Part shown: positions 1 to 50,004 of the stretch, one piece after another
How positions within the stretch are numbered: the first letter of the stretch is position 1
How the letters are laid out: every line of letters begins with the position of its first letter
Virus record (IMG/VR): IMGVR_UViG_3300033159_000002
Span: 1 to 50,004 of that record
Direction: 5' to 3' (one strand)
DNA: 50,004 nt
Made by a program: the position numbers and the translations under genes
Notes under the pieces: generated by a model
The model's database searches: none
The model's input: only the letters and a program-made list of their open reading frames with translations
Told to the model about the DNA's origin: nothing

Positions 1-127
1 TGAAAGATGACGACGTAATCAACAGTATCAATAAACTCAAACAATTTGAGAGTGCTGTTATTGCAGCGTTACTTGAGGATTTACAGCAGGAAGTACGTTA
101 CATCACAGTCCCCTCACTTATACTTCC
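1..127. repeat. Terminal direct repeat (identical to 49878-50004); circular-assembly overlap
   Basis: TGAAAGATGACGACG...CTTATACTTCC occurs at both ends; 127 nt is a typical assembler k-mer overlap; an ORF reads through the junction. Confidence 0.95.
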
Positions 128-419
128 TCTGTTCAAAAACTCCGTGAGGAACGTCATCAGAAATATGATAGTTATTTCTGACGCAGTTTATGCGCAAGTC
201 ATGAGCAAAATAAGTAAAGATGTCGACGACAGCGAGAAATTAATGGAAGACCTAAAGCTTATACAGCACTACCTCGATATAGTAAACAGTTTCTACCTCG
301 CAGTTGATAACATAAGCATAGTGATAGTAAATCTCTTAAACACGAACTTACCCGCTGACAAGGCACCACGTTTAATTAACGAAATATTGACAGGGTATGA
401 CATATGGAAACAACACTGA
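1..419 (+). CDS. 3' part of the junction-spanning hypothetical protein (the tracked ORF 144..419 is truncated)
   Basis: Frame open from position 3 to the TGA at 417-419. Confidence 0.8.
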   Translation, partial: KDDDVINSINKLKQFESAVIAALLEDLQQEVRYITVPSLILPLFKNSVRNVIRNMIVISDAVYAQVMSKISKDVDDSEKLMEDLKLIQHYLDIVNSFYLAVDNISIVIVNLLNTNLPADKAPRLINEILTGYDIWKQH

Positions 420-994
420 TACTAACGGCAGGCGGAGTAGCTGCTACAGCAACTGCAGCCGCTCTGCTTTTAAGGAGAAAGAAAACTAAACCTGTCTATA
501 CTGTAAAAAATGTAGTATGGTGGATCGATAAACATATCTCTCCTAAAATGCTCACTGCGACAAAACCTAGAGTTGTTGACAAGGTATATGGGCAGTACGC
601 GTACCTTACTTCACCTATCCATGACATTAATTTAAAGATAGACAAGTTAATGAAGAGGACGAAGACTTCAAAACTCGACGACGACTTCTTGTCTAGACTT
701 TCCTATGCGTTCGTTGCGAAACAGTTCATAGGCAGGCCGTTCCTTTTCTTCGGCATTATAAGAAATAAGTATTTACCGCTGAAAAGAGTGGAAAGGAAGA
801 CGATACTGCAGGAGTTTGATACTCCGTCTTTAGAGTCAAGCTACATCGACCTTGACGTAGCTATAACAAAACCCCTTTTCATCCCACCTCTGTACTTCTT
901 CGTAAAAGTCACAGATAACCTAAGCTATTTCATTCTTCTCATAAATAGGAATGCGGTGAGACTGTTTGAGCCTGCAGCAGTATCAACAACATAG
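404..994 (+). CDS. Hypothetical protein with N-terminal membrane anchor
   Basis: Hydrophobic N-terminus followed by RRKK; overlapping operon arrangement. Confidence 0.7.
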   Translation: METTLILTAGGVAATATAAALLLRRKKTKPVYTVKNVVWWIDKHISPKMLTATKPRVVDKVYGQYAYLTSPIHDINLKIDKLMKRTKTSKLDDDFLSRLSYAFVAKQFIGRPFLFFGIIRNKYLPLKRVERKTILQEFDTPSLESSYIDLDVAITKPLFIPPLYFFVKVTDNLSYFILLINRNAVRLFEPAAVSTT

Positions 995-1403
995 GCGTAG
1001 CTACGTAGAAGAGATATTGATACAGCTACTAACTGCGAAGCTCAGCGGTGAACGGAACGACGACCAAATATGGGAGTTCTTGAAGGGAGAGCTGCTTGAC
1101 CTCCACCTAAGGTACGGTAAAGATGTGGACGATAAATTTGTGAAATACGTCACTAAGGCACTTGCAATACTGCTATCTGACATTAACGATTATACGATCC
1201 CGCTCTTTAACGTCTGGAATGCGAAGGAGAAATTGATAATTGCTCTCAAGGATAGTAAAACGTTAATGAATAGAATAAAAAGTAAATATATAAGGACGGA
1301 TGAGCAGGAGAGAGAAGTGTTGAATATTGTGAATAATGTGCTGATAAGTTCTGCAAAAAGTGTGCTGAAGGATTACAAGGTGATATGGGATGAATCGGTA
1401 TGA
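966..1403 (+). CDS. Hypothetical helical protein
   Basis: 145-aa ORF overlapping its neighbours. Confidence 0.65.
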   Translation: MSLQQYQQHRRSYVEEILIQLLTAKLSGERNDDQIWEFLKGELLDLHLRYGKDVDDKFVKYVTKALAILLSDINDYTIPLFNVWNAKEKLIIALKDSKTLMNRIKSKYIRTDEQEREVLNIVNNVLISSAKSVLKDYKVIWDESV

Positions 1404-2401
1404 CCCGCGAATAACCCAATTACGTTTCTTCGCATCTTTTTCCGTCGCTTTATACCATCTGTGGACTCTTCAATTAGTCCCCCTTGTGTTTTTTCCGCCC
1501 TGGTTGGTTAGGAGTTCCCCTATTCTTCGAGTTGTCGATTTTTCTGCTCCTTAACAGACTCGACGAAAATCCTTCGCTCCCTCGTTACTTTAAAAGGAGG
1601 GTTAGGAGGATATGGCCACTTTATTTCCTCGCCGTCGTCGTAGTATTCTTAGCCGACAGATACGTGCTCCACATGGACGTAACATATTACGACTTGATAC
1701 TCCATTTTGCGTTCGTTTCCTTCGTCCTTGCACCGTTTTCCTTTCAATATCTCTTCTGGTCTCTCCAGCTGGAGGAATGGATTTACTTAGCTATCCCCTT
1801 CATCCATCGAATGAACGATAAAGCAAAGTTTCACGTCGCAACATCACTAATTGTCATAACGTTAATATATAGTGCGTTTATAGTCCTCCTCCCCTACAAC
1901 GAGTTCCACTTACTTTACTTTATGCCTCCCTTCTGGTTAGGAGCATACGGGTGGGGGATATTCGCCTACCTTTTGCGGAAGAAGGGCTATAGATCGGGAA
2001 ATATACCTTATATTATATTAGGATTACTGCTTACACAATACATTTATACGACATTAAATACACACGACGAGATAACTTATGAATTCTTTACGCGGTTTCT
2101 GATTTACAACTTGGCGTTACCAGCTTTCGCCCTCCTTATCTTGAACCCACCTAAAGTCCTTAGTCGTGTAACAGTCTTCTTAGGCGAGGTGAGTTATGGG
2201 ATCTATCTGTGGACTTTACTCTTCCAAGAACTTTTGGGGGTAGCGGGAGTACTTTACGGTATCTTAGCTGCCATCGCAACGGAGTTCCCGCTGAGAAGAA
2301 AAGAAATAATAAAAAGGATGAAAGAGACCACAATCCTCACCCTTCAAGGTGAGGAGGAAGGCAGGAAAATGAGAAAAATAGGGAATAAAAAAGATACATG
2401 A
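1390..2401 (+). CDS. Acyltransferase-3 (OafA/YrhL-like) membrane O-acyltransferase, frameshifted at ~1479-1494
   Basis: Motifs GVPLFF, YFKRRVRRIWPLY, FWSLQLEE and GEVSYGIYLW in the 1484 frame; N-terminal RITQLRFFASFSVALYH motif in a different frame from ATG 1390. Confidence 0.85.
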
Positions 2402-2851
2402 TTAACCAGTTTCCTGACTACTAGTTTCGTTGCTTACGGTGCTTAACTGGTTCATTAACTCCTTTGCCCTTTCTCTAAAAACTATTAGCATTTCTGGCTG
2501 ATAGCGGCGAAATAAATCCAAATCTTGCAGTGGTAGCAAGGAAACTAGATATTCGGTTAGCTCGTTGTCATTCATTTCCAAACAGTTACCCCAATATGCC
2601 CTTATACATTGGTCTGCTAACTCCTTTATTTCATTTGTTAGCTCCTCCTTTCTTTCTAATACATCTGGTTTCAATGTTGATAGTCCTAATACTGTTGTGT
2701 TATTCTGAGTAACCCTTTCGTACTCCTTTCTAATAAGATAGCGTAACATTTCGTTCACACCCATGCTATATCTCTCGCATAGTTCCATTAACATCCTGTT
2801 CTCTTCGTCGTTTAATCTGAGTAGTTTCTTATTCTCCCTTCTCCTCCTCAT
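2402..2851 (-). CDS. Putative RHH DNA-binding protein with a C-terminal domain paralogous to 9566..9799
   Basis: LLRLNDEENRMLMELCERYSMGVNEMLRYLI fits the ribbon-helix-helix pattern; own TATA upstream. Confidence 0.6.
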   Translation of the reverse strand: MRRRRENKKLLRLNDEENRMLMELCERYSMGVNEMLRYLIRKEYERVTQNNTTVLGLSTLKPDVLERKEELTNEIKELADQCIRAYWGNCLEMNDNELTEYLVSLLPLQDLDLFRRYQPEMLIVFRERAKELMNQLSTVSNETSSQETG

Positions 2852-2972
2852 GTTCCCTCACTTTATATTATGCATAATGCTATATTTAAACGTTACGATT
2901 ATGCTAAGCAAAAAGTTTAAGCTTTAGTATCTCTGTTTTTTATTTTTTAGTTTTCTTTCCGTGTTATCTCTT

Positions 2973-3344
2973 ATGGGTATAATAGAGGCTTACAAAGCGC
3001 TGAAGGACATAAAATATAGGGTTTCAACTAATAATAAACCACTTCAAATACTCGAGGCAAAAGAAAACCACGTCATGATATGCAAAGGAGACACGTGCTT
3101 TGAGATATCTGAACCTGAAATACGTAATAATCGATACTTAGTACCAATCATAAAATGGCGTGGTAACGGCAGTAAGTTCAAAAGTATGGAAAAGAAGTAC
3201 ATATCACTTGTAGACTTAAATTACTACACAAACACAACTTCTTTCAAGGACTTCATAGACAGAGTGAAAAAAATTAAAGAAGTTGAGGAGGATCAAGCTA
3301 GGCTATCAAGGTTATTCGACTACTTAAATCTAATGTTTATTTGA
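2973..3344 (+). CDS. Hypothetical protein (probable leaderless start at ATG 2973)
   Basis: T-rich promoter TTTATTTTTTAG about 23 nt upstream of ATG 2973. Confidence 0.65.
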   Translation: MGIIEAYKALKDIKYRVSTNNKPLQILEAKENHVMICKGDTCFEISEPEIRNNRYLVPIIKWRGNGSKFKSMEKKYISLVDLNYYTNTTSFKDFIDRVKKIKEVEEDQARLSRLFDYLNLMFI

Positions 3345-3379
3345 TCAAGGGATGAATCCTTTTCATGTTGAATGATCGG

Positions 3380-3395
3380 TAAACTCCCCAGTTTA
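3380..3395 (+). repeat. TAAACTCCCCAGTTTA recombination-type motif (representative of ~15 copies)
   Basis: Perfect copies (either strand) at 3380, 11846, 14893, 15757, 16025, 16391, 23736, 25677, 37254, 48295; copies with 1-2 mismatches at 13061, 14258, 23475, 30827, 48073. Confidence 0.9.
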
Positions 3396-3425
3396 CCGAA
3401 CTAAAAGCTAAAGATCACGCAGATC

Positions 3426-3552
3426 TTAACACGGTTTTATTTTCATACTGGTGAAACCAAAAAAGGGCCGAGAAAAGTAGGGAAAGGTTCGAGATGCTAT
3501 TATATAGCAAAAGTGCGAGGTAAGGAAAAAAGGGTGACGTTAAGTCGAACTG
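3426..3552 (-). repeat. Dispersed non-coding repeat, copy 1
   Basis: Reverse complement CAGTTCGACTTAACGTCACCCTTTTTTCCTTACCTCGCAC... matches 30851, 38799 and 23265. Confidence 0.9.
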
Positions 3553-3580
3553 AGCCTAGCAGTTCATGGTAGGGAGCTGG

Positions 3581-3892
3581 CTAAGCACCATATGTCTGCT
3601 GTCTCCAGTACCAGTAGTATGTTAACGAGATTACAACGATACCGAGAGCAATTAGTACGGCGACGGCGTATTGGTTTGAAAGCACTGCCAGAATGTAACT
3701 ATAAACCACATAAAGATCTTGATAAATAGCTAAAGTCCATGCAACTTGGGGAGACGGTGCAGAAGAAACCATGTCTTTTGTAGGATTAAGTATAAACGAT
3801 ATACCTTGCAGTATCGAGGAGAAGATGAAAATCACAAATAAGGCCATTACTATTATTGACACAATTGAGATTTGTTCCTGTTGTTGAGCCAT
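3581..3892 (-). CDS. Small membrane protein (2-3 TM), possible virion component
   Basis: Long hydrophobic segments. Confidence 0.7.
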   Translation of the reverse strand: MAQQQEQISIVSIIVMALFVIFIFSSILQGISFILNPTKDMVSSAPSPQVAWTLAIYQDLYVVYSYILAVLSNQYAVAVLIALGIVVISLTYYWYWRQQTYGA

Positions 3893-3913
3893 AAAAAAGA
3901 ATCTGTACGCACA

Positions 3914-4183
3914 CTAATAAATAAAAACACGTTCTCCTTCCTTTAGTTCGCGTAAATATCTCCTCGCCTTCTCCCTAGCTAATTCGTCCGTTGATATCCT
4001 TATGAGGAAAGCTAACCTAGCCTTTGCTAGGTCGTCGGTCATTTCGATAATGTTGCATTCATGGTCATACGTATAGCCCCTCCTAAGATCCCTCATTATC
4101 ATGTCTGGTATTTCCCAGTCATGAGTAATTAATATACCTTCTCTTCGATAATAGCAGCTATTCCTCCCTTTGTAAATGTTCAT
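3914..4183 (-). CDS. Hypothetical protein
   Basis: Preceded by the conserved leaderless promoter TTTATTTTTTAGCTTTTCTCCCTACTTTTTCTT-ATG. Confidence 0.7.
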   Translation of the reverse strand: MNIYKGRNSCYYRREGILITHDWEIPDMIMRDLRRGYTYDHECNIIEMTDDLAKARLAFLIRISTDELAREKARRYLRELKEGERVFIY

Positions 4184-4239
4184 AAGAAAAAGTAGGGAGA
4201 AAAGCTAAAAAATAAAATTTAGCTTAGAACATGCTTAGC

Positions 4240-4656
4240 TTAGAACATGTCTGTGGATCTCATCAAGTACCTTATGACGAATATCAATGCGACTATTATC
4301 AACACTACTACGAGGATCTGGAATATAGACCCTAAAGTTGGCGCTATCGGTGAGACGTAGTTGTAATTGGCAGGGATTTTAACAGCAGTGTTGTTGAAGA
4401 CGTTAAGGATGTAAAGGCCGACACCACTGACGATAGATACTGTTACTGCACCAACTACTAAAACTACGATGGCAATTATGATATACTTAAACTTGTCCTT
4501 GTAGTTCTCATCATCGTCGGCCATCATTATCGGTAACCTAGTACCCATGACTGCGCTACTTAGACTAATGAACATCGTCCTTATCGCCATTATTACGTTG
4601 AGCAGTAGATTTATTAATAATATTCTTGCTACTGGGTTTAGTTGAGTGGATCTCAT
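4240..4656 (-). CDS. Candidate major capsid protein (spindle-virus-type two-hydrophobic-helix hairpin with N-terminal pro-region)
   Basis: Two long hydrophobic helices separated by a loop with an NNT sequon; TATATTTTTAAA 23 nt upstream of ATG 4656; architecture resembles fusellovirus VP1-type proteins. Confidence 0.55.
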   Translation of the reverse strand: MRSTQLNPVARILLINLLLNVIMAIRTMFISLSSAVMGTRLPIMMADDDENYKDKFKYIIIAIVVLVVGAVTVSIVSGVGLYILNVFNNTAVKIPANYNYVSPIAPTLGSIFQILVVVLIIVALIFVIRYLMRSTDMF

Positions 4657-4704
4657 TGTAATAAAGGTCAACATAAAGGTTTAAAAATATACTAAAACGA
4701 TTAT

Positions 4705-6772
4705 ATACTTAGTGCAATTGTATTCTTGTTGAATAACATCCTTTGCTTATGTACAGTGAAATACTTATTGACTTTTTCCATTGCTTGTGTGCAATAACGC
4801 ATTTATCGAACGTATTGATTGCTTATGTGCATGACAGGCATTATTGAGATCTGTTCTTGCTTATGTGCACGAAACAGTTTATTAAGACACCTTCTTGCTC
4901 GTGTGCAATTACTAACTTATTTATTAAGATTTTTTGCTCATGTGCATTAATAAATTTATCAGGGTGCAATAGGCTTCTTGTTGAAAATCGCCTCTTGCTC
5001 ATGTACAGTTTCCTTAATTATTATTTTTGCTCATGTGCATTTTTAACCCTAGTGAATATATTTCTTGCTTGTGTGCACACCTTTTGTTATTAATGCTTTA
5101 TTTTGCTCATGTGCATTGCTACTTTTAGTGAAGAAATTTCTTGCTAATGTGCAATGTATTATTTATTGAAATCGTTGATTGCTTGTGTGCAATGACGGTA
5201 TTATTGAATGGAGTTGTTGCTTGTGTGCAGGTACGGTTTTATTGAAGATAATATTTGCTGGTGTGCAGGTAGCCCTTTACTGAATTGTTCATTTGCTGGT
5301 GTGCAATCGAATTGTTGTTGAATGTAGTTTTTGCTAGCGTGCAGAGGATAAATTATTGATTTCCTTGTTTGCTAATGTGCAAAGATTTCGTGATTGAATA
5401 GTAGCCTTGCTAGTGTGCATATGGGATCTTATTAAATGGTAGTATTGCTCATGTGCAATTATCCGTTTATTGAATATATTCGGTTGCTGGCGTGCAAAAA
5501 CATAATTATTGAGTGAATTTCTTGCTTATGTGCAGGTCTTCACTTATTGATATTTTATCTTGCTTGTGTGCAACCACGTGTTTATTGAAAAGATTTTTTG
5601 CTAGTGTGCAATTATTATATTTCGTGGGTTTATAGGCTGGTATATAGTCTTCTAGTTATTAATTTTTCGCTTCTGTGCATACTCCCTTTTATTGAGAAGT
5701 ATCCTTGCTAGTGTGCATATGTATAATTATTGAACTAGTTGATTGCTTATGTGCAAAATGCCGTTTATTGACTATCTCTCTTGCTTGTGTGCAACATCAC
5801 AATTATCGAATTGCTTTCTTGCTAGTGTGCATAATGCCCTTTATTGAATTGATCCATTGCTAGTGTGCAAATTATTGATTATTAAATATATCCCCTGCTT
5901 GGGTGCACGTATTTGTTCTTGTGCACCATTTCTTCTTATTGAGTAACACTTTTGCTTGTGTGCAGACTATATTTTATTTGGAGAGATTAATTGCTCGTGT
6001 GCAGTGTCCCACTTATTGAAATAGGATATTGCTCGTGTGCATATTACCTATTATTGAATTGAACACTTGCTGGTGTGCAATAGCTAAATTATTGAATCGC
6101 TTTATTGCTAGTGTGCATTTTAAATTTTATTGAACTTTTTTCTTGCTCATGTGCAATAGAGAGATTATTGGATCACCACTTTTGCTGCTGTGCAGATCTT
6201 GCTAGTGTGCAGTAGGGCGATTATTGAGCTGACAGATTGCTAGTGTTGTGCAAGAAAGACATTGTTGAATTGCTATATTGCTAGTGTGCAGTGCGGAGTT
6301 TATTGAATATTTTTCTTGCTAGTGTGCAGAATATACATTATTGACCATTTTTGTTGCTTATGTGCAGTCTACATATTATTGAGAGCTTTTCTTGCTGATG
6401 TGCAAAAATTGCTTTATTGAAATGATATCTTGCTTATATGCAAGATTTCAATTATTGAATGCCTTGTTTGCTTGTGTGCATCCAACTTTTTATTGACGAT
6501 ATTTGTTGCTTATGTGCACTGCTCATTTTATTGAAGTGATTTTTTGCTAGTGTGCAATTGCATAATTATTGATTTCCTTTCTTGCTGGTGTGTATCAGCC
6601 TAATTATTGAATCCTTAGATTGCTGGTGTGCAGAGAACCGCTTATTGACCATTTTTTTTTTTTTGCTTATGTGCATTTCGATCATTAGGGAAGTAAAGGC
6701 TTGCTAGTGTGCATCAGCGGGTTGTCCATGTGCAATTATCATTTTATCGAACTTATTCCTTACTAATATGCA
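4705..6772 (-). repeat. TIGR-like dual-spacer guide RNA array, ~55 units, 38-nt period
   Basis: Plus strand: TTGCTnnTGTGCA-N9-TTATTGA-N9 repeated, with nearly all N9 segments unique; co-oriented with and ~25 nt downstream of the Nop/IS110-like gene. Confidence 0.88.
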
Positions 6773-6797
6773 ATTACGCAATAAAATAATAAATAGT

Positions 6798-7829
6798 TTA
6801 CTGTATGACTTTCTTCTTCTTAAGCCACGTTATCACCTCGTTCTTATCAATCCCTAACTCCTCCACGACTTTCTCAAATTTTGCCTTATATTTGTCGCTC
6901 TTTATGTCAACGTAGTAGTCAGTTATTGGCGCCTCTATGAAGTCTTCGTGCTCCTTAAGTATTTTGTACTCCTTCCCTAGCACCACCTCATAGGCCTTAT
7001 GTAATGGCACCCCCTCACGATAATACAATGATATGGCGAAGAGCTGAGATATCAGTAAGGATATTGCTTTCCTAGTCGCCGTACGCTGTACTCTGAGCTT
7101 TGGCCAGTCAGGGTGCTTGGCTGCTACATCCTCCTTAAAACTCTTTATAATTTTTGAATAAACACCGCCCGCCATCATTAGGTTGTTGGCTAGGATTCCT
7201 AACAAGAACGTCTTCACCTCTCTGTTGTATGGAACGTTTTTGGCTGCAGTACCTATGAGCTTGGTTCCATCAACGGGACATAGCCATCCTTCCTTCGACG
7301 GGGTCGCAGGTTTACCGTTGCTGGACTTGCCTGCGTAATACCAGTAACCGCACTTCGGGCACTGGAACATAACCGCAAGTCCTGCATAGCTCCTGAACTT
7401 ATTAGCATTGTACCCGAATTGTGGCGGAAATGCATAAACTATGAGCCTTGCAGCATTAGCTGGTCCTATACCCCTAATAAATGCTAGGAAGTTCGTAAAT
7501 TCTGGGAATTGTGTTATGACACCAGCGAGGAGCCCCTCCACTGTCTCTTGTTGTTTTAGTAAGTCGTAAAAACGTTGAATAAGTTCATTGGACGGTGTTT
7601 CCTCGACAACTTGCACTGGCTCACCGCATAGTGGGCACCTGTCCCTTTTCTCGTCCTCCTTCAGTAGAACCGCGTGTTTATTCTTACAAATAGTATACCT
7701 CTTTAGGAATACCCAACCGCTTCCGTTTTTCTTCGCTCCTATTCTATTTCCTAGGGAAACACGCAATTTTACAACGTCATCCCTGAACCTTACTAGATCC
7801 TTCAAATAGACTAGGTTCTTTTCACTCAT
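6798..7829 (-). CDS. Tas-like (TasA-type) Nop/IS110-Tnp-domain RNA-binding protein with two Zn-ribbon insertions; no RuvC or HNH evident
   Basis: Coiled coil (LVRFRDDVVKLRVSLGNRI), IRGIGPANAARLI and NANKFRSYAGL motifs of the IS110 Transposase_20/Nop fold; CKNKH..CPLC and CPKC..CPVD insertions; RBS GGGGTGA before ATG 7829. Confidence 0.8.
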   Translation of the reverse strand: MSEKNLVYLKDLVRFRDDVVKLRVSLGNRIGAKKNGSGWVFLKRYTICKNKHAVLLKEDEKRDRCPLCGEPVQVVEETPSNELIQRFYDLLKQQETVEGLLAGVITQFPEFTNFLAFIRGIGPANAARLIVYAFPPQFGYNANKFRSYAGLAVMFQCPKCGYWYYAGKSSNGKPATPSKEGWLCPVDGTKLIGTAAKNVPYNREVKTFLLGILANNLMMAGGVYSKIIKSFKEDVAAKHPDWPKLRVQRTATRKAISLLISQLFAISLYYREGVPLHKAYEVVLGKEYKILKEHEDFIEAPITDYYVDIKSDKYKAKFEKVVEELGIDKNEVITWLKKKKVIQ

Positions 7830-8001
7830 GTTTTTCCTCACCCCTCCTAAAAGTTATAGTCTTTTTCTCCAAATCAAGATACGGAATGAATTCCTTTAAA
7901 AAAACAGCTACCTTGGCTGGAACTACGATATAATATACCTGCACTTCTTTCCCATTTTGTTTCTTCACGGTTTTTACGTACCATTTTAACTCGAGTTCCA
8001 T
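7822..8001 (-). CDS. Small AbrB/SpoVT-like DNA-binding protein, first gene of the Tas operon
   Basis: YYIVVPAKVA swapped-hairpin-like motif; BRE/TATA GAAAACTTTTTAAA ~22 nt upstream of ATG 8001; overlaps the Tas start. Confidence 0.5.
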   Translation of the reverse strand: MELELKWYVKTVKKQNGKEVQVYYIVVPAKVAVFLKEFIPYLDLEKKTITFRRGEEKHE

Positions 8002-8036
8002 AATATATAATTCAAACACTTGTTTAAAAAGTTTTC

Positions 8037-8456
8037 TCACCTATTTGCCAATCGTAATAATAACTTATGTAACAACATTACTATTATTAACGACAGCATG
8101 GCAGCGATCAAAAACGACATAACATAGTATACCGATATATCGTTTTCTGACGGGACAACGACTACGTTATAATAACCTGGTTGTACGGTTGTGGTGTTCA
8201 CATACACGCTCCCGTTTACTTCCAACACTCCCCCTCCCTCTATGCTCAGCGTCGAATAAGGGCCTGAAGGGTAATAATAGTACTTCCCAGACGGTGTAAA
8301 GTTATACATGCCAGGCTGGAAGTACATGTTAAAAGTGTAGTAAGTCCTGGCTATAAGCGTAGTTAGCGCTGAGGCTATGGCGAGAGTTGAGAAAACGAAG
8401 ACGATCGCGTAAAACACGATCTCCTTCATCTTGTGGCACCCCGCCAGTAAGGACAA
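8037..8456 (-). CDS. Membrane protein (N- and C-terminal TM, sequon-rich beta region)
   Basis: Two TM segments; NFT, NGS and NTT sequons. Confidence 0.7.
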   Translation of the reverse strand: MSLLAGCHKMKEIVFYAIVFVFSTLAIASALTTLIARTYYTFNMYFQPGMYNFTPSGKYYYYPSGPYSTLSIEGGGVLEVNGSVYVNTTTVQPGYYNVVVVPSENDISVYYVMSFLIAAMLSLIIVMLLHKLLLRLANR

Positions 8457-8462
8457 GGTAGT

Positions 8463-9071
8463 CTACTTCACTACAGCAAAAGTAAACGAGGAGGACTCTA
8501 TATTTTCCCCTAATATTACAATATCCCTTTCCTCCCCAAGAGCATACACTCTTATCACGTTTTCATCGAAGACCACCTTTTTGACCTCCCTCGACGGGGG
8601 GAAGGGTAAAGCGTAAAAGAACGGCATAGTCCCCGCGTTCACCAGCAATAATGCGTATAGGTAGTCTTCGTACGGAGTCCTATTGTCTCGGTGGAGGAGC
8701 ATTGAAAGGTCATTATTGCTGTCGAAGTAGTCGGGGATTTTGATTTTGATCTTCGGCACTTCGATGTCCTTCTTCTTTTTAATGTCCTGTAAGTAAACGA
8801 ACGGCCTTGTTGTCTCTTCAACGACATACGTGTATTTGAAGTATTCATCTTCAATTTCGACAACGTTATCGGTAACCCTTGAGGACAGTGGGGTGGAGAA
8901 TGTTGCCCTAAAACGGAATGATGGGGAATCGTAAAACTCCCGGATCGCAGACAAAGCAAAAAATGTATCAATTGGTCTGTACTCTGTTTTTTTCAGTAGT
9001 TTGAGGTAATCTGAGACCGTATTTACTTTTACGTTATACATAACTTCCAAGTAGGACAGAATAGTACCCAT
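8463..9071 (-). CDS. Hypothetical protein
   Basis: 202-aa ORF with a TTTTTCTTAT-type promoter. Confidence 0.7.
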   Translation of the reverse strand: MGTILSYLEVMYNVKVNTVSDYLKLLKKTEYRPIDTFFALSAIREFYDSPSFRFRATFSTPLSSRVTDNVVEIEDEYFKYTYVVEETTRPFVYLQDIKKKKDIEVPKIKIKIPDYFDSNNDLSMLLHRDNRTPYEDYLYALLLVNAGTMPFFYALPFPPSREVKKVVFDENVIRVYALGEERDIVILGENIESSSFTFAVVK

Positions 9072-9140
9072 AAATTTAGGACAGATTGTGATAAGAAAAA
9101 CCTAGAGCTAACTTTTCCTCACCCTTCATGGCGAGATTTG

Positions 9141-9569
9141 TCACTTAATATATTTTAATACGACACGCTCATCATGCAGCAACACTACCTGTGTGTGTGT
9201 GTGGGTTTTGAGATGATATAACGCGTGCGGAAACTTTGCATGCATCATTCTCTTCATAAAGACCATTATTAAAACGTTCTGTTGGTATAATAAGTGAAAC
9301 CAACTAGTCGTTGTGTCAAATGGTAAATATAATAGAATTTCACTATGAAGGATTTTATGACTCGTTATAGCTCTTAATATGAAGGGTTTTTTGTTTGAGA
9401 ATGGCGGGTTGCAGTAAGAGTGGTCTGGCCATAGTTTTACTGCTGCATTAAATTTTGTTTTATCTAGGCAAACGTCTGTGAACTTTAGTTCTTGTGTTAT
9501 AATATCATAAAGGGTTTTAGGCGTTGGTTTATTGTCATGAACCCCTTTCGGTGGAAATTTAATTGTCAT
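9141..9569 (-). CDS. Phage Dam-like DNA N6-adenine methyltransferase
   Basis: DNKPTP, FTDVC, W..SYCNPPF catalytic motif, LYLPFDTTTSWF (PF05869-like pattern). Confidence 0.75.
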   Translation of the reverse strand: MTIKFPPKGVHDNKPTPKTLYDIITQELKFTDVCLDKTKFNAAVKLWPDHSYCNPPFSNKKPFILRAITSHKILHSEILLYLPFDTTTSWFHLLYQQNVLIMVFMKRMMHAKFPHALYHLKTHTHTQVVLLHDERVVLKYIK

Positions 9570-9799
9570 TGGGACACCTCAGTACCTCTTGTTTTTAAAT
9601 CTTCTTTTACTGTTTTTCTAAAAATAGCTAACATATATGTTTCATAATATCTAAAAATATTTAAATACTCTAATGGTAATAACGGCGTTATATATGCTAT
9701 TAATTCATAGTCGTTTAGCTCTAGAACTTCTTCACCATATCGTTTTGCAAATTCATGAGCTATTTCGATTATTTTTTGTTCAACTTCTTGTCTTGTCAT
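9566..9799 (-). CDS. Small helical protein, paralog of the C-terminal domain of 2402..2851
   Basis: LELNDYELIAYITPLLPLEYLNIFRYY versus LEMNDNELTEYLVSLLPLQDLDLFRRY. Confidence 0.75.
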   Translation of the reverse strand: MTRQEVEQKIIEIAHEFAKRYGEEVLELNDYELIAYITPLLPLEYLNIFRYYETYMLAIFRKTVKEDLKTRGTEVSQ

Positions 9800-9873
9800 T
9801 TTAATTCACGTTTTCGAAATATTACAAATTTAAAAATTTTCTACTTTTTTCCCGTTTATTTCGTTAATTAATA

Positions 9874-10884
9874 TCATATGATCACCTCAAGCTTTCTTAA
9901 CAAGGTTGGTTCTCCTAGCTCATGGCCGCACCTCGGACATTTTCCGCCGAACATTGACTTTATTTCTGATGGAGCTCTTACACCATAATAGTCCTGCCCT
10001 ACCTTTTCAAACCTATACAACTCATATCCGCAGCTTTTACATACGTACCTTATAGGCCCTAAAACCTCTACTATTTCCTTATATCTGTGCCTTATGATCG
10101 TTTCAGAAATATTCAGTGCTTTTGCTACTTCTTTTTGTGATTTCCTATTGTCCATTAGTATAGCCACCACATACACCGCAGCAGCGCTTAACGTTAAGTA
10201 ATTGCCGCTAATTAGCCCATTCTTATACATGTAGTCTATCAGCTCTGCAGCTTTTGTCCCTATAATCGGCGGTAGGTTTAATTTGTCAACTATTTTAGGG
10301 ATATATTTGGTCGGTATTATTGTAGGCCTGAATTCTGGGATAACTGTTTTTATCCTCTTCGTGGCCTGCCAGAACTCGCTTATGGAAACATCAAACTTTG
10401 CCTTAAATTCCTGCAAAGATATAGGCACATTATTCATTTGGCACGAATAGTATAATACTGCGGCAATTAGCGCATTTAAACTTATCCTCCTTTCTAACCC
10501 ATTCTCAATTAGCCTTCTTAGTATAAGTGCGGCAGTTTCTTTCACATGTTTTGGTAGATCTAGTTTTGATGCTTCTCTGTTAAGCCTTGAAAGGTATGTC
10601 ACTAATTTTTTCTCCCTAGTAGATGAGATCCTACTCCAGTTATGTAACCTTTGCATTTTCATTAGCTTTATCCTATCTTTTACCTTAGCATATCTTCCTA
10701 TCGTGGTTGAAAGGCCTTCATCGTGGATTTTTAGGGTCAGTGGGGATCCAGTCCTTTCCCGCTCTAAGACGTCCTCATGATTATATACTCTCCATTCTGG
10801 TCCTAGGTCTACAACTCTGTCCTCTATAACTTCCCCTGTCTCTGTGTCAACGTACTCTCCTCTTTCAGGGTCAAAGATTATCAT
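9874..10884 (-). CDS. tfb: Transcription initiation factor B (TFB/TFIIB) homologue with C-terminal Zn-ribbon fusion
   Basis: [38 protein letters not shown], two cyclin repeats, [25 protein letters not shown], then CKSC...CPRC. Confidence 0.92.
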
Positions 10885-11225
10885 GCCCTCACCCCTTCCT
10901 CGCCCTCTCGTGGAACTAACACGTCATAGTATTCGACGTCGTGGGGTCTTACGAATCTTATAATGAAATTTTTCTTCATTTTTTTCACGTACTCTGGATC
11001 GTGAATACAATAATCTCTGTACATATCAGGGTCGTTGAAACAGCGTATGCTCTCTACTTCCCATTTGAAATGTTTACATTCGCCGAGTGAAAAGTCTCTT
11101 TTTCTTGGGTACGTTTCACTTTCCGCCAAAAGAACATTACACTCTTTGCACCAGATGCCCTCAACACCAATATCGTCCCACTTGACTTCTAACACTTTAC
11201 TCCATTTGGGATCAATAATTACCAT
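10881..11225 (-). CDS. Cys/His-rich putative Zn-binding protein
   Basis: CKEC...CKHFKW...C...C. Confidence 0.65.
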
Positions 11226-11229
11226 GCCC

Positions 11230-11481
11230 TCACCCCTTAAACTCCTTAGTTTTACGTAATTCGCGTAAAACTGACTTTAGGTGTCTAGTTTGAGCGTTAT
11301 AGTCTTTGATCTGTATCGCAATCTCAATCGCCCTCATTAGTATATCGTTTTGTTTCTTGAGCTTCATGTTTTCTTCTTCAAGCTTCTTAATCTTGTTCTG
11401 TAACATGGTTATAGTGTCTATGGCTTTAGCGTATTGTTGTTCTAATTCCTGATTTCTCCTTATTATCTCACTAACCGTCAT
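11230..11481 (-). CDS. Coiled-coil protein
   Basis: Heptad-rich; RBS GAGGGTG before ATG 11481. Confidence 0.65.
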   Translation of the reverse strand: MTVSEIIRRNQELEQQYAKAIDTITMLQNKIKKLEEENMKLKKQNDILMRAIEIAIQIKDYNAQTRHLKSVLRELRKTKEFKG

Positions 11482-11608
11482 TTTCAACACCCTCTTTGGA
11501 GATCTTTTCTATCAAAACTAGCACTTTTTTCTTAATCGTAACGCAGTTCATATAGTCAGCGTCTTCGTAGATATTCTCTAAAAGCGTTAACAGAGTGCTC
11601 TTCTTCAT
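11471..11608 (-). CDS. Small protein (45 aa, MKKSTLLTLLENIYEDADY...), absent from the ORF track
   Basis: Fills the operon gap and overlaps both neighbours. Confidence 0.55.
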   Translation of the reverse strand: MKKSTLLTLLENIYEDADYMNCVTIKKKVLVLIEKISKEGVENDG

Positions 11609-11796
11609 ATCTCCTGTACCCTCATTTCGTTGTTTTTGTAATTCTCTTCAACGAAATTTTTCTTAATTTTCTTCATGGACAAGTACGATTTGATAGCTTC
11701 TCTGATTACCTCACTTCTCACTTGTTTAGTATTTATGCAGTATAGGTCTAGTTGCTGTAACAATTCCTCCTCTAATTTAAATGTCACAACTCTCAT
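11605..11796 (-). CDS. CopG/RHH transcriptional regulator
   Basis: MRVVTFKLEEELLQQLD...RSEVIREAIKSYL; RBS GAGGTGA. Confidence 0.88.
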   Translation of the reverse strand: MRVVTFKLEEELLQQLDLYCINTKQVRSEVIREAIKSYLSMKKIKKNFVEENYKNNEMRVQEI

Positions 11797-11818
11797 CTTC
11801 TTCACCTCATGGTAATTC

Positions 11819-12130
11819 TTATTCGTCTTCCTCACCTTTTTGCGGTAAACTCCCCAGTTTACCGTCAAATTCTGATACCATTTGCCTCAAACTTAAATCT
11901 CTTTTCTCTTCAATTAATTGTAACTGTTTTGCGTAATAATGTAATCTTGTCCCGACTTCTGCTTCATCATACTCCATTTTGTTATGTAAGTAGAATTCTA
12001 AATTCTCTATAATCTCTTTCAATTCCTTGTAAATTCTTATTGCCGTCCTATCAATCCTAGTTAATCTCTGAGCCTTATAGGCTAGAGCATACGCTTTCTC
12101 TAAGTGCTGTTGCAAAGTAGTTTCAGCCAT
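11819..12130 (-). CDS. Hypothetical helical protein
   Basis: Operon member with RBS; its C-terminal KLGSLP is encoded by a motif copy. Confidence 0.7.
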   Translation of the reverse strand: MAETTLQQHLEKAYALAYKAQRLTRIDRTAIRIYKELKEIIENLEFYLHNKMEYDEAEVGTRLHYYAKQLQLIEEKRDLSLRQMVSEFDGKLGSLPQKGEEDE

Positions 12131-12410
12131 TCCTCCTCACCTCCTTAATTTCCATTAAATTCTTTCTGTAAACATTGTATAACTCATTTACATGATGACA
12201 TAAGAAGCCGTGGGCTCCAGCTTCACATGAGCAGGAGAAGCGGATCCAGCCATTATCAATAATAATCTCTGTGTGGTGGTATGTAGTCGGCCTAGAGCTA
12301 CTAGCTACGTCTCCGCTTACCCTAATTATTCCATGCTCGTCCTCTTCAATAAGGATTATTTTGACTTTCTTATCGGGTGATATGTATACGTAATTAGCAG
12401 TAGTGCTCAT
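12123..12410 (-). CDS. SWIM zinc-finger protein
   Basis: FSCSCEAG..FLCHH (CxC-xn-CxH). Confidence 0.8.
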   Translation of the reverse strand: MSTTANYVYISPDKKVKIILIEEDEHGIIRVSGDVASSSRPTTYHHTEIIIDNGWIRFSCSCEAGAHGFLCHHVNELYNVYRKNLMEIKEVRRNG

Positions 12411-12763
12411 TCTCCCACCTCAACCTTCACGAATTTTATTTTCCCTTGATCTAGGAATTGCTTTATCTCATCCTCTTTTAGTACACGACCTTCCTCTAGC
12501 CTTATAGTTAGAATTAGTGCTATTATTATATCCCCTGCATTTGCAACTATACTTATTCTATTCTCTTTCAGCTGCGTAGAACACATCGTATTTATTAAGT
12601 CAACAGTAGCCTTATGGCCAACAGCATTAACCAGATCCTCAGCATTCTTTATTGTTTCACAGAATTCCTTCTCATCGGTCTCTTCGAATTTTGCTGTAAC
12701 CTGTCTATGTTTCTGTAACTTCAGCATGCTAGGACTGAAAGAATTAGTTAAGAAGACAGTCAT
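12407..12763 (-). CDS. acrIII-1: AcrIII-1 (DUF1874) viral ring nuclease, anti-type III CRISPR
   Basis: FLTNSFSPSML, NAVGHKAT (catalytic His), ENRISI, GD and RLEEGRVL motifs of the STIV B116/SIRV1 gp29 family. Confidence 0.9.
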   Translation of the reverse strand: MTVFLTNSFSPSMLKLQKHRQVTAKFEETDEKEFCETIKNAEDLVNAVGHKATVDLINTMCSTQLKENRISIVANAGDIIIALILTIRLEEGRVLKEDEIKQFLDQGKIKFVKVEVGE

Positions 12764-13113
12764 TCCTCCTCAGCCTCCTCTTCTTGAGACTGTAGGATCT
12801 TTATCGCTATCAGAACACTCTCAGCCTCCTCCTTAGCCTTCTGTATCACCCACTTCCTTGCTCGAGGGTTGGCTAAAACTACAGCCAGTATGGTATCATT
12901 CGCTAGGTGGATCTTACCGTTTATGGCTTTATGGACTGCAGTCCTGCTCAGCAACTCTTTCAGATCTTCAGAAAACTCCTCTGCGAATTCTTTTCTTGCT
13001 TCTTTAGATAAAGACTCTACTATTTTTGATAAAAAAGACAAAAGAAGATCTTCCTCCCCATCAACTGGGGAGTTTCCCGAAGCCACAACTGAGCCCATAT
13101 TTCCACTCTCCAA
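12760..13113 (-). CDS. Hypothetical protein, possible HTH
   Basis: LSRTAVHKAING helix motif; first gene of the leftward operon. Confidence 0.6.
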   Translation of the reverse strand: MESGNMGSVVASGNSPVDGEEDLLLSFLSKIVESLSKEARKEFAEEFSEDLKELLSRTAVHKAINGKIHLANDTILAVVLANPRARKWVIQKAKEEAESVLIAIKILQSQEEEAEEE

Positions 13114-13221
13114 TGTTTAAAGAGTATTACTTATTTATAAACTTTTCTACCCTCTCAAAGGGATATTTCATTTTCAGCTTACTCCGTCCGCTTTAAATAG
13201 TAATAAAGATAGTAATATATT

Positions 13222-13413
13222 ATGGGATCAGTTATGGAGAATGATATATATTTACAAGGATTCCTAGACTCCCTCGAATTAGCTATCCGTAAAGTGTCAA
13301 CTGCAAACTCGAAAGAAGAAGCACTAAAACTATTACTAGCTATGAAGGAAAATATCGAATCAAGAAAGATAGCTAGGCTTGAACGTATGTTAGACGAGCT
13401 TAAGACATTGTGA
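13222..13413 (+). CDS. Small helical protein whose 3' end is altered by the MITE insertion
   Basis: Leaderless with TTTAAATA TATA; the stop codon lies within the element's left end. Confidence 0.7.
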   Translation: MGSVMENDIYLQGFLDSLELAIRKVSTANSKEEALKLLLAMKENIESRKIARLERMLDELKTL

Positions 13414-13732
13414 GCTACCCCTCCTTGAAGGGCGAGGCTTTACGCCCCCCTTATATTTAAATACCTCTTTGCAAAAATCTCTTAGTGACGCTAATGACGC
13501 TCCTCCCCAGCTCGATTGAGGGCTTAATGGGACTGTGGGAGGAGCAAGCAGTGACGCCTCTTTCCTTTAAGGGACTAGAGCTCGGCAATGAAAGTCCCCC
13601 TTTCAAGTGGGAGTGGTTCTCTGAGCCACTCGACTGCCCGCCAAATGAGGGATGTAAACCCGAACCGATGGTGGGAACGATGAACCCTCTGGAAGGGAAC
13701 CCTCGACCCTTCCAGGGCGGGGAGGAAGTCAG
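13404..13732 (+). mobile_element. Non-autonomous IS200/IS605-derived element (SMN1-like MITE) retaining the tnpB 3' end/omegaRNA region
   Basis: Left end GTGAGCTACCCCTCCTTGAAGGGCGAGGCTTT after CTTAA; right end ...GATGTAAACCCGAACCGATGG...CCTCGACCCTTCCAGGGCGGGGAGGAAGTCAG; ~330 bp; no tnpA or intact tnpB. Confidence 0.8.
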
Positions 13733-13800
13733 TTCTTAGGGTATTACGCTTTATACTAACAAAAGAATTTTTATTTAGAATTCTCAAACTCTTAGAGAGT

Positions 13801-14133
13801 GTGAAAACAATGAAGAAAGAAAAGGTTACTATACTTACGAACGAGATAAAGGTACTCTGCCTACTATATAATGAGAAATTAACAAGGGCGGAAATATCAC
13901 AAAGGACAGGGTTAGATTATTCAAGTATAAGCTACATCACATTGAGGCTAGAATCACTAGGTCTCATTAGGATAGTAGGAACCAAGCATGTAAAGAGAGG
14001 ACCTTTAGAGGATGTATACGAAATCACTGAGAAGGGTATCCAGGAGATAAAACAGGAACTTGACAGAGTGTGGAATTATATGGAAACTTTACTACGAATA
14101 AAAGAAACCGCTACAGTTCCAGTAACAGGGTAA
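13801..14133 (+). CDS. Winged-HTH transcriptional regulator (MarR/PadR/ArsR-like)
   Basis: LTRAEISQRTGLDYSSISYITLRLESLGLI...YEITEKG. Confidence 0.85.
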   Translation: MKTMKKEKVTILTNEIKVLCLLYNEKLTRAEISQRTGLDYSSISYITLRLESLGLIRIVGTKHVKRGPLEDVYEITEKGIQEIKQELDRVWNYMETLLRIKETATVPVTG

Positions 14134-14275
14134 AAAGAAAACGAAGGGGGCGAAGCTCAATGAAACTATTATCTTCGATCCTTATAAGCTTTACGCTTGT
14201 TTTAGTCCTCTTCTTTATCATGCTACAAGTAGAATTCTCGATTGAAAGAATAGACGATAAACTAGGGGGTTTACC

Positions 14276-14914
14276 ATGATTGTCGGTATCGGGAAAGGTC
14301 CTTTGGCAGACTTTGTTAACAAAAACTTCAGATGTGAGTATATTTACGCGTATCCTAAGTTCTTCGACAATAAAGTCCTATTGCTAGAGAAGAGAGACAG
14401 AGCATATATTCATTATATTAAATTATTAATAAGGAATATGTACAGAGTAAAGATAGCGTTATGGCCAGATTATATCTCATATAAAGTTGCAGCAAAGATA
14501 GCTAACCTAGATCTGTTACGTAATATAAGCTTCATAGTCCCTATTCACAGTCTTAGTGATGTTGAAATAGGAGAAGAGTTAGAGGCCCAAGGTTTCAGGG
14601 TATTCTATGGGTATGCATCTGATAATAAGTACCGGGACTATGAAATCGATGAGTTTTTAAGAGAGGCTAAGGGGCCTCTGTGGTACCTCGGCGTTAGTAC
14701 GAAGAAAGAGCTAAAAGAATTACTACTCTACAGCTTTGACGGCTTTGACGTCACAGGGTACCTCTTCGGCAGAAATGAGAATAGGAAGGATCACAAGGTA
14801 CTTAAGAAAAACGTAGAAGAGCTACTTAGGACTGTATCTAAGCCTCATGGTAAACAAACGTCATTGTATGATTTTTCTAGAATACAAGATGATAAACTGG
14901 GGAGTTTACCATGA
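14276..14914 (+). CDS. Hypothetical protein, possibly a TGT/DpdA-like TIM-barrel remnant
   Basis: ALWPD, IVPIH, LWYLG and FDGFD spacing reminiscent of tRNA-guanine-transglycosylase-like proteins (weak). Confidence 0.4.
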   Translation: MIVGIGKGPLADFVNKNFRCEYIYAYPKFFDNKVLLLEKRDRAYIHYIKLLIRNMYRVKIALWPDYISYKVAAKIANLDLLRNISFIVPIHSLSDVEIGEELEAQGFRVFYGYASDNKYRDYEIDEFLREAKGPLWYLGVSTKKELKELLLYSFDGFDVTGYLFGRNENRKDHKVLKKNVEELLRTVSKPHGKQTSLYDFSRIQDDKLGSLP

Positions 14915-14941
14915 TCCACGTGAAATGGGGGTGAAAAGATA

Positions 14942-15685
14942 ATGTTGAGGCCTACCCTTACACAATTGTTAGATGTGTACTTCCAAACTGAGAATGAAGA
15001 GGAAAAAATAAACTTAATCAAAGATATTGCAATAACGCTGAAGTATGATATAGTCGCAGCTCTGAGTAATGCAGGGGACGATGTAAAACTCAAGGACGTC
15101 GTTACAGATACTAAACGTAAACTAATCCTCATTAAGTTTTACCTTACAAACCAATACCTAGCTGCTAAGGATTTCGTCATAGCTATTAAATTCTCTACAC
15201 AAAAAAGCAAACCATTGGTTCCAGCGCAGATAGAGAAATACGTAAGAAAAATCAAGGGCTGGATAGCTGCAAAACTTTACAGGAAACAATACCCCTACGA
15301 CCTAACATACATTATTATAGGACCTAAATTCACAAAAGGAGTTTATACTATGAGGAGAGAAATAGAGGACGGAAAGTATTTCTACATAGCCACTCCTGAT
15401 ACGCTCATAGAAGTGATTGAGAATTTGGTAGAGTACTTTAAGGCCAGGGCAGTGGCGTTCGCGGAAAGGCTAATGGAAACAAAAAGAAGCCTAGAAAGCA
15501 AGGGGATAGAAGGGAGGTTTGATAAAGGTATTGATGCAATAAAACAATTAGTAAAAATATCACATAAAATTAAAGGGATTGTAACGAAGGTAAGGCAGTT
15601 AATGGAAAGGGATTATTATGAAATTGCAGCAAAGCTTATAGAGGACGAAAGCTACCTGGATGAGATAGATTCGTTCTTGCGATAA
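14942..15685 (+). CDS. Hypothetical protein, possible degenerate restriction-endonuclease fold
   Basis: FVIAIK...QIEKY...YIIIGPKFT pattern; catalytic acidic residue not evident. Confidence 0.4.
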   Translation: MLRPTLTQLLDVYFQTENEEEKINLIKDIAITLKYDIVAALSNAGDDVKLKDVVTDTKRKLILIKFYLTNQYLAAKDFVIAIKFSTQKSKPLVPAQIEKYVRKIKGWIAAKLYRKQYPYDLTYIIIGPKFTKGVYTMRREIEDGKYFYIATPDTLIEVIENLVEYFKARAVAFAERLMETKRSLESKGIEGRFDKGIDAIKQLVKISHKIKGIVTKVRQLMERDYYEIAAKLIEDESYLDEIDSFLR

Positions 15686-16436
15686 CGGACGAACAAACAA
15701 ATACCTAATTCTATCAATAATTTTTCTCACTCTTGTAATAAAAATTCAAACATCGGTAAACTCCCCAGTTTAATTTCAAAATCTTTCTTCTACTTTATCA
15801 AAAATTCTTTACAATAAACTCCTTAACTGTTGAGCAGAATTTCAAAAAGAGTCTGTGGGTTTAAAGTAATTTCAGATTGTTTTCCAATTTTGTAATTTTA
15901 ATATGAACTGACCCTAGGGAGACGTGAACCTTCAGATTTTCTATTAATACCGTTATTATACTTAATAAATAGGAATAATTAACAAAATACGTACTTTTTT
16001 TCAAGTTACTGCTTTAAAATTGAATAAACTCCCCAGTTTACTCATAAGAATTACTAGGAAAGTTGAAAGAACGTGAACTACATAGGAGTGTAAAAAACGC
16101 CCATGAATTATGTAACGATATGAGGATCCAGGGTGAAAGCCCTAATGAATCAAAAATTATGCTTATCCTTCCTCCTATCCCTAGTAATATAAGAGTATAC
16201 TATATAACTCTAGTAATAATGAATGCCTAATGGCTGTTTGTGCCTATCCTGTAGGCCTTCCTAATGGTGTGGTGTGATAGGAAACCCTAGGACTGTGGGG
16301 CCCCTAGGCTATAGGATCTAAGTTATGCTTCCCTTATTTTTTTAATAATATAATAAGGGGGTTAATTTCACTGAGTTGTTACTTTTTCAATAAACTCCCC
16401 AGTTTACTGAGAAAAATCAACGCAAAGTTAATAAAC

Positions 16437-16754
16437 ATGTGTTGTTATATTCAACTTATGAAAAAGATTTCAAAAAACAATTATTATAGCACTGCTATTG
16501 ATAGTATAGCTAATTCGATGAGTGAAGAGGAATACATAAAGGCCAAGGAGTTCTATAGGTTTCTCGTCGATATAACGAGGTGTAACCACGGTATCTTAAG
16601 GATCGATAGGGAGAAACTTATTGACATTACAGCTGCTTACATGAAATGCACGCCCCTGGAAGCCTATAATATACTAACAAAGATGAAGGGTTACGGTTGG
16701 ATAAAAACCCTAGACAAAGGTTATATTATAGTTGACATAGAAAGGGAGATATGA
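16437..16754 (+). CDS. Putative winged-helix protein
   Basis: EAYNILTKMKGYGWIKTLDKGYI wHTH-like C-terminus. Confidence 0.5.
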   Translation: MCCYIQLMKKISKNNYYSTAIDSIANSMSEEEYIKAKEFYRFLVDITRCNHGILRIDREKLIDITAAYMKCTPLEAYNILTKMKGYGWIKTLDKGYIIVDIEREI

Positions 16755-16927
16755 TTTTTATGGAGAGAAAGGAGGGCTTTTTCATTTGATCTCCTTCCTT
16801 GAGCAATAAGTATTGGGCCTCTGCTACTTACAAAAGAGGGGGTTAAAGGGGTTGAAAGCCCCTACCCTGGAAGAGTGGGATGAAGTCAGATCTGCTAGGT
16901 TAAGAGAACAAATGGAATCCTTACTTG

Positions 16928-16959
16928 TTTCCTAATCAGTTAAACAAAAAGTTTAAATA
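16928..16959 (+). promoter_or_regulatory. Conserved early-type promoter TTTCCTAA-N16-TTTAAA (copy 1 of 6)
   Basis: Also at 24506-24540(-), 24586-24617(+), 25138-25169(+), 25811-25842(+) and 27017-27048(-), with fixed 24-nt spacing. Confidence 0.85.
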
Positions 16960-16992
16960 TAATTCAACAAAAGGTATAATAGGGGTCAAAAG

Positions 16993-18993
16993 ATGGCGGG
17001 TAACCTCCAAGAGAATTTCCAAAATCAAGAGTTTCCAAGTCTAAAACAAAAAGTCCAAGGATTCATAGAAAGTTTAGGAAATATAGAGTGTAGCGAAGGT
17101 AGCTATAATGACGAAGAGTATGGTCTTAACGGTTACTACTACTACTGTGAATCTCAGAGTAAATGGTTTACTCTTATTATAAATGACAGTGGCGTATACA
17201 TCAGGACACCATTCCATTTTTCAAAATCTGAACAAGTAATATCAAAGCTCTCGAAAGTATTTAATATAAACCTCAATAAACTAAGATTTTCACAACTAGG
17301 TTTCTTCCGTTTATTTAAGCTAGAACCTTTACCTGACGAAATAATTAACCTTAACTTAACTACTGATGATGATGAAATAGACCTTTCTACTACTACAAAC
17401 AACAGAATTTTAATAGATGTCATGGATAAGATTTCCCTCTTATACGACAAAGGAACAAAGAAATTCATCATTTTAAGTATAAAGAACTGGGAAACATACG
17501 AAAAAATTAGAGATTTTATAGACCATGACGTTAGAGAAATACTTGATAAATTATTATCATCAAAACCAGAATTTATCGTAAGAACGGCTTATGGTGAAGA
17601 ACTAGGATTAGAAGGGAAAAGGAAGGAAATCACGTTGAAGTTATTAAGTAAGTTAATGCCAATTGTTAATAAAATCAATAAAATAGAGATAAGAATTAAT
17701 GAAAATGAGAATGAAGTGATCCTAAACGATATAGTACTAGGACTAAAGGACGAAAACTGGGGAGATATACCTATTGATGTAATCGAAAAATTACTGACGC
17801 TTAAAAACACCGCAGTTATTGAACTTCATAAGGACTTTTGGTTCATTAAAGTACATTATAACCATTTGCTAGAAGTTGCTAATATACTAGGGATTGATCC
17901 GATGCAGACGATACACGATATAAATCCTAGGAAGGAAAGTCTATTGGTTTATGAGCCTAGAGATTATTATATATTTTCCGATGGTTGTGGTGGAGATTAC
18001 TACCATATAGTCCCGTCCAAAAACCTCCAAAAATATTTGCAATTATTAGGAGTTAATATCACACAAACTAGAGCTGATGGTTTTGAAATTAATGATGATT
18101 ATAAGTACGTTATAATACAAGGACAGAGTGATGAAATTCATGTTGGAGTTTACAAAGAGAATAAGCTCCTAACATCCTTGAAAACATATCTGTGGTATTT
18201 TGGCGTGAAGGACTTTAGTGAACTCAAAAATCTCAATAAAGAGAAAGTTATAGATATAATTAATAGACAGATCAATGAAAGGTACTTCTATCCTATGCCG
18301 TTTGACCAGGTCAAACAATACGTTGAGAAGTTTCTTGATACTACCATCAAAGTTATCGATGAGACGATTGGTTATGTAAGGGACAAAGTCCTAGATTTTA
18401 CATCACCGATTAAGGACATTGCTGAGATTAACTGTATATTCGATAAGGACTGTGAAGTCGCATTAGAACTAGATGAACAGGATAGGTTATCATCCTACTA
18501 TTCCTTAATCAGCACAAATGAGGGTCATATGCCTGTACCGATTTTCTTAGAGTATGCTGGGTTATGTGGACGTTATTCAGATGATGAAGACGATATAAGT
18601 ATGGTAAAGAATATGTTATACTTCATTAGGGGTTACGATAAAGTAATTTCGGAGTACGAGAGAGATTATAGTTCAATTGGCGACGATGTGAGGGGAGCGG
18701 TGTCAGAATTATTCCAGAAAGCTGTAGTGTTGTACAACAAGTTACTGCAGAATAAAAATAACTTACCTCACCCAGAAGATGATGAGGATTATGAAGAATA
18801 TGAATGCCCACAACATACTTTGCCAGATGGGATGGGATACTGCCGCAAGTTTGACTATGAACCACTAATGAAAAAGAGTGAGGAAGAACTGGCAAATGAA
18901 ATTATACAATCACTTACCGAAATAAGGGACAAAATGACTAGAATAAGGGAGAAATTGTTAAAGTCTGACTCTGTGCCTGTTATTGAGACATAA
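16993..18993 (+). CDS. Large acidic hypothetical protein (666 aa), early regulon
   Basis: Long ORF with conserved promoter and GGGGT RBS. Confidence 0.85.
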   Translation: MAGNLQENFQNQEFPSLKQKVQGFIESLGNIECSEGSYNDEEYGLNGYYYYCESQSKWFTLIINDSGVYIRTPFHFSKSEQVISKLSKVFNINLNKLRFSQLGFFRLFKLEPLPDEIINLNLTTDDDEIDLSTTTNNRILIDVMDKISLLYDKGTKKFIILSIKNWETYEKIRDFIDHDVREILDKLLSSKPEFIVRTAYGEELGLEGKRKEITLKLLSKLMPIVNKINKIEIRINENENEVILNDIVLGLKDENWGDIPIDVIEKLLTLKNTAVIELHKDFWFIKVHYNHLLEVANILGIDPMQTIHDINPRKESLLVYEPRDYYIFSDGCGGDYYHIVPSKNLQKYLQLLGVNITQTRADGFEINDDYKYVIIQGQSDEIHVGVYKENKLLTSLKTYLWYFGVKDFSELKNLNKEKVIDIINRQINERYFYPMPFDQVKQYVEKFLDTTIKVIDETIGYVRDKVLDFTSPIKDIAEINCIFDKDCEVALELDEQDRLSSYYSLISTNEGHMPVPIFLEYAGLCGRYSDDEDDISMVKNMLYFIRGYDKVISEYERDYSSIGDDVRGAVSELFQKAVVLYNKLLQNKNNLPHPEDDEDYEEYECPQHTLPDGMGYCRKFDYEPLMKKSEEELANEIIQSLTEIRDKMTRIREKLLKSDSVPVIET

Positions 18994-19020
18994 GGTGGTG
19001 ATAAAAAAGGGGGAAGAAGG

Positions 19021-19575
19021 ATGAGTTACAAATTACAGATCCAATTAAAAGATGAAAAATATCCATATTTCGAGGATAAAGTATTAGACATTACCAATAT
19101 CGGTTTTAGAGCTAAAGGCAGGATAATTTATATTAGCGGAAGGTTTGTACAGAATGGAGGAAACGGTGAAAAATTCGTGGTGTTTGAGAGAATCAGTCCT
19201 ATTGCGCTAAAACTAGTAAACGCAAAGATAACACAAACTGAAAAAGGAACATTGATAATAAAATATGAACCTAATGCTGTATTATATATCATCGAAATTC
19301 CAAGCGGTTACAGAGGAGACGTTGAAACTCAAGTGAGCGGCGAATGCACCAAGACTGTGGTATTACGGTCACCTGCTGGGAGTCTAGGTTATGTTGACCA
19401 TATCTGGTGTAATGGAAACGCTGAAATCCAGTATAAAATTTCAGGCAGGACAAGAACTGCTGGATATGGTCGTCTCATTGACTATTTCGGTGAAACTCTT
19501 AGCGGAAAAATAATAGTCAAAGACGGTAAGGTCGAAATAATTTATGATGAGCAATTAGACCAATTGTTAAGCTAA
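19021..19575 (+). CDS. Beta-rich hypothetical viral protein
   Basis: SGYRG and RSPAGSLG motifs; RBS present. Confidence 0.8.
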   Translation: MSYKLQIQLKDEKYPYFEDKVLDITNIGFRAKGRIIYISGRFVQNGGNGEKFVVFERISPIALKLVNAKITQTEKGTLIIKYEPNAVLYIIEIPSGYRGDVETQVSGECTKTVVLRSPAGSLGYVDHIWCNGNAEIQYKISGRTRTAGYGRLIDYFGETLSGKIIVKDGKVEIIYDEQLDQLLS

Positions 19576-19610
19576 TAGTTATTTTTTCTTCTCTAGTTTT
19601 TCGATAAGCT

Positions 19611-20150
19611 TTATAGGGAGAACGAGGAGGATTCAAGGAAGCAATTAATCTTTGAGAAATATAACCTCTCGTTTTTGAAAATGTTAGCTAGCACCCTGTA
19701 CAGATCGGCGAGGGAAAACCTATAATGTGGGTATATTAACTCAGCGTTATAATATACTGCGCATTCACCGAACTCATCCTTAAAAAACGAAGGTAAGACG
19801 GGTACATTCCCAAACGTTATTGCAGCATATATGTACCCTACGTTTATCCCTTCCTCCAAATAAATGTACCAGTTGCCTAAAAAAAGCGCATTAGGGTTCA
19901 TCACTACATACGGTTTTTTGACAGGTGCCATCACATTATTTGCCCACTTCTTCAACGCTTCTGTCTTCGCGTCTTCTGACACGATATAAGCGTTAATAAA
20001 CGATTTCGGTAATATGTCGACGACTGGCGGGACGTACTCTTTTCCCTCCCTTTCCGCAATTATTTTTGAGATTGTAACCTTCTGCGGCTGACCGTTCTTA
20101 TAAGCAAATTCTCCCTTAAGTACTTTCTCAACAACGTCCTTAAACATCAT
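19611..20150 (-). CDS. Hypothetical protein
   Basis: Last gene of the leftward operon. Confidence 0.7.
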   Translation of the reverse strand: MMFKDVVEKVLKGEFAYKNGQPQKVTISKIIAEREGKEYVPPVVDILPKSFINAYIVSEDAKTEALKKWANNVMAPVKKPYVVMNPNALFLGNWYIYLEEGINVGYIYAAITFGNVPVLPSFFKDEFGECAVYYNAELIYPHYRFSLADLYRVLANIFKNERLYFSKINCFLESSSFSL

Positions 20151-20928
20151 CGAACCTCTCTACCTCTTCATCATTTTGATTAAACCTCTGTATTCTTTCC
20201 TCAACAATTCTCCTCCTCTTTTCCATCATTTCATTCCAGATCTCGTCTGGCATCCTCAGGTTCTTTATATAGTAAAACATCACTGGAGTATCGATCTCCT
20301 TTAGCGTCCCAGAACGGGTTGAAGCAACTTCCCTCCTGGTGAAAATTACCTTCCCCTCCTTTTTTACTTGGACTCTCCATGTTGCGATGTCCCGGAAGAA
20401 CTTTGCCACTCCTATGAGCCTAGGGACCGTGAAAATTATGAGCGATATGAAGTCCTTAACATATACGAACGCATCAAAGAGCTCAAGCATCTTCCTCTTC
20501 TCTGCAGCACTCCTCATGTTCCAGGTCGATGATAGCCCTACTGCAGAGGGGTCGTCGAAAAGCACAACGTCATAACGTTGTCTGTTCTTTATATTCTCCA
20601 GTAGTTGCTTTAGGTCGTCAATGTCAAATACCACTCTCTTCCTAACTTCTTTTACGTCTTCAAACACGTAAAGCATCGACTGGATAACATAGCTGGTCTT
20701 ACCGCTCCCTGGCTCACCGTAAACAATAATCTCGTCATGTGTGTAGTAGTCTTTCTGTTTGACAGCATTGCTTATGAACCACACTAGGGGATTATAATGG
20801 AAATCGTTGGCTAACTGTGCTAGGGCACTCCACCCTTCTCCCCTGGTCTGTGGGACCATAATTTTCTGATAAATCGGGAGTAGCACCTTATAGTAACTCT
20901 GATAGTCTTCTAATCTCATCATAACCAC
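20140..20928 (-). CDS. P-loop NTPase (possible packaging or fusellovirus B251-like ATPase)
   Basis: Walker A GEPGSGKT, Walker B VVLFDD. Confidence 0.85.
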   Translation of the reverse strand: MVMMRLEDYQSYYKVLLPIYQKIMVPQTRGEGWSALAQLANDFHYNPLVWFISNAVKQKDYYTHDEIIVYGEPGSGKTSYVIQSMLYVFEDVKEVRKRVVFDIDDLKQLLENIKNRQRYDVVLFDDPSAVGLSSTWNMRSAAEKRKMLELFDAFVYVKDFISLIIFTVPRLIGVAKFFRDIATWRVQVKKEGKVIFTRREVASTRSGTLKEIDTPVMFYYIKNLRMPDEIWNEMMEKRRRIVEERIQRFNQNDEEVERFDDV

Positions 20929-21085
20929 CTAAACATTCGACGAGTTTGCTCTTTCTCCTTTCGCCAGTTTCTAGGAATAATATAATGTGGTTGATCTCCT
21001 CGTCGTTAATATAATCTATGCATTCCTCCTTCATTTCGTCAACCAGCAGGCGCTCCAGTATCCTTCTTGTTTTTTCTTCCTCCAT
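20888..21085 (-). CDS. Small hypothetical protein
   Basis: Overlapping operon member with RBS. Confidence 0.55.
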   Translation of the reverse strand: MEEEKTRRILERLLVDEMKEECIDYINDEEINHIILFLETGERRKSKLVECLGGYDEIRRLSELL

Positions 21086-21353
21086 TTTTCGACCCCCTTT
21101 CCTTATTAGTTTCCGCCCTTTTAGGGCGGGGAGCCACCAGTTTTGTCACTCTTAATATCCTTATTAATACTAGGAGGAAAACTATGCTGCTTATTGCGAG
21201 GGATGTAAAATTGTTATACAAGTAGGAGAGAACGACCATTGCCATACTCAGCACTGCAAATAATAATTCGAAGTTAACAGTAGTTAGGTATCGGTTCTCT
21301 GCAATAACGTAAACTATTAGGAGCGCTGCAGAAATAAATTCGAGTATCACCAT
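21039..21353 (-). CDS. Small 3-TM membrane protein
   Basis: Three hydrophobic segments and a basic tail. Confidence 0.7.
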   Translation of the reverse strand: MVILEFISAALLIVYVIAENRYLTTVNFELLFAVLSMAMVVLSYLYNNFTSLAISSIVFLLVLIRILRVTKLVAPRPKRAETNKERGSKNGGRKNKKDTGAPAG

Positions 21354-21718
21354 ACGTTGACACCAAGATTTGGATAGATAACGCTCTCGCTCACTGCGAT
21401 TTCGCTAAGTACCTCAATTAGTAATGTTAAGGTCCTTTCCATGTAATCGTCAATACTTTCTCCTTCTTTTCTTTTAAGCTCCCTCAGTATTTCGTTTATA
21501 CCCTTTCCTAGTTTTTTCGTGATGTAATCTGTTCTATCCATATGCATCAGCAAGGATTCGGTTGCGCTTACAACTGCAAGGAATGCAGCTTTGCGCTGCG
21601 GAAAGGCTATGCTGTAGTTATTAACCTCATGGATTATCTTGTTGAGAAGATGGGTGGCGAACTCCCTGTAGGTCCTTAACGGTGTTAACTCTATCCCTGC
21701 ATCTATTCCGCTTGACAT
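21347..21718 (-). CDS. Hypothetical protein
   Basis: Operon member. Confidence 0.65.
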   Translation of the reverse strand: MSSGIDAGIELTPLRTYREFATHLLNKIIHEVNNYSIAFPQRKAAFLAVVSATESLLMHMDRTDYITKKLGKGINEILRELKRKEGESIDDYMERTLTLLIEVLSEIAVSESVIYPNLGVNVW

Positions 21719-22086
21719 TCCTCAACCCCGTCTACTGCGAGTAGGTAAATGTTACTGTTCTTCCCTTTCATCATCTTTATGCACTTCAGCCTGCTTAGTA
21801 TAAGCTTTACACGTTGCTTGACTTCCTGCGAGAGTGCCTCGTTCAGTTTCGTGTATAGTACTACGTCATCTTCGTCATAATAAACGTCAAAAGGGTATGA
21901 AAGGATAATGGGGGGTGACACAACACGTTTAGCCTTAACGTTCTTTAGTAGTGCTATAGCTTTTACAGAATGTATGTTACCGTACAGAATTGCAGCGTTT
22001 TCATGTGTCTCGTACTGCGTAAGATAGTTAAAGAGTTTAGTGGGAGTGTATTGCGCTTTAAGTAATGCCCTGTACTTTTTTATCAC
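21703..22086 (-). CDS. Hypothetical protein
   Basis: Operon member. Confidence 0.65.
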   Translation of the reverse strand: MIKKYRALLKAQYTPTKLFNYLTQYETHENAAILYGNIHSVKAIALLKNVKAKRVVSPPIILSYPFDVYYDEDDVVLYTKLNEALSQEVKQRVKLILSRLKCIKMMKGKNSNIYLLAVDGVEECQAE

Positions 22087-22418
22087 TTAATCTCAGCCTC
22101 CAACCACTTCTCTATAGCTTCATTACTTTTTGCAGGGACAACCGCACCGTAGTTATCGTTCTCGTTAAGCTTTTGTATAAAATAGTATTTTATCTCAGGC
22201 ACTTTGGACCAGAGCATCCTAAATCTCTCAGCAGTGCCCGACAGTATTTCTATTACTTCGTATTTATTATAACTTAGTATTTGCATGTTTATCTCTCCTA
22301 TGCTACACAAGACTGTGCGCCAGATCGGCAGCGATGTGTCTGCATATAGTATTATCGCTGACGCTTTTTTGATCTTATCTAGGAATTCTTGTTTCGAATT
22401 TACAATTAACCTGTCCAT
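22083..22418 (-). CDS. Hypothetical protein (leaderless start at 22418)
   Basis: CTAACATTTTTCTTATT promoter identical to the one upstream of 44854. Confidence 0.65.
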   Translation of the reverse strand: MDRLIVNSKQEFLDKIKKASAIILYADTSLPIWRTVLCSIGEINMQILSYNKYEVIEILSGTAERFRMLWSKVPEIKYYFIQKLNENDNYGAVVPAKSNEAIEKWLEAEIK

Positions 22419-22465
22419 ATGAAGCAAAGAAGGTATAATAAGAAAAATGTTAGCATGAACATGAT

Positions 22466-22960
22466 TTAGTAGTTTTTCCGAATCTTCGGATACCCAAAAT
22501 ATTCATGATACTTTTTATAGACGTAATTTAGGATTTCTTCTCTACTCTTCCTAACCCATTCTCTGAAAAACACCTCAACTTCCTTTTCCTGTTCCTCAGG
22601 CTTAAACTCATCTTTTAAAACATAATTCCTTATGTACCCTATTGTTGCCCCGCTCAGCGGATCTCTTACTTCTTTCTCCTCTTGAATGTCAACCTCTCCT
22701 GTTTCGATTAGTCTATCGATGTAATCTTGCAGTTTTGATGAATAAGGACCGAAGAACCAGGGCTTAAAATTCAGTCCTAGATTAATTCCCTTCTCTTTCT
22801 CTAACAAAAAGAAAATCTTCTGCAGTTTGGTCGGAGTGACCTTTGCATTCTCCTCTTTTGCGATATAAAGCAGTAATTTGATTAAACGATAAATTCTGTC
22901 ATCGATTAACATGACCAACCCTAATATTAAAGTATATAGAGTGCATAAAAAGAGCACCAT
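22466..22960 (-). CDS. SocA/Panacea (DUF4065/YwgA)-like antitoxin-domain protein
   Basis: TPTKLQKIFFLL...FKPWFFGPYS signature. Confidence 0.7.
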   Translation of the reverse strand: MVLFLCTLYTLILGLVMLIDDRIYRLIKLLLYIAKEENAKVTPTKLQKIFFLLEKEKGINLGLNFKPWFFGPYSSKLQDYIDRLIETGEVDIQEEKEVRDPLSGATIGYIRNYVLKDEFKPEEQEKEVEVFFREWVRKSREEILNYVYKKYHEYFGYPKIRKNY

Positions 22961-23264
22961 CCTTATAGCCCAAACCCCCTCCTTCTACCTCTCCTTTTCA
23001 TCATTTTTTCTTTCTACGTATCTCTGAGGTCGCGTAAAGATATGGAAAAAGAGTTCCTAATACTAACAAAAATATAAGAATAAGCAGGATTATTGCTGAG
23101 ATCTGTTGCATGTTATAACTTAGCCTACCCTGTGTTTATAAACTTTCTGAGAAGAGCTAGGAATGTCAAATAATATCACATGACATAAAATTCACGACTT
23201 ATCGGAAACTTTTGACGACGGAAAGTTAGTAAGCTATTAAGCAGTTCTAATTAATGTCTATATC

Positions 23265-23368
23265 TTTTCTTACTTCGCACTTTTGCTATATAATAGCACC
23301 TCGAACTTTTCCCTATTTTTCTCGCCCCTTTTTTGGTTTTATTAGCACGAAATTAAAACCACGTTAAG
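23265..23368 (+). repeat. Dispersed non-coding repeat, copy 2 (5'-truncated)
   Basis: TCGCACTTTTGCTATATAATAGCACCTCGAAC...GAAATTAAAACCACGTTAAG. Confidence 0.85.
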
Positions 23369-24200
23369 AACCGATGTACTCTTACAACTAAACATTGCTA
23401 GAAGACGGATATTAGCACGTTAGGAACTCCTAAATGTCACATACAGCAAAATAATTACTTTGAATTTTTCTCAGTAAACTAGGGAGTTTATACAATTTTT
23501 AAAAATAGGAATAATAGTTATAAGATAGAGTAATAATAAGTGTCTAGTATCCTTCTCGACTTGATTCTATTTTATAGGATTATATTTTTCCTTAGATCGT
23601 TCAAACAAAAATCAATTATTAAATTAATTAAGAATTCAAAAGAGAATGAAGGAAGTACCGCCGTTTATTTTTGTTATTTTACGTCGAATTCATAAGGATA
23701 TATTGATAAGGGTTGCAGCTGTGAAATAAAATCAATAAACTCCCCAGTTTACCGCAAAAAATTGCAAAAATAAAATCATGTATCTATCAATTTCAAACTC
23801 AGATTTTCTAATAGGTCCATGAATTAAAATTTGAAAAACAAGCCATGATTCTTTTATAAATTGTAAACCTAAGTTAGGTCTATATAGCCGTATACAGACG
23901 TAAATTAGGTTCTGACTTTTTTGAAAGACGTTGCTGTTATAAATTCAAAAAATAATACGTAGCCCTCTCAAAAATTCTAAGGAGCTATTAGGGAGCTTCT
24001 AAGAAAATTTAGTGTTATATGCGCTACTAAGGTGCTGTATGCAGCAACAGCAGCAAAAGAGCTCCACGGATTAATCTTTGAGAGGGATTATTTGACAGAA
24101 CATTGAGAAGGAAACCACTTGAAATGAAAGTATAGTGGCAAACGGGAATTAGGAGATAAGAAATAGCACAAACGGAAAAAATTAGGAAAGGAATAAAAAA

Positions 24201-24470
24201 TTAGGACTTACTTGGAACCAAGAACCAAATCGTAGTTCCAGTATCAATTTTTTTGACAGCAAGTCTTGCTATCTCATCAGTACCAGCGCAAATATACTCG
24301 TCCATCGGGATTGGATAGCACCCGTTCCCCACTGGTATCCATTCAAAATGATTACAACTGTCAGCTCTAACTTCTGCACCGTTCCTATATTCTATATATA
24401 ATATTTGTCCGTCTGCTGAACACTTGAAAATTACTTGATCCTGTTGTAGTTCCCTTATGACTTGTGCCAT
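24201..24470 (-). CDS. Cys/His protein, early regulon; remote paralog of 10881..11225
   Basis: Start revised using the promoter and RBS; SCNHFEW..C..C..LVP. Confidence 0.7.
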   Translation of the reverse strand: MAQVIRELQQDQVIFKCSADGQILYIEYRNGAEVRADSCNHFEWIPVGNGCYPIPMDEYICAGTDEIARLAVKKIDTGTTIWFLVPSKS

Positions 24471-24654
24471 CTTTTTCATCCCCATAATAATGTTTGTTGA
24501 ACTAGGATTTAAACTTTTTGGTAAATAAGTTAGGAAACAACTTCCCTTCATTTTTAGCTGCGGTTCATGATATCCTCCCTTATTATTTCCTAACCAGTTG
24601 ACCAAAAAGTTTAAATACCACTTCAATAAATGGTATACGTGGGGGTAAAAAGAT

Positions 24655-24978
24655 ATGGTAAAAAGAGAGGAAAACCCACCTCATGAAGATTTTGAGACAC
24701 TGAAGAGCGCCTTAAGGGAGGTATTAAAGGAGTACTTTGAACTCTATTTCGGTCCTCCTAAGACAACAGAGGATTTGGACAGGGTTTACGACTTTGTTAA
24801 GGACGATCTCGGCATGGCGTCAATCAAGGACATTAGGGAACAGATGGGTATGACCCTGGAACAATTCATGGCTAAGTTCCGTGATTACATAATTAGAAAT
24901 TACGAATTAATCTCGGGAGGAAAGGAAGGGATTGTAAAGGGCGGAGTGCTTTACGGCATAATTAGGAGGAGGAAATGA
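24655..24978 (+). CDS. Hypothetical protein, early regulon (possible HTH)
   Basis: Conserved promoter; ASIKDIREQMGMTLEQF. Confidence 0.75.
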   Translation: MVKREENPPHEDFETLKSALREVLKEYFELYFGPPKTTEDLDRVYDFVKDDLGMASIKDIREQMGMTLEQFMAKFRDYIIRNYELISGGKEGIVKGGVLYGIIRRRK

Positions 24979-25204
24979 TATCTGATTAAAATTTTTTGCA
25001 AAATTCTCACTTTTTTCCCTAACATCAGCGCCGTTTTAATCTAATTTTGTTATTATACAACACACTTTCGTTTCCATGCTAGTTTTCTTATTCAGTATAT
25101 TATTAGTTGTAGTTACTCTAATACTCTCCCTTATTTGTTTCCTAACCTGTTTTGCAAAAACTTTAAATACTTGTTAAACAGAGAGTATAAATAAAGGTGA
25201 AAAA

Positions 25205-25480
25205 ATGGTTAAACTCCAAAACTCTATATGTGATAAAATCCTTGAAGTTATTCCTAAAGAGTTAGATAACATATATACAATTGAAGAAAAACTTGAGTCA
25301 ATTGGAATAAGCGTAAAATTTATAAATCGTGAGCACATATTCCCATATGCCTATTACCACTATTTACTTTACAATAAATATGTTCTACATCTTTTTTTCA
25401 AACAGGGGATACTAAATTACATAGCTATCTATGAAGAAAGACCAGAGAAAAAATTTTATGTTTGTGAAAAATCTTTATAA
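25205..25480 (+). CDS. Hypothetical protein, early regulon
   Basis: Conserved promoter and AAGGTGA RBS. Confidence 0.75.
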   Translation: MVKLQNSICDKILEVIPKELDNIYTIEEKLESIGISVKFINREHIFPYAYYHYLLYNKYVLHLFFKQGILNYIAIYEERPEKKFYVCEKSL

Positions 25481-25875
25481 TAAAAATTACGTTTTTTTAA
25501 GCTTAAACTAAATCATTATACTGTTTAAGTTAATCTCCCTTTCTCTTTAAATCCTAATCTAAGGCTGTTTATTCTTCCGTTCTTATCATATGCTATAGAG
25601 TTTTCAATTGTTAAGTAAGCAGTGGGAAGCGCTACTCATGGGATCCCAGCTTTCTATGCTCATTAGAAAAATTCAATAAACTCCCCAGTTTACCGCAAAA
25701 AATTCAAGTCAATTCTGCGCTTGAGGAACCTTTGCGCTACATGTGCAAAAAATGGGCCAGCGGTGAAGGCGAATTATATTAATATAATAACGAATAATTG
25801 TTCGTATTTATTTCCTAACTAGTTGGTAGAAAAGTTTAAATATTGGTTTACCAAAGAATATTATGGGGATAAAAA

Positions 25876-26316
25876 ATGGCGGGGGAAAACAATCAAATAC
25901 AACAAGATCAATACACTTTTTTAATATACAGCTATCATACGTGGGGTTCATTCGGACAGCACGAGAAAGTTATGAAGTTTCTCATTGATATCGACAATAA
26001 ATCACAAAAACCCCTTTGGGAAGTAGTTGTTAACGTTAAATGGTCAAATAACGACAACAGAAAAAACAAACACAGAGAAGCATATGTAAAAGAAGAAGAC
26101 ATTATGAATCTTAAAGGAAAAATCTTAAAAGAAGTAAGAGATTACCAGAGTTCCTCAAAGAAGGAAATAAGTGTAAAATATTATATTATTTCTGATAATG
26201 GTATGCAGGAAATTAAAGCAGAAACAGGAGTAAAAATAAACGGCAAATATTATGATATTATAGAATTCAACGGCAAAAAAATTATGGTTAATAAAGATGA
26301 GATAATAGTACAATAA
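25876..26316 (+). CDS. Hypothetical protein, early regulon
   Basis: Conserved promoter and RBS. Confidence 0.8.
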   Translation: MAGENNQIQQDQYTFLIYSYHTWGSFGQHEKVMKFLIDIDNKSQKPLWEVVVNVKWSNNDNRKNKHREAYVKEEDIMNLKGKILKEVRDYQSSSKKEISVKYYIISDNGMQEIKAETGVKINGKYYDIIEFNGKKIMVNKDEIIVQ

Positions 26317-26551
26317 CGTTGTTAGCGCTGCAATATTTTTATTTCTTTAGGAGGAGAACTACTACCTTTTCATCCACTTTTCCTGCCTAAGTTAAGAGGA
26401 TCAATAGAATCTCTTTCTAAATGAGTCGCTCACTCTCTAAATATTTAGCCAATTAATATCACCTGTCTAAAGTCGATTAAACTGTAGCTGTAAAAAGTAT
26501 TAAGTAACTGATAAGAAGAGATAAATGGAAAAATAATGGACTTTTAAAAAA

Positions 26552-26995
26552 TTATTGAGATATAAGATCTTGATCTTCGACATAATGAAACAGCGGCAAT
26601 TCGTTTTTGTTGTTTAATAACAACGATTGAATATTTTTTGGCAACCTAGTCAGTAACATTTTTTGTTCTTTTCCTTCATATAATTTCCATTCTTGTAGTA
26701 CCTTCATCTCGCCATTAACTTCAACAACTCTTACTGTTATATAGGTATTGCCAAGATTACTTCTAGTCACACTGTAAACTAGGTATCTTCCAGGCAACAA
26801 TGCATATGATCGTACTCCGTGACTACCAGTTCTACTTGTATGCAGCTTAGACTTTATTATTTTTCCTGTCCTGAACGAAATTATAATAGTGTCGTCTCTA
26901 GCTCCCATACCAGTCCTCTTGTAACTAAAACTGAATATTTTGGGTCGAGTTTGTGTTGAGGTTTTGTTTTCTTCCACCAACTTTTCCACCTTCAT
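26552..26995 (-). CDS. Basic beta-rich hypothetical protein, early regulon
   Basis: Conserved promoter; SRTGSHG..YALLPGRY motif. Confidence 0.8.
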   Translation of the reverse strand: MKVEKLVEENKTSTQTRPKIFSFSYKRTGMGARDDTIIISFRTGKIIKSKLHTSRTGSHGVRSYALLPGRYLVYSVTRSNLGNTYITVRVVEVNGEMKVLQEWKLYEGKEQKMLLTRLPKNIQSLLLNNKNELPLFHYVEDQDLISQ

Positions 26996-27333
26996 ATATA
27001 ATGTTTGTTGAACTAGTATTTAAACTTTTTGCAAAATAAGTTAGGCAATAATTAAGTGATTGATTCTTAATCTAGTTAAAGCTTTGATAGGTCCATCTGT
27101 TTTAATCTGAGGACCATTAAAAAAACTGCAAGCGTCAAGGTGGCGGGAAGAAGGATAAGGTCCTACAGCTGCTGGAGTTGTTTCTCTTCCGGCCTGAAGC
27201 GAAACCCAGTGGGGTTTTAAAGTTTCTCTTTAGAAGTATAAGACGGGAAAAAGCGAAATGGGAAATAAGAGGGATTTAAGTCAATTTCCTAAGAGCCAAA
27301 TTCAATTTTTTACAACCTATTGTTATAATACAA

Positions 27334-27585
27334 ATGAGGTGGCAAAAAATGAGTAAAAATACATATTATATATATAAAATTACACTTGATGAGTATACAA
27401 CATACAATATTTGTGTTCCTAAAGATCAGATAGAAGAATTTGAACAATGGAAAGAGACAAAAGACGTGATTATCTCTGATTGGGTTGGTGAGACTGACGA
27501 CGATGCTGTATGTTGTACTGTATTCGATCACGGTTACGAGTTTCCTGACGGATGTGACAACCCATTATATCTAGAAGAGGAATGA
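27334..27585 (+). CDS. Acidic Cys-containing small protein
   Basis: First gene of the rightward operon. Confidence 0.65.
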   Translation: MRWQKMSKNTYYIYKITLDEYTTYNICVPKDQIEEFEQWKETKDVIISDWVGETDDDAVCCTVFDHGYEFPDGCDNPLYLEEE

Positions 27586-27594
27586 GGTGATAAC

Positions 27595-27918
27595 ATGAAA
27601 TATTTATGGCAAATTGTTAGAAAATTACAAGAAAAAGACGAACTAAATGAGGAAGAATGGAAAGACCTAATTGACTATCTAAACGTCTTGAAAGAGGGGT
27701 TACAGAAGCTTAGAATTATATTGTACAATGATTATGTGAGGTATATCGTCGATTTTGACGTGGTATTTAAAGATCCCTGGTATGTTTCTGAGGTGCGTTT
27801 AAAATGTTTGGAGATAGAGGGAGGATGCGGATTTCTCTATCTAGACGACTTCTTATGGAGAATATTCACAGATCAAATAGAAGTAAAGCCTTTCATAAGC
27901 GAGGTGACTGACCAATGA
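27595..27918 (+). CDS. Hypothetical protein
   Basis: RBS GAGGTGA; CLEIEGGC. Confidence 0.7.
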   Translation: MKYLWQIVRKLQEKDELNEEEWKDLIDYLNVLKEGLQKLRIILYNDYVRYIVDFDVVFKDPWYVSEVRLKCLEIEGGCGFLYLDDFLWRIFTDQIEVKPFISEVTDQ

Positions 27919-28220
27919 TTTTCAATTCATCTACTGTACAAAAATACATTTTGAATGGCGCTAAAGCAGTCGCGACAATTAGGAAGGCTGGTTATTATGA
28001 GTTAGGTAAGAGGGTTGTAATGAAAGTTGGAGACAGGAGATTTTATGGTAAGGTTGTTGCAATAGCCCCTGTCAAATCCTCCTACCTAAGAGAGTATGTC
28101 GACTATAGCGGGTTTCAAAGCGTTGAGGAATGGGTAGCGGAAGCCGAGAGGATCTATAAAGCCAAGATAGACCCCAACAAATTTCAAATAATTGTTGTGG
28201 TGATTCACCGTGGTCTATAA
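27915..28220 (+). CDS. ASCH/PUA-like domain protein
   Basis: ILNGAKAVATIRK...GKRV...YSGFQSVEEW. Confidence 0.7.
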   Translation: MIFNSSTVQKYILNGAKAVATIRKAGYYELGKRVVMKVGDRRFYGKVVAIAPVKSSYLREYVDYSGFQSVEEWVAEAERIYKAKIDPNKFQIIVVVIHRGL

Positions 28221-28767
28221 TAAGTATAATGAAATTATAGAGCATTTGAGAGAAGCGAAAGTCGATTTAGGAAATGCTGTACTTACTATTATGGATAGGA
28301 TTAACAAAATTATAGAACATCATAATGAAAATTTTGATAAAGAACAATTTGACGAATTACAGTTTCTCGAAAAGAAACTAGAGGAAATTAAAGAAATAAG
28401 AGGAGAGATAGACGACATTATCTTAGACCTCCAAGATCCTTCAAGATCCTTAGTTGACCAGCCCATTATTTTCGACTCGCCTTATGTACAGAAGTATATC
28501 ATGAGCGGAGCTAAACTCGTAGCAACAATTATGAGGACTGGCTATTATTACATAGGCAAGAAAGTTACGATGAAAGTTGGAGATAAGGAGTTCTACGGCA
28601 AAGTTGTTGCAACAAAACCCCTTAACCTTTTCACATTAAGTGAGTATGTTAACTATAGTGGTTTTGGTGGCGTCTGGGAGTGGTTGTTTGAAGCTACTCA
28701 GCAGTATAAAGCTGCAATGAATCCCGATAAATTCGAAATAGTTGTCATTGAGGTGGATCGCAAATGA
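28210..28767 (+). CDS. Coiled-coil plus ASCH-like domain protein (paralog of 27915..28220)
   Basis: C-terminal ~100 aa are clearly similar to the preceding ORF. Confidence 0.75.
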   Translation: MVYNKYNEIIEHLREAKVDLGNAVLTIMDRINKIIEHHNENFDKEQFDELQFLEKKLEEIKEIRGEIDDIILDLQDPSRSLVDQPIIFDSPYVQKYIMSGAKLVATIMRTGYYYIGKKVTMKVGDKEFYGKVVATKPLNLFTLSEYVNYSGFGGVWEWLFEATQQYKAAMNPDKFEIVVIEVDRK

Positions 28768-29198
28768 AGGTCGCAATATGGATTTCCAGGGAGAAAATAT
28801 TGCCAGTCCAGTGGAAGTTGCTGAAGGACGCTGGCTATAATATAATAGTATATAATAAAGGAATATACAATGTCGAGGACTTTCTAGACGAGGTAAAGAA
28901 CTTAAATAAGGAAATATATGAAAGAGTCTTGCTAATCCCAGTAGTCCCAGAAAGCGTGAAGATGAAACTTCTAGAGGAGATTAGGAATCGTAACCTAAAA
29001 TTTGAGGTCGTAGAACCAGTAATGAAGGAAATAGGAAGATACGATAACGAGGTACTGTGCAAAATGCAGCTATCGCAGAACCCAGACAGCAGAGTCACAG
29101 TGAAGCTTAAGGACGGTACGTGTAAAGTATACGAATTCGTAGAGTTCAAACGTCTAGTTGAATACGTTAAGCGCTATGATGAAGGGTGGTCACTATAA
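28764..29198 (+). CDS. Hypothetical alpha/beta protein
   Basis: Operon member; WISRE..Q..L and IPVVP motifs. Confidence 0.7.
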   Translation: MKVAIWISREKILPVQWKLLKDAGYNIIVYNKGIYNVEDFLDEVKNLNKEIYERVLLIPVVPESVKMKLLEEIRNRNLKFEVVEPVMKEIGRYDNEVLCKMQLSQNPDSRVTVKLKDGTCKVYEFVEFKRLVEYVKRYDEGWSL

Positions 29199-29215
29199 GA
29201 TGAACAATACTAGAG

Positions 29216-29446
29216 GTGATGAAAGTGGAAGAAGATTGGGAAGAAGAAAACGAAATGGATCTCTATGAAGAAGATGATGAGGAAGAGCTAGAAAACATAG
29301 AGGATGAAGTAGATGAGATCTGCAGGAGGGTAACGAGTTGTGAGGACTGTCCATGGGAGGTATGCGGGGATTTGTGCGAAATCATTTGCGAGGATGAGGA
29401 AGAGGAATTGGAAGAGGACATGGAGGATCTCTATGAGGAGGAGTGA
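29216..29446 (+). CDS. Extremely acidic Cys-cluster protein
   Basis: More than 50% D/E; C-x5-CxxC-x4-C-x3-C-x3-C. Confidence 0.7.
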   Translation: MMKVEEDWEEENEMDLYEEDDEEELENIEDEVDEICRRVTSCEDCPWEVCGDLCEIICEDEEEELEEDMEDLYEEE

Positions 29447-29464
29447 AATAAATGGGGAGGTAAA

Positions 29465-30055
29465 ATGATTGAACTTAAGGAAATTTATAAAATACGCCCT
29501 AAAATAATCCCTAAGAACATCATTTACACTATTGACAGTTACGCTGAGAAGCAGTCGATTAGGATGTCGGTGAAATACGCAAGAGTAGACGAGGACTTAG
29601 GCTGGAAAGTGCCGTTGGTCTGGGATTATGACGACCTAAAGAAAATTAAGGGATTTGATAAGCTTATAGAGATCGTCAGTGGCAAGAAAGTGATTGAAAT
29701 AGGAGGAGGTAACGGATATTTAGCCTATATATTGTCGCATTATGCCAAACATGTAGACACATTTGAGGGTTGGTCTCCTTATGCAGTGGTTTATAGTAAT
29801 TATATATTTCCAGAGGTGGTAAGAAAGGAACTTAGCCTCAACTACATTATAAGATACGTAACAGAAGATGATTTGCAGTATTTAGGTAGGTATGACGTTG
29901 GAATTTATTCTGGACTAGATAAGTACAGCGAAATTCTAAGCATGCTCAGCAAGGTCTCAGAGAACGTTATATGGATAACGTTTTGCAACGTAAAGGAGAA
30001 AGACAAAATTAATACTGATATTGACGTTTGTATGTTCAATCTGAAGAGGGAGTAG
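29465..30055 (+). CDS. Class I SAM-dependent methyltransferase
   Basis: KVIEIGGGNGYLA motif I; VDTFE motif II. Confidence 0.8.
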   Translation: MIELKEIYKIRPKIIPKNIIYTIDSYAEKQSIRMSVKYARVDEDLGWKVPLVWDYDDLKKIKGFDKLIEIVSGKKVIEIGGGNGYLAYILSHYAKHVDTFEGWSPYAVVYSNYIFPEVVRKELSLNYIIRYVTEDDLQYLGRYDVGIYSGLDKYSEILSMLSKVSENVIWITFCNVKEKDKINTDIDVCMFNLKRE

Positions 30056-30113
30056 AATGAAAGTGATAAAGCGATTGACAGATCTCGTTCATTCTAGTGG
30101 TAGGTGAGGAAAA

Positions 30114-30842
30114 ATGGACAAGGATGAACTTAAGCGAATAATACTAGAACTTCCCGATAACTCACCGAAGTTGTTGGAGTATTTGAAAGAAGCTAAGGAG
30201 AAAGGATGGACTGATGTTATCGATATGATTGCCGTGAAGTTAGGACTAAAGGAGGCGAAGAAGAAAGGAAAGAGAGAGGAGAGCGAGTTACTTAAGAAGA
30301 TTCTGAAGCCACTGGGCAAAAAGAAGATAGAACATAGTTGGGACTATTCGGTTGATTTTCTCGAAGCCAAGAAAGTCCTCACTAACGCTTACAAACAGCT
30401 ATTTGATCTCAATCTGATGCCCTATGAGGCTTATGTGGCAATTCTCTTGATACAGCTGATTAACGGTGCTAGAATTAAAGAAGCGATCAGAGCGTTCAAA
30501 ACATTCGTGGAATCAAATCAAAGGGAGTTCCAACTAAAAGCAGAAAAGCATGGCAACATAAGGTTCTTCATTATTCCTGAGGTCATTAGAAACAGACTAG
30601 CGTATAAATCGATACTGACAATTGATGATGATAAACTAGAAGCGAGGATAAGGATGTTTGCACGGAAGTACTTGAAGTGTAATACGCATTCGCTACGATA
30701 TGCACTGATCTCCTTTTTGGCAAAAAATGCAACAGATCCAGCACTTATCGCGAAAATAACTGGACATAAGAAGTTGGACAGAATTGTACAGTATACACAG
30801 ACGAAAGACGCGATTGAAATCTTACGTAAACTGGGGAGTTAA
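30114..30842 (+). CDS. Tyrosine recombinase (Xer/integrase-like, minimal)
   Basis: NGARIKEA (R), AEK (K), HSLRY (HxxR), TGHK (H) and QYT (Y) catalytic set. Confidence 0.9.
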   Translation: MDKDELKRIILELPDNSPKLLEYLKEAKEKGWTDVIDMIAVKLGLKEAKKKGKREESELLKKILKPLGKKKIEHSWDYSVDFLEAKKVLTNAYKQLFDLNLMPYEAYVAILLIQLINGARIKEAIRAFKTFVESNQREFQLKAEKHGNIRFFIIPEVIRNRLAYKSILTIDDDKLEARIRMFARKYLKCNTHSLRYALISFLAKNATDPALIAKITGHKKLDRIVQYTQTKDAIEILRKLGS

Positions 30843-30850
30843 CCTATGTT

Positions 30851-31009
30851 CAGTTCGACTTAACGTCACCCTTTTTTCCTTAGTTCGCACTTTTGGCTAT
30901 ATATACCTCTTCGAACCTTTCCCTAGTTTTTATCTCCCTATTTCAGTTTCACCACTACGAAATTAAAACATGTTAAGGCTTTCCGTCCCCCTAACCCCTT
31001 TCTTTGTAA
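30851..31009 (+). repeat. Dispersed non-coding repeat, copy 3
   Basis: Aligns over ~160 bp with 38799-38958. Confidence 0.9.
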
Positions 31010-31101
31010 AATTGTATATATTCCTTATATATATAATATAAGGGAAAGATCTGACAAAACGAATGATAAGCTCAGTGAGGAGGAAATCAGCTCTCTTGTT
31101 T

Positions 31102-31138
31102 TTTATTTTTTAACTTATCCTCCTACTTCTTATTAATG
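31102..31138 (+). promoter_or_regulatory. Leaderless T-rich promoter class TTTATTTTTTA...CCTACTTCTT..ATG (representative)
   Basis: Similar sequences precede ATGs at 2973, 4183(-), 31136, 38317, 39420, 39886 and 44190. Confidence 0.8.
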
Positions 31139-31369
31139 ACATTTCGTAAAATAGATAACGGGGTAGAAATAAAATACGATAATGGTTATACCATCAAGAT
31201 TAAGGTTGAAGGAGATAAGCTTAAGCTGAGAGAAGAATATGAAGGTAGGCCGTACACTGACACGATGTTTTACCTCTCGCCAAGCCAAGCAATCGAAATA
31301 AAAAAGGCGTTGAAAGAAGCTAAAAGTGCAGATGATGTATTGAGGTTACTGCAGGGTGTTGTGAGATGA
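31136..31369 (+). CDS. Small hypothetical protein
   Basis: Conserved leaderless promoter. Confidence 0.75.
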   Translation: MTFRKIDNGVEIKYDNGYTIKIKVEGDKLKLREEYEGRPYTDTMFYLSPSQAIEIKKALKEAKSADDVLRLLQGVVR

Positions 31370-32244
31370 TTTACAGACCACGTTTTACATACGTTAAAGC
31401 TACTCATGAACAAGAAGAACGAGAAACAGCTTCCCCTAATCCACCAACACGTGAGCAAGAACTAAAATCTACAATATTTGGGCCTGAACGTGGACCTCTA
31501 GACCTATTGCAATTGAAACCCAAATTACCTATAACACCTCTCCCCCAGATTGCTTATCCATGGCACGAACCCAACCAGCCTGCATTTACACTTAGAGACC
31601 TGCAGCAATTGCTCAGCCACTTATCTAAAACACCTCTCCCTAGGTTGCCTACGCCTGAGGGAGAACCTAGAGAAGCACCATTCCCCAAACCACCAACACG
31701 TGAGCAAGAACCTGAACCAATAGCATCTATACCTGTGCCCATATGGAAAATACTATCACTTGTCCACATATACCCTGCTCCCAACCCACACCCTACAAAC
31801 CGTCCAATAGGTATAACAGTAATACAACCAACTCATCAAATACCATTAATGTCACCACCAACACGTGAACCAGAACATGAACTAACAGTAATTGTACCTA
31901 GAGACCTACAGCAATTACTTAACCAGTTACCCATACAACTCAGAGACATACTGCAAAACGCAAAATTCATAACCACCCTGCCTATCACCAACCCCCCAAG
32001 AGAACCGATCGTTAACCCACCAATACCTATAACGCCAATACCTATAATAAGACCTTCTGAGGGTGGATCGGAACGCGAACAAATAACATCTTTGCCTATC
32101 GAGCTCCCAGAGCCAACACCGCCTATAATATTTACACCTAGAGACCTACTGCAACCACTTACCTATTTCCTAGCACAAGAGCAGGAACTTAGACCACCTA
32201 CATTCACACCTCAGGAGCTATTACAAGCACATTTGACGTACTAA
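31366..32244 (+). CDS. Pro-rich low-complexity repeat protein (paralog family with the 32257 N-terminus and 37526)
   Basis: Repeated PPTREQE and FTxRDLQQLL motifs. Confidence 0.8.
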   Translation: MIYRPRFTYVKATHEQEERETASPNPPTREQELKSTIFGPERGPLDLLQLKPKLPITPLPQIAYPWHEPNQPAFTLRDLQQLLSHLSKTPLPRLPTPEGEPREAPFPKPPTREQEPEPIASIPVPIWKILSLVHIYPAPNPHPTNRPIGITVIQPTHQIPLMSPPTREPEHELTVIVPRDLQQLLNQLPIQLRDILQNAKFITTLPITNPPREPIVNPPIPITPIPIIRPSEGGSEREQITSLPIELPEPTPPIIFTPRDLLQPLTYFLAQEQELRPPTFTPQELLQAHLTY

Positions 32245-32256
32245 AGGTGATGTGAG

Positions 32257-35200
32257 GTGTTCTTCAGACCACATTTTACATATATTGAAGCAGCTACAGC
32301 AGAACAAACACAGGCTAGGGAAGCTGCTGCAAACGAAGAATGGAGGAAAAGGCTCCTCCTAAGACCTTCTGAGATTAAAATACAACACAAATCGATAACG
32401 TCTATACCTAGAGAAGTAATAATAAAGCTTACCCACCTTTCAGCACATGAGCAAGAACCAATCGTTAACCCGCCAGCACATATAACCCTAGTACGTATCA
32501 TAAGGCCTCGTGAGAGTGAGCAGGAACCAAACCCGCCAGCACATGAAAGACAAAGGCGTATCTATTTCTTTGGAGGATCTTCCCCTAATTTACCTACCGA
32601 TCTCCAGAAGCCTAGGCCGTTTATAACATATGTTCCTAATAGTTTTTGGGATCAAATTACCCGTAAGCAAGAAACAAACTCATCTGCTGTACACCACACA
32701 GAAGGGCTTAGTCCATGGGCACGTAGTCATATAGCAATGGCGCCTGATGAAAGAACTCCAACACCTAAACTAACCCCGTTCGACCAACTTCATATGGCAG
32801 CATCTGGTATCGAAGGGTCCCCAACACTGAATTCTGGTCCTGTAATACCACACATTTATAACCCTCCACCAATAATGCCAGTCAATTCCCCACCATCACA
32901 GCCACCAGCTCACAACAATGCTAGTCCTCCACCACCGCCTCCATCCAATAACACACCTTCGCAATCCAGTAACCCATTCGGCTTCTTCGGTTCTTTATTT
33001 GGTTCAGTCGTTAACGCTGTGACTAACGCAGTAAGTGGAGGTAATAATTCGGGAGGAGGTCAATCAAATAACCCGCTCACGTCGTTCCTCAGCTCTGCTG
33101 CAAATGCTGTGTCTAGCATGGCGAATGCTATTGGAAACGCAATAAGTCATGGCCAAATCGTTGCTAATGCGGCAACTTCTGGAGGCCAACCCAGTAACCC
33201 ATTCGGTGCGATAGGTTCGTTCTTTAGTTCAGTTGGTAATGATATTACCAATGCTGCATCCACATTTGTTAGTGATGTAACTAACGCAGTACAGAGTGCT
33301 GGGAGCGCAATAACTGGAGCATTGTCAACTGCTGGAAATGCAATAAAGAACGCTGCGTCCACAATTGGTAGCGACATAACTAACGCAGCAAAGGATGTTG
33401 GAAACGCAGTAACTAGCGCATTATCAACTGCTGGGAAAGCAGTAACTGGTGCACTGACGGATGTCGGGAACACAGTAATTGGAGCACTTTCAGCTGCGAA
33501 TAACGCAATACAGAACGCGTATAACTCCGTTTACGGAAACAAAATCCAGCAAGAGAAGCAGCAATTAGAGAACCAGCTCAAACAATTACAGCAGCAAGCG
33601 CAGCAAGAGTTAAACCAAATTCAACAGGAGAAACAGCAAGTACAAAACCAGTTGCAGCAAGTGCAGCAGCAAGCCCAACAAGAGTTAAACCAAATTCAAC
33701 AGGAGAAACAGCAAGTACAAAACCAGTTGCAGCAAGTGCAGCAGCAAGCCCAACAAGAGTTAAGTCAGCTTAACCAAGCCCAACAACAAATACAAAGTCA
33801 GTTGCAACAAGCCCAACAACAGGGTCAGCAGGAATTAATGCAAATAAGCCAACAGGAACAACAATTACAAGCTGAGTTACAACAAATACAACAATATGAA
33901 GCACAAGCCGAGCAGATGCTACAACAGAATCCTAACAATCCACAATTACAGAGCTACTTACAACAATTGCAGCAACAGCAACAACAAATACTGCAAAACT
34001 TAGCTCAGCTTAACCAGGCACAGCAGGAAGTACAGACGTACTTACAGCAAACTCAGCTTCAAGCACAGCAGGAGTTAATGCAAATTAACCAAGCCCAACA
34101 ACAAATACAAAGTCAGTTACAATTAGCTGAACAGCAAGCCCAACAAGACTTAGCTCAGCTTAACCAAGCCCAACAACAAGTACAGACGTACTTACAACAA
34201 GTGCAACAACAAGCCCAACAGGATCTGAACAAGCTTAACCAAGCCCAACAACAAATACAAAGTCAGTTGCAACAAGCCCAACAACAAATACAACAAGAGT
34301 TAGCGCAACTCAACAAACAACAACAAGGGGGTAACCCACTCCAACAGTTCTTTACTGACGTAGCTGATGTTTCAGCATTAATAGGCTATTACGCTACTGA
34401 AGGATTGGGCGGTGTCGGAGAGGAGTTGGCTCACCTTGTACAGGGTAAGGGTCTTGAGAATTTCAGCCAAGCGATTGCACAGTTCAATAAGGCAGGAGGG
34501 CAAAACATCGCTAAGATTGTAGGTGATGTCACGGAAGTCGCGTTACCTGCGATAATTACTGCGGTCGTTGCACCTGAACTACTACCCGCCGAGCTCATCG
34601 GCGAAGCATCATCGGTAGGTATCGGCGAAGTCGCTACAAAGCTCACCACAGGTCACTGGCAATCACTACAGCAAGTGTTACAGGAGGCAAATGAGGGTGG
34701 TGTGCTAGGCGCTATCGGCGAAGCTGGCGGTCTAGCATTAGAGTCTGGCCTAGCGAAGGGGGCAGGCGCATTAACGAAGTTGTTGACAGGTAGCGAAGAC
34801 TTGGCGTCGCAAGTGGCACACCTAACACCAGTGTGGAGAGCGGCAGGCGGTGCGTTAACTAACGTGGCACTACAGTTACCTTTCTCGCAGAACCCTGAGC
34901 AGCTGGCAATCGCTGGAATCATAGGCGGTTTGGCAGGTGGCTTAGGCCCTGGTATAGCGGGCAAATTGATGAGCAAGATAGACGAGATTAGAGGGACTGG
35001 TGGTGTAGCAGAACTAGAAACGCTCACATCACCCCTCACTGGCGAGACCACAGAAGCGTGGAAGATAACGCTACCCAGCGGTGACACGGTTTACTTAGTA
35101 CCAAAAACTACGTTCGGAGAAGGAGATATTAGCGACTTCGTAGACGCATACACAGGTAAAACTACTTTAGCGACTCACGTGACTCCATCGCGTGATTTCC

Positions 35201-36651
35201 TTAATGAGGTTGCTAATGGAGAAGCGCTTGTAAAGGTAGCAGGCGAACCGCCTAAAGATGAATGGGCGTTCCGAGAGTGGGGACATTTAAGGAATTTATA
35301 CCTCTCGCCTGGCGAAAGTGAGGACGTGGGAGTAGCGTTAACTGCATACTCAGGACTAAAGGACACAGAGCCTGGCATACCTGAGTTCAGCATAGGTCGT
35401 TCAAGTGTGAAAAACGTACTCTACAGATTCCTTCACCCCTTTGATAGAGGTGGTATAATAGGTATAAAGACTGATGCTGTTGATATTGAACCTCCTGAGG
35501 AGTTAGTCGATTATATTTTGGCTAAGAAAGCAGAGTATTTGGCGAACGTAGAATCTAACTGGTTGAAAAAATTCGCGAATAACTTCGCCATGAAGGAGTT
35601 ACTTAACGATCCAATATATGGCCCCATGTATAAAGAATACATAAACGAGCTGCTGACCTATAGTGCTGAGCACGGGGAACCTGTAATCGACCCTGAGGGG
35701 TTATTAGGCCTCACTCACGAGAGGCAGATAGAACTCGCTCCTGGTGCTAAGTTGAGAGGAACTGGAGAAGTGTATAATATATGGGTGAGACAGACACCAG
35801 AACTATTTAGAAACCTACCTGGGCCTCTGCGTGATATCCTCTCCGACTGGTCGAGATTCAAGTATGTCGGAGCAGAAATCATCCCTGGCGAGCCTCTTAA
35901 CTTGTTTGAGGACACAGAGAGTAATGAGACAGGAGGAGAGAGAATACCAGAATTGGGTGGTGAAGAGGGAGGAGAGAGAATACCAGAATTGGGTGGTGAA
36001 GAGGGAGGAGAGAGAATACCTAAGTTGCAAGGTGAGGAAGGAGGTGAAGAGGGAGGAGAGAGAATACTTAACGAGGGTGGGGAATGGAGGCTACCAGAAC
36101 CGATTTTACGGGAACCGTTCTGGATGGAACGTGAACCTCAACTAGAGAGTTCAGAGTTACCAACATATACTTCACCTCCACGGGACATTTATTCGTCCCC
36201 CTCACCAATTAGCAACCCACCACCTCCAATAATATCATCCCCATCGGTACCCACCATTAACCCACCATCTTCAACGTTGCCACCGATACCTCCTATTAAT
36301 TCACCGCCTTCGCCATCGCCAATAACATCACCGCCACCTTCACCCACCATTTCACCGCCTCCTCCAATCAACTCACCGCCCTCACCGCCATCCATCAGTT
36401 CACCACCGCCAATAAATTCTCCTCCACCACCCCCTATTATTAATATACCACCATCTGAGTACATACAGATAGAATCACAATCATCACCACCACCGCCAAT
36501 ATTCTCTTCGTCAACTGTTACCGAAAACGAATCGCCAATGCCGATGGGCCCACCACCAATATTGCCAGCGATAATGCCAGGTGGTTTTGGAGGAGGCGGA
36601 AACAACAACATGGAAATTAGCGGGATGGCAGGCGAGGTGATCTACCTGTGA
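32257..36651 (+). CDS. Giant multidomain protein (1464 aa): Pro-rich, amphipathic 11-mer repeats, Gln-rich coiled coil, hydrophobic G/A helices, globular (ART-like?) domain, Pro-rich tail
   Basis: Sequence composition; 75-bp tandem repeat near 33604-33763; 36-bp repeats near 35932-36066. Confidence 0.9.
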   Translation: MFFRPHFTYIEAATAEQTQAREAAANEEWRKRLLLRPSEIKIQHKSITSIPREVIIKLTHLSAHEQEPIVNPPAHITLVRIIRPRESEQEPNPPAHERQRRIYFFGGSSPNLPTDLQKPRPFITYVPNSFWDQITRKQETNSSAVHHTEGLSPWARSHIAMAPDERTPTPKLTPFDQLHMAASGIEGSPTLNSGPVIPHIYNPPPIMPVNSPPSQPPAHNNASPPPPPPSNNTPSQSSNPFGFFGSLFGSVVNAVTNAVSGGNNSGGGQSNNPLTSFLSSAANAVSSMANAIGNAISHGQIVANAATSGGQPSNPFGAIGSFFSSVGNDITNAASTFVSDVTNAVQSAGSAITGALSTAGNAIKNAASTIGSDITNAAKDVGNAVTSALSTAGKAVTGALTDVGNTVIGALSAANNAIQNAYNSVYGNKIQQEKQQLENQLKQLQQQAQQELNQIQQEKQQVQNQLQQVQQQAQQELNQIQQEKQQVQNQLQQVQQQAQQELSQLNQAQQQIQSQLQQAQQQGQQELMQISQQEQQLQAELQQIQQYEAQAEQMLQQNPNNPQLQSYLQQLQQQQQQILQNLAQLNQAQQEVQTYLQQTQLQAQQELMQINQAQQQIQSQLQLAEQQAQQDLAQLNQAQQQVQTYLQQVQQQAQQDLNKLNQAQQQIQSQLQQAQQQIQQELAQLNKQQQGGNPLQQFFTDVADVSALIGYYATEGLGGVGEELAHLVQGKGLENFSQAIAQFNKAGGQNIAKIVGDVTEVALPAIITAVVAPELLPAELIGEASSVGIGEVATKLTTGHWQSLQQVLQEANEGGVLGAIGEAGGLALESGLAKGAGALTKLLTGSEDLASQVAHLTPVWRAAGGALTNVALQLPFSQNPEQLAIAGIIGGLAGGLGPGIAGKLMSKIDEIRGTGGVAELETLTSPLTGETTEAWKITLPSGDTVYLVPKTTFGEGDISDFVDAYTGKTTLATHVTPSRDFLNEVANGEALVKVAGEPPKDEWAFREWGHLRNLYLSPGESEDVGVALTAYSGLKDTEPGIPEFSIGRSSVKNVLYRFLHPFDRGGIIGIKTDAVDIEPPEELVDYILAKKAEYLANVESNWLKKFANNFAMKELLNDPIYGPMYKEYINELLTYSAEHGEPVIDPEGLLGLTHERQIELAPGAKLRGTGEVYNIWVRQTPELFRNLPGPLRDILSDWSRFKYVGAEIIPGEPLNLFEDTESNETGGERIPELGGEEGGERIPELGGEEGGERIPKLQGEEGGEEGGERILNEGGEWRLPEPILREPFWMEREPQLESSELPTYTSPPRDIYSSPSPISNPPPPIISSPSVPTINPPSSTLPPIPPINSPPSPSPITSPPPSPTISPPPPINSPPSPPSISSPPPINSPPPPPIINIPPSEYIQIESQSSPPPPIFSSSTVTENESPMPMGPPPILPAIMPGGFGGGGNNNMEISGMAGEVIYL

Positions 36652-36818
36652 GAGGTGTAGGTTGGATACACATCCAAAGACCTACATTCACACCCATAGT
36701 GTTCTACGATCCTACAGGGAAAGTGATTTATATGCCGCTAAACGCGTACCAACCTGTAATACCCAAGTAACCACCGATATACCACGTCGTTCTAGACAAT
36801 AACTTACTTACGCTTTAA
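36648..36818 (+). pseudogene. Short paralog of the C-terminus of 37526..38257 with a premature TAA at 36768
   Basis: GWIHIQRPTFTPIVFYDPTGKVIY...VIPK*PPIYHVVL versus GWIYEQRPAFTPVVFYNPAKGTIY...IIPKSPPTYHVVV; GTG start with GAGGTGA RBS. Confidence 0.75.
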
Positions 36819-37179
36819 TATAAACAATTTTTGAAGGGTCTTTCACTATAAGTCTGTAGTGGATTTCGAGAATTAGGACGCCATAATGTACACCGTTTCT
36901 GAACCACACCTCAGTAACACCAGCTCTATCTCTTTTCTTCTTCTCAACTTTAACATATTTCTTCTCAATTACGAAATGTGTTTTCTTGCCTATAAAAACA
37001 TGGTATTTGTTCTTTTTCAACATAAAACTACATGGTTGCCATGTGCCGTTGACGAAACACTCTGTGATTATATCGACGGCGCGATCTAACTTCCTCTCAT
37101 AGCCAGCGTTCTTGCTCGTGTAGAGTATGCCCTCCTTCGGCTCCCATATGCCCACCAACTTCTTCAAGGTTCTTAGCAT
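36808..37179 (-). CDS. Basic hypothetical protein
   Basis: Own TTTAAATA promoter; inserted in the opposite orientation. Confidence 0.7.
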   Translation of the reverse strand: MLRTLKKLVGIWEPKEGILYTSKNAGYERKLDRAVDIITECFVNGTWQPCSFMLKKNKYHVFIGKKTHFVIEKKYVKVEKKKRDRAGVTEVWFRNGVHYGVLILEIHYRLIVKDPSKIVYIKA

Positions 37180-37525
37180 ATCTATTTATCAGAAGCAAAA
37201 TATTTAAACACATATGTGTGCCCTAGGAAGGACTTTGTTTGAATTTTTCTCAGTAAACTGGGGAGTTTATTCAAAATTTCTAACGGGAATATAAAGTCTA
37301 CGTCAGTAGTTGAAAACCCGCACATCTCTTATTCACCGTCACACCTCGTCGTGATATAGCCACCCATCTGGTGTGACTGTACTCATATTTACATACAAAA
37401 TATATAAACTTCACGGCTTATCAGAAACTGCTGACAACGGCTTTCTGCTCCCTTAAGTACCGAAAAACTTTAAAAAACCTAAACCCTGTTTTTAAATTTA
37501 TACTTGAGTAATATACTTATAAACG

Positions 37526-38257
37526 ATGAGGAAAATGCCTATTCATAGTACAAACCGTCCAATTATAACAGAAGCACGACCAACACAAGAAGTGCCATCG
37601 TGGTCTCCACCAAACCAGCCTATATTTACGCTTAAAGATTACCAGCAATTGTTTGGTAATTTACCCATAACACCTTTCAACCAATTGACTTTTTATTATA
37701 AAGATCACCAAGAATCGGAAAAACAGGAAACCAGCCCACCTATAATATTTACAAACCCGCCTACTCATAATGCAAACAATCTACCTACCTATAATATAAA
37801 CAGTTCAATAGGTACAGCAATAATACCACTACCGTCTCCCACAACTAACCCATCTATAACATTTGGAAATGTACCGTTACCCCTCTGGCTATGGAGAGAG
37901 CTCTACCAACAATTCTCGCCTCTCCCCAAACCATCAGCACATGAGCAAGAAACTAGCCCACCTGCATCTATACTTAAAGACCTACGACAATTGCTCAGCC
38001 ACTTACCTAAAACGCCTCTCCCCAAATTGCCTGAGGGAGAACCTAGAGAAGCACCTCTCGCTAAACAAGAACAGAAACCTAAGCAAACGGGAGGCATAGG
38101 TTGGATATACGAACAGAGACCAGCATTTACTCCAGTGGTTTTCTATAACCCTGCAAAAGGGACAATTTATACGCCACCGATCGCATTCCAACCCATTATA
38201 CCTAAATCGCCGCCTACATACCACGTGGTGGTAGAGACTAACTCTCTAACGTTTTAA
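37526..38257 (+). CDS. Pro-rich protein, paralog of 31366..32244
   Basis: Shared LLSHL.KTPLP.LP..EGEPREAP block. Confidence 0.8.
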   Translation: MRKMPIHSTNRPIITEARPTQEVPSWSPPNQPIFTLKDYQQLFGNLPITPFNQLTFYYKDHQESEKQETSPPIIFTNPPTHNANNLPTYNINSSIGTAIIPLPSPTTNPSITFGNVPLPLWLWRELYQQFSPLPKPSAHEQETSPPASILKDLRQLLSHLPKTPLPKLPEGEPREAPLAKQEQKPKQTGGIGWIYEQRPAFTPVVFYNPAKGTIYTPPIAFQPIIPKSPPTYHVVVETNSLTF

Positions 38258-38316
38258 AAAATAGTTTTCAAAAAAAGAGAGCTTTTATTTTTAAGTATTA
38301 ACTCCAAATTCTTCAT

Positions 38317-38793
38317 ATGCAGTATTTAGTCTTACTTTTGCTCATATTCGTCGCAATTGCTATCATTATAACGTTGCTACCTTACGTAAGCCTCATAATA
38401 ACGGATATTAACAACGTCAACGCACGTGTGTACACACTATACAATTCAACCACGTACATGAGCGGTACGTGGCTCGTGAACGGCAGCGAAATTCAGCAAG
38501 TCTCTACAACGCCAACAAACAAACTCGTAATTGAGGTAGCACAGGGCTCTTATGTTTATATATCAAACCAGACGTGGAGTGAAATGCTGTCGGATAACGG
38601 CGATAATGGGCCTATATTCTCCCCCTATGCGACGTTCAACCTCTCAGCTGGTTACTACAAGTATAACATACCTACGCAGGCTTTCGACTTCGAACAGCCC
38701 GTGTATAGCGTTTTATCAAGTCTGGCGTTCTTCTTCGCAGCTGCTGTAGTATTTATTCTCTTCATGGTGTTGTCGTATAGCCGTAGGAGGTGA
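38317..38793 (+). CDS. Two-TM membrane glycoprotein, candidate virion protein
   Basis: N- and C-terminal TM; NST, NGS, NQT and NLS sequons. Confidence 0.75.
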   Translation: MQYLVLLLLIFVAIAIIITLLPYVSLIITDINNVNARVYTLYNSTTYMSGTWLVNGSEIQQVSTTPTNKLVIEVAQGSYVYISNQTWSEMLSDNGDNGPIFSPYATFNLSAGYYKYNIPTQAFDFEQPVYSVLSSLAFFFAAAVVFILFMVLSYSRRR

Positions 38794-38798
38794 ACTGG

Positions 38799-38958
38799 CA
38801 GTTCGACTTAACGTCACCCTTTTTTCCTTACCTCGCACTTTTGCTATATAATAGCACCTCGAACCTTTCCCTAGTTTTTATCCCCCTTTTCTAGTTTCAC
38901 CAGCACGAAATTAAAACCGTGTTAAAGCTTTCCGCCCCCTTAACCCCCTCTTTTGTAA
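38799..38958 (+). repeat. Dispersed non-coding repeat, copy 4
   Basis: See copies 1-3. Confidence 0.9.
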
Positions 38959-38998
38959 CGTATTATATTTTTAAATATGTTCGTATACGTATATCTTG

Positions 38999-39166
38999 AT
39001 GGCATACAAGGAACATACCCATACCCACTCTGAAAGGTTGCTAGCCTGGAGAAGGGAATTTGCTGAAGCTGCAAAGATGTGCAGTGCAAAGGTTAAGGGT
39101 TTGCCAAAGGGAGAGAAACTAAGAGCGTTCAGAGCATGTATGAGAGAAACCTTAAGAAAGAAATAA
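38999..39166 (+). CDS. Small basic protein (55 aa, MAYKEHTHTHSERLLAWRREFAEAAKMCSAKVKGLPKGEKLRAFRACMRETLRKK), candidate nucleoprotein; absent from the ORF track
   Basis: TATATTTTTAAA exactly 23 nt upstream, as for the capsid candidate; K/R-rich with two Cys. Confidence 0.75.
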   Translation: MAYKEHTHTHSERLLAWRREFAEAAKMCSAKVKGLPKGEKLRAFRACMRETLRKK

Positions 39167-39167
39167 C

Positions 39168-39344
39168 ATGTTCGGGCTCACGCGAAAAGAGCCACCAATC
39201 GACATCATCGAAAGCGATGAGAATACCATAAAACTGCACACAATAAACGGTACAGTGAACGCGAAGAAGATCCTCAGCGTCAGCGGTAAACATGTGATCT
39301 ATATAGACCAATACGGAAATGTAAGAGAAGCGCTCCTAAAGTAA
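39168..39344 (+). CDS. Small protein (58 aa, MFGLTRKEPPIDII...); absent from the ORF track
   Basis: Starts 1 nt after the preceding stop; followed by a T-tract. Confidence 0.6.
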   Translation: MFGLTRKEPPIDIIESDENTIKLHTINGTVNAKKILSVSGKHVIYIDQYGNVREALLK

Positions 39345-39419
39345 AATTTATTTTTTGTGGGGGTACCCCCACACCTCCATTGCTAATTTATTTTTTAATT
39401 CCTTTTCCTATTTCTTCTT

Positions 39420-39809
39420 ATGCTAACAACACTGGGTAAGTTCGCCTTAGCTTTCATTATAGCCTTTACTATCATAAACACTATGGTTCAGGTCGACTTA
39501 TCCTCAGTAGGTTACCCGCAAATACCGTATTTCACGACAATTGTAAACCCACAAGCGTTTACAGCTATCATCCACAGCACTGCGGTTACGAACATGCCGT
39601 TTGCCTTTATCCTCTATGCCGTAGGGCTCCTTATCTTCAACGCGTTAATTAATTTCGTTGCTGGCATACCTATCGTGTTTTATGAAATGGCTGCAATTAG
39701 CGGGAACCCTGGTCTTATCATAGGTGCTTTGTTAGTAGGTGCAATGCTACAAGCGATGGCATGGCTGTACTTGCTAGAGGTGCTGGCACAGTTCTTCTTC
39801 CCAGTCTAA
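39420..39809 (+). CDS. 3-TM membrane protein
   Basis: Hydrophobic; conserved leaderless promoter. Confidence 0.75.
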   Translation: MLTTLGKFALAFIIAFTIINTMVQVDLSSVGYPQIPYFTTIVNPQAFTAIIHSTAVTNMPFAFILYAVGLLIFNALINFVAGIPIVFYEMAAISGNPGLIIGALLVGAMLQAMAWLYLLEVLAQFFFPV

Positions 39810-39885
39810 TTATGGGGACACCCCCAATGTGGGGGAACACCCCCAATGCTAATTTATTTTTTAACTTATTCTCCTACTTCTTCTT

Positions 39886-40470
39886 ATGAAAGTCCTAGTT
39901 GTAGACCTCGATAACACTCTATTTAACACTCAAGCAAGGTATAACGCATGCTTAGCGGAACAAGGTGTCGCGTCTTTAGACTCCCTCCACGGGGAGGCTA
40001 GGAGGAAGTTCTGGGAGTGTTACCAGTCACCACGGTACATGGACTTCGACATCCCTAACAAGGGCGTACTTGACACAGTAAAAAAGGCGAAAGAAAAGGG
40101 TTGGGTCGTTATACTGCTGACTGGAAGGAACGGTGAGACACAGAGAGAAAAAACACTCGAACAACTACAGAAATTTAACGTGCCATATGACTACTTGATA
40201 ATGAGGAACCCCAATGACTATAGGAAAGAGGTAGAGTATAAGCGGGAAATACTTAACGGTCTGAAGGGGTTAGGGGATGTTATACTCATAGACGACAACC
40301 CGGAGGTAAGAAAGTTAGTATCAAAAGCGTTCCCTCCAGACGAAAGTCCAACAATTGATGAGGCAAGGGATCAGGGTGAACTAAACGTTATGTTTTACAC
40401 CAAATACCCACCTGTTATAACTAAGGGGGTGAGCAGAGTTGAAGATGAAGAAGTTTTTGATCTTGAGTAG
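39886..40470 (+). CDS. HAD-superfamily phosphatase (PNKP 3'-phosphatase/acid phosphatase-like)
   Basis: VVDLDNT (motif I), LLTGR (II), K (III), IDD (IV). Confidence 0.88.
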   Translation: MKVLVVDLDNTLFNTQARYNACLAEQGVASLDSLHGEARRKFWECYQSPRYMDFDIPNKGVLDTVKKAKEKGWVVILLTGRNGETQREKTLEQLQKFNVPYDYLIMRNPNDYRKEVEYKREILNGLKGLGDVILIDDNPEVRKLVSKAFPPDESPTIDEARDQGELNVMFYTKYPPVITKGVSRVEDEEVFDLE

Positions 40471-43400
40471 TTTACTTCTTTTCATACTTCTCATGCCTTT
40501 AGAAGTGTATGCAGTACAGTCCTTTCTGACGTTTTACGTTAACGTTATGGACTACGGTACTGTGCTCATGTTGCAGAACCAGAGTAACGTGTTAACAATT
40601 TACGAGATCCCCTCCTCTTTCTCCTCAGTTCCATCATTTCAGGGTGTGCAGACTACGGGGAAGGCGTTGGAGGCTGTGGAAAACGTCACGCTGAAGAGCG
40701 GTGAAGTGGCACTGGTACATGAATACGGAGTATCGGGATTCTCGACACAAAACTTCCTTTACCAACAAGTGAACGTACCCAGAATCGTTACACACTCAAA
40801 TTCCACTACGTCCTATTATTCGTCTTCTACGATTTATGTAACACCAGATCAAGGATACCAGTTACAGTTCACTCCATGGTTCGGTATTCAAAACCAGCCT
40901 GTGGATAGTGTCGAGTCAACAGGTTGGAAAGTATTTCCATATTGGCAAAACGGCGAACTGGTGGTGAACAGTACTGGAGCAAGTACTTATGGTCAATACA
41001 TTGCTTGGAAATATTCTCCAATATCAAACGTCATCAACATCACCATTCATATAACATCATTCCCAGTACAAAGTAATAATCCTGGTATTCTTATCGCCTC
41101 ACCTAACGTAGGAGACCAAACAAACATTGCTAATAATGGTTTTTACGCGTTGACAGTTAACTTCTATGACAACAAGATAGCGTTCCATTCTCCAACATCT
41201 GGTTTCATAATACTTGACTCTTCTCTTCCTCAACCTAACCCTAATTATCCGTTCACTTTCAGCGTCATCCTGACAGAGAACAGTGCTGGAAACGTTACAG
41301 TACAGAGCGTATACATCAACTCAACGGCTTACACAGTAAATGTAAACACTCCTTTCCCGTGGAGCCAGATAGGCTACGTGGGGATAACACCAGATATGGG
41401 TAACTTATTCTACGTCTCCTACTTCAGTGTCTCTCCAGCACCTTACGGTGGTGTTGAACAGTTCGTGAACAACGTGGAGTCAACATCATGGAAAGTGTTA
41501 CCTTATTGGGAAAACGGCGAACTGGTGGTGAACAGTACTGGAGCAAGTATTTATGGACAGTACATTGATTGGAGATATTCGCCGATAAGTAACACCATCA
41601 ACATAACGATCCACATAACATCGTACCCAACACAGAATGGTAATCCTGGTATCGTTGTCTACTCACCTACCGTAGGAGACCAATCATATGACGGTGTTAC
41701 TGGTTTTTATGCGTTATTAGTTGACTTCTACGGCAACACGATATGGTTCCATTCCCCAACATCTAGTTACACGCAACTTTACACTTCTCTGCCTCAACCT
41801 AACCCCAACTACCCCTTTACCTTCAGCGTAATACTTACGGAGAATTCGGCGGGTAATGTTACCGTACAGAGCGTATACATCAATTCAACAGCATACCCCG
41901 TAAATGTAAACACTCCTTTCCCGTGGAATCAGATAGGCTACGTAGGGATCGATGCCGAACAGTCTAACTTATTCTACGTCTCCTATTTCGGCGTCTCTCC
42001 TTTCCAGTATGGTGTAGTCAAATACACGGTCAACTCAATATCATTACCTTCAATGCCCGATACTTCTTCAGCCACCGTTCTGATTTCTCAGCTCTCCAAC
42101 GGCTCTTACGCCATCCTCGGCGTGTACAACGGGACGTGGCATGAGCTTAACCTACCGTTTGCCAATCCTAATGGAAAGTTCACAGTTACGTTCAACCCAG
42201 TGGGCCCAGTGAACATAACGTTGAAGTCCTCCAACGTCTTATCTTACGGAGCTTTATTCTCTCCAGGTAACGGCGTGTTGTTAGAGGCTCAAAACGCTAT
42301 ACCTCCGTCAAACCCGTCGAATTGGGCACCGTTAGGCTATGTGGGTACCAACGGAGAGGTAGGAGGAGGTGTTGATTGGGCTTCGCCACAATTTACTCCA
42401 GCTACGCTCAACAGTATAAACTATTACCAAGGTGGTACAATAGCGACGACTGACTGGGGTACCACGAACTTCACTTATTACTCTGCATCAATTAATCAGC
42501 ATCTAAACGGACAGATGAATTACGTTACTGTTGGTATAGGTTTCACATCAGGTTGGGCTAATGCGCCCTCTGGCTATTACCCTTTCCAAAACGGCTTTAT
42601 CGACATGGTATACATAGAAAATAACAGTATTGCGACGTCACAAACACCTCCTAACGTCTCTTCGATGTTGTTCTTCTTCGACCCCACATACATCACGCAA
42701 CAAGGTCAATACATAAACCCCTTCACGAACCAGACCTACCAGCTGACTGGTTCCCTAACTAGGGAAGTTAACGATATCGGCGTCATTACGTTCCTCGATC
42801 CAAAAGTCACAAACCCTGTGATTTATGTCCCACCGTTCACAGAGGTAATCGTGAGGAACTCTACTAGCTCACAAATATTCATAAATTACGAGACGTTTCC
42901 TTACCAGACTGCAACGGTACCACCTGGTAATTACCAGATCACGGTCATCCTACTTTACACAGCTTATTCCTTCGTTTTAATAAACTGGCAAGGCTGGAAC
43001 GTGACTATTTACGAAAACGGACAACCAATGATAGTAAACGACCCGATAACACAACAAATACAGCCCTTCGACACACAAGGGCTCTTATCCGCACAAATTG
43101 TGGCAAACCCCAATACGAAAGTGTTGACCATATACCTTCAACCGCTCTCCTCTGGCGTAGGTACTTATTCACCTAAGGAGATAGCGTTCCCGAAACCCGC
43201 ACCGCAGTTAATACTCCCGTTAACCCAACAAACGCCGTTCAGTCTGTCAACACTTACGGTAAGCGGTATAGTTACAGTAGCAATGGTTTTAGCAGTTGTG
43301 ATCGCGTTAGCCAGAGCTAACCAAGATCTGCTCGCAAGTATAGCTGCAGGAGGTGCAGTAGTCGCAGTGGTGGGTATTATCATACACCTCATGCCAATAA

Positions 43401-43471
43401 TCTTCATAGGGTCAGTCATGGTTATAATATCTACAACATATAGGTTTGCGAGGAGGAGCAGCCAGACATGA
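40439..43471 (+). CDS. Large surface glycoprotein, candidate receptor-binding/adsorption protein with a duplicated beta-sandwich domain
   Basis: Signal peptide; ~185-aa internal duplication (~40910-41440 and ~41475-42000); many sequons; 3 C-terminal TM. Confidence 0.8.
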   Translation: MKMKKFLILSSLLLFILLMPLEVYAVQSFLTFYVNVMDYGTVLMLQNQSNVLTIYEIPSSFSSVPSFQGVQTTGKALEAVENVTLKSGEVALVHEYGVSGFSTQNFLYQQVNVPRIVTHSNSTTSYYSSSTIYVTPDQGYQLQFTPWFGIQNQPVDSVESTGWKVFPYWQNGELVVNSTGASTYGQYIAWKYSPISNVINITIHITSFPVQSNNPGILIASPNVGDQTNIANNGFYALTVNFYDNKIAFHSPTSGFIILDSSLPQPNPNYPFTFSVILTENSAGNVTVQSVYINSTAYTVNVNTPFPWSQIGYVGITPDMGNLFYVSYFSVSPAPYGGVEQFVNNVESTSWKVLPYWENGELVVNSTGASIYGQYIDWRYSPISNTINITIHITSYPTQNGNPGIVVYSPTVGDQSYDGVTGFYALLVDFYGNTIWFHSPTSSYTQLYTSLPQPNPNYPFTFSVILTENSAGNVTVQSVYINSTAYPVNVNTPFPWNQIGYVGIDAEQSNLFYVSYFGVSPFQYGVVKYTVNSISLPSMPDTSSATVLISQLSNGSYAILGVYNGTWHELNLPFANPNGKFTVTFNPVGPVNITLKSSNVLSYGALFSPGNGVLLEAQNAIPPSNPSNWAPLGYVGTNGEVGGGVDWASPQFTPATLNSINYYQGGTIATTDWGTTNFTYYSASINQHLNGQMNYVTVGIGFTSGWANAPSGYYPFQNGFIDMVYIENNSIATSQTPPNVSSMLFFFDPTYITQQGQYINPFTNQTYQLTGSLTREVNDIGVITFLDPKVTNPVIYVPPFTEVIVRNSTSSQIFINYETFPYQTATVPPGNYQITVILLYTAYSFVLINWQGWNVTIYENGQPMIVNDPITQQIQPFDTQGLLSAQIVANPNTKVLTIYLQPLSSGVGTYSPKEIAFPKPAPQLILPLTQQTPFSLSTLTVSGIVTVAMVLAVVIALARANQDLLASIAAGGAVVAVVGIIIHLMPIIFIGSVMVIISTTYRFARRSSQT

Positions 43472-43737
43472 AGTTCATCACATATGTTATCCTAATATTT
43501 ATTATAGGCATTACAGCAGCAGTACTCAACTTAATTGAGGGCATCTATTTCGGCCTTGCGGTTCCGACACTCAACAGCGTGAAAATAGGTAATGTGAGTG
43601 CGAAAATGCCCAGCAACCCTATACCGTTCGCCAGTAATATAGTCGACGTCTTGGTATTATTAATAGGTATGCTCATCTTCATGATACTCATATACATTGT
43701 TAAAATACTGAGAGAGAGGAGTCCTTATGGGCCGTGA
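43468..43737 (+). CDS. Two-helix hydrophobic hairpin protein, candidate minor capsid protein
   Basis: Same architecture as 4240..4656, with an NVS sequon in the loop. Confidence 0.55.
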   Translation: MKFITYVILIFIIGITAAVLNLIEGIYFGLAVPTLNSVKIGNVSAKMPSNPIPFASNIVDVLVLLIGMLIFMILIYIVKILRERSPYGP

Positions 43738-43813
43738 TAAAATAAACGACAAACCTCGCCCTTTTAGGGCGGGGTAAAAAAAGCATAAACGTCTCTTTTC
43801 TTTCCCTCGTCCT

Positions 43814-44008
43814 TTAGGGCGAGGAGGAGTCAGAACCTCCTATAACCCTTGCTAATTCTGATTTTTCCTTAGAGATAAAGCCCCTTGCAAGGGCCTGCTT
43901 CATTAAAAAAACTATAGCTTCTTGTCTTGATTCCCATCCTTCAGCTTTCCACATACTATCAAATTGTTGAAGGATGCGTTCATCTATATTCAAGCTTATT
44001 CTAGCCAT
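43814..44008 (-). CDS. RHH (NikR/CopG-like) regulator
   Basis: MARISLNIDERILQQFD...SRQEAI. Confidence 0.85.
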   Translation of the reverse strand: MARISLNIDERILQQFDSMWKAEGWESRQEAIVFLMKQALARGFISKEKSELARVIGGSDSSSP

Positions 44009-44189
44009 TGTGTATAATGTATGTTTGATATAGTATATAAAGCTTATGACATACACTTTTGTATTACAGCCTACAACTCCTAAATTATTTTATAAAAATA
44101 GGGATTAAGGGAGACAAACCTCACCCTTCCATGGTAAGGAGGAGGTCAGCTTATTTTTTATTTTTTAGCTTTTCCTCCTACTTCTTCTT

Positions 44190-44822
44190 ATGAAAAGGTT
44201 ATTATTACTGCTTTTAGTCCCTCTCATGGCGTCTCTGTTAGTAGCAGCAACTACAGGTGGCGCTGTTTTAGACTGGTCAGACGGTAGTGCCGTTGTGACA
44301 ATACAGCCACTTTCAGAGACAGTCATAGACGGTTATGTTGTTAACGCTTTTTATAACGGCTCAAATCAAGTAGTCCTCTTAGCGGAACCTTACTACCAGG
44401 GGCAAAACTTGCAACAGGTTACGTTTTCACTTTACAACTTTTACACACACCAGCTAATCGGTAATTATACATTGGAAGACAACTACACCGTGGTGACAGT
44501 ACCTTCCAATATAACTGTTATTTACATTTACTTCGACAGTCAACAGTTTGGGCCGTTTTACATAGCGACAAACGGCGGCAATTATGCACCGCCTCTTCTC
44601 GACCAAATGCTGATGTATGCTATTCCGTTGTCTTCTGTGGCTTTATTCGGGCTTAGAGCGGGTCTGAGAAACGTCGGGCTAGGATTAATAGTCTCATCGA
44701 TATTTACAACGGCAGAAATGGTAGCACTAGGGGTTTCTAACGCGTGGTTATATGCGATCCCCACTCTCGAGGTAATGTTTGCCATTATACTGTTGTGGCA
44801 CAGCGTCCAAACGTCGGGCTAA
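44190..44822 (+). CDS. Membrane glycoprotein with signal peptide and C-terminal TMs
   Basis: Signal peptide, sequons, 3 TM. Confidence 0.8.
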   Translation: MKRLLLLLLVPLMASLLVAATTGGAVLDWSDGSAVVTIQPLSETVIDGYVVNAFYNGSNQVVLLAEPYYQGQNLQQVTFSLYNFYTHQLIGNYTLEDNYTVVTVPSNITVIYIYFDSQQFGPFYIATNGGNYAPPLLDQMLMYAIPLSSVALFGLRAGLRNVGLGLIVSSIFTTAEMVALGVSNAWLYAIPTLEVMFAIILLWHSVQTSG

Positions 44823-44853
44823 CATTTTTCTTATTTAACCATTTTTTTCTTTC

Positions 44854-45594
44854 ATGACAACAACACTTCCTCCACCTGTAACAGTTCCAGCACCGCCATC
44901 ACCGTCATCAGTAGTACCGTCTTTTTCACCTAGTTTTATTGAATATGCTATGATCGCAATTTTTGCAGGCGTAATAATTTATGTTGCCTATAAACTCTTC
45001 AGTAAACCTAACTACAGGTACTGGTTAAGACTTATTGACGGAAACGAGGAAAAGGAGATCCCGCTGACGAGAATAGACGAGGTCAACTTCGTTAGTGTGA
45101 AGGGGAATATACGTGTGTATAAAGACCCCACAGTGAAGATGATCAAGAGCGGGAGAAGGTATATCCTCTACGGTTGGGGTATACAGCCCTACTACATTGC
45201 TAAAGACCCACAGACGCTTATCAACGTCGGGATCCGGGACTTAATCCTAAGAGTTGGAAACAAGGAAATAAAGTTCGACGGTACGTGGAAGTCGATCGTG
45301 GACTACTACACTTACTTAATAAAAAGTAGGATTGACACAATGAGGGAACTCACGCTTGATACTAATACACAGCTCGTTATAGCGGTCGATTACCCTAGTA
45401 TATTTAAGAGTTCGATCGAGGACTTACTTCACACTAACGTTAAGCATTCGTTAAGGCAGTTAGAGGAAATAGTGAACATAGAGAAGAACGTAACAGCTAC
45501 TAAGTCTACAGATTTCTCGTGGATGAGGTGGCTCATCATCGCGTTCATGATAATGGGCGTATTCCTGTTAGCCTTGTCGGTGATACATAAATGA
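44854..45594 (+). CDS. Two-TM membrane protein
   Basis: N- and C-terminal TM. Confidence 0.75.
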   Translation: MTTTLPPPVTVPAPPSPSSVVPSFSPSFIEYAMIAIFAGVIIYVAYKLFSKPNYRYWLRLIDGNEEKEIPLTRIDEVNFVSVKGNIRVYKDPTVKMIKSGRRYILYGWGIQPYYIAKDPQTLINVGIRDLILRVGNKEIKFDGTWKSIVDYYTYLIKSRIDTMRELTLDTNTQLVIAVDYPSIFKSSIEDLLHTNVKHSLRQLEEIVNIEKNVTATKSTDFSWMRWLIIAFMIMGVFLLALSVIHK

Positions 45595-46898
45595 TCTGCA
45601 GAAAAGTCGTGAGAAACTCCTCAACCGAAGTTCTGAGGAGGCCTGTCGGTTGCGACGAAATTGCTCCTTACACCGATGTTAAAACAGTAGGAGAAGTCAA
45701 AGTGGAGGAGGTTAAAGACTACATAGTAGTTACTGCCGATGACGTGTATGTTTACCCTAAAAGTGTGTGGGAACGTATACAGTTTTATGTTGATTATTTC
45801 AGAAAAAGCGGTGTCTTCCCAAATCCTGGTTTACTCTTCACAGGCCCACCTGGGACTGGGAAAACCACACTATCAAGGATAATTACCGATATGCTAGGAC
45901 TAGACAGAGTATTTTTCAGTTTTGCTGAAGTGTTAGGGCCTTACGTCGGGCAAAGCGAGAAGGGATTTCAGGCAAAAATCGACGAAGCCGTAAGATTGCG
46001 ACCTTCAGCCCTCGTAATCGACGAGGCGGACACTTTACTCATGCAAAGAGAAATTATGATACAAAGGATAGGTGTTTCTTCTGCAGATATTAACATTAAG
46101 TCTATGTTACTCGATACGATGTCCAAGATGAGGGAAAGTGACGTGCTATTTATTGCAATAACCAATATCTCACCTTCTCTTATTGACAGTGCATTGAAGA
46201 GAGAGGGCCGTTTCGGTGAACCAGTCTACGTCCCAGTGCCTACTAAAGACGCGATAGAGATACTCATAGAGAGAAAGTTCCCGCAATTCCTCGATAGACG
46301 GGAAGAATTAGCCTCCAAATTGGCGTCATCAATGCAGAACTTTGCTAATATAGTGTCCTACTTGAAAAGGTTACAATACGGCATAGACAGACTGCCTGAG
46401 GAATCACTTCGCGGTTACAGGATAATTTACGTCAAGAAACCTTATACAGACAGGAGGCTTGAGAGGTTCTTTTCCTCACTCGACTACCCTGAGCTTTACT
46501 TCGTAAAGGCTAACCCAGACCTCGCAATACCCGTGCTCGCTGCTTATTTCGTCTCTGTCGGTAAAGGAAACGTAGTTGTTTATAACGCGAAGGGACTAGA
46601 AGAGGCGATAAAGGTGGCTGAAACGTATAACGCTGTACTCATCGTAGATGAGAGGAGCGGGATACCGATAAAGGAACTGTTCCGGGTAGCAAATGTCCCG
46701 ATCGTTGTGGTAGGAGAGAACGTAACAGCGAGGGAAGTTTTCCATGTGGACGAGTACAACGAGGACATGATCAATATCATCTTCAGTGCGTACAACATCA
46801 AGGCGACACCGAGGAGGTATACCCTAAACGATTTGGAAAGGATTGTTTACCACTGTAAAGGAGGCGATGAGAACTGCGTAAAGAAGTTGAGAGAGTAG
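45591..46898 (+). CDS. AAA+ ATPase (CDC48/Vps4-like classical clade) with a degenerate second domain
   Basis: GPPGTGKT, LVIDEAD, IAITN, and IDSALKREGRF arginine-finger region. Confidence 0.92.
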   Translation: MICRKVVRNSSTEVLRRPVGCDEIAPYTDVKTVGEVKVEEVKDYIVVTADDVYVYPKSVWERIQFYVDYFRKSGVFPNPGLLFTGPPGTGKTTLSRIITDMLGLDRVFFSFAEVLGPYVGQSEKGFQAKIDEAVRLRPSALVIDEADTLLMQREIMIQRIGVSSADINIKSMLLDTMSKMRESDVLFIAITNISPSLIDSALKREGRFGEPVYVPVPTKDAIEILIERKFPQFLDRREELASKLASSMQNFANIVSYLKRLQYGIDRLPEESLRGYRIIYVKKPYTDRRLERFFSSLDYPELYFVKANPDLAIPVLAAYFVSVGKGNVVVYNAKGLEEAIKVAETYNAVLIVDERSGIPIKELFRVANVPIVVVGENVTAREVFHVDEYNEDMINIIFSAYNIKATPRRYTLNDLERIVYHCKGGDENCVKKLRE

Positions 46899-46915
46899 CC
46901 GTATTTTTAGGGGCT

Positions 46916-47935
46916 TTGATGTTTGTCAACGGTATATTATACTTAGAAGTAGCCTCTTTTATAATATACCTATTTTATATACTAGGTGTAGTGTTTACTT
47001 TCCTCTACTTAGTAAAAGAGGATAAGAGGTTTGCCGACTTAATCGTGTTCTTTACATTTATCGCCACATTTACTGCCGTCTCGGTATACAGGCTCCCCTC
47101 ACAAACCGATGAGGAAAGCTTGGTATTATACGCAGCATTCCTCTTCAGGCATGGGGTTAATCCCTATACAACAAACCTCATTAACGCTTATAAGATGTTT
47201 CCCGTAGCTGAACCCGTAGTCACGGTTACACTCACCCCCACCTATTACGTTAACGTGTTCGGTTACCCTGCGTTATATTTCGAGATAGCCTCTGTTATAT
47301 ACCCTCAGATTGCTACACTGGCCACGACTTTCTTGCTTTACCTCTTTCTGAGGTGGAAGGGTAAGGAGAAGTTATTCTTTATCGTCATGTTGATTGAAGA
47401 AAGTTATTCGGCTTTTACAGGTGCGACGTTTGACATAATATCCCTAGCCATTGCAATCATAGCACTTACGACGAAAGGTTGGGTCAGATCGGCACTTATG
47501 GCGCTAAGCGGTGACATTAAGCAATATACGTTACTTTACTTACCGTTTATGTGGAAGGATTATTGGGGTAAGTGGAAAGAACTGGCAAAGAACATCCTCA
47601 TACCGTTGGCCGTTTTCCTAATCCCTAACTTACCCTTCATCTCGTTAAAATGGGCTTTTGATGTTTTAGGCCCTCTCACGCAACCTATAGCGAATCAAGG
47701 TATTTCGATCAGTTTGCTGAATCTGACAGGAGCACCTATACCGCACATTGCATATACTGTCGCTTTCCTAACACTCTACACCGCATTGTTGATATTGTAT
47801 AAACCTAACACTAAGTGGAAGTGGATCCTCCCAGCTTTTATCTGGCTCGTAAGCTGGAGGGATTTAAACTATTTCTTATTCTATATCACGATATGGGTGA
47901 GTAGTTATGAGCTGGAAGGTGCTGATAACGGTTAG
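46916..47935 (+). CDS. Polytopic GT-C-fold glycosyltransferase (GT87-like)
   Basis: TDE...GVNPY, FGYP and IKQY motifs; ~9-10 TM. Confidence 0.65.
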   Translation: MMFVNGILYLEVASFIIYLFYILGVVFTFLYLVKEDKRFADLIVFFTFIATFTAVSVYRLPSQTDEESLVLYAAFLFRHGVNPYTTNLINAYKMFPVAEPVVTVTLTPTYYVNVFGYPALYFEIASVIYPQIATLATTFLLYLFLRWKGKEKLFFIVMLIEESYSAFTGATFDIISLAIAIIALTTKGWVRSALMALSGDIKQYTLLYLPFMWKDYWGKWKELAKNILIPLAVFLIPNLPFISLKWAFDVLGPLTQPIANQGISISLLNLTGAPIPHIAYTVAFLTLYTALLILYKPNTKWKWILPAFIWLVSWRDLNYFLFYITIWVSSYELEGADNG

Positions 47936-48605
47936 TCTTATTGTACTCGAAATGCTCACGATTTCGTTATTGTTTAAGCCGACGTTACCGCTGACGGTCT
48001 ACATTGTAAGGGTCTACGACGTCGGTGACGTAGGGTACTGGGACGTAGTGTGCTTAAACGTTACCAATCACGGAAACTCCCCAGTTTACCCTATTTTCCT
48101 GCTTAACGAATTCGGCAGTGAGAAGAGGTGGGTGGTCTCGAGCCAAATCATGGCTTATGCACCTTATAACTGCACATTGCCTGTTATCCCGCCCCACTCA
48201 TGGCGTCTGATCAACATCTCTGCACCGTCACCCCTTTACTTCATACCGCCTTTTACCAAGATCTTCGTCCAGGTCTACTCGGGATATAATTTTGTAAACT
48301 CCCCAGTTTACGTAACACCTAATATAACTAGGCCTCCTATCATCAACCCAGACTTTTCCGTACTGTACTATAGCGGAAAGTATAACGAGGTGTTACCGTG
48401 GGGCTGGTACATCGAGCTTACTCCAGGAACCAAACTCTCCTATAACAACGGCGTTATTGTAAACGGAACTGCAATATTTTACCAACCAGTTTTCGGAAAC
48501 GTGACCGTGATAGGATATAATATCTATTACACGGTCTCTGGTAACGTCCTGTACATTTACGTCCATAACGGTTATGTGAGGGGTGTTGTGGAAAATGGGT
48601 CGTGA
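47907..48605 (+). CDS. Membrane-anchored extracellular beta protein
   Basis: N-terminal TM and many sequons; two recombination-motif copies encode NSPVY. Confidence 0.7.
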   Translation: MSWKVLITVSLIVLEMLTISLLFKPTLPLTVYIVRVYDVGDVGYWDVVCLNVTNHGNSPVYPIFLLNEFGSEKRWVVSSQIMAYAPYNCTLPVIPPHSWRLINISAPSPLYFIPPFTKIFVQVYSGYNFVNSPVYVTPNITRPPIINPDFSVLYYSGKYNEVLPWGWYIELTPGTKLSYNNGVIVNGTAIFYQPVFGNVTVIGYNIYYTVSGNVLYIYVHNGYVRGVVENGS

Positions 48606-48930
48606 GATATGCGAGAAATTTATAAACGATATTATCACGAAAGCTAAGAGCAAAATATATTATTTTAGTGACAAGAAGAACGGATTTTACAGCTATTACG
48701 GTGTACAGGCCAGAAAGTTGAAGTACTTTATCGAGGACGATGAGGAGATAGTGAAATTATGCGAAAAGAAGTATGACACGCTGGAGATGTGCGTATCTAA
48801 GCTATTAGCTTATTGTGCGGAAAGGGAGAACTACCCACCAGCGATTTATATTTACGCTAGAATATTTTTTAATAAACCGATAAACATAGATGAGTTAAAG
48901 AGGCTGGTGGAGAAAAGTGTTAGGCGATGA
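48583..48930 (+). CDS. Hypothetical protein
   Basis: Operon member. Confidence 0.65.
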   Translation: MLWKMGREICEKFINDIITKAKSKIYYFSDKKNGFYSYYGVQARKLKYFIEDDEEIVKLCEKKYDTLEMCVSKLLAYCAERENYPPAIYIYARIFFNKPINIDELKRLVEKSVRR

Positions 48931-49255
48931 GTTGATTATTACGCTCTCGATAGACTTTATAGCATTAGCACTCCAACTCTACCTCATCAACAAGGACACC
49001 CCGATTTACCTTGACGCCCTCATTACAATTTTTCTGGCAATCTTTAATTTCGCTTCATACCTAAACGGTTTGATATATGTGGCTGGTGAGAACGAAACAA
49101 AGATAAACAACTCGACAGTTATAATAACGCCCGTTTATAAGCCTGACCCCTTCGCTCCCCTTTACATGATAGGGTTCGTCATAACGATAGTGTCGGCTTT
49201 CCTGCTAATAATAAAAATATTTACAAAAAAAGGAAGTTTTGAATTATTCCCTTAA
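48917..49255 (+). CDS. 3-TM membrane protein
   Basis: Hydrophobic segments. Confidence 0.7.
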   Translation: MLGDELIITLSIDFIALALQLYLINKDTPIYLDALITIFLAIFNFASYLNGLIYVAGENETKINNSTVIITPVYKPDPFAPLYMIGFVITIVSAFLLIIKIFTKKGSFELFP

Positions 49256-49459
49256 TGTCTTTTCTAAAAGTGCACCACAATATGTGGTATCTAAATGCCT
49301 TTGCAGAAAAAACACGTTTTTAAACTTATGGCCACATATCGGGCATTTTTTCTCCTTTATCGAGCCTAGGATGTCAATATTCTTCTTCTCAGCATTTAGG
49401 ATTAACCATCTCATTCCGAGTAACTTTTTATATTTCGAGACCGCGTAAAGCTCTTTCAT
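49244..49459 (-). CDS. C2H2-type zinc-finger protein
   Basis: CPICGHKFKNVFFLQRHL...C. Confidence 0.8.
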   Translation of the reverse strand: MKELYAVSKYKKLLGMRWLILNAEKKNIDILGSIKEKKCPICGHKFKNVFFLQRHLDTTYCGALLEKTLRE

Positions 49460-49518
49460 TATATAATGAATTCATAATTTGCTTTAAAACTTTTATTATT
49501 ACACAGAAACATGTATCT

Positions 49519-49725
49519 ATGGACGTTATCAAAATAATCACCGCATATAACCCCCTATTTTCTCCAGAACAAGAAAATATTATCATGGTACCGCTAGACT
49601 ATGTCGAAGATGTTAAGGAGCTCGCAGAGTCATATAAGGCCAAGATTCAGATTTTTCAAAAAAGGAGGAGTAGGTTCGCTTATATAAGGTGGTATTACCC
49701 AACCGCTGGTGAGAAGAATGAGTGA
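49519..49725 (+). CDS. Small hypothetical protein
   Basis: Leaderless ATG after TTTTATTA; overlaps the next ORF. Confidence 0.6.
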   Translation: MDVIKIITAYNPLFSPEQENIIMVPLDYVEDVKELAESYKAKIQIFQKRRSRFAYIRWYYPTAGEKNE

Positions 49726-50004
49726 CGAAAAACAGCAGCAACAGCAACAGACTGGAATTAGGGGGACTAGCGCAAAAACCGTAGTAGTAAAAGTAAGCCC
49801 CCTCGCCTTTGACGAGAACCACGGACTCGTAAAACTGGTCAAACAGCCCCTATCAAAGATAAACCTCCTTGAAGAGTTGAAAGATGACGACGTAATCAAC
49901 AGTATCAATAAACTCAAACAATTTGAGAGTGCTGTTATTGCAGCGTTACTTGAGGATTTACAGCAGGAAGTACGTTACATCACAGTCCCCTCACTTATAC
50001 TTCC
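49718..50004 (+). CDS. 5' part of a junction-spanning hypothetical protein (~192 aa, MSDEKQQQQQQTG...), continuing at 1..419
   Basis: ATG at 49718 with GGTGA RBS; the frame is continuous across the circular junction into ORF 144..419. Confidence 0.8.
   Translation, partial: MSDEKQQQQQQTGIRGTSAKTVVVKVSPLAFDENHGLVKLVKQPLSKINLLEELKDDDVINSINKLKQFESAVIAALLEDLQQEVRYITVPSLIL

What the first reader, a model, noticed from the sequence alone, without database searches (positions are those of the whole stretch)
3380..48310. About 15 copies of the plasmid recombination motif TAAACTGGGGAGTTTA, one forming the end of the tyrosine recombinase gene
Seen: 10 perfect and 5 near-perfect copies in both orientations, with inverted arms around an asymmetric core (extended at 3376: TCGGTAAAC-TCCCCA-GTTTACCGA). 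One copy encodes the last residues and stop of the recombinase (KLGS*, 30827-30842). Flanks are shared between copies (23475, 37254 and 16391; 23736 and 25677). Known: this motif borders variable segments in pNOB8/pING-type Sulfolobus conjugative plasmids. Inference: a site-specific cassette-shuffling system (deletion, inversion, exchange with plasmids) driven by the encoded recombinase or a host Xer.
Basis: partly seen in the sequence, partly recalled or inferred. Interest (0 to 1): 0.72.

Follow-up and report, generated by a model that had tools for sequence, protein, structure and literature searches.

The report
Plasmid recombination motif inside an archaeal virus
The 16-base motif is real and is the known "recombination motif" of Sulfolobus conjugative plasmids, but this sequence is a complete hot-spring archaeal virus that captured a plasmid gene block, and the motif tracks a small plasmid-type protein, not the virus's own integrase.

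Summary
Observation confirmed: 10 perfect, 3 one-mismatch and 2 two-mismatch copies, against 0.06 expected.

The window is not a plasmid. It is a complete circular genome of about 49.9 kb with a 127-bp terminal overlap. It belongs to a large tailed spindle virus related to Sulfolobales viruses YNP1, YNP2 and SMV1. It carries a module of about 5.5 kb (11230-16754) derived from pNOB8/pING-type conjugative plasmids, and 8 copies lie in that module.

Seven plasmids hold 7-17 copies each. YNP2 holds 15. YNP1, SMV1 and ATV hold 1, 0 and 0, although all three encode the same integrase family.

Copies are conserved at the DNA level in the window, YNP2 and pNOB8. At the same positions in SMV1 and YNP1 they drift at about the background rate.

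One gene, a 117-aa all-helical protein (12760-13113, minus strand, here called F7), is present in every motif-rich element and absent from every motif-poor one.

Copies sit at gene junctions and at the edges of mosaic segments. An inverted pair flanks an inverted integrase segment in YNP2.

Verdict: a known element in a new kind of replicon. Shuffling at the motif is supported. The claim that the encoded recombinase drives it is not.

The parts
3380..3395 (-). Perfect copy with 9-bp extended arms (3376-3399). It lies in a 237-bp intergenic insert that YNP1 and YNP2 lack, next to a copy of the R120 repeat.
11238..11253 (-). Degenerate copy (3 mismatches) at the 3' end of the ZapB-like gene. It corresponds to a conserved plasmid site.
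11846..11861 (-). Perfect copy in the sense direction, near the 3' end of the 103-aa gene (read as KLGSLP...). It lies just upstream of the RHH (aCcr1-family) gene. Downstream of this site the plasmids differ in gene content.
13061..13076 (+). Copy with 2 mismatches and a perfect 12-base core. It lies antisense in the 5' end of the F7 gene (codons NSPV). The same position is kept in the plasmids and in the S. acidocaldarius element.
14258..14273 (+). Copy with 2 mismatches, ending 2 nt before the ATG of the 212-aa gene. It is the left member of a direct pair that brackets that gene.
14893..14908 (+). Perfect copy that encodes the C-terminus KLGSLP* of the 212-aa gene. It is the right member of the bracketing pair, and homology to SMV1 starts just after it.
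15757..15772 (-). Perfect copy in the plasmid-derived non-coding block. It is perfect in pNOB8 and degraded in SMV1.
16025..16040 (-). Perfect copy in the same non-coding block. It is perfect in pNOB8 and degraded in SMV1.
16391..16406 (-). Perfect copy with class-B flanks. Homology to SMV1 and pNOB8 ends about 10 bp beyond it.
23475..23490 (+). Copy with 1 mismatch and class-B flanks, in a variable island. Its right flank matches pAH1 25529.
23736..23751 (-). Perfect copy in a variable island.
25575..25710 (-). Long class-B element of about 115-135 bp whose motif lies at 25677-25692. The same element occurs in pARN3 (twice, inverted), pING1 (twice, inverted), pKEF9, pHVE14 and pNOB8.
30827..30842 (+). 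Copy with 1 mismatch that forms the last codons and stop (KLGS*) of the integrase gene. It is kept in YNP1 and YNP2 and absent from SMV1 and ATV. Homology to SMV1 ends inside it, after TAAACT.
37254..37269 (+). Perfect class-B copy between divergent genes. It is the only stretch of 28000-50004 with a near-identical match in plasmids.
48073..48088 (-). Copy with 1 mismatch, antisense inside conserved viral gene 47907-48605 (codons NSPVY). It involves no indel, is kept in YNP2 and has 4 changes in YNP1.
48295..48310 (-). Perfect copy, antisense inside the same gene (NSPVY). It is kept in YNP2 and in relatives L007, L026 and L030, and has 5 changes in YNP1.
11230..16754 (.). Module derived from conjugative plasmids. 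Genes: ZapB-like, RHH/aCcr1, 103-aa, 95-aa, B116-like, F7, winged-helix regulator, 212-aa, 247-aa, a non-coding block and a 105-aa gene. It holds 8 of the 15 copies, plus the degenerate one.
12760..13113 (-). F7, a 117-aa all-helical protein and the candidate motif-recognising factor. It is the only gene whose presence matches motif abundance across elements.
30114..30842 (+). 242-aa tyrosine recombinase of the STSV/SMV family. It was considered as the driver, but it does not co-vary with the motif.

Best explanation
The 16-mer (conserved core AACTGGGGAGTT) is the signature cis-element of the pNOB8/pING family of Sulfolobales conjugative plasmids. The window is a complete genome of a large tailed spindle virus that acquired a plasmid module of about 5.5 kb plus further plasmid-like non-coding pieces. 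Most copies arrived with that DNA.

Shown:
- In elements that keep the motif, it is held constant at the DNA level, in coding DNA (both orientations and several reading frames) and in non-coding DNA alike.
- It sits preferentially at gene junctions.
- It marks the points where homology between elements switches or where a segment is inverted.

Inferred:
- It is a double-stranded DNA recognition site for a small element-encoded protein. The 117-aa F7 family is the best candidate, because it alone is present in all motif-rich elements and absent from all motif-poor ones, and its own gene carries a copy in its 5' end.
- The two half-sites lie 11 bp apart, centre to centre, which fits a dimeric binder with a regulatory or architectural role.
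- Because the motif is the only sequence shared by otherwise unrelated segments of plasmids and viruses, recombination joins them there. Whether an unidentified site-specific activity or the host's short-homology recombination does this is open. The outcome is gene-sized cassette exchange, deletion and inversion.
- The virus's 242-aa integrase is not the dedicated enzyme.
For: Nature of the replicon:
- The contig has a 127-bp terminal repeat.
- It shares 75-84% nucleotide identity over long stretches with YNP1, YNP2 and SMV1.
- Its large ORFs have no plasmid homologues.

Plasmid module:
- map its genes to the plasmids.

Motif counts:
- Window 15, YNP2 15, YNP1 1, SMV1 0, ATV 0, and seven plasmids 7-17 each.

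DNA-level constraint:
- 48 of 48 motif bases are identical between the window and pNOB8 in a block that is 72% identical overall (about 1e-7 by chance).
- 32 of 32 are identical to YNP2 inside a gene whose aligned region is about 87% identical (mean column identity of the three-way alignment), while YNP1 keeps the amino acids but differs at 9 of 32 bases.
- SMV1 differs at 11 of 48 bases, about the background rate.

F7 association:
- A profile search finds F7 at E<=1e-30 in the window, YNP2, contig L019 (5 copies), 7 plasmids and Stygiolobus contig L087. In YNP1, SMV1 and ATV the best E-value is above 0.2.
- F7 is found in only one deposited virus, YNP2 (two records of the same genome), among 50,697 records.
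- A distant F7 homologue in the S. acidocaldarius chromosome lies among 7 copies of the 12-base core.
- ATV and SMV1 carry other plasmid-derived genes without the motif.

Junction evidence:
-.

Motif logo:
- Sequence information is confined to the 16 bases, and the arms show no compensatory changes.
Against: - No binding has been shown.
- The F7 model (pLDDT 87) has no significant structural or sequence match to any known DNA-binding fold.
- The informative contrast is only three virus lineages with F7 against three without. Within plasmids, F7 and the motif are both backbone features, so their co-occurrence there says nothing.
- The strongly conserved asymmetric centre TGGGGA is unusual for a simple dimer operator. 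It is what a recombinase crossover region would look like.
- The block-end enrichment can be inflated because a conserved 16-mer anchors BLAST extensions, and equivalent sites across plasmids are counted repeatedly.
- Versus YNP1 and YNP2, most copies lie hundreds of bp inside the variable islands, not at their exact edges.
- The perfect identity could also be kept by gene conversion among copies.
Confidence: 0.5

Rival explanations
1. A true site-specific recombination site. A tyrosine recombinase (the viral 242-aa integrase, the plasmid pNOB8-type integrase or host XerA) binds the short inverted arms and exchanges strands in the asymmetric TGGGGA spacer. The products would be deletions, inversions and cassette exchange between viruses and plasmids.
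For: - The architecture is inverted arms around a 6-bp asymmetric centre, and the centre is the most conserved part.
- One copy ends the integrase gene in the window, YNP1 and YNP2.
- Homology to SMV1 stops inside that copy, at the boundary between arm and centre.
- The YNP2 integrase segment is inverted between inverted copies.
- Homology breaks off sharply at the motif edges in pairs of copies that share only one flank.
- From memory: deletion variants of pING and pNOB8 end at this motif (Stedman 2000, Greve 2004).
Against: - No recombinase co-varies with the motif. The viral integrase is present in YNP1, SMV1 and ATV with 1, 0 and 0 copies, and the plasmids use an unrelated integrase that the window and YNP2 lack.
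- Only 5 bp per arm are conserved.
- Some copies lie inside essential-looking genes and at syntenic positions across plasmids, which is more like a maintained binding site than a cassette border.
- Direct perfect copies bracket the 212-aa gene in pKEF9, yet the gene has not been lost.
Confidence: 0.25
2. Passive passenger. The copies have no function in the virus. They came in with recently acquired plasmid DNA, and their association with junctions reflects only the mosaic origin of that DNA.
For: - 12-13 of the 15 copies lie in DNA that YNP1 lacks.
- 8 copies lie in the plasmid module.
- The flanks of 23475, 25677 and 37254 match plasmid non-coding DNA.
Against: - Two copies lie inside a virus-specific conserved gene. 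They are kept exactly between the window and YNP2, while YNP1 changed them at synonymous positions.
- Three of three copies are perfect against pNOB8 despite 28% divergence.
- The loss pattern follows F7.
Confidence: 0.15
3. An RNA-level signal at gene junctions. The candidates are a hairpin, or a processing or translational-coupling site in polycistronic transcripts of the small-ORF operon.
For: - Within ORFs, 43 copies are sense and 18 antisense.
- 21 sense copies lie in the last 60 nt of an ORF.
- About 20 lie directly upstream of a GGTGA-type ribosome-binding site or of a start codon.
Against: - 48 of 109 copies are intergenic and many others are antisense.
- The arms show no compensatory changes.
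- The stem is only 5 A/U-rich pairs, weak at 75-80 C.
- No Rfam family matches.
Confidence: 0.07

Closest known systems
Recombination motif TAAACTGGGGAGTTTA of Sulfolobus conjugative plasmids (pNOB8, pING1, pKEF9, pHVE14, pARN3/4). Cited from memory of Stedman et al. 2000 (J Bacteriol 182:7014) and Greve et al. 2004 (Archaea 1:231); neither paper could be read here.
   Same: The 16-mer is identical. There are many copies per replicon in both orientations (7-17 in the seven plasmids tested). It is associated with the edges of variable or mosaic segments.
   Different: Here it lies in a virus genome. Some copies are inside conserved viral genes. Comparison shows it is kept only where the F7 protein is encoded. 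As far as I know, the papers named no enzyme or binding protein.
Core sites of tyrosine recombinases (loxP, FRT, Xer dif, and SSV-type attP located inside the integrase gene)
   Same: Inverted arms flank a 6-bp asymmetric centre. One copy overlaps the integrase gene. Inversion and deletion-type rearrangements occur at copies.
   Different: The arms are only 5 bp, against 11-13 bp. There are dozens of dispersed copies per replicon. No cognate recombinase co-occurs. The copy lies at the extreme 3' end of the integrase gene, so recombination there would not split the gene as it does in SSV.
Integron attC gene cassettes
   Same: Palindrome-like sites lie at the 3' ends of small genes, mostly in the sense direction, within an operon whose gene content varies between elements.
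   Different: The sequence is exactly conserved, whereas attC conserves structure and varies in sequence. There is no attI or adjacent integron integrase. Copies are also antisense, intragenic and intergenic.
Dispersed palindromic protein-binding sites such as parS or operator arrays
   Same: A near-palindrome of 16 bp whose half-sites lie one helical turn apart. It is dispersed in genes and intergenic DNA and is conserved across diverged replicons. One copy lies in the candidate binder's own gene.
   Different: No ParB-like protein is encoded in the window. The centre is conserved and asymmetric. Binding is untested.

Membership tests
Sulfolobus conjugative-plasmid recombination motif | Sequence TAAACTGGGGAGTTTA in many copies per replicon | tested here: met
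   15 copies in the window against 0.06 expected. 7-17 copies at up to 1 mismatch in pNOB8, pING1, pKEF9, pHVE14, pARN3, pAH1 and pMGB1.
Sulfolobus conjugative-plasmid recombination motif | The replicon is a pNOB8/pING-type conjugative plasmid | tested here: not met
   The window is a circular virus genome related to YNP1, YNP2 and SMV1. It has no TraG/TrbE-type genes. Only a module of about 5.5 kb is of plasmid origin.
Sulfolobus conjugative-plasmid recombination motif | Copies border variable or mosaic segments | tested here: met
   18 one-flank pairs against 20 two-flank pairs, compared with 6% one-flank pairs for control 16-mers. 35 of 289 block ends lie within 30 bp of a copy, against 6.2 and 21 under two null models. 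Caveats are anchoring of BLAST extensions and non-independent sites. Versus YNP1 and YNP2, copies lie inside the variable islands, not at their exact edges.
Sulfolobus conjugative-plasmid recombination motif | Observed recombination products (deletion variants) ending at the motif | not testable with these tools
   This needs reads or plasmid variants. The only indirect case found is the YNP2 integrase inversion between inverted copies.
Tyrosine-recombinase core site (lox/FRT/dif type) | Two inverted recombinase-binding arms of about 11-13 bp around a 6-8 bp spacer | tested here: not met
   The logo of 110 copies shows information only in 5-bp arms plus the 6-bp centre. Flanking positions carry at most 0.6 bit.
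Tyrosine-recombinase core site (lox/FRT/dif type) | Co-occurrence with a cognate recombinase | tested here: not met
   The 242-aa integrase is present in YNP1, SMV1 and ATV, which hold 1, 0 and 0 copies. The plasmids encode a different integrase, which the window and YNP2 lack.
Tyrosine-recombinase core site (lox/FRT/dif type) | Cleavage and strand exchange within the site | not testable with these tools
   Needs biochemistry.
Integron attC cassette array | A same-orientation array of cassettes, each ending in attC, next to intI and attI | tested here: not met
   Orientations are mixed and copies occur inside genes and between genes. There is no adjacent integron-type integrase, and the copies share an exact sequence.
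Miniature mobile element (MITE-like) | Presence or absence as an insertion with target duplication | tested here: not met
   Copies 48073 and 48295 align without any gap to YNP1 sequence that lacks the motif. The 3345-3581 insert is larger and composite.
Operator or architectural binding site of an element-encoded protein | Co-occurrence of the site with a candidate binding protein across independent lineages, with a site at the protein's own gene | tested here: met
   F7 is present in all motif-rich elements and absent from all motif-poor ones. A copy lies in the 5' end of the F7 gene in the window, the plasmids and the S. acidocaldarius element.
Operator or architectural binding site of an element-encoded protein | Demonstrated sequence-specific binding, or a recognisable DNA-binding fold | tested here: inconclusive
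   The AlphaFold model is confident (pLDDT 87) and all-helical, but Foldseek gives E of 1.8 or worse, with Xre/HigA-like hits only at noise level. The PDB profile search finds nothing.
aCcr1-box (target of the RHH cell-cycle regulator) | The 9-bp box A(T/G)G(A)TA(G)A(T/G)TACN | tested here: not met
   The published box (PMC9976878) has no resemblance to the G-run motif. RHH homologues also occur in the motif-free SMV1, YNP1 and ATV.

The most novel reading that the evidence does not exclude
The 12-16 bp site and the F7 protein could form a previously unrecognised recognition pair shared by Sulfolobales conjugative plasmids and some viruses. F7, alone or by recruiting a host or element recombinase, would mark gene junctions as exchange points. 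That would be an archaeal, integron-like system of gene-cassette exchange across the plasmid-virus boundary, and it would explain how plasmid modules enter virus genomes.
Probability: 0.2. Interest if true: 0.7.

Novelty: new member of a known kind. Interest (0 to 1): 0.4.

Why it matters
The motif has been called a recombination motif for two decades, and to my knowledge no protein has been assigned to it.

This virus, its relatives with and without the motif, and the narrow F7 family (17 clusters among 1.84 billion representatives) yield a concrete, testable candidate for the recognising factor. They also provide a natural experiment: where F7 is missing, the sites drift at about the background rate.

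The window also documents gene flow from conjugative plasmids into large tailed spindle viruses, which bears on how archaeal mobile elements build mosaic genomes.

Tried and rejected
- **Literature.** The primary papers (Stedman 2000, Greve 2004) are not held, and full-text searches for the motif found nothing. The "known" status therefore rests on memory plus my own counts in plasmids.
- **RNA genes.** Rfam and tRNA scans of the window found nothing.
- **Conjugative-plasmid reading of the window.** Rejected, because the 1010-aa ORF has no plasmid homologue and the window matches viruses.
- **MITE-like insertion.** Rejected for the intragenic copies, which involve no indel.
- **Hairpin or cruciform selection.** Rejected, because the arms show no compensatory changes.
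- **The RHH (aCcr1) protein as binder.** Rejected, because its box is different and its distribution does not match.
- **Active destruction of the motif in SMV1.** Considered, but 11 of 48 changes is about the background rate, so I claim only loss of constraint.
- **F7 fold.** No significant PDB match by sequence or structure.
- **Genome-wide exact-match scans.** The many single matches in bacterial contigs and in unrelated viral contigs look like chance (my estimate: roughly 30 single matches in the viral collection and a few hundred in the genome collection). Multi-copy loci occur in Sulfolobales, in a 'Thermoprotei archaeon' MAG contig and in a Candidatus Rehaiarchaeum contig. Most of them also carry plasmid-family proteins; L156 had no such hit.
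- **Block-end test.** Significant but open to an anchoring artefact, so I added the one-flank against two-flank control.
- **Distant F7 homologues.** Several look-ups returned only short contigs or nothing.

Full report
**Observation.** A search for TAAACTGGGGAGTTTA with up to 2 mismatches finds 15 copies at exactly the listed coordinates: 10 perfect, 3 with one mismatch and 2 with two. Six are on the plus strand and nine on the minus strand. Shuffled sequence gives 0.06 on average and never more than 1. The extended arms at 3376-3399, the KLGS* ending of ORF 30114-30842 and the shared flanks of the named copies are all present. A 16th, degenerate copy lies at 11238. Thirteen copies keep the 12-base core AACTGGGGAGTT intact.

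**What the window is.** It is the whole IMG/VR contig IMGVR_UViG_3300033159_000002. It has a 127-bp terminal direct repeat, so it is a circular genome of about 49.9 kb. It is not a plasmid:
- Its large ORFs have no plasmid homologues.
- It shares 75-84% nucleotide identity over long stretches with Sulfolobales viruses YNP1 and YNP2, and over shorter blocks with SMV1, SMV4 and ATSV.
- It encodes a TFIIB homologue, an AAA ATPase and giant structural-type ORFs.

Region 11230-16754 differs from the rest. Its genes match the conserved small-ORF operon and neighbouring genes of pNOB8/pING-type conjugative plasmids. They are a ZapB-like protein, an RHH protein of the aCcr1 family, 103-aa and 95-aa proteins, a B116-like protein, a 117-aa protein (here called F7), a winged-helix regulator, 212-aa and 247-aa proteins, a non-coding block and a 105-aa protein. 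Eight of the 15 copies, plus the degenerate one, lie in this module.

**Distribution.**

| Element | Copies |
|---|---|
| Seven conjugative plasmids | 7-17 each (up to 1 mismatch) |
| YNP2 | 15 |
| YNP1 | 1, at the integrase end |
| SMV1 | 0 |
| ATV | 0 |

- In IMG/VR, only the window, YNP2 and one 12-kb contig (L019) hold several copies. The many single hits in unrelated contigs are consistent with chance (my estimate).
- In the genome collection, multi-copy loci occur in Sulfolobales and in two other archaeal contigs (a 'Thermoprotei archaeon' MAG and Candidatus Rehaiarchaeum). Most sit next to conjugative-plasmid genes; one, L156, had no such hit.

**Anatomy.** A logo of 110 copies shows sequence information only within the 16 bases. 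AAC, GGG and GTT never vary among one-mismatch copies. Variation is concentrated at positions 1, 11, 15 and 16. The arms show no compensatory changes, so there is no sign of selection for a hairpin.

Copies fall into three contexts:
- **Gene junctions.** The motif lies in the sense direction at the 3' end of one gene and directly before the ribosome-binding site or start codon of the next. It is often read as KLGSL, or its TAA serves as the stop.
- **AT-rich intergenic sites.** These share the flanks TTGAATTTTTCTCAG...TTCAATTTTTCTAACG. The element around 25677 extends to about 115 bp, and the same element occurs in five plasmids.
- **Intragenic sites.**

Within mechanically called ORFs, 43 copies are sense and 18 antisense, and 48 of 109 copies are intergenic. 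The positions are syntenic across plasmids and the window: inside the 5' end of F7 (antisense), in the 103-165-aa gene, at the end of the ZapB-like gene, on both sides of the 212-aa gene, and in the non-coding block beyond the 247-aa gene.

**DNA-level constraint.**
- In the non-coding block, the window and pNOB8 are 72% identical, yet all 48 bases of three copies are identical (about 1e-7 by chance). SMV1 shares this block at 81-84% but differs at 11 of the 48 bases, including small deletions. That is about the background rate.
- Inside conserved viral gene 47907-48605, two antisense copies encode NSPVY. YNP2 keeps all 32 bases. YNP1 keeps the amino acids but differs at 9 of 32 bases, and there is no indel.
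- The integrase-end copy is kept in the window, YNP1 and YNP2. It is replaced in SMV1 (KLSA*) and in ATV (KLAD*).

So the motif is maintained in some lineages and drifts in others.

**What co-varies with it.** Of all window genes, only F7 (12760-13113, minus strand) matches the pattern.
- A profile search finds F7 at E<=1e-30 in the window, YNP2 (gp53), L019, all seven plasmids and a Stygiolobus plasmid-like contig. In YNP1, SMV1 and ATV the best E-value is above 0.2.
- ATV and SMV1 do carry other plasmid-derived genes (homologues of the 212-aa, 220-aa, 247-aa, 105-aa and RHH proteins) but no motif.
- Among 50,697 deposited virus records, only YNP2 (deposited as two records) has an F7 homologue.
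- The family is tiny: 17 clusters in 1.84 billion representatives.
- A distant member lies in the S. acidocaldarius DSM 639 chromosome. There the 12-base core occurs 7 times in 20 kb and is the most repeated 12-mer. One copy again lies in the 5' end of the F7 gene.

F7 is confidently modelled (pLDDT 87) as all-helical with a long C-terminal helix. It has no significant structural or sequence match, so DNA binding is inferred and not shown.

The viral 242-aa integrase does not co-vary, and the plasmids encode an unrelated integrase. The STSV/SMV integrase family is listed in the review PMC8371274; its text as searched gives no att site for this family. The aCcr1-type RHH binds a different 9-bp box.

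**Recombination at the motif.**
- The block shared with SMV1 (84%) and pNOB8 (72%), 14924-16416, starts just after copy 14893 and ends about 10 bp after copy 16391.
- Homology to the SMV1 integrase gene stops inside copy 30827, after TAAACT.
- Downstream of the copy in the 103-165-aa gene, plasmids carry zero, one or two extra genes. pKEF9 and pING1 have identical left flanks and unrelated right flanks there.
- Among pairs of copies that share at least one 60-bp flank, 18 share only one flank and 20 share both. For other shared 16-mers the figures are 62 and 971. About half of the 18 reflect the long class-B repeat.
- Homology-block ends lie within 30 bp of a copy 35 times out of 289. The expectation is 6.2 under random shifts and 21 when sites are drawn from ORF boundaries. 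A conserved 16-mer can anchor alignments, and equivalent sites are counted repeatedly.
- In YNP2 the integrase segment is inverted relative to the window and YNP1, and it is flanked by inverted copies at 18439 and 19358.
- Against this, versus YNP1 and YNP2 most window copies lie hundreds of bp inside the variable islands and not at their exact edges.

**Interpretation.** The best-supported reading is that this is the known conjugative-plasmid motif, carried into a virus with plasmid DNA. It is a protein-recognised double-stranded site that is maintained only where F7 is encoded. It serves, directly or as a by-product, as the place where unrelated segments are joined. A dedicated tyrosine-recombinase site remains possible, given the conserved asymmetric centre and the inversion. 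That reading lacks a co-varying recombinase, and the conserved arms are only 5 bp. Passive carriage and an RNA-level role are less likely, for the reasons given under the rival explanations.

**Novelty.** The motif itself is known. What is new here:
- its presence in a virus genome;
- its presence inside viral core genes;
- its lineage-specific maintenance or drift;
- F7 as a candidate recognising factor.

Noticed in passing
window 1-127 and 49878-50004: An exact 127-bp terminal direct repeat. The contig is a complete circular genome of about 49.9 kb.
   Followed up: yes
window 3426-3552 (+), 23269-23339 (-), 30850-30930 (-), 38799-38925 (-); L003 (SMV1) 11908-12033: A four-copy repeat of about 125 bp (R120) with a TATA-like centre. 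It usually lies upstream of a gene or operon, and two copies sit right beside motif copies (3380 and 30827). It is probably a shared promoter or leader element.
   Followed up: partly
window 25575-25710; L001 (pARN3) 14269 and 24457; L036 (pING1) 7075 and 15780: A conserved element of about 115 bp that begins with the motif and includes the GGGATCC and AGCGCT palindromes. It occurs as inverted pairs 9-10 kb apart in pARN3 and pING1, bracketing the replication/integration section. The window holds one copy.
   Followed up: partly
L032 (YNP2) 18405-19373 compared with window 30105-31370: The integrase gene segment is inverted in YNP2 relative to the window and YNP1, with inverted motif copies at both ends.
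   Followed up: yes
window 11605-11868 (-): An RHH protein that matches the aCcr1 cell-cycle-regulator family (NCBIfam NF053762, E 3e-19). Viral homologues are reported to block host cell division (PMC9976878).
   Followed up: partly
window 9874-10884 (-): A virus-encoded TFIIB/TFB homologue (Pfam TFIIB repeats, E 1.5e-25), shared with YNP1 and YNP2.
   Followed up: no
window 12407-12763 (-): A gene for a STIV B116-like protein, 92% identical at protein level to one in a Stygiolobus plasmid-like contig (L087) but only 42% to pAH1. Adjacent module genes have different nearest relatives, so the module is a gene-scale mosaic.
   Followed up: partly
window 40899-42002, within ORF 40439-43471: Internal modules of about 500 bp match three places in SMV1 gp10 at about 80% identity. 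This is repeated modular structure in the large structural-type genes.
   Followed up: no
L166 (S. acidocaldarius DSM 639, CP000077 391417-411770): An integrated plasmid-like element with a distant F7 homologue and 7 copies of the 12-base core. The outer motif bases vary there, which shows that the conserved unit is AACTGGGGAGTT.
   Followed up: partly
L045 (Stygiolobus sp. CP850M contig) 2-781: A DNA methyltransferase 91% identical to the one next to the YNP1 integrase lies beside conjugative-plasmid genes and a motif copy. It may be another virus-plasmid hybrid or an integrated element.
   Followed up: no
L067 (Candidatus Rehaiarchaeum fermentans contig JAPDLT010000016.1) 2237-7653: Four motif copies (one perfect, three with one mismatch) and a plasmid-family protein (64% identity to pARN3 15489-16409) in a contig assigned to a non-Sulfolobales archaeon. 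It may be a mis-binned plasmid contig or a wider host range for the plasmid family.
   Followed up: no

Follow-up and report, generated by a model that had tools for sequence, protein, structure and literature searches.

The locus analysed here is very probably a TIGR-Tas system of the dual-repeat class, with a nuclease-free TasA, that a SYV1-like Sulfolobales virus carries as an accessory module. It lies in a 50,004-nt stretch of IMG/VR record IMGVR_UViG_3300033159_000002, referred to below as the window. The initial annotation had proposed a TIGR-Tas locus whose Tas protein lacks a nuclease, and this is upheld by sequence profile, fold and array anatomy. The 343-aa protein has a Tas (Nop-type) fold without a nuclease domain, the array that follows tas immediately on the same strand has the dual-repeat, dual-spacer anatomy of TIGR, and the tas gene travels together with the same repeat pair between unrelated virus backbones.

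Searched as a single sequence against Pfam and, with phmmer, against the PDB, the protein returned zinc-ribbon noise and a sub-threshold match to Transposase_20 (PF02371; E=0.067, 14 bits against a cutoff of 21.3), while the Pfam Nop model gave no match. A profile was needed, and that of 25 homologues matched TasR (9MTY, E=1e-4) across the GIGP motif, the only sequence-profile match in the PDB to a related protein. The AlphaFold (AF2) monomer model (pLDDT 90.2) places the protein in the same group: the top 12 Foldseek matches in the PDB were TasR, TasH and then IS621/ISCro4 (ranks 8-12), all with probability 1.00, and significant or near-significant fold matches were limited to TasR, TasH and IS110-type recombinases. 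Nop5 structures are absent among the 50 best matches listed, which extend to E=7. Against BFVD, the top match is a 343-aa protein (77% identical, TM 0.99) that, by its length and identity, is probably ATSV_B343 of Acidianus tailed spindle virus (ATSV). Both motifs first read from the sequence, GIGPANAA and KFRSYAGL, are present in the tasA product. The claim that it is nuclease-less also holds, as neither Pfam nor the AF2 model reveals a nuclease family (RuvC/HNH), and the N-terminus of the model opens directly with a coiled-coil helix. Having no nuclease domain, the protein is therefore a TasA.

Two long helices (residues 3-29 and 81-105) occupy the position of the Tas/Nop5 coiled coil in what is a monomer model, and two inserts are modelled as all-beta zinc modules lacking the helix of a beta-beta-alpha-metal fold. 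The invariant residues of the first module are C48, H52, C65 and C68, and it possibly contacts the guide/target duplex; a zinc ribbon is also found at the position of the second insert in distant homologues. Across the 25 homologues, which are 60-84% identical, 90 columns are invariant, including all zinc ligands and a C-terminal Tyr/His pair (Y280, Y288 and H294 are all invariant). The distant homologues number 308 (200-490 aa), and Pfam detects Transposase_20 in three of ten that were scanned, one of them above the gathering score. G120 and G122 of the GIGP motif are still invariant in distant homologues. In most of 27 distant homologues there is a Tyr in a PY/AY context with a downstream His, with neither column reaching 90%. 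SpTasH processes pre-tigRNA with a Y289/H296 dyad located in its C-terminal loop (PMC13421893; preprint 10.64898/2026.09.09.750476), and Y280 or Y288 together with H294 are candidates, from sequence, for an equivalent processing dyad.

The array was described initially as about 55 units of 38 nt on the minus strand with two constant blocks, and this description is accurate. Copies of TGCACAnnAGCAA-N9-TCAATAA-N9 recur every 38 nt on the minus strand between 6772 and 4712; about 54 can be recognised, and 42 are exact. All 42 exact copies of TGCACANNAGCAA are on this strand, inside 4781-6713, against 0.03 expected from 100 dinucleotide-preserving shuffles. When mismatches are allowed, about 54 edge-initiated segments are found, and the 2,061 nt from 6772 to 4712 correspond to 54 x 38. 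A strict parse (edge of 13 nt, spacer of 8-10, loop TCAATAA with at most one mismatch, spacer of 8-10) is passed by 41 units, 37 of them at exactly 38-nt spacing, and the plus-strand example picked out near 5522 matches the sequence exactly. Each unit consists of an edge repeat of 13 nt (TGCACAynAGCAA), a 9-nt spacer A, a 7-nt loop repeat (TCAATAA) and a 9-nt spacer B. Information content follows this division: 1.8-2.0 bits at the 11 specified edge positions (1.06 and 0.13 bits at the two variable ones), 1.4-2.0 bits in the loop, and mostly 0.02-0.5 bits in the spacers, with a maximum of 0.73 at position 4 of spacer A.

The edge and the loop repeat each start with U and finish in YAA (CAA and UAA, respectively), and the last spacer base is biased towards pyrimidine (67% at A9 and 82% at B9; G is found at B9 in just 5 of 182 units). 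This combination would give the pseudo-symmetry expected of a symmetric dimer, and a pyrimidine before each repeat permits the closing pairs (U)UGC...GCAA and UU-CAAU-AA. The canonical UG/CCA end motifs are recognisable in the edge repeat only (UG...CAA), the repeats being invariant within the single family examined; because the loop repeat opens with UC instead of UG or CG, the published box C/D definitions fit only loosely. Runs of five or more T are archaeal termination signals. Within the window array there are 2 such runs in the minus sense against 13 A-runs of at least five, and in ATSV the corresponding numbers are 0 and 4. This shortage of T-runs, like the co-orientation with tas, is indirect support for transcription of the array in that sense. 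Rfam gave no relevant match in the array.

The layout of the locus is given in Table 1. As first described, the array begins about 25 nt after the stop of a co-oriented gene, the gap being that between the TAA and the first degenerate unit at 6772. The presence of two terminal-type units makes the array look like two blocks. A 3'-truncated edge repeat at the array end is typical of TIGR arrays (PMC12045711), and here the array closes on TGCAC, the ATSV array on TGCACAC. It is tempting to speculate that the segment interrupting the first block acts as an internal promoter.

Table 1. Features of the TIGR-TasA locus, in window coordinates.
Feature	Position	Strand	Remarks
TATA-like TTTTTAAA	8023..8030	-	precedes the ATG at 8001 by about 25 nt; read from sequence
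59-aa ORF	7822..8001	-	overlaps the tas start by 8 nt
tasA, 343 aa	6798..7829	-	ATG at 7829, the start common to homologues; stop TAA 6798-6800
Zinc module 1, codons 30-80	7590..7742	-	beta-rich by DSSP of the model; at the tip of the coiled-coil helices
GIGPANAA helix-hairpin-helix motif, Nop/Transposase_20 core	7449..7472	-	aligns with IKGIGPVVAGGLI of TasR 9MTY
Zinc-ribbon insertion 2, codons 153-195	7245..7373	-	inside the Nop core; invariant C157, C160, C184
Candidate Tyr/His dyad, codons 280-294	6948..6992	-	Y280 or Y288, plus H294
Leader	6714..6797	-	AT-rich 25 nt after the stop, then degenerate first units
Degenerate first units	6772-6714	-	TGCATATTAGTAA at 6772-6760; partial unit at 6734
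TIGR array block 1	4955..6713	-	about 46 units; ends in a terminal-type unit
Partial units	6211, 5925, 5039	-	
Degenerate segment interrupting the array	5611..5679	-	69 nt; AT-rich, TATA-like stretches
Terminal-type unit of block 1	5007-4955	-	10-nt spacer A; loop TCAACAA; internal stem GCAA.GGC / GCC.UUGC
TIGR array block 2	4712..4946	-	five regular units, second terminal-type unit, truncated edge repeat
Second terminal-type unit	4755-4717	-	
3'-truncated edge repeat	4716-4712	-	TGCAC, followed by T-tracts
T-tracts just after the array	4676..4700	-	TTTT 4697-4694, TTTTT 4687-4683; read from sequence; possible archaeal terminator and/or TATA box of the next gene

Upstream of tasA, the 59-aa ORF is probably co-transcribed with it, and the TATA-like element is a candidate promoter for the ORF, tasA and the array; the neighbouring genes all lie on the minus strand. 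The ORF had been called AbrB-like. Its model (beta-beta-alpha-beta-beta, pLDDT 80) has a strand order compatible with that identity, but we rejected it, as neither Pfam nor Foldseek yields a significant match. The ORF is found in SYV1-type loci and also in SYV2, which has no tas, and is missing from ATSV-type loci. Because it is missing beside tas in ATSV-type viruses, it is not a conserved Tas partner and belongs to the virus backbone.

Among characterised systems, the locus resembles the dual-repeat TIGR-TasA of Flavonifractor plautii (FpTasA; Faure et al. 2025, PMC12045711) in having a solo nuclease-free Nop-type Tas beside an array that ends in a truncated edge repeat. It differs in its unit (38 nt against the canonical 36), in its repeats (13 and 7 nt, just outside the reported 8-12), in its end motifs (U.../...YAA instead of UG.../...CCA) and in an array much longer than the usual 5-15 units, as well as in the two zinc-ribbon insertions of the protein and in its carrier, an archaeal virus of acidic hot springs. 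TaTasR (9MTY) and SpTasH (9W03, 9W04) are the best fold matches and share the coiled coil, the Nop core and the GIGP motif, and SpTasH has the Tyr/His processing dyad for which there is a candidate here; sequence identity is 12-15%, and the TM-score over the query is held to 0.43-0.46 by the insertions in the query. Unlike these proteins, the window's Tas lacks both RuvC and HNH domains and is therefore not expected to cleave.

Several other classes were considered and rejected. The IS110/IS621 bridge-RNA recombinases (8WT6, 9T56) share an RNA-binding Transposase_20/Nop-like core, but they have a DEDD/RuvC-like N-terminal catalytic domain, transposon ends and a single bridge RNA, whereas here Transposase_20 is sub-threshold, the catalytic domain is absent and a multi-unit array takes the place of transposon ends. 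In a CRISPR array, a single 25-40-nt repeat alternates with spacers of about 30-40 nt, and cas genes usually accompany it; this array has two repeats of 13 and 7 nt and 9-nt spacers, and there is no cas gene among the neighbours examined. Archaeal box C/D sRNPs (Nop5, L7Ae, fibrillarin) are alike in their two-guide RNA, C/D-like end motifs and coiled-coil dimer, as proposed in PMC12045711, and differ in their fibrillarin-binding N-terminal domain and RUGAUGA/CUGA K-turn boxes, both absent here; no Rfam C/D family matched the array at E<=1.

The closest deposited relative is ATSV (KU645528), with ATSV_B343 and an annotated repeat_region at 9232-10146; Sulfolobales virus YNP1 (SYV1, KP282679) is also close and shares its backbone with the window. 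In the ATSV and SYV1 records alike, the Tas protein is labelled 'hypothetical'. ATSV has a 343-aa protein 77% identical to the window's, identical edge and loop repeats, the 38-nt period and an array directly downstream of the gene (starting one base past the tas stop codon) that is closed by a terminal unit of the same type. It differs from the window in having 24 units instead of about 54, in spacers that are almost wholly different, and in an unrelated backbone. ATSV-type and SYV1-type viruses thus carry tas with identical repeats while having no flanking genes in common, and SYV2, a close relative, has the flanking genes and no module. Within this virus family the arrays reach about 68 units, and 116 arrays hold 889 distinct spacer pairs. 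Two peptide patterns taken from close relatives had no match in 185,579 species-representative genomes, and this route yielded no provirus or host assignment.

Targets for these spacers were sought in ATSV, SYV1, SYV2, IMG/VR loci and metagenome loci, in all orientations, with gaps of 0-2 and then at any spacing up to 40-60 nt, always with re-paired controls. An earlier search took 193 pairs against up to about 0.7 Mb of loci, overlapping copies included, and the larger one compared 832 of the 889 distinct pairs with 1.2 Mb of DNA from related viruses; neither gave an excess. The initial annotation had suggested that the guides act against competing viruses or plasmids or against host genes, and the excess of paired-spacer matches that it had looked to was not found in this 1.2 Mb: six co-occurrences fell within 40 nt, compared with 8.2 in the controls, and adjacent pairs numbered 2 against 0.74 expected. 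With gaps of 0-2, A+rc(B) and rc(A)+B matches were no more frequent than in the controls, either in the window or in the related viral sequences (up to 1.2 Mb). Within the window, no self-target 18-mer in any of four spacer arrangements with up to three mismatches rose above re-paired controls. One spacer pair common to different backbones, compared with genome and viral contigs, gave scattered matches in unrelated organisms, roughly as many as chance would produce, with none in Sulfolobales among the matches listed.

Two exact 18/18 matches deserve mention. One is in the canonical, opposite-strand arrangement (a unit of L170/L201 against L150:9431) and is within chance expectation. The other is in same-strand order, where a unit of the L013/L030 virus (A=ACAAGGAAG, B=GTTATCCTC) is complementary to L020:9786-9803, in the sense strand of an 89-aa gene from a co-occurring virus; the allele of this gene in the carrier itself has four mismatches to the unit. 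In both cases the unit of one virus matches a gene of another from the same hot-spring sample series. We could speculate that both are real protospacers and that unrelated Sulfolobales virus lineages swap the TIGR-TasA module as a mobile weapon or regulator, with 30-68 guides per genome aimed at co-infecting viruses or host genes. We consider this unlikely. If true, L150:9431 and L020:9786 would be the first TIGR targets from nature, and the same-strand order of the latter, not described for TIGR, would hint at a second targeting geometry.

The L020 match bears on another reading of the same ribonucleoprotein, in which it reads single-stranded targets (RNA or ssDNA) with both spacers on one strand, as a box C/D sRNP does, and not duplex DNA. 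The virus infects Sulfolobales, a lineage in which C/D sRNPs and their RNAs are abundant, and the unit is laid out like a C/D sRNA (box C, guide, box D', box C', guide, box D); an exact match in same-strand order, diverged in the carrier's own allele, would suit such a complex. However, no other unit shows this geometry, and since an adjacent exact pair arises in 45 of 100 re-paired shuffles, the match is compatible with chance. The missing fibrillarin domain and K-turn boxes noted above also argue against this reading, as does TasR, which is inactive on RNA and whose spacers pair with opposite DNA strands (PMC12045711). We regard it as very unlikely.

It could also be argued that the locus is a decaying relic, with tasA and/or many units non-functional and the array persisting by drift. 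This would agree with the partial and degenerate units at 6772-6714, 6211, 5925, 5679-5611 and 5039 and with target searches that found none. In addition, differences are about as frequent in loop repeats as in spacers among the units that the window shares with a close relative (a tally from the unit listing), which leaves room for relaxed constraint in some arrays. Nevertheless, tasA is intact and its family strictly conserves the zinc ligands and Tyr/His pair among its invariant columns, perfect edge repeats number 42 of about 54, and the same repeats are retained in well over 100 arrays from many samples, making such decay highly improbable. Less probable still is that the array acts as DNA, offering a protein a series of binding sites, be it as iterons, as a centromere-like partition site or as a packaging signal, instead of supplying guide RNA. 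Long arrays of short repeats in viruses and plasmids are frequently origins or partition sites, but two alternating repeats separated by hypervariable 9-nt segments are unlike binding-site arrays, its strict linkage to a protein that has a Tas RNA-binding fold holds across unrelated backbones, and the T-runs are asymmetric between strands. The iteron reading was rejected on this anatomy and linkage to tas, and homologous TIGR arrays are transcribed and processed (PMC12045711).

Several observations speak against the TIGR-TasA reading that we favour: the target searches, the non-canonical unit, repeat lengths and loop start, the missing Pfam Nop and Nop5 fold matches, and the loop-repeat differences between relatives. 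For this system, a mechanism can be proposed by analogy with characterised Tas systems. The array would be transcribed on the minus strand, either by read-through from tasA or from a start in the AT-rich leader, and the precursor bound by a TasA dimer. One protomer would grip the edge repeat closed by the (U)UGC...GCAA pairs and the other the loop repeat closed as UU-CAAU-AA, and the conserved C-terminal Tyr/His pair may cleave within the edge-repeat loop (ACAynA) to release 38-nt tigRNAs. Each tigRNA would present two guides of 8-9 nt, one pairing with each strand of an 18-bp DNA site. Processed tigRNAs are known to be bound by TasA, which works as an RNA-guided repressor (PMC12045711; preprint 10.64898/2026.09.09.750476), and the function here is probably RNA-guided DNA binding without cleavage, in which the complex would bind and block its target, for example by transcriptional repression.

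TIGR-Tas is a known kind of system, and archaeal viruses have been named as carriers of its loci, with the ATSV array cited in the discovery paper as a TIGR-like array of an archaeal virus (PMC12045711). As archaeal-virus TIGR arrays, including the homologous one of ATSV, are already published, our finding adds little as a discovery; the accessible part of the supplementary text of Faure et al., searched for this locus, ATSV and the sample identifiers, contains no mention of them. What is new here is the detail: the 38-nt unit, the long arrays, the two zinc-ribbon inserts, the two backbones and the target search. TIGR-Tas systems have been recognised only recently, and this virus family is an unusually rich natural data set. 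Its long arrays, the many related genomes from the same springs, the cultivable ATSV (Acidianus) and the contrast between SYV1 and SYV2 make it a good place to search for natural targets, and it is also suited to learning how arrays gain and lose units.

The minus strand of the window carries, from 6772 to 4712, a tandem array that repeats every 38 nt, in which each unit reads, in order, a TGCACAynAGCAA edge repeat, a 9-base spacer A, a TCAATAA loop repeat and a 9-base spacer B. The tas gene (6798-7829, minus strand), which encodes a 343-aa protein, stops 25 nt ahead of this array, and the genes neighbouring both are all on the minus strand. The 13-mer TGCACANNAGCAA occurs in 42 exact copies, all on the minus strand and all inside 4781-6713, where shuffled sequences predicted 0.03. 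The initial annotation had described about 55 dual-repeat units of 38 nt; the period, the two repeats and the 9-nt spacers hold, but the array is less regular than this implied. Once mismatches are allowed there are about 54 segments initiated by an edge repeat, 41 units being fully canonical and the spacing being exactly 38 nt in 37. Specified repeat positions carry 1.4-2.0 bits of information, and most spacer positions 0.02-0.5, with position 4 of spacer A reaching 0.73.

Irregular elements of the array (window positions)
Feature	Position	Strand	Remarks
Degenerate first units	6772-6714	-	
Truncated units (three)	6211, 5925, 5039	-	
Degenerate stretch breaking the array	5679-5611	-	69 nt
Terminal-type units (two)	5007-4955 and 4755-4717	-	10-nt spacer A, loop TCAACAA, internal stem
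Truncated edge repeat TGCAC closing the array	4716-4712	-	followed by T-tracts

The terminal-type unit, whose spacer B has the form GAAnnCnAT, is common to viruses of the type of Acidianus tailed spindle virus (ATSV; record position ~10100-10146) and of Sulfolobales virus YNP1 (SYV1). Its conservation and its presence twice in the window suggest that the window array arose by the joining of two arrays or by growth beyond a former end; the array looks like two blocks. One unit is stretched to 43 nt by a run of 13 A (6662-6650, minus strand), likely a slippage product.

Single-sequence searches with the tas protein yielded nothing beyond background zinc-ribbon hits and a Transposase_20 match below threshold. 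A profile built from 25 homologues of metagenomic origin, with identities of 60-84%, matched the cryo-EM structure 9MTY (E=1e-4), whose identity as TIGR-TasR is confirmed by its paper, with the GIGP helix-hairpin-helix and the next helices aligned. The AlphaFold model (pLDDT 90.2, pTM 0.84) had as its best twelve PDB fold matches TasR, five TasH entries and then the IS621/ISCro4 recombinases, each with a probability of 1.00, and no other PDB match was credible. Among predicted viral structures the best match was a 343-aa protein (77% identity, TM 0.99), probably the ATSV homologue judging by its length and identity, with phage 'IS110-family' proteins next. In the model a long helix lies right at the N-terminus, and helices 3-29 and 81-105 occupy the place of the Tas/Nop5 coiled coil; an all-beta zinc module (C48, H52, C65, C68) sits at the tip of these two long helices, while a second zinc ribbon (C157, C160, C184) is inserted into the core. 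The protein has no RuvC or HNH domain and is thus of the TasA type. The profile and fold matches bear out the earlier proposal of a nuclease-less Tas protein with Nop/IS110 domains.

When 1.84 billion representative proteins were searched with a profile, 308 relatives were found at E<=0.001; of ten wider relatives that were scanned, three matched Pfam Transposase_20 and most had a zinc ribbon in the corresponding place. Y280, Y288 and H294 are invariant across the family, and a Tyr with a downstream His recurs in most distant homologues. In dual-repeat Tas proteins, the precursor of the guide RNA (tigRNA) is cut by a C-terminal Tyr/His dyad (PMC13421893; preprint 10.64898/2026.09.09.750476). 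The window Tyr/His pair may be equivalent to this dyad, making these residues candidates for processing.

Several features suggest how the locus may be expressed. In ATSV, the array starts one base past the tas stop codon. Read in the minus sense, the window array has 2 runs of at least five T versus 13 of at least five A, and the ATSV array 0 versus 4, which is how an archaeal transcript needing to avoid early termination would be expected to look. A 59-aa ORF, which shares 8 nt with the start of tas, has a TATA-like TTTTTAAA ~25 nt upstream; this ORF is a backbone gene rather than a Tas partner, and its earlier 'AbrB-like' label found no support. Each repeat has U as its first base and YAA at its end, and the last spacer position before it is biased towards pyrimidines (67% at A9 and 82% at B9, where G is nearly absent). 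With these ends and this bias, (U)UGC / GCAA could pair into a 3-4-bp closing stem in the edge repeat that leaves ACAynA as a 6-nt loop, where cleavage would be expected, and the loop repeat could form a CAAU tetraloop on a 2-bp stem. Such stems would give the repeats the pseudo-symmetry of tigRNAs held by a symmetric dimer, although canonical tigRNAs have UG/CCA motifs and a 36-nt unit, in contrast to the other motifs and 38-nt unit seen here. Separately, positions 2-4 of spacer A are enriched in A (53-61%; the spacer frequently starts with GAAA) among 182 distinct 9/9 units from all arrays and in the window, a bias that spacer B does not have; it could come from an RNA-binding constraint or from how units arise.

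Beyond the fold, array anatomy and gene-array linkage observed here, processing, binding and a biological role can be inferred by homology. The locus would most likely produce a long precursor that TasA itself would cut into ~50 guides of 38 nt, and each guide would be held by a TasA dimer, which would bind the matching DNA site and leave it uncut. Such non-cutting binding represses transcription in the case of bacterial TasA proteins (preprint 10.64898/2026.09.09.750476).

According to the published rule, spacers A and B pair with opposite DNA strands over an 18-bp site, with 1-2-bp gaps tolerated (PMC12045711), and the order A + reverse complement of B fits the reported 8-nt 3' overhangs. 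We searched both opposite-strand and both same-strand orders with gaps of 0-2, and lastly any spacing up to 40-60 nt, using randomly re-paired spacers as the control. No self-targets were found in the window. The excess of paired-spacer matches anticipated initially was not found within related viruses: in 1.2 Mb of related viral DNA, the two spacers of a pair co-occurred 6 times for 832 pairs, against 8.2 in controls, and 193-pair runs on related viral DNA likewise gave no excess. Adjacent exact pairs numbered 2 in the 832-pair search versus 0.74 in controls, with at least one in 45 of 100 shuffles. A single spacer pair was also compared with all genome and viral contigs; the matches listed were at chance level and lay in unrelated organisms.

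Two exact matches deserve description. A unit of the L013/L030 virus (A=ACAAGGAAG, B=GTTATCCTC) matches 18/18 bases of L020:9786-9803, in the same-strand order B+A; the site lies on the sense strand of a gene (89 aa) that belongs to a different virus in the same sample series. The carrier's own allele of this gene has 4 mismatches, and the homologous window unit (~5381-5344) has 2 outer mismatches to the L020 site and 5 to the window's own gene (3914-4183, minus strand). This match is not significant and is compatible with chance. The other, from a unit of viral loci L170 and L201 (A=TATGAAGAT, B=TTTCCCTTC), is an 18/18 match to L150:9431-9448 in the canonical order A + reverse complement of B with no gap; the site, also present in L030, is in coding sequence of another virus contig. 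This match too is not significant, lying in the range that chance would give in coding sequence rich in purines.

The window corresponds to IMG/VR contig 3300033159_000002, and its closest records are SYV1 and ATSV. In ATSV, an annotated 915-bp repeat_region lies downstream of the tas homologue ATSV_B343 and holds 24 units whose repeats are identical to those of the window. ATSV has a second repeat region (11703-11992), annotated 'possible viral CRISPR locus'; its ~25-nt repeat, approximately GTTGAAATAAGGAAGAACTGAAA, recurs every 58-95 nt and is absent from the window. Tas and identical repeats occur in both ATSV-type and SYV1-type viruses, which have no flanking genes of the module in common. 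The close relative Sulfolobales virus YNP2 (SYV2; KP282680) has homologues of the window flanking genes 8463-9071, 8037-8456, 4240-4674 and 3914-4183, and has neither tas nor array. Present in two unlike backbones and absent from SYV2, the module is thus an accessory unit travelling between virus lineages, and SYV2 offers a natural minus-module comparison.

Exchange may also occur within the module. The window and contig 3300026885_000046 have ~12 units in common, in a syntenic block where units have been inserted, deleted or altered at single positions. Across window 6798-9118, the tas proteins are only 76% identical and two small upstream ORFs 73-80%, versus 93-98% protein identity for backbone genes and 92% at the DNA level for the TFIIB gene, which suggests allele exchange. 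The difference looks like a recombination patch in which the tas allele was swapped and part of the array retained.

Other window genes include this TFIIB homologue (9874-10884, minus strand; Pfam TFIIB E=1.5e-25 plus a TFIIB zinc ribbon), also encoded by SYV1 and SYV2, and a small Dam-type N6-adenine DNA methyltransferase (9141-9569, minus strand; PF05869 E=1e-9, NPPF motif). A 1,464-aa ORF (32257-36651, plus strand) has no Pfam match and contains repeats at 33253-34327 and 35932-36020, comprising a Q-rich 75-nt tandem repeat (~9 copies) and a perfect 36-nt repeat (2.5 copies); its product is probably a coiled-coil structural protein.

The TIGR discovery paper names archaeal viruses among the carriers of TIGR loci and cites the ATSV paper for an array of this structure seen earlier (PMC12045711), and our literature search found no other work connecting this virus family with TIGR. 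Features specific to the family include units of 38 nt, repeats of 13 and 7 nt, the zinc modules, the length of the arrays and the movement of the module between virus backbones. The family often has arrays of 30-68 units, and we collected 889 distinct spacer pairs from 116 arrays. The main value of the locus lies in offering a favourable natural setting in which to find TIGR targets.

Follow-up and report, generated by a model that had tools for sequence, protein, structure and literature searches.

The 343-amino-acid protein encoded at 6798-7829 on the minus strand of the window (the 50,004 nucleotides of IMG/VR contig IMGVR_UViG_3300033159_000002, locus L018 in our comparison set) is probably the TasA-type effector of a TIGR-Tas system in a large spindle-type virus of the Sulfolobales, and would bind its target without cutting it. 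It belongs to the class TasA already defined in the 2025 Science paper (PMC12045711), of which it is a new member only. The original prediction of a Tas-like protein is borne out by the fold, by the sequence profile and by the adjoining array. Predicted zinc stapling of two loops, a 38-nt array unit and a lysine in the processing loop are features of the lineage.

The tasA gene

6798..7829, minus strand: tasA, 343 aa plus stop, nuclease-free TIGR-associated Nop-domain protein

Read from a GTG codon, the open reading frame covers 6798-7841 on the minus strand (347 aa), and this frame does not extend beyond 7841. The ATG at 7829 was taken as the start because the homologues all begin with MSEK; this gives the 343-aa form and exactly the coordinates that had been predicted. 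Residue numbers refer to this form throughout. Four has to be added to number from the GTG, in which case the motifs read C52-x3-H56, C69PLC72, YAGL152, C161PKC164 and C188PVD.

Fold, family and absence of a nuclease

The AF2 model, built from the family alignment (pLDDT 89.8, pTM 0.84), is composed in order of a helix (residues 3-29), a beta-rich region (30-80), a second helix (81-105), short helices with the GIGP and YAGL motifs, another beta-rich region (154-194), four long helices (203-291), a loop (292-311) and two last helices. By the model and by Foldseek, a Nop-type RNA-binding domain is present after a two-helix coiled-coil dimerisation hairpin. The segments of this core are the following.

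7743..7823, minus strand: coiled-coil helix 1, residues 3-29 (DSSP), ending in the conserved GNRI; G27 and N28 invariant
7515..7589, minus strand: coiled-coil helix 2, residues 81-105 (DSSP), aligned to TaTasR 141-168
7377..7505, minus strand: first segment of the C-terminal domain, residues 109-151, with the GIGP helix-hairpin-helix and YAGL
6801..6896, minus strand: C-terminal two-helix extension, residues 312-343, helices 312-325 and 329-338, with a basic KKKK tail

In the Foldseek search against the PDB the best six matches were made up of TasR (9mty, E 1.7e-4) and four TasH complexes, with a probability of 1.00 and TM scores of 0.40-0.60, and IS621 and ISCro4 ranked after them. The family profile matches 9mty_A (E 1.3e-4). 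The NCBIfam profile TIGR_Tas_endo (NF052498) is matched with E 1.3e-13 over its positions 4-212 of 215, at 51.5 bits, where the curated cut-off is 100, and the IS110 profile gives a much weaker match than the Tas profile (E 2.9e-6), restricted to positions 123-260 of 343. In PHROGs the family corresponds to phrog_33543, annotated as function unknown. The first segment of the C-terminal domain has a weak Pfam Transposase_20 match (residues 119-156), and the alignment with the IS110 profile stops at YAGL; the YAG is aligned with Y208-G210 of TaTasR in the HMM alignment. The C-terminal extension continues past the point at which the TaTasR core stops. Residues 312-343 alone are matched by two short proteins of the database, P0087 (65 aa) and P0092 (46 aa), which may be fragments or a separable module.

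No Pfam match to HNH or RuvC/DEDD was found in the 343-aa protein, and besides small matches to zinc ribbons the fold search returned only the cores of Tas and IS110 proteins, and no nuclease. Since the reading frame stops at 7841 and the first helix begins at residue 3, there is no space for a nuclease domain. The absence of an N-terminal DEDD RuvC domain and of an HNH motif, claimed from the letters of the DNA, is thus confirmed by the limit of the frame, by Pfam, by the model and by the fold search.

Predicted zinc modules at the hairpin tip and in the wedge loop

7590..7742, minus strand: zinc module 1, residues 30-80, all-beta; predicted ligands C48, H52, C65 and C68
7221..7382, minus strand: zinc module 2, residues 150-203, enlarged wedge loop; predicted ligands C157, C160, C184 and D187

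Module 1 carries the pattern C48-x3-H52...C65-x2-C68, with strands at 32-35, 38-41, 43-48, 53-55 and 71-77, and module 2 the pattern C157-x2-C160...C184-x2-D187, with strands at 154-156, 163-165, 176-178, 181-183 and 192-194 (DSSP of the model). In the model the ligand pairs of both modules sit at beta-hairpin turns, in a zinc-ribbon-like manner. The seven Cys/His residues and the Asp are invariant in 22 homologues of 60-95% identity, in which the mean column identity is 71%; judged from this conservation the motifs are above chance. The Asp of module 2, its fourth ligand, is often replaced by Cys in distant relatives (CCCC).

The position of both modules was determined by comparison with TaTasR, in which the coiled-coil helices span K109-D138 and A142-H168, the tip R139-D141 and the wedge G210-K230 (10.64898/2026.09.09.750476). 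In the HMM alignment helix 2 begins at TaTasR 141, so that module 1 represents a swap of about 50 residues for the 3-residue tip. After YAG the alignment resumes at TaTasR 228, equivalent to residue 200; with YAG as anchor, this makes module 2 a wedge of about 54 aa as compared to 21 aa in TaTasR. The C-x3-H...CxxC module that had been placed in the coiled coil is real as a motif, but it sits between the two helices and replaces the hairpin tip. The CPKC...CPVD module was found where it had been described, directly after YAGL, and lies within the wedge loop, which starts at the G of YAG.

In the solved Tas complexes the coiled coil supports the RNA-DNA duplex. The wedge loop separates the guide-paired strand from the displaced strand of the DNA and gives the figure-eight guide its shape (10.64898/2026.09.09.750476, PMC13421893). 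From their location at tip and wedge, both additions are at nucleic-acid-facing positions which are known to be variable. On the basis of the model and these complexes, the modules are most likely zinc-stapled, heat-stable enlargements of nucleic-acid-contacting elements that would stabilise the R-loop. They may compensate for the DNA-holding surface which is supplied by a dead RuvC domain in other non-cutting Tas proteins.

Between the knuckles of module 2 there is an invariant Ser-Ser-Asn-Gly (residues 169-172; 7316-7327, minus strand), which occupies the region of the catalytic serine of IS110; there is no alignable serine loop and no RuvC partner domain. Published Tas wedges contain a similar N-G-K turn. 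By sequence, the Ser-Ser-Asn-Gly is probably a conserved hairpin tip, not an active site. The tip module was also considered as a degenerate HNH and ruled out, being all-beta, with its lone His a predicted ligand and no match to an HNH family.

In the TIGR-Tas literature searched, no mention of zinc stapling or of a 38-nt unit was found. The words 'zinc' and 'ribbon' are both absent from the Xu 2026 preprint (10.64898/2026.09.09.750476), as is 'zinc' from the 2025 Science paper (PMC12045711) and from the 'Asymmetric DNA targeting' preprint; the listed papers that pair TIGR-Tas with zinc are, judged by title, reviews and unrelated studies.

The TIGR array

4712..6772, minus strand: dual-repeat TIGR array with 53 long repeats, directly downstream of tasA
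4675..4716, minus strand: distal array end, 3'-truncated edge repeat TGCAC followed by T-rich runs on the tas strand

The array contains 39 units with an exact spacing of 38 nt, each composed of 13 + 9 + 7 + 9 nt and reading TGCACAynAGCAA - N9 - TCAATAA - N9 on the tas strand. The dual-repeat TIGR architecture described by Faure et al. has a 36-nt unit (PMC12045711). About six irregular junctions split the array into sub-arrays; they are located near 4947, 5611, 5908, 6195, 6650 and 6676, and one of them contains an 11-base homopolymer run. The terminal module, made up of a truncated repeat, a spacer, TTGTTGA, a second spacer and a repeat, occurs twice (4712-4757 and 4964-5009; 78% identity). 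Such a mosaic of sub-arrays suggests growth by segmental duplication or fusion.

In all twelve related viral loci the array is kept downstream of tas on the same strand, and in five of the twelve the first repeat begins 2 nt past the tas stop codon. The T-rich runs at the distal end, which could act as a terminator, are conserved between the window and locus L007, and a truncated edge repeat closes the arrays of L003, L012 and L013 too. Archaeal transcription terminates at runs of five or more T. Runs of at least five T number two on the tas strand as compared to 13 on the opposite strand. The edge repeat UGCACAynAGCAA (UGC...GCAA) resembles the experimentally oriented edge of TaTasR, UGCGAGCCA. 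The truncated distal end agrees with the array ends described in PMC12045711. On these four lines, i.e. the T-runs, the arrays starting 2 nt past the stop codon, the truncated ends and the likeness to published arrays, we infer that the tas strand is the transcribed strand of the array. The ends of the edge repeat are near-palindromic and by themselves leave the strand ambiguous. The plus strand, which has a TATA-like box before a truncated repeat, was considered as guide strand and dropped in favour of the tas strand on the same four lines.

Repeats of TIGR arrays are characterised by a box D (UG) start, a box C (Cxx) end and a co-varying G-C pair between edge and loop. The edge repeat of the window fits the box D and box C features, while the loop repeat UCAAUAA lacks the G-C pair and in this departs from published arrays.

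Between viruses whose TasA proteins are 75-80% identical almost all spacers differ while the repeats stay fixed, and such a rapid turnover is the behaviour expected of guides. When 211 units were pooled (arrays of the window, L002, L003 and L007-L017), the spacer following the long repeat was found to be A-rich at positions 2-4 (55-63% A), and both spacers end mostly in a pyrimidine; in the second spacer only 2% of the bases at position 9 are G. This bias may reflect an extended recognition of the repeat or a bias in the targets.

Targets were searched for 37 units as 18-bp sequences in both geometries, in the window itself, in the complete genome of Sulfolobales virus YNP1, in a part of that of Acidianus tailed spindle virus (ATSV) and in 10 other loci. 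In these 199 kb no target was identified, and the two matches with two or fewer mismatches equal the number obtained with shuffled pairings. In whole sequence collections an exact 18-mer is expected by chance.

The putative guide-processing loop

6897..7007, minus strand: C-terminal loop region, residues 275-311, with P-L-x3-Y280-x3-L-G-K286 and H294

In dual-repeat Tas proteins the precursor RNA is cut by a Tyr/His pair of a C-terminal loop, which is Y289 and H296 in SpTasH (PMC13421893; Xu 2026). Residues 275-311 are the putative counterpart of this loop. The dyad counterpart was placed by motif comparison, the profile-to-sequence alignment with SpTasH (from a Salicola phage) having given nothing usable. 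The motif P..Y..LG[H/K/R] is found in 44 of 148 relatives, this family included, with His in 27, Lys in nine and Arg in eight. In the window the loop reads PLHKAYEVVLGK; Y280 and K286 are invariant, and an invariant H294 follows eight residues on. With Lys at the position of the catalytic His, self-processing of the guide appears possible but uncertain.

Relatives and distribution of the predicted zinc modules

A full HMM search returned 301 relatives. Among 144 full-length cluster representatives, eight carry both modules, 12 the tip module only and 18 the wedge module only (38 of 144), counts which are approximate as distant tips align poorly. In all module-bearing representatives the first helix is preceded by less than 100 residues. 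Four of the six zinc-bearing loci examined possess dual-repeat arrays of their own (edges for example UGCGAGACA or UGCGAGCCG). The search for homologues with the same insertions, proposed together with the original prediction, thus returned distant proteins that adjoin dual-repeat arrays, unlike ordinary IS110 elements, and the condition set for refuting the prediction did not arise at these four loci. At locus L021, whose protein P0096 has both zinc modules, a periodicity scan detected no array within 4 kb.

ATSV gp16 (YP_009230269) and YNP1 gp71 (YP_009219970), both annotated as 'hypothetical protein', are each 77% identical to the window protein over the full length, share its zinc ligands and have a like array immediately downstream, which after ATSV gp16 is annotated as a repeat region. 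These contiguous arrays have 24 long repeats in ATSV and 27 in YNP1, as compared to 53 in the window; in L007, L008 and L010-L017 the number is 10-36. Nearly all spacers differ between these two viruses and the window, and the genes flanking the ATSV locus differ as well. The ATSV array is the archaeal-virus example of a TIGR-like array cited by Faure 2025 (PMC12045711), and the BFVD model A0A125SJ55 (77% identical, TM 0.98) is a row of the Data S1 structural alignment of the same work, which places the family within the founding TIGR-Tas dataset.

ATSV has a second repeat region, annotated as 'possible viral CRISPR locus', 2.5 kb beyond its TIGR array (L003 10506-10795; record 11703-11992). 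A second, inverted array in L011 was recognised as an assembly artefact, the head of the sequence (1-352) being the exact reverse complement of its tail (6841-7192).

Neighbouring genes

7822-8040, minus strand: 72-aa ORF with an 8-nt overlap onto the start of tas; phrog_18276 (function annotated as unknown)

The 72-aa ORF is kept only in the YNP1-like subgroup. Farther upstream, side by side on the minus strand, are genes of a small Dam-like methyltransferase (9141-9569) and a virus-encoded TFB homologue (9874-10884), the latter with an extra C-terminal CxxC...CxxC segment. Elsewhere in the window, at 33537-34327 on the plus strand, tandem repeats of 75 and 150 nt are located within an ORF of 1464 aa (32257-36651) and encode a Gln-rich, probably coiled-coil segment; no confident family match was obtained for this ORF.

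Probable mode of action and alternative explanations

The most likely role of the 343-aa protein, considering the fold, the array and the characterised members of the class, is RNA-guided DNA binding without cutting. That other TasA proteins bind DNA and do not cut it has been shown by EMSA and transcriptional repression (10.64898/2026.09.09.750476) and by cryo-EM of PlTasA (10.64898/2026.08.11.744272). By homology with the characterised Tas proteins, the array would be transcribed together with tas or just after it, and the transcript would be cut inside the 13-nt edge repeat into guides of about 38 nt, each consisting of half an edge repeat, spacer A, the 7-nt loop repeat, spacer B and another half edge. 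One guide would be bound per TasA dimer, and each of its two spacers would base-pair with 9 nt of an 18-bp target, next to each other but on opposite strands. The complex would stay on the uncut DNA and keep a competing element, or a host or viral gene, from being transcribed or replicated, with the zinc-enlarged tip and wedge strengthening the hold on the R-loop.

The reading that the zinc tip and wedge mark a distinct nuclease-free TasA lineage, in which the modules go beyond stabilising and guide processing is altered, appears unlikely. Such a lineage, seen in Sulfolobales viruses, may possibly be widespread among archaeal viruses. Its modules could clamp the R-loop at about 80 degrees C or, alternatively, could dock the host transcription machinery and make the protein an RNA-guided regulator unlike bacterial TasA, and guides would be processed by another chemistry, to which the Tyr/Lys loop and the lengthening of the edge repeat to 13 nt would be due.

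Recruitment of a partner was part of the original prediction. As a recruitment platform, TasA would locate the target, and a separate nuclease, integrase or methyltransferase, TFB or RNA polymerase would dock on one zinc ribbon or on both; the outcome would be cutting, modification or activation and not a simple roadblock. Zinc ribbons often serve to dock proteins, and in the model both modules are added to the core at its surface. The genes of the viral TFB and the Dam-like methyltransferase are located on the same strand as tas and about 1.3-3 kb upstream, and TasA-ParB operons have been noted by Faure et al. (PMC12045711). However, when 15 other loci were compared, 12 of them with a close tas homologue, no neighbour was found to be conserved: TFB and methyltransferase accompany tas in two of the 15 and the 72-aa ORF in four, and ATSV has other genes upstream. 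The sole constant partner across these loci is the array, so that recruitment of a recombinase, methyltransferase or TFB found no support in the comparison. The modules are moreover at positions that touch nucleic acid in the solved Tas complexes, and their resemblance in the fold search to RNA polymerase subunit P or to ribosomal zinc ribbons does not reach significance. We thus regard recruitment as quite unlikely.

A particle in which the 9-nt spacers pair with viral or host RNA instead of DNA, for RNA targeting or as an RNA chaperone, is very unlikely. Box C/D RNPs have a Nop domain as well, guides of the box C/D type are numerous in the host lineage, and the 37 units yielded no DNA target in the 199 kb; against this, Sulfolobus box C/D Nop5 (3pla_A) is a Foldseek match at chance level (E 4.7, probability 0.08), the N-terminal fibrillarin-binding domain of Nop5/Nop56/58 is absent from the model, and all characterised Tas proteins have double-stranded DNA as substrate. 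Hardly probable at all is a decayed IS110-type element or a DNA-level repeat binder, with the zinc ribbons binding the array as iterons or as a centromere and no guide RNA involved. The weak IS110 profile matches and the length and regularity of the array could be read in this way, but the DEDD domain is absent, the IS110 alignment ends at YAGL and the Tas profile scores far better; the 9-nt segments turn over fast between close relatives with the repeats fixed, which is guide-like and not iteron-like, and the architecture of the array equals that of published TIGR arrays. The guided, non-cutting TasA remains the preferred reading.

Significance

The window provides a clean and complete nuclease-free TIGR-Tas system from a virus of hyperthermophilic archaea, and with 53 long repeats its array is among the longer ones. 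In terms of new kinds of system, the gain over the papers of 2025-2026 is small. Dual-repeat Tas proteins are not uniformly compact, as 38 of 144 representative clusters have tip and/or wedge modules (predicted zinc). Should the modules increase stability or strengthen binding, they would be of interest for engineering small, heat-stable programmable DNA binders and would bear on how TasA holds the R-loop without a nuclease scaffold.

Comparison with known systems

The best structural matches are TaTasR (PDB 9MTY) and SpTasH (PDB 9W03 and related entries), which also have dual-repeat arrays and in which the landmarks GNRI, GIGP and YAG as well as the P..Y..LG motif recur. In contrast to the protein described here, both cut DNA by means of a RuvC or HNH nuclease at the N-terminus, and their tip of 3 aa and wedge of 21 aa are without metal ligands. 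With IS110/IS621 (PDB 8WT6) the protein has in common the fold of coiled coil plus RNA-binding domain and the YAGL motif; in distinction to those elements it lacks a DEDD RuvC-like domain, and its locus has an array in place of a bridge RNA and element ends.

Closest in kind are the TasA proteins of Flavonifractor plautii (FpTasA), MbTasA and PlTasA, with which the protein shares the Nop core, the coiled-coil hairpin, the absence of a nuclease and the paired 9-nt spacers. In FpTasA the dual-repeat array is located directly downstream on the same strand, as in the window. The uniform 36-nt unit and compact Nop core described by Xu 2026 do not extend to the 343-aa protein and its array. As compared to those TasA proteins, the protein of the window has a tip insertion of about 50 aa and a stapled wedge of about 54 aa (predicted zinc in both), a 38-nt unit with a 13-nt edge and a 7-nt loop in place of the 36-nt unit, LGK in place of LGH, an extra C-terminal two-helix tail, and a virus of an archaeal hyperthermophile as its host.

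Follow-up and report, generated by a model that had tools for sequence, protein, structure and literature searches.

To our knowledge, archaeal viruses have no RNA polymerase (RNAP) of their own, and the transcription initiation factors (TFBs) that some of them encode have been mentioned in the literature and, as far as we know, never characterised. The closest described relatives of the factor presented here, hereafter vTFB, are gp65 of YNP1 and gp50 of YNP2, two orthologues with 66% and 59% identity, respectively, over the full length. They share with vTFB a Cys-less N-terminus, a C-terminal Zn module and the local synteny, and their annotations read 'putative transcription initiation factor B' and 'Zinc finger, TFIIB-type domain protein'; papers analysing their architecture or origin were not found in the searchable literature. 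Since these annotated proteins have the same architecture, a virus-encoded TFB is not in itself new, and the view of an earlier note on this DNA, that crenarchaeal viruses seldom encode basal factors, is outdated: YNP1, YNP2, ARV2, ARV3, MRV1 and SSRV1 all encode TFBs. Some Halorubrum tailed viruses encode them too. The rudiviral proteins (ARV2, ARV3, MRV1, SSRV1) resemble vTFB at one end only, their first 35 residues being 74–85% identical to the vTFB viral consensus, whereas their cores are TFB1-derived and 20–26% identical to it. Two Cys are retained in these proteins, the linker is highly divergent and there is no Zn module.

Among the cellular factors, Sulfolobus TFB1 is the housekeeping factor, with a non-canonical ribbon that is functional with two Cys only, so that a full Zn site is dispensable in the Sulfolobus lineage. 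Cellular TFB2 (Saci_1341/SSO0946 orthologues) is a protein of ~291 residues with a canonical four-Cys ribbon, an invariant recognition helix and no C-terminal module, whose B-reader, B-linker and cyclin core are 57–75% identical to vTFB. Its gene lies on the chromosome in a neighbourhood of TBP, Gar1, tfb2 and a TFE-beta-like gene, whereas that of vTFB lies in a viral gene string; by these comparisons vTFB is a derivative of the TFB2 group and not an orthologue. TFB3 is an existing example, from these hosts, of a specialised TFB paralogue, and it occurs alongside TFB1 proteins whose ribbon is degenerate. It keeps the four-Cys ribbon and lacks B-reader and helix-turn-helix (HTH), the reverse of vTFB, and the two are homologous only at the family level. 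Phage sigma factors and the TFIIB/TBP mimics of eukaryotic large DNA viruses are analogous as virus-supplied promoter-recognition subunits, but belong to other protein families or serve other polymerases; in BFVD, the TFIIBs of giant viruses come next among the structural matches to vTFB.

The gene for vTFB (positions 9874..10884, minus strand; 336 residues plus stop) was found in a window that comprises a whole 50-kb IMG/VR viral contig, kin to the Sulfolobales viruses YNP1 and YNP2. The viral setting claimed in the earlier note is borne out by this kinship and by the gene content, which includes a STIV B116-like protein, RHH proteins, an integrase and an AAA ATPase. The ATG is the earliest possible start, with an in-frame stop 14 codons upstream. 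Pfam TFIIB repeats (PF00382) were recognised in two stretches (E 1.5e-25, 89.4 bits against a cut-off of 23.6), NCBIfam PRK00423 TFIIB matched residues 2–275 (E 7e-65) and the P. woesei TFB core (1d3u_B, 1ais_B) matched with E 1e-28. The AlphaFold model has a mean pLDDT of 79, and its core superposes on 1d3u_B with a TM-score of 0.83 and an rmsd of 2.5 Å. Profiles, alignments and model together confirm the full TFB core read in the earlier note, with B-reader, B-linker, two cyclin folds and HTH. Taken together, the sequence comparisons describe vTFB as a three-part chimeric TFB, intact and under selection. Its Cys residues are located at positions 282, 285, 316 and 319 of the C-terminal module, C148 being the only other one.

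The first 21 residues (10822..10884, minus strand) correspond to a remnant of the B-ribbon folded as a β-hairpin, with strands 2–5 and 10–13 in the AF2 model (pLDDT ~80). The earlier note had described this ribbon as Cys-less; the alignments support that description and reveal that it is moreover truncated. The protein begins just past the expected site of the first CxxC knuckle, which is missing together with the first strand, and the second knuckle reads D-T-E-T. Alignments and profile search found zero Cys/His ligands in the N-terminus where a zinc ribbon has four, and Zn_Ribbon_TF (PF08271) matched partially (profile positions 11–41 of 43, 27.3 bits, under the cut-off of 29). The B-ribbon is the main RNAP-recruiting element of TFB, and recruitment may be impaired in vTFB, whose ribbon is devoid of any Zn ligand and of the first strand. 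The column entropy of residues 1–21 is 0–0.5 in the viral clade, versus 1–3 in TFB2, and their identity is 72% to TFB1 versus 56% to TFB2. The first 35 residues resemble the non-canonical two-Cys TFB1/rudiviral type, reduced further to zero Cys. Only three positions diagnostic of TFB1 versus TFB2 were usable in the N-terminus, and they divide 2 against 1 (Fisher p = 0.018 versus the rest of the protein). A TFB1 origin of the N-terminus is therefore probable, mainly on the basis of the segment identities.

The following segment, residues 22–85 (10630..10821, minus strand), comprises the B-reader, starting with GPEWR, and the B-linker, and changes affinity, with 67% identity to TFB2 and 36% to TFB1. 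As judged from the sequence, it shares with the cellular TFBs the GPEWR motif and the invariant residues R44, G46, H54, D55, G57, T60 and I62; the invariant residues of the family in the core are likewise retained. The AF2 model is unconfident across residues 25–60, as expected for a segment that becomes ordered only on RNAP.

The first cyclin fold (residues 86–180; 10345..10629, minus strand) and the second one together with the terminal HTH, the putative reader of the BRE (residues 181–275; 10060..10344, minus strand) were delimited by profiles, the AF2 model and the superposition on 1d3u_B. A phylogeny against Sulfolobales TFB paralogues, one of the checks proposed in the earlier note, placed this core with TFB2 and away from TFB1. 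In a careful ML tree a branch with 100/100 support separates TFB2 and the viral clade from TFB1 and the rudiviral TFBs, and the viral sequences join Acidianus/Aramenus TFB2 at 91/94; nesting inside cellular TFB2 did not differ significantly from a sister position (AU p = 0.3), which limits the placement to 'within or sister to' TFB2. On this evidence the vTFB core is TFB2-derived and not TFB1-derived. A relative, P0018, is a mosaic with a core 90–100% identical to Acidianus TFB2, pointing to recombination with the host gene. The rudiviral TFBs fall inside TFB1, beside two-Cys, mobile-element-like TFBs (95/99 support). One metagenome alone contained a dozen further TFBs that seem to be borne by mobile elements.

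The cellular group was called TFB2 according to the names in the sources, the published sso0946 primers and the Gar1–tfb2–TFE-beta-like neighbourhood. The loci sso0944 and sso0946 were assumed to be adjacent from their numbers alone. The published tfb1 primer had zero exact matches in the metagenomes; TFB1 orthologues were collected from these with a degenerate search pattern modelled on the two-Cys N-terminus. A profile search of genome contigs for labelled TFB1 and TFB2 returned, among the matches listed, mostly sequences from outside the Sulfolobales, with one Stygiolobus TFB2 usable.

A closer inspection of the HTH turn and the start of the recognition helix (residues 258–270; 10075..10113, minus strand) by column entropy and alignments revealed local hypervariability. 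Positions 260, 262, 263 and 266 have entropies of 1.6–2.3 in the viral clade, whose core averages 1.05; among 18 TFB2 sequences these four columns have zero entropy, and among 24 other TFBs they do not exceed 0.74. Within this element R265 and Y268 never vary, and the helix signatures are fixed inside each viral subclade. The helix of vTFB reads SETIIRHRY, departing at its start from the otherwise invariant TEVT(I/V)RNRY; that of YNP1 reads SDVTIRNSY and that of YNP2 SELVLRMRY, and one viral subclade retains the canonical TEVTIRNRY. From this variability we infer an altered promoter reading, although it could reflect relaxed constraint rather than a new specificity.

The C-terminal module (residues 276–336; 9877..10059, minus strand) was recorded in the earlier note as an extra CxxC...CxxC domain of ~55 residues after the HTH; it holds as described, with 61 residues and a CxxC-x30-CxxC pattern. 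Searches with Pfam and NCBIfam gave sub-threshold matches to generic Zn ribbons only. Residues 276–330 show 63–81% identity to a stand-alone protein of ~70 residues found across Sulfolobales (E 1e-13 to 1e-31 for nine such proteins, confined to this stretch of the module), and 41 members of the small Zn-ribbon family were found with P0248 as query. Module and stand-alone family have in common an invariant FEKVGQDFYGVRTPSE block and the CxxC-x30-CxxC spacing. The stand-alone proteins (e.g. SUSAZ_06160 and SJAV_20960) end in a basic tail and have a net charge between +5 and +8, and their gene adjoins a CCA-adding enzyme/LigT gene cluster, a synteny kept in four genera. Judged by this homology, the module is captured from a small basic chromosomal protein of Sulfolobales. 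The module tail, LEVII, is similar to IEVxL, with which cellular TFBs end, as well as to IKIxL, the tail of the stand-alone Zn protein, so that insertion and end-to-end fusion are both compatible with it. The model of the isolated module is poor (pLDDT 66). The full-length model gives higher confidence for the N-hairpin and C-terminal tail than the module alone does for the tail, a slight hint that module and N-hairpin might pack together as a composite ribbon. A Foldseek search of the PDB with the isolated module gave no significant match, the best hits (rubredoxin-like and MCM Zn sites) having E 0.3.

In the window, vTFB is preceded by an ORF of 114 residues rich in Cys and His (10881..11225, minus strand; 87% identical to YNP1 gp64), whose stop overlaps the vTFB start (ATGA), and the two are thus probably translationally coupled. 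Downstream lie an ORF of 77 residues (9566–9799) and, beyond it, a Dam-type DNA N6-adenine methyltransferase (9141..9569, minus strand) syntenic with YNP1 gp66. Inspection by consensus located a candidate host-type promoter at 13114..13160 (minus strand), with a purine-rich GAAAAG followed by TATAAATA, 26 nt ahead of the first start codon; the minus-strand genes strung from 13113 to 6798, vTFB among them, would be transcribed from it. Two promoter classes are over-represented relative to shuffled sequences. Those of class A, one of which lies upstream of 16993, consist of a purine-rich BRE and TTTAAATA, and are similar to the SYV1 early promoter consensus (PMC11065993). Class B promoters consist of TTTTTATTTTTTAR and a pyrimidine tract; they are T-rich, without a purine-rich BRE, and stand ahead of large structural-type operons, with examples upstream of 31136 and 44190. 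No BRE-like motif common to the upstream flanks of class B was seen. Both classes recur ahead of the corresponding orthologues in YNP1 and YNP2, and neither occurs in the TFB-less virus SMV1, the single control genome. Class B promoters are thereby candidates for a link with vTFB, on the basis of their co-occurrence in three related genomes versus one unrelated control.

The possibility that vTFB is a misassembled fusion or a decaying pseudogene, named in the earlier note as an outcome that would undo its reading, was rejected and has a negligible probability. The architecture recurs in ~30 independent protein clusters from JGI, ENA, NCBI and Logan (59–96% identity) and in the complete genomes of YNP1 and YNP2, with conserved synteny. 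Against a relative 96% identical in protein, dN/dS is ~0.06 overall (0.04 in the N-terminus, 0.06 in the core and 0.06 in the module), and the values bearing on this question span 0.04–0.11. Nothing was found in favour of an artefact; only the cluster representatives P0016 and P0025 have aberrant C-termini, and the short ORFs P0245 and P0246 are fragments of such genes. A protein under this selection could still act by blocking, occupying TBP-TATA or RNAP and initiating poorly through its crippled ribbon, so as to shut host transcription down as a dominant-negative factor. Every Zn ligand and the first strand are gone from the ribbon, the element credited with bringing RNAP to the promoter, and global RNAP repressors such as ATV RIP are known in archaeal viruses. 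A pure blocker, however, would have no need of the B-reader and B-linker, which are retained at dN/dS ~0.06, and what is left of the ribbon, far from decaying, is hyper-conserved. The virus itself relies on the same RNAP, TBP and TATA boxes, and HTH changes specific to each subclade are unexpected in a generic blocker. We consider such an inhibitor quite improbable.

The origin of the core raises the alternative that vTFB imitates TFB2, a factor regulated with the cell cycle, while escaping this regulation, and turns on presumed TFB2-dependent host genes (G1/S, replication-related) out of phase. Its core derives from TFB2 and still recombines with host tfb2, and one subclade has the canonical TEVTIRNRY helix; tfb2 (Saci_1341) is among seven transcription factors whose expression is cyclic, and UV treatment is followed by a drop in its transcript. 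Large spindle-shaped viruses manipulate the Sulfolobales cell cycle through aCcr1 homologues, a parallel to this alternative; YNP1 and YNP2 reportedly encode such homologues, and infection by related viruses enlarges cells. It is hard to square with the use of the same promoters, however, that the DNA-reading positions invariant in TFB2 are altered in most subclades, including that of the window, and the N-terminus is unlike that of TFB2. This mimicry of TFB2 therefore appears unlikely. Another proposal, of the Rosetta-stone type, starts from the module: the stand-alone Zn-ribbon protein might be an unrecognised accessory of basal transcription, a partner of TFB2 or TFB that touches upstream DNA or RNAP. 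By joining it permanently to the TFB2 core and letting the B-ribbon decay, the virus would have gained a self-sufficient factor for late genes or for hijacking the cell cycle, with its specificity retuned in each subclade. We regard it as a doubtful proposal.

The explanation that we prefer, with a probability of roughly one half, is that vTFB, a chimeric TFB, serves the virus as an alternative initiation factor under its own control and reads promoters in an altered way. As an intact, selected copy of TFB2 with rebuilt ends, it probably steers host RNA polymerase. Of the two functions suggested in the earlier note, a sigma-like switch or a dominant-negative inhibitor of host TFB, neither is more than a conjecture; the sequence evidence leans towards an active factor, because the N-hairpin, B-reader and B-linker are under strong purifying selection, the reading positions of the HTH are diversified by subclade and the genome contains two promoter classes. 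In this alternative-factor scenario, the host-type promoter would express vTFB within the long non-structural gene string, and its cyclin core would bind host TBP on TATA boxes. The conserved N-hairpin, B-reader and B-linker would then recruit and activate host RNAP. The Zn module, at the HTH end, would be placed near upstream DNA in the TBP-TFB-DNA geometry, where it might add a contact, either with DNA or with a host partner of the stand-alone protein, offsetting the reduced ribbon. The net effect would be to shift transcription to a subset of promoters, for which the T-rich class B promoters are the candidates.

Several features of this family appear to be new: a core derived from TFB2, an N-terminus of TFB1 type with zero Cys, a Zn module taken from the host, a recognition helix hypervariable in the viral clade only, and selection acting on all parts. 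The earlier note had foreseen neither the TFB2 and TFB1 affinities of core and N-terminus nor the host derivation of the module. The vTFB family presents a basal factor assembled from three pieces of host origin that still recombines with the host gene. A DNA-reading helix that diversifies amid strong conservation is the pattern expected for a promoter-specificity subunit. The family may also serve as a natural experiment on the limits to which the zinc ribbon of TFB/TFIIB can be reduced, and the unnamed small host Zn-ribbon protein becomes a candidate new player in Sulfolobales transcription.

The gene under study (vTFB; 9874..10884, minus strand) encodes 336 amino acids from the first start codon available after an in-frame stop 14 codons before it, an ATG that shares an ATGA overlap with the stop of the preceding ORF. 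The full TFB core read in the earlier note is borne out by the Pfam TFIIB repeat (E 1.5e-25, two stretches), by NCBIfam PRK00423 'transcription initiation factor IIB' (E 7e-65, residues 2–275) and by matches to the Pyrococcus woesei TFB core (1d3u_B and 1ais_B, E ~1e-28); the modelled core (AlphaFold, 70-sequence alignment, mean pLDDT 79) superposes on 1d3u_B with a TM score of 0.83 and an rmsd of 2.5 Å. The N-terminal ribbon is Cys-less, as described there, and also truncated: only the latter half of the TFIIB zinc-ribbon profile is matched (27.3 bits, Pfam cut-off 29), the protein starts right after the place where the first CxxC knuckle would be, and D-T-E-T stands at the second. The extra CxxC...CxxC domain was found beyond the HTH as a module of 61 residues, with cysteines at positions 282, 285, 316 and 319.

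Full-length matches annotated as TFB are present in the related Sulfolobales viruses YNP1 (= SYV1; gp65, 66% identity) and YNP2 (gp50, 59%), and a search of 5.8 billion proteins revealed 29 more clusters (59–96% identity, 95–100% coverage), all with the start MI[IV]FD..RGE..DTETGEV and the C-terminal module. The dN/dS, computed against one relative 96% identical in protein, was 0.06 overall (N-terminus 0.04, core 0.06, module 0.06). This conservation and the low dN/dS exclude the misassembly and the pseudogene that the earlier note had named as findings that would refute its reading, and an artefact has a negligible probability. Judged from its sequence, vTFB is an intact, selected, chimeric TFB with a TFB2-type core, ends specific to the virus and a recognition helix that has diversified.

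The closest cellular proteins are ~291-residue members of the TFB family, 52–63% identical to vTFB and without the module, from Acidianus, Sulfurisphaera, Stygiolobus, Ca. Aramenus and S. acidocaldarius. These relatives are TFB2, since two members are named 'IIB 2' in their sources, translation of the published sso0946 (tfb2) qPCR primers gives peptides characteristic of the group, and the Sulfurisphaera javensis gene sits directly between Gar1-like and TFE-beta-like genes (TFE-beta being Sso0944); the tfb1 qPCR primer translates to 'ARTLDE', typical of the other TFB group. The S. javensis tfb2 gene lies three genes downstream of TBP, in a locus (L006, 2752–7318) with TBP, DUF5622, two opposite-strand genes, Gar1-like, tfb2 and TFE-beta-like (Rpc34) genes, so that three basal transcription factor genes occur inside ~4.5 kb. 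Genuine TFB1 orthologues (307–312 residues, two-Cys ribbon) were obtained from metagenomes by a degenerate DNA pattern. In a careful maximum-likelihood tree built on residues 36–274, the comparison with TFB1 and TFB2 that had been proposed as a check, a 100/100 branch splits TFB1 from TFB2 plus the viral clade, placing the vTFB core with TFB2. In this tree the viral clade joins Acidianus/Aramenus TFB2 with a support of 91/94, and a sister position of the viruses to cellular TFB2 as a whole is acceptable in an AU test (p = 0.3); the safe wording is therefore that the core lies within or sister to Sulfolobales TFB2.

Rudiviral TFBs and other two-Cys TFBs, mobile-element-borne in appearance, fall inside TFB1 (95/99). 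Sample ERZ1684502 contains a dozen divergent two-Cys TFBs of 279–314 residues with varied recognition helices (loci L104, L107, L110, L116, L121, L124, L127, L138, L145, L153, L157 and L159), and those sampled join the rudiviral TFBs in the tree. The diversity of mobile-element-type TFBs derived from TFB1 seems much greater than published work suggests.

Exchange with the host is visible in one viral-type protein (P0018), encoded on a 31.6-kb metagenomic contig, whose N-terminus and module are both viral. Its N-terminus is 93–97% identical to the viral relative P0017 versus 53–59% to Acidianus TFB2, whereas residues ~61 to 255 are 90–100% identical to Acidianus sp. HS-5 TFB2 versus 47–86% to P0017, and in the tree it stands among Acidianus TFB2. 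The simplest reading is that recombination swapped the core for a host allele with retention of both virus-specific ends, which suggests that host–virus recombination was recent and that this virus infects Acidianus.

The N-terminus of vTFB (residues 2–35), by contrast to the core, is unlike TFB2. TFB2 proteins are 56% (44–65) identical to the viral consensus in this region, 67% in the linker (residues 36–85) and 68% in the core (residues 86–274); the corresponding values are 72% (68–76), 36% and 36% for TFB1, and 85%, about 18% and about 24% for the TFB of rudivirus ARV3. Sulfolobus TFB1 is itself non-canonical, with two Cys only and ligands one and four changed (C to S, C to T) (PMC6101594), and the viral DTETG is this two-Cys motif minus its remaining Cys. 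A more distant relative (P0096, 46% identity), on two virus-like contigs encoding Cas4, ThyX and RHH proteins, combines a two-Cys N-terminus with the module, suggesting that the module was gained before the last N-terminal Cys was lost. With few strictly diagnostic positions, descent of the N-terminus from the TFB1 type is probable but not proven, and convergence might also have produced the resemblance. The viral hairpin shows no decay, with a column entropy of 0–0.5 versus 1–3 in TFB2.

Searches with the module only (residues 276–336) retrieved stand-alone proteins of 55–75 residues (67–81% identity). Queried with one of them (P0248), the family is a chromosomal 'hypothetical protein' across many Sulfolobales (Acidianus, Saccharolobus, S. 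acidocaldarius, S. tengchongensis, Metallosphaera, Sulfuracidifex, Sulfurisphaera, Stygiolobus and Ca. Aramenus). The gene adjoins that of a ~200-residue protein tail-to-tail in Metallosphaera, S. acidocaldarius and S. shibatae, followed by CCA-adding enzyme and LigT, and S. javensis has the same neighbours; this conservation identifies it as a vertically inherited host gene. It does not adjoin tfb2. All occurrences of the module on IMG/VR viral contigs are TFB fusions. The free-standing proteins are basic (net charge +5 to +8) and the viral module has +3; no Pfam or NCBIfam family scored above threshold with the module, and its isolated model (pLDDT 66) had no significant match in the PDB. 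The final 'LEVII' of vTFB is compatible with the tail of either a TFB or the small protein as source. The S. javensis gene (SJAV_20960, AP031322; L005, 9950–10171) is annotated as a 56-residue product without the first CxxC, which the upstream in-frame sequence does encode (IKYVCRKCG); no ATG, GTG or TTG lies between the preceding stop and this motif, which indicates a non-canonical start or a mis-annotation.

A closer inspection of the recognition helix showed that its start, TEVT[IV]RNRY, is essentially invariant (entropy <=0.74) in 18 TFB2 and 24 other archaeal TFBs. Within the viral clade, entropies rise to 1.8, 2.2, 1.6 and 2.3 at positions 260, 262, 263 and 266 (core mean 1.05), with R265 and Y268 invariant. 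The variants are fixed inside subclades: [SA]E[TA][TI]IR[HY]RY in that of the window, SDVTIRN[AST]Y in that of YNP1, S[ED]L[VSP][IL]R[KMT]R[YL] in that of YNP2 and the canonical signature in one further subclade. In human TFIIB, the V and R at the equivalent positions reportedly contact the BRE. Such a pattern would be expected of retuned specificity, and relaxed constraint could also generate variation of this kind.

The window, which is the complete contig IMGVR_UViG_3300033159_000002, has long stretches at ~80% DNA identity to YNP1 and YNP2 and short stretches of similarity to monocaudaviruses; its products include RHH proteins, an AAA ATPase and an integrase-like protein, and no tRNA genes were found. 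G+C is ~34–40% in 1–30000 and ~42–48% in 30001–50004, the half common to YNP1 and YNP2, a difference that suggests variable and conserved modules with different histories. The vTFB gene belongs to a tightly packed minus-strand string (13113 to 6798) with a STIV B116-like protein (12407–12763, Pfam E 1e-20), an RHH (CopG-type) protein (11605–11868) homologous to small proteins adjoining the TFB gene in YNP2 (gp51) and YNP1, and a Dam-type N6-adenine methyltransferase (9141–9569, NPPF motif), all on the minus strand. The order coiled-coil protein, 114-residue protein, TFB, Dam methyltransferase is conserved in YNP1.

An exploratory survey of the 70 nt upstream of operon-leading ORFs revealed two recurrent promoter-like types. 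Class A consists of a purine-rich BRE and a perfect TATA box (CAAAAAG-TTTAAATA), set between TAACnnGTT-like elements, ~12 nt upstream, and a downstream CTnGTTnAnCA element, at 16945–16959, 24603–24617, 25155–25169 and 25828–25842 on the plus strand and 24506–24520 and 27017–27031 on the minus strand; it precedes genes at 16–27 kb (small genes and a 666-residue ORF) and resembles the early, anti-defence-gene promoter type of SYV1, for which a strong early consensus is reported (PMC11065993). Class B has no purine-rich BRE and consists of TTTTTATTTTTTAR followed after ~8 nt by the pyrimidine tract TCCTCCTACTTCTTCTT abutting the ATG (2937–2950, 4205–4218 on the minus strand, 31100–31113, 38282–38295, 39385–39398, 39851–39864 and 44155–44168). 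It precedes large structural-type operons, those with the AAA ATPase and with the plus-strand ORFs of 1464 (32257–36651) and 1010 residues (40439–43471), neither with a Pfam match; both are syntenic with large YNP1/YNP2 ORFs, whose annotations (SbcC, AcuC) are doubtful. The class A motif occurs 12 times against a shuffled expectation of 4.0, and the two class B elements 14 times against 6.0 and 36 against 8.0. Both classes recur upstream of orthologous genes in YNP1 and YNP2 (class A in three copies and one, respectively), and both are absent from SMV1, a virus without a TFB.

Virus-encoded TFBs are already known, those of rudiviruses being noted as uncharacterised (PMC9501531), and the vTFB architecture itself is in GenBank under YNP1 and YNP2. 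Our literature search brought up no account of a TFB2 origin for the core, a TFB1-like N-terminus devoid of Cys, a host origin for the Zn module, the host–virus mosaic or the HTH diversification.

We infer, with a probability of about 0.5, that vTFB acts as an active initiation factor that works with host TBP and RNAP and reads promoters in an altered way. It could instead mimic TFB2 and drive a cell-cycle-linked host regulon, in line with the cyclic expression of TFB2 and with reports that YNP1 and YNP2 encode homologues of aCcr1, an RHH regulator of the cell cycle, an explanation we regard as unlikely. A competitive inhibitor is slightly less probable still, being disfavoured by the conservation of the B-reader, B-linker and hairpin. 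As an active initiation factor, vTFB may gain an additional contact through its Zn module, either to adjoining upstream DNA or to whatever partner the free-standing protein has. The gene string that holds vTFB has a host-type box (GAAAAG..TATAAATA) ahead of it, which, on the basis of co-occurrence in three related genomes, fits a cascade in which host TFB would serve vTFB expression and vTFB, in turn, the class B promoters.

What the first reader, a model, noticed from the sequence alone, without database searches (positions are those of the whole stretch)
16928..27048. Six-gene regulon with a shared TTTCCTAA box and strong BRE-TATA: candidate anti-defence genes
Seen: TTTCCTAA (TTGCCTAA in one copy) starts exactly 24 nt before TTTAAA, preceded by an A-rich BRE, upstream of 16993, 24470(-), 24655, 25205, 25876 and 26995(-). 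Most of these are short unknown proteins in an accessory region. Known: archaeal viral anti-CRISPR and anti-defence genes tend to share conserved strong early promoters. Inference: these are immediate-early genes, good candidates for new Acr or anti-defence proteins; the box is probably an operator or activator site for one of the viral RHH/wHTH proteins.
Basis: partly seen in the sequence, partly recalled or inferred. Interest (0 to 1): 0.7.

Follow-up and report, generated by a model that had tools for sequence, protein, structure and literature searches.

The report
Shared early-promoter cassette on viral accessory genes
Six accessory transcription units of a 50-kb hot-spring archaeal virus carry the same ~75-base promoter/operator cassette, a published signature of candidate anti-defence genes, and one unit is a freshly captured half of a host gene paired with an ATPase.

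Summary
TTKCCTAA-N16-TTTAAA occurs six times in the window, with none expected by chance. The six sites are the window's only strong BRE-TATA promoters of this type.

The box is the left edge of a ~75-nt cassette. The cassette holds two AC-NN-GTT cores 24 nt apart that flank the BRE and TATA box. A putative initiator and a GGTGA ribosome-binding site follow, and the cassette ends at the start codon.

The window is a complete circular genome (127-bp terminal repeat) of a relative of Sulfolobales virus YNP1 (SYV1). SYV1 has four near-identical cassettes in the syntenic place. They precede gp38-41, which Bhoobalan-Chitty et al. 2024 list as anti-defence genes ADG.74-77. The kind is therefore known, and so is this motif lineage.

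What I add:
- The cassette occurs at 178 distinct sites in 83 hot-spring metagenome loci, ahead of 36 unrelated protein families.
- Divergent cassette pairs keep a 49-51-nt spacing.
- The cargo includes an ADG.06 homologue.
- The cargo also includes a 107-aa protein about 95% identical in DNA to the 3' half of a host gene that overlaps an AAA ATPase gene.

Early timing, anti-defence activity and the identity of the regulator remain untested.

The parts
16918..16992 (+). Cassette 1. Box 16928-16935, BRE CAAAAAG 16945-16951, TATA 16952-16959, then the downstream core and a short leader that ends at the ATG.
   Evidence: Its PWM score is the lowest of the six (50 bits), because TAAT replaces TAAC and there is a 1-nt deletion after the TATA box.
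16993..18993 (+). 666-aa cargo protein of unknown function.
   Evidence: It belongs to a family of 47 clusters at 46-82% identity, all from metagenomes and with no Pfam domain. The AlphaFold model is confident (pLDDT 85), but nothing in PDB or BFVD matches at E<=0.001. It shows no similarity to AcrIIIB1 or to any phage record.
19021..19575 (+). 184-aa second gene of the operon, a member of family ADG.06.
   Evidence: It is 74% identical to SIRV4 gp48 and matches phrog_13554 at 1.6e-95. SIRV4 gp48 is listed as ADG.06 and lies next to an AcrIIIB1 homologue. It starts 27 nt after the upstream stop codon with its own ribosome-binding site, and a T-tract follows its end.
24471..24547 (-). Cassette 2. 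Box 24530-24537, TATA 24506-24513. It forms a back-to-back pair with cassette 3.
   Evidence: The two box starts are 49 nt apart, the same spacing as in SYV1 (23105-/23154+) and L021 (50 nt).
24201..24470 (-). 89-aa cysteine-containing cargo protein.
   Evidence: It is 43-49% identical to SYV1 gp37, the gene downstream of ADG.74. Homologues occur in 15 motif-bearing loci. It has no Pfam, PHROG or PADLOC hit.
24576..24654 (+). Cassette 3. Box 24586-24593, TATA 24610-24617.
24655..24978 (+). 107-aa cargo protein. It is a captured C-terminal half of a host two-domain wHTH-like protein and is related to the ADG.51-type proteins.
   Evidence: It is 47% identical to an ATV2 protein and 43.5% to the ARV3 ADG.51 region. 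It is 94% identical in protein and about 95% in DNA to codons 72-178 of a chromosomal gene of a Sulfolobus sp. MAG. That host gene overlaps the start of a 455-aa AAA_22/STAND-like ATPase gene.
25128..25204 (+). Cassette 4. Box 25138-25145, TATA 25162-25169.
25205..25480 (+). 91-aa cargo protein, nearly an orphan.
   Evidence: It has one homologue among the motif loci (L049, 92%) and no family hits.
25801..25875 (+). Cassette 5. Box 25811-25818, TATA 25835-25842.
25876..26316 (+). 146-aa cargo protein of a strongly conserved virus-only family.
   Evidence: 14 distinct homologues lie behind cassettes at 66-78% identity. The family has 42 clusters, all from metagenomes and with no Pfam domain. 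A PDB sequence search found nothing.
26981..27058 (-). Cassette 6. Box 27041-27048, TATA 27017-27024.
   Evidence: It is 91% identical to cassette 2 over 54 nt.
26552..26995 (-). 142-147-aa cargo protein, a beta-sandwich followed by two helices.
   Evidence: 12 distinct homologues lie behind cassettes at 50-74% identity. The model has pLDDT 86. The best PDB match is AFV1 ORF157 (3ii2; E 7.8e-4, TM 0.40). In other viruses this gene is paired head-to-head with the 146-aa family; here the two genes converge.
43814..44008 (-). 64-aa ribbon-helix-helix protein, a candidate regulator that lies outside the finding's coordinates.
   Evidence: It is 62-72% identical to SYV1 gp53, which is listed as ADG.78 'ADa' with a NikR-like DNA-binding region. 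It is present in the window, SYV1, L134 and L116 and absent from SYV2. It has its own, different promoter, shared with SYV1 gp53 and gp59.

Best explanation
The six sites are copies of one promoter-operator-leader cassette of about 75 nt. The cassette puts seven otherwise unrelated accessory genes of a SYV1-like spindle virus under common, strong transcriptional control. It is an 'anti-defence regulon' of the kind described for Sulfolobales viruses.

What the sequence shows:
- The core is a canonical, strong host-type BRE (CAAAAAG) and TATA box (TTTAAATA).
- Two short palindromic cores 24 nt apart bracket it. AAC-NN-GTT overlaps the upstream edge of the BRE. TAC-NN-GTT lies between the TATA box and the start site.
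- A conserved AGTATA-N-TTG follows, about 26 nt from the centre of the TATA box, and then a GGTGA-type ribosome-binding site and the start codon.

What I infer:
- Host TBP, TFB and RNA polymerase fire these promoters as soon as the genome enters the cell.
- A dimeric virus-encoded repressor then occupies the two cores and shuts the promoters off by excluding TFB and TBP. The best candidate is the gp53-like RHH protein, though this is not settled.
- The cargo proteins act on host defences. For one of them a concrete mechanism can be proposed. The 107-aa protein is a truncated copy of the small wHTH partner of a host AAA ATPase (a suspected abortive-infection or toxin-antitoxin pair). It would act as a decoy or surrogate antitoxin.
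For: - The motif is statistically real and coincides exactly with the only strong BRE-TATA promoters in the genome.
- The cassettes are alike while the cargo genes are unrelated.
- SYV1 has homologous cassettes in the syntenic position between the gp43 homologue and the integrase, upstream of gp38-41 = ADG.74-77.
- Both published selection criteria are met.
- The cassette occurs at 178 distinct sites in 83 metagenome loci, ahead of 36 protein families. Almost none of these families has a known domain.
- Conservation is position-specific. Outside the BRE and TATA it peaks at TAAC(5-8), GTT(11-13), C32, GTT(35-37), CAAA(41-44) and G55.
- The downstream GTT was not part of the search pattern. It is present in 60% of raw pattern matches, against 1 of 20 chance matches.
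- 28 of 31 divergent pairs are spaced 49-51 nt apart.
- The cargo includes an ADG.06 homologue and the host-derived 107-aa protein. Its homology starts about 8 nt before the ATG and ends about 12 nt after the stop.
- The accessory region has lower G+C (0.34) than the core genes.
- T-tracts follow each unit.
Against: - There are no expression data for this uncultured virus, so 'early' rests on analogy with SIRV2.
- No cargo protein is homologous to an experimentally proven Acr.
- The 666-aa cargo is far larger than typical Acr proteins.
- None of the full-length DNA-binding proteins (two RHH, MarR-like wHTH, coiled coil) is itself under the cassette, unlike Aca8 in rudiviruses. The only cassette-driven protein with a wHTH-like part is the captured host fragment.
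- The two cores show no covariation that would tie them to a changing regulator.
- The phyletic argument for the RHH rests on a handful of genomes.
- The cluster lies next to the integrase, so functions in lysogeny or superinfection exclusion are not excluded.
Confidence: 0.6

Rival explanations
1. The cassettes are simply strong constitutive promoters. Their likeness comes from recent duplication and recombination among accessory genes. No dedicated regulator exists and no temporal class is implied.
For: Some cassettes in the window are very alike: 91% over 54 nt for cassettes 2 and 6, and 81% over 78 nt for cassettes 4 and 6. The two cores show no covariation. No DNA-binding gene sits under the cassette apart from the captured host fragment.
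Against: Across 160 distinct sites from diverged viruses, conservation is concentrated at specific positions outside the BRE and TATA, while neighbouring positions vary freely. The spacings are fixed: 24 nt between cores and 49-51 nt between divergent boxes. The downstream core is enriched independently of the search pattern.
Confidence: 0.15
2. The cassette marks promoters that are read with the virus's own TFB homologue (9874-10884, minus strand). On this reading it is a virus-specific middle or late class, not immediate-early.
For: The window encodes a TFIIB/TFB homologue (Pfam TFIIB 1.5e-25 plus Zn ribbon). SYV1 does too.
Against: SYV2 also encodes the TFB homologue (60% identical), yet it has only one degenerate cassette (13 bits). 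The BRE and TATA are the canonical strong host type, also found in SIRV2 early promoters, and SIRV2 has no TFB. The TFB gene lies in the conserved core module, not with the accessory cluster.
Confidence: 0.1
3. The regulon is real, but its cargo serves the carrier or lysogenic state or competition between viruses (superinfection exclusion, host take-over, copy control) rather than inhibition of host defence.
For: The cluster lies in the variable region next to the integrase (30114-30842) and the replication module. The most widespread cargo families (146 aa and 142-147 aa) are strongly conserved at 50-78% identity, which is unlike fast-evolving Acrs. The best structural match of one of them is AFV1 ORF157, which I recall was described as a nuclease.
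Against: Two cargo genes belong to, or resemble, published ADG families. One is a truncated copy of a host partner of an ATPase, which is hard to explain except as interference with that host system.
Confidence: 0.15

Closest known systems
Anti-defence gene (ADG) regulons defined by conserved regulatory sequences in archaeal viruses (Bhoobalan-Chitty et al., Nat Commun 2024, PMC11065993), specifically SYV1 ADG.74-77
   Same: A strong BRE plus TTTAWATA promoter is embedded in a virus-specific conserved sequence. It stands upstream of small, mostly single, unrelated accessory genes. The SYV1 cassettes score 65-74 bits with a matrix built from both genomes. They lie at the syntenic locus and include the same 49-nt divergent pair.
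   Different: This genome is not among those analysed in the paper, and the accessory region has no nucleotide match in the phage collection. Only one cargo gene is shared with the SYV1 cluster (gp37-like). The cassette here also drives a 666-aa gene. The paper gives no architecture for the SYV1 motif in its text. I derived the two-core layout, the metagenomic spread and the 36 cargo families here.
Aca8-controlled early acr genes of SIRV2 and other rudiviruses
   Same: The logic is the same: a strong early promoter is shared by acr and accessory genes and is presumably repressed later by a small DNA-binding protein.
   Different: No Aca8 homologue was found by tblastn of all window ORFs against SIRV2 at E<=0.01. 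The flanking sequences differ: SIRV2 has A/G-rich GAGATAAAAAG-type repeats upstream, not AC-NN-GTT cores. The regulator gene here is not under the cassette.
ADG.51 (arCOG03737) viral copies of the small partner of a host AAA-ATPase/nuclease pair (SiRe_2374/SiRe_2373)
   Same: The 107-aa protein aligns with the ATV2 and ARV3 proteins (47% and 43.5%). Its host homologues of 175-188 aa sit immediately upstream of an AAA ATPase gene.
   Different: Here the viral copy is 94% identical in protein and about 95% in DNA to a host gene, so the capture is recent. The copy corresponds to the host protein's C-terminal half (residues 72-178), whereas the paper describes the viral homologues as retaining the N-terminal wHTH domain. 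I could not confirm a PD-DExK nuclease domain in this host ATPase.
Bacterial acr-aca operons with Aca repressors
   Same: A strong promoter for rapid anti-defence expression is combined with operator repeats that overlap the core promoter.
   Different: The promoter architecture is archaeal. The units are many dispersed monocistronic ones rather than a single operon. No regulator is co-encoded in the units.

Membership tests
ADG regulatory-sequence regulon (PMC11065993) | A predicted strong promoter: purine-rich BRE directly upstream of a TTTAWATA TATA box | tested here: met
   All six sites have [CG]AAAA[GC] followed by TTTAAAT[AC]. They are the only RAAANTTTAWAT matches in 50 kb.
ADG regulatory-sequence regulon (PMC11065993) | A conserved regulatory sequence around the promoter, shared by several genes of the same genome | tested here: met
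   The conserved block is 72-78 nt at 65-91% identity, and 38 columns are invariant across the six copies.
ADG regulatory-sequence regulon (PMC11065993) | Genes are single units, small, poorly conserved and without annotation | tested here: met
   Five units are monocistronic (89-147 aa) and one is bicistronic (666 + 184 aa). There are no Pfam domains above threshold. The 666-aa gene is atypical.
ADG regulatory-sequence regulon (PMC11065993) | Transcription immediately after infection | not testable with these tools
   The genome is an uncultured metagenomic one (IMG/VR contig) and no transcriptome is available.
ADG regulatory-sequence regulon (PMC11065993) | Demonstrated inhibition of a host defence system | not testable with these tools
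   The evidence is indirect only: ADG.06 and ADG.51-type homology and host-gene capture.
SYV1-type cassette lineage | Sequence homology of the whole cassette, and the same genomic position | tested here: met
   SYV1 sites 22596-, 23105-, 23154+ and 23607+ align over the full cassette. They lie between the gp43 homologue and the integrase, as in the window.
Aca8 regulon (rudiviruses) | An Aca8 (SIRV2 gp01/gp54) homologue is present and preceded by the motif | tested here: not met
   No window ORF hits SIRV2 gp01 or gp54.
AcrIIIB1 | Sequence similarity to SIRV2 gp48 or SIRV4 gp49 | tested here: not met
   The 666-aa protein against SIRV4 gp49 gives a best E of 0.05, and it has no tblastn hit in any phage record. 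No window ORF hits SIRV2 gp48.
AcrID1 | Sequence similarity to SIRV2 gp02, gp03, gp10, gp45 or gp46 | tested here: not met
   No window ORF hits these genes.
ADG.06 | Homology to SIRV4 gp48 (YP_009362966) and relatives | tested here: met
   The 184-aa protein is 64-74% identical over 95-100% of its length to 16 rudivirus records. It matches phrog_13554 at 1.6e-95.
ADG.51 / arCOG03737 | Homology to ARV3 gp05 and the ATV2 protein, and to host proteins encoded next to an AAA ATPase | tested here: met
   The nuclease domain of the host partner was not confirmed.
AcrIII-1 / DUF1874 ring nuclease | DUF1874 (STIV B116-like) domain | tested here: met
   This applies to a gene outside the regulon, 12407-12763(-): Pfam PF08960 at 1.2e-20, 38% identity to SIRV2 gp37, and PADLOC Csx16 at 2.9e-8. 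It has no cassette, which fits the low motif prevalence reported for acrIII-1.

The most novel reading that the evidence does not exclude
The ~75-nt cassette is more than a shared promoter. It is a portable capture-and-express joint. Because the same sequence ends at the start codon of 36 unrelated gene families, recombination at cassettes lets hot-spring spindle viruses swap cargo and plug in freshly stolen host genes. One such event is visible in this genome: the 3' half of a host gene that overlaps an AAA ATPase gene is fused to a cassette within about 8 nt of an internal Met codon. That would identify both a new archaeal abortive-infection-type system and its viral decoy. It would also give archaeal viruses an integron-like platform for anti-defence genes.
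Probability: 0.3. Interest if true: 0.7.

Novelty: new member of a known kind. Interest (0 to 1): 0.45.

Why it matters
The cassette gives a sequence-only handle on a large pool of candidate anti-defence proteins of Sulfolobales viruses. I found at least 36 families, nearly all without known domains. They include a confidently folded 666-aa protein with no structural relative.

The recent host-to-virus capture gives a direct, testable pairing between a viral gene and a suspected host defence module, a wHTH protein plus an AAA ATPase.

The two-core operator layout defines what to mutate and what to use as bait when looking for the regulator.

This extends a published discovery principle. It does not establish a new one.

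Tried and rejected
- Nucleotide search of 16-28 kb against the phage and plasmid collections found no match, so the accessory region is not in any deposited genome.
- The Rfam and tRNA scans of the window found nothing.
- A search of the paper's supplements for the box sequence found it is not written out there.
- I tested whether the 666-aa protein is the reported AcrIIIB1 fusion. No similarity was found.
- A PDB sequence search and Foldseek against PDB and BFVD for the 666-aa model gave nothing at E<=0.001.
- Mutual information between the two cores and within the palindromes showed nothing beyond neighbouring-position effects. Covariation therefore neither supports nor contradicts a common binder.
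- A genome-contig scan for integrated copies returned chance hits only, in unrelated bacteria and archaea.
- I looked for a DNA-binding protein among the cassette-driven families. One of the 33 representatives had an HTH_45 hit and none was an RHH.
- The phyletic profile for a regulator gave two candidates present in the window and SYV1 and absent from SYV2: the gp53-like RHH and an 86-aa ZapB/bZIP-like coiled coil. There are too few complete genomes to decide between them.
- The largest downstream 'family' from BLAST clustering turned out to be two groups joined by one chimeric member, so I split it.
- The TTTCCTAA at 27285 lacks the BRE-TATA and does not score, so it is not a seventh site.

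Full report
**Observation.** The pattern TTKCCTAA-N16-TTTAAA matches six times in the window, with box starts at 16928+, 24537-, 24586+, 25138+, 25811+ and 27048-. None of 100 shuffles gave a match. The octamer alone is only mildly enriched, 13 against 6.1 expected. The same six places are the only matches in 50 kb to RAAANTTTAWAT, a purine-rich BRE abutting a TTTAWAT TATA box. An alignment of the six upstream regions shows that the box is only the edge of a longer conserved block. The block starts about 10 nt upstream of the box. It runs through CAAAAAG-TTTAAATA, a GTT-N3-CAAA element, GTAT-ATGGGG and a GGTGA-like ribosome-binding site, and ends at the start codon. The repeat finder reports the same 54-78-nt units at 65-91% identity. 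The coding sequences that follow are unrelated to one another.

**Units.** Five units are monocistronic and end in T-tracts. The first unit is bicistronic. The 666-aa gene is followed 27 nt later by a 184-aa gene that has its own GGTGGTGA and no promoter.

**What the window is.** The window carries an exact 127-bp terminal direct repeat, so it is a complete circular genome of 49,877 bp. It is IMG/VR contig 3300033159_000002. About half of it is roughly 80% identical in DNA to Sulfolobales viruses YNP1 (SYV1) and YNP2 (SYV2), which are unclassified relatives of the tailed spindle-shaped bicaudaviruses. The order of shared genes is preserved. The stretches 11.9-19.6 kb and 23-30 kb are specific to this genome, have no nucleotide match in the phage or plasmid collections, and have lower G+C. 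The main cluster (24.2-27.1 kb) lies between the homologue of SYV1 gp43 and the integrase. The sixth cassette, with the 666-aa operon, abuts the conserved replication module (DnaA-like ATPase).

**Comparison with what is published.** Bhoobalan-Chitty et al. 2024 (PMC11065993) showed that SIRV2 early genes, including acrID1, acrIIIB1 and aca8, share a regulatory sequence built around a strong BRE/TATA promoter. They used 'strong promoter plus shared surrounding sequence within one genome' to predict anti-defence genes (ADGs) in many archaeal viruses. They noted that the sequences flanking the core promoter are virus-specific and probably bind different repressors. SYV1 was among their genomes. 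Its gp38, gp39, gp40 and gp41 are listed as ADG.74-77, gp53 (an RHH) as the associated regulator ADG.78, and gp59 as ADG.79. A position weight matrix made from the six window sites finds exactly four strong sites in SYV1: 22596-, 23105-, 23154+ and 23607+. These lie directly upstream of gp38-41, at the syntenic locus. SYV2 has only one degenerate copy, next to its integrase. The window therefore holds a new instance of a known kind, in a motif lineage already flagged in its closest relative.

**Spread of the cassette.**
- 83 of those loci, all from hot-spring data sets, carry 200 matrix hits, of which 178 are distinct 66-mers.
- A third viral contig (L021/L061, 17.5 kb) has three copies.
- A scan of one genome per prokaryotic species returned only chance hits, so no integrated copy exists in those representatives.
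- The first ORFs downstream of the sites fall into 36 BLAST families. The largest family is really two groups linked by a chimeric member.
- Of 33 family representatives, one has a wHTH domain, one a DUF, and the rest nothing.
- All six window cargo genes have cassette-driven homologues elsewhere.

**Architecture.** Across 160 distinct sites the consensus is CTTAyTTG-TTTCCTAAC-ya-GTTaas-CAAAAAG-TTTAAATA-C-ya-GTTtAn-CAAA-n-AGTATA-n-TTG.
- The exact octamer TT[TG]CCTAA is present in only 39% of sites.
- The core AAC-NN-[AG]TT is present in 89% of sites.
- A second core, TA[CT]-NN-GTT, lies 24 nt downstream in 75% of sites.
- This second core was not in the search pattern. It is present in 60% of raw pattern matches, against 1 of 20 chance matches.
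- The two cores bracket the BRE-TATA. The first overlaps the upstream edge of the BRE, and the second lies between the TATA box and the expected start site.
- A conserved G lies 55 nt from the box start, about 26-27 nt from the centre of the TATA box. That distance is usual for a Sulfolobus initiator (established knowledge). It implies leaders of 10-14 nt that carry the GGTGA motif. This is inference.
- About 28% of sites form back-to-back pairs, and 28 of 31 pairs are spaced 49-51 nt apart. These include the window pair 24537-/24586+ and the SYV1 pair 23105-/23154+.
- Mutual information gave no covariation between the cores.

Operators that overlap the BRE and lie downstream of the TATA box are the classic positions for archaeal repressors. 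An immediate-early promoter cannot depend on a newly made viral activator. I therefore read the cores as shut-off sites rather than activator sites. This too is inference.

**Who binds.** The window encodes two RHH proteins (43814-44008-, 11605-11868-), a MarR-like wHTH (13801-14133), an 86-aa ZapB/bZIP-like coiled coil (11230-11490-) and a TFB homologue (9874-10884-). Two of these are present in the window and SYV1 and absent from SYV2: the RHH at 43.8 kb and the coiled coil. The RHH is the homologue of SYV1 gp53, the paper's 'ADa'. It also occurs in two further motif-bearing loci. It has its own promoter type, shared with SYV1 gp53 and gp59, not the cassette. This makes the RHH the leading candidate, but the evidence is thin. 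The TFB homologue is also present in SYV2, which argues against a TFB-specific promoter class.

**Cargo.**
1. *The 184-aa protein.* It is 74% identical to SIRV4 gp48 and relatives. These are listed as ADG.06. In SIRV4 the gene sits next to an AcrIIIB1 homologue.
2. *The 666-aa protein.* It belongs to a metagenome-only family of 47 clusters. It folds confidently (pLDDT 85) into repeated beta-sheet/helix modules. It has no significant match in PDB or BFVD, to AcrIIIB1, or to any phage record.
3. *The 107-aa protein.* It matches the ATV2 and ARV3 proteins of family ADG.51. The paper proposes these as viral copies of the antitoxin-like partner of a host AAA-ATPase/nuclease pair.
   - Its best homologues are 175-188-aa proteins of Sulfolobales chromosomes.
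   - One of them, in a Sulfolobus sp. MAG contig with ordinary metabolic genes, is 94% identical over the whole viral protein. It aligns from its internal Met72 to its C-terminus.
   - At the DNA level the identity is about 95%. It starts about 8 nt before the viral ATG, where the cassette ends, and stops about 12 nt after the stop codon.
   - The host gene overlaps the start of a 455-aa AAA_22/STAND-like ATPase gene, which has weak PADLOC hits to defence ATPases.
   - This is a recent capture of half of a host gene, placed precisely behind a cassette. It is the most concrete support for an anti-defence role in this window.
4. *The 89-aa protein.* It resembles SYV1 gp37, the gene downstream of ADG.74.
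5. *The 146-aa and 142-147-aa proteins.* They belong to the most widespread and best conserved cassette-driven families. In other viruses the two genes share a divergent cassette pair. Here they converge, each with its own cassette. The 142-147-aa protein is predicted to be a beta-sandwich with two C-terminal helices. Its best PDB match is AFV1 ORF157 (3ii2, E 7.8e-4, TM 0.40), which I recall was described as a nuclease.
6. *The 91-aa protein.* It is nearly an orphan.

No cargo protein resembles AcrID1, AcrIIIB1 or Aca8.

**Verdict.** The interpretation as a co-regulated set of candidate anti-defence genes is the best available reading. It agrees with a published, partly validated method, but it is a prediction. 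Timing, activity and regulator are untested. Relative to the literature this is a new member of a known kind. Four points are useful additions: the two-core operator layout, the fixed divergent-pair spacing, the metagenomic breadth of the cassette, and the recent host-gene capture.

Noticed in passing
window 3381, 11847, 13075(-), 14907(-), 15758, 16026, 16392, 23489(-), 23737, 25678, 30841(-), 37268(-), 48074, 48296: A second over-represented element, GTAAACT-CCCC-AGTTTAC, is a 7-bp inverted repeat around CCCC. It has 14 copies within 2 mismatches, against 0.04 expected. SYV2 has 15 copies and SYV1 has 1. Copies lie both between genes and inside them, including the 3' end of the integrase gene. 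A subset with extended conservation sits 40-75 nt upstream of gene starts. It may be the binding site of another viral DNA-binding protein.
   Followed up: partly
window 1-127 and 49878-50004: An exact 127-bp terminal direct repeat shows that the window is a complete circular genome of 49,877 bp. It is IMG/VR contig 3300033159_000002.
   Followed up: yes
window 9874-10884 (-): The virus encodes a homologue of transcription factor B (TFIIB repeats plus Zn ribbon). It is 67% and 60% identical to the SYV1 and SYV2 homologues.
   Followed up: partly
window 12407-12763 (-): This is a DUF1874 / STIV B116-like protein of the AcrIII-1 viral ring-nuclease family. It is 38% identical to SIRV2 gp37 and hits PADLOC Csx16. 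It lies in an operon without the cassette.
   Followed up: partly
window 44009-44060 (-); L001 upstream of 28547 and 33685: A second shared promoter type, CATAAGCTTTATATACTA, lies about 24 nt before the ATG, so the transcript is probably leaderless. It precedes the RHH gene here and precedes gp53 and gp59 in SYV1.
   Followed up: partly
window 22961-24200: This is a 1.2-kb stretch without convincing genes. It contains two inverted copies, 229 nt apart, of the extended GTAAACT-CCCC-AGTTTAC element (23463-23498 and 23728-23763). It could be a miniature inverted-repeat element or an origin-like region.
   Followed up: no
window 27915-28220 and 28210-28767: Two adjacent genes are both related to SIRV2 gp12 (58% and 48% identity). 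The second carries an N-terminal extension. They lie in a seven-gene plus-strand operon (27334-30055) that has no cassette.
   Followed up: no
L166 10001-11901 (Sulfolobus sp. MAG JAWDOM010000011.1): This host gene pair is the source of the captured viral gene. A 178-aa two-domain wHTH-like protein gene overlaps the start of a 455-aa AAA_22/STAND-like ATPase gene. HEPN, PIN and Mrr-like genes lie nearby. It also points to the likely host lineage of the virus.
   Followed up: partly
L021 6251(-)/6301(+), and L026, L064, L071: In other viruses the 142-147-aa and 146-aa families are transcribed divergently from one back-to-back cassette pair. In the window the same two genes converge, each with its own cassette. 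Promoter-plus-gene modules have therefore been reshuffled.
   Followed up: partly
window 11230-11490 (-): An 86-aa coiled-coil protein (Pfam ZapB 2e-8, weak bZIP) is present in the window and SYV1 but not in SYV2. The reference paper proposed leucine-zipper proteins as ADG regulators in SMV2.
   Followed up: no
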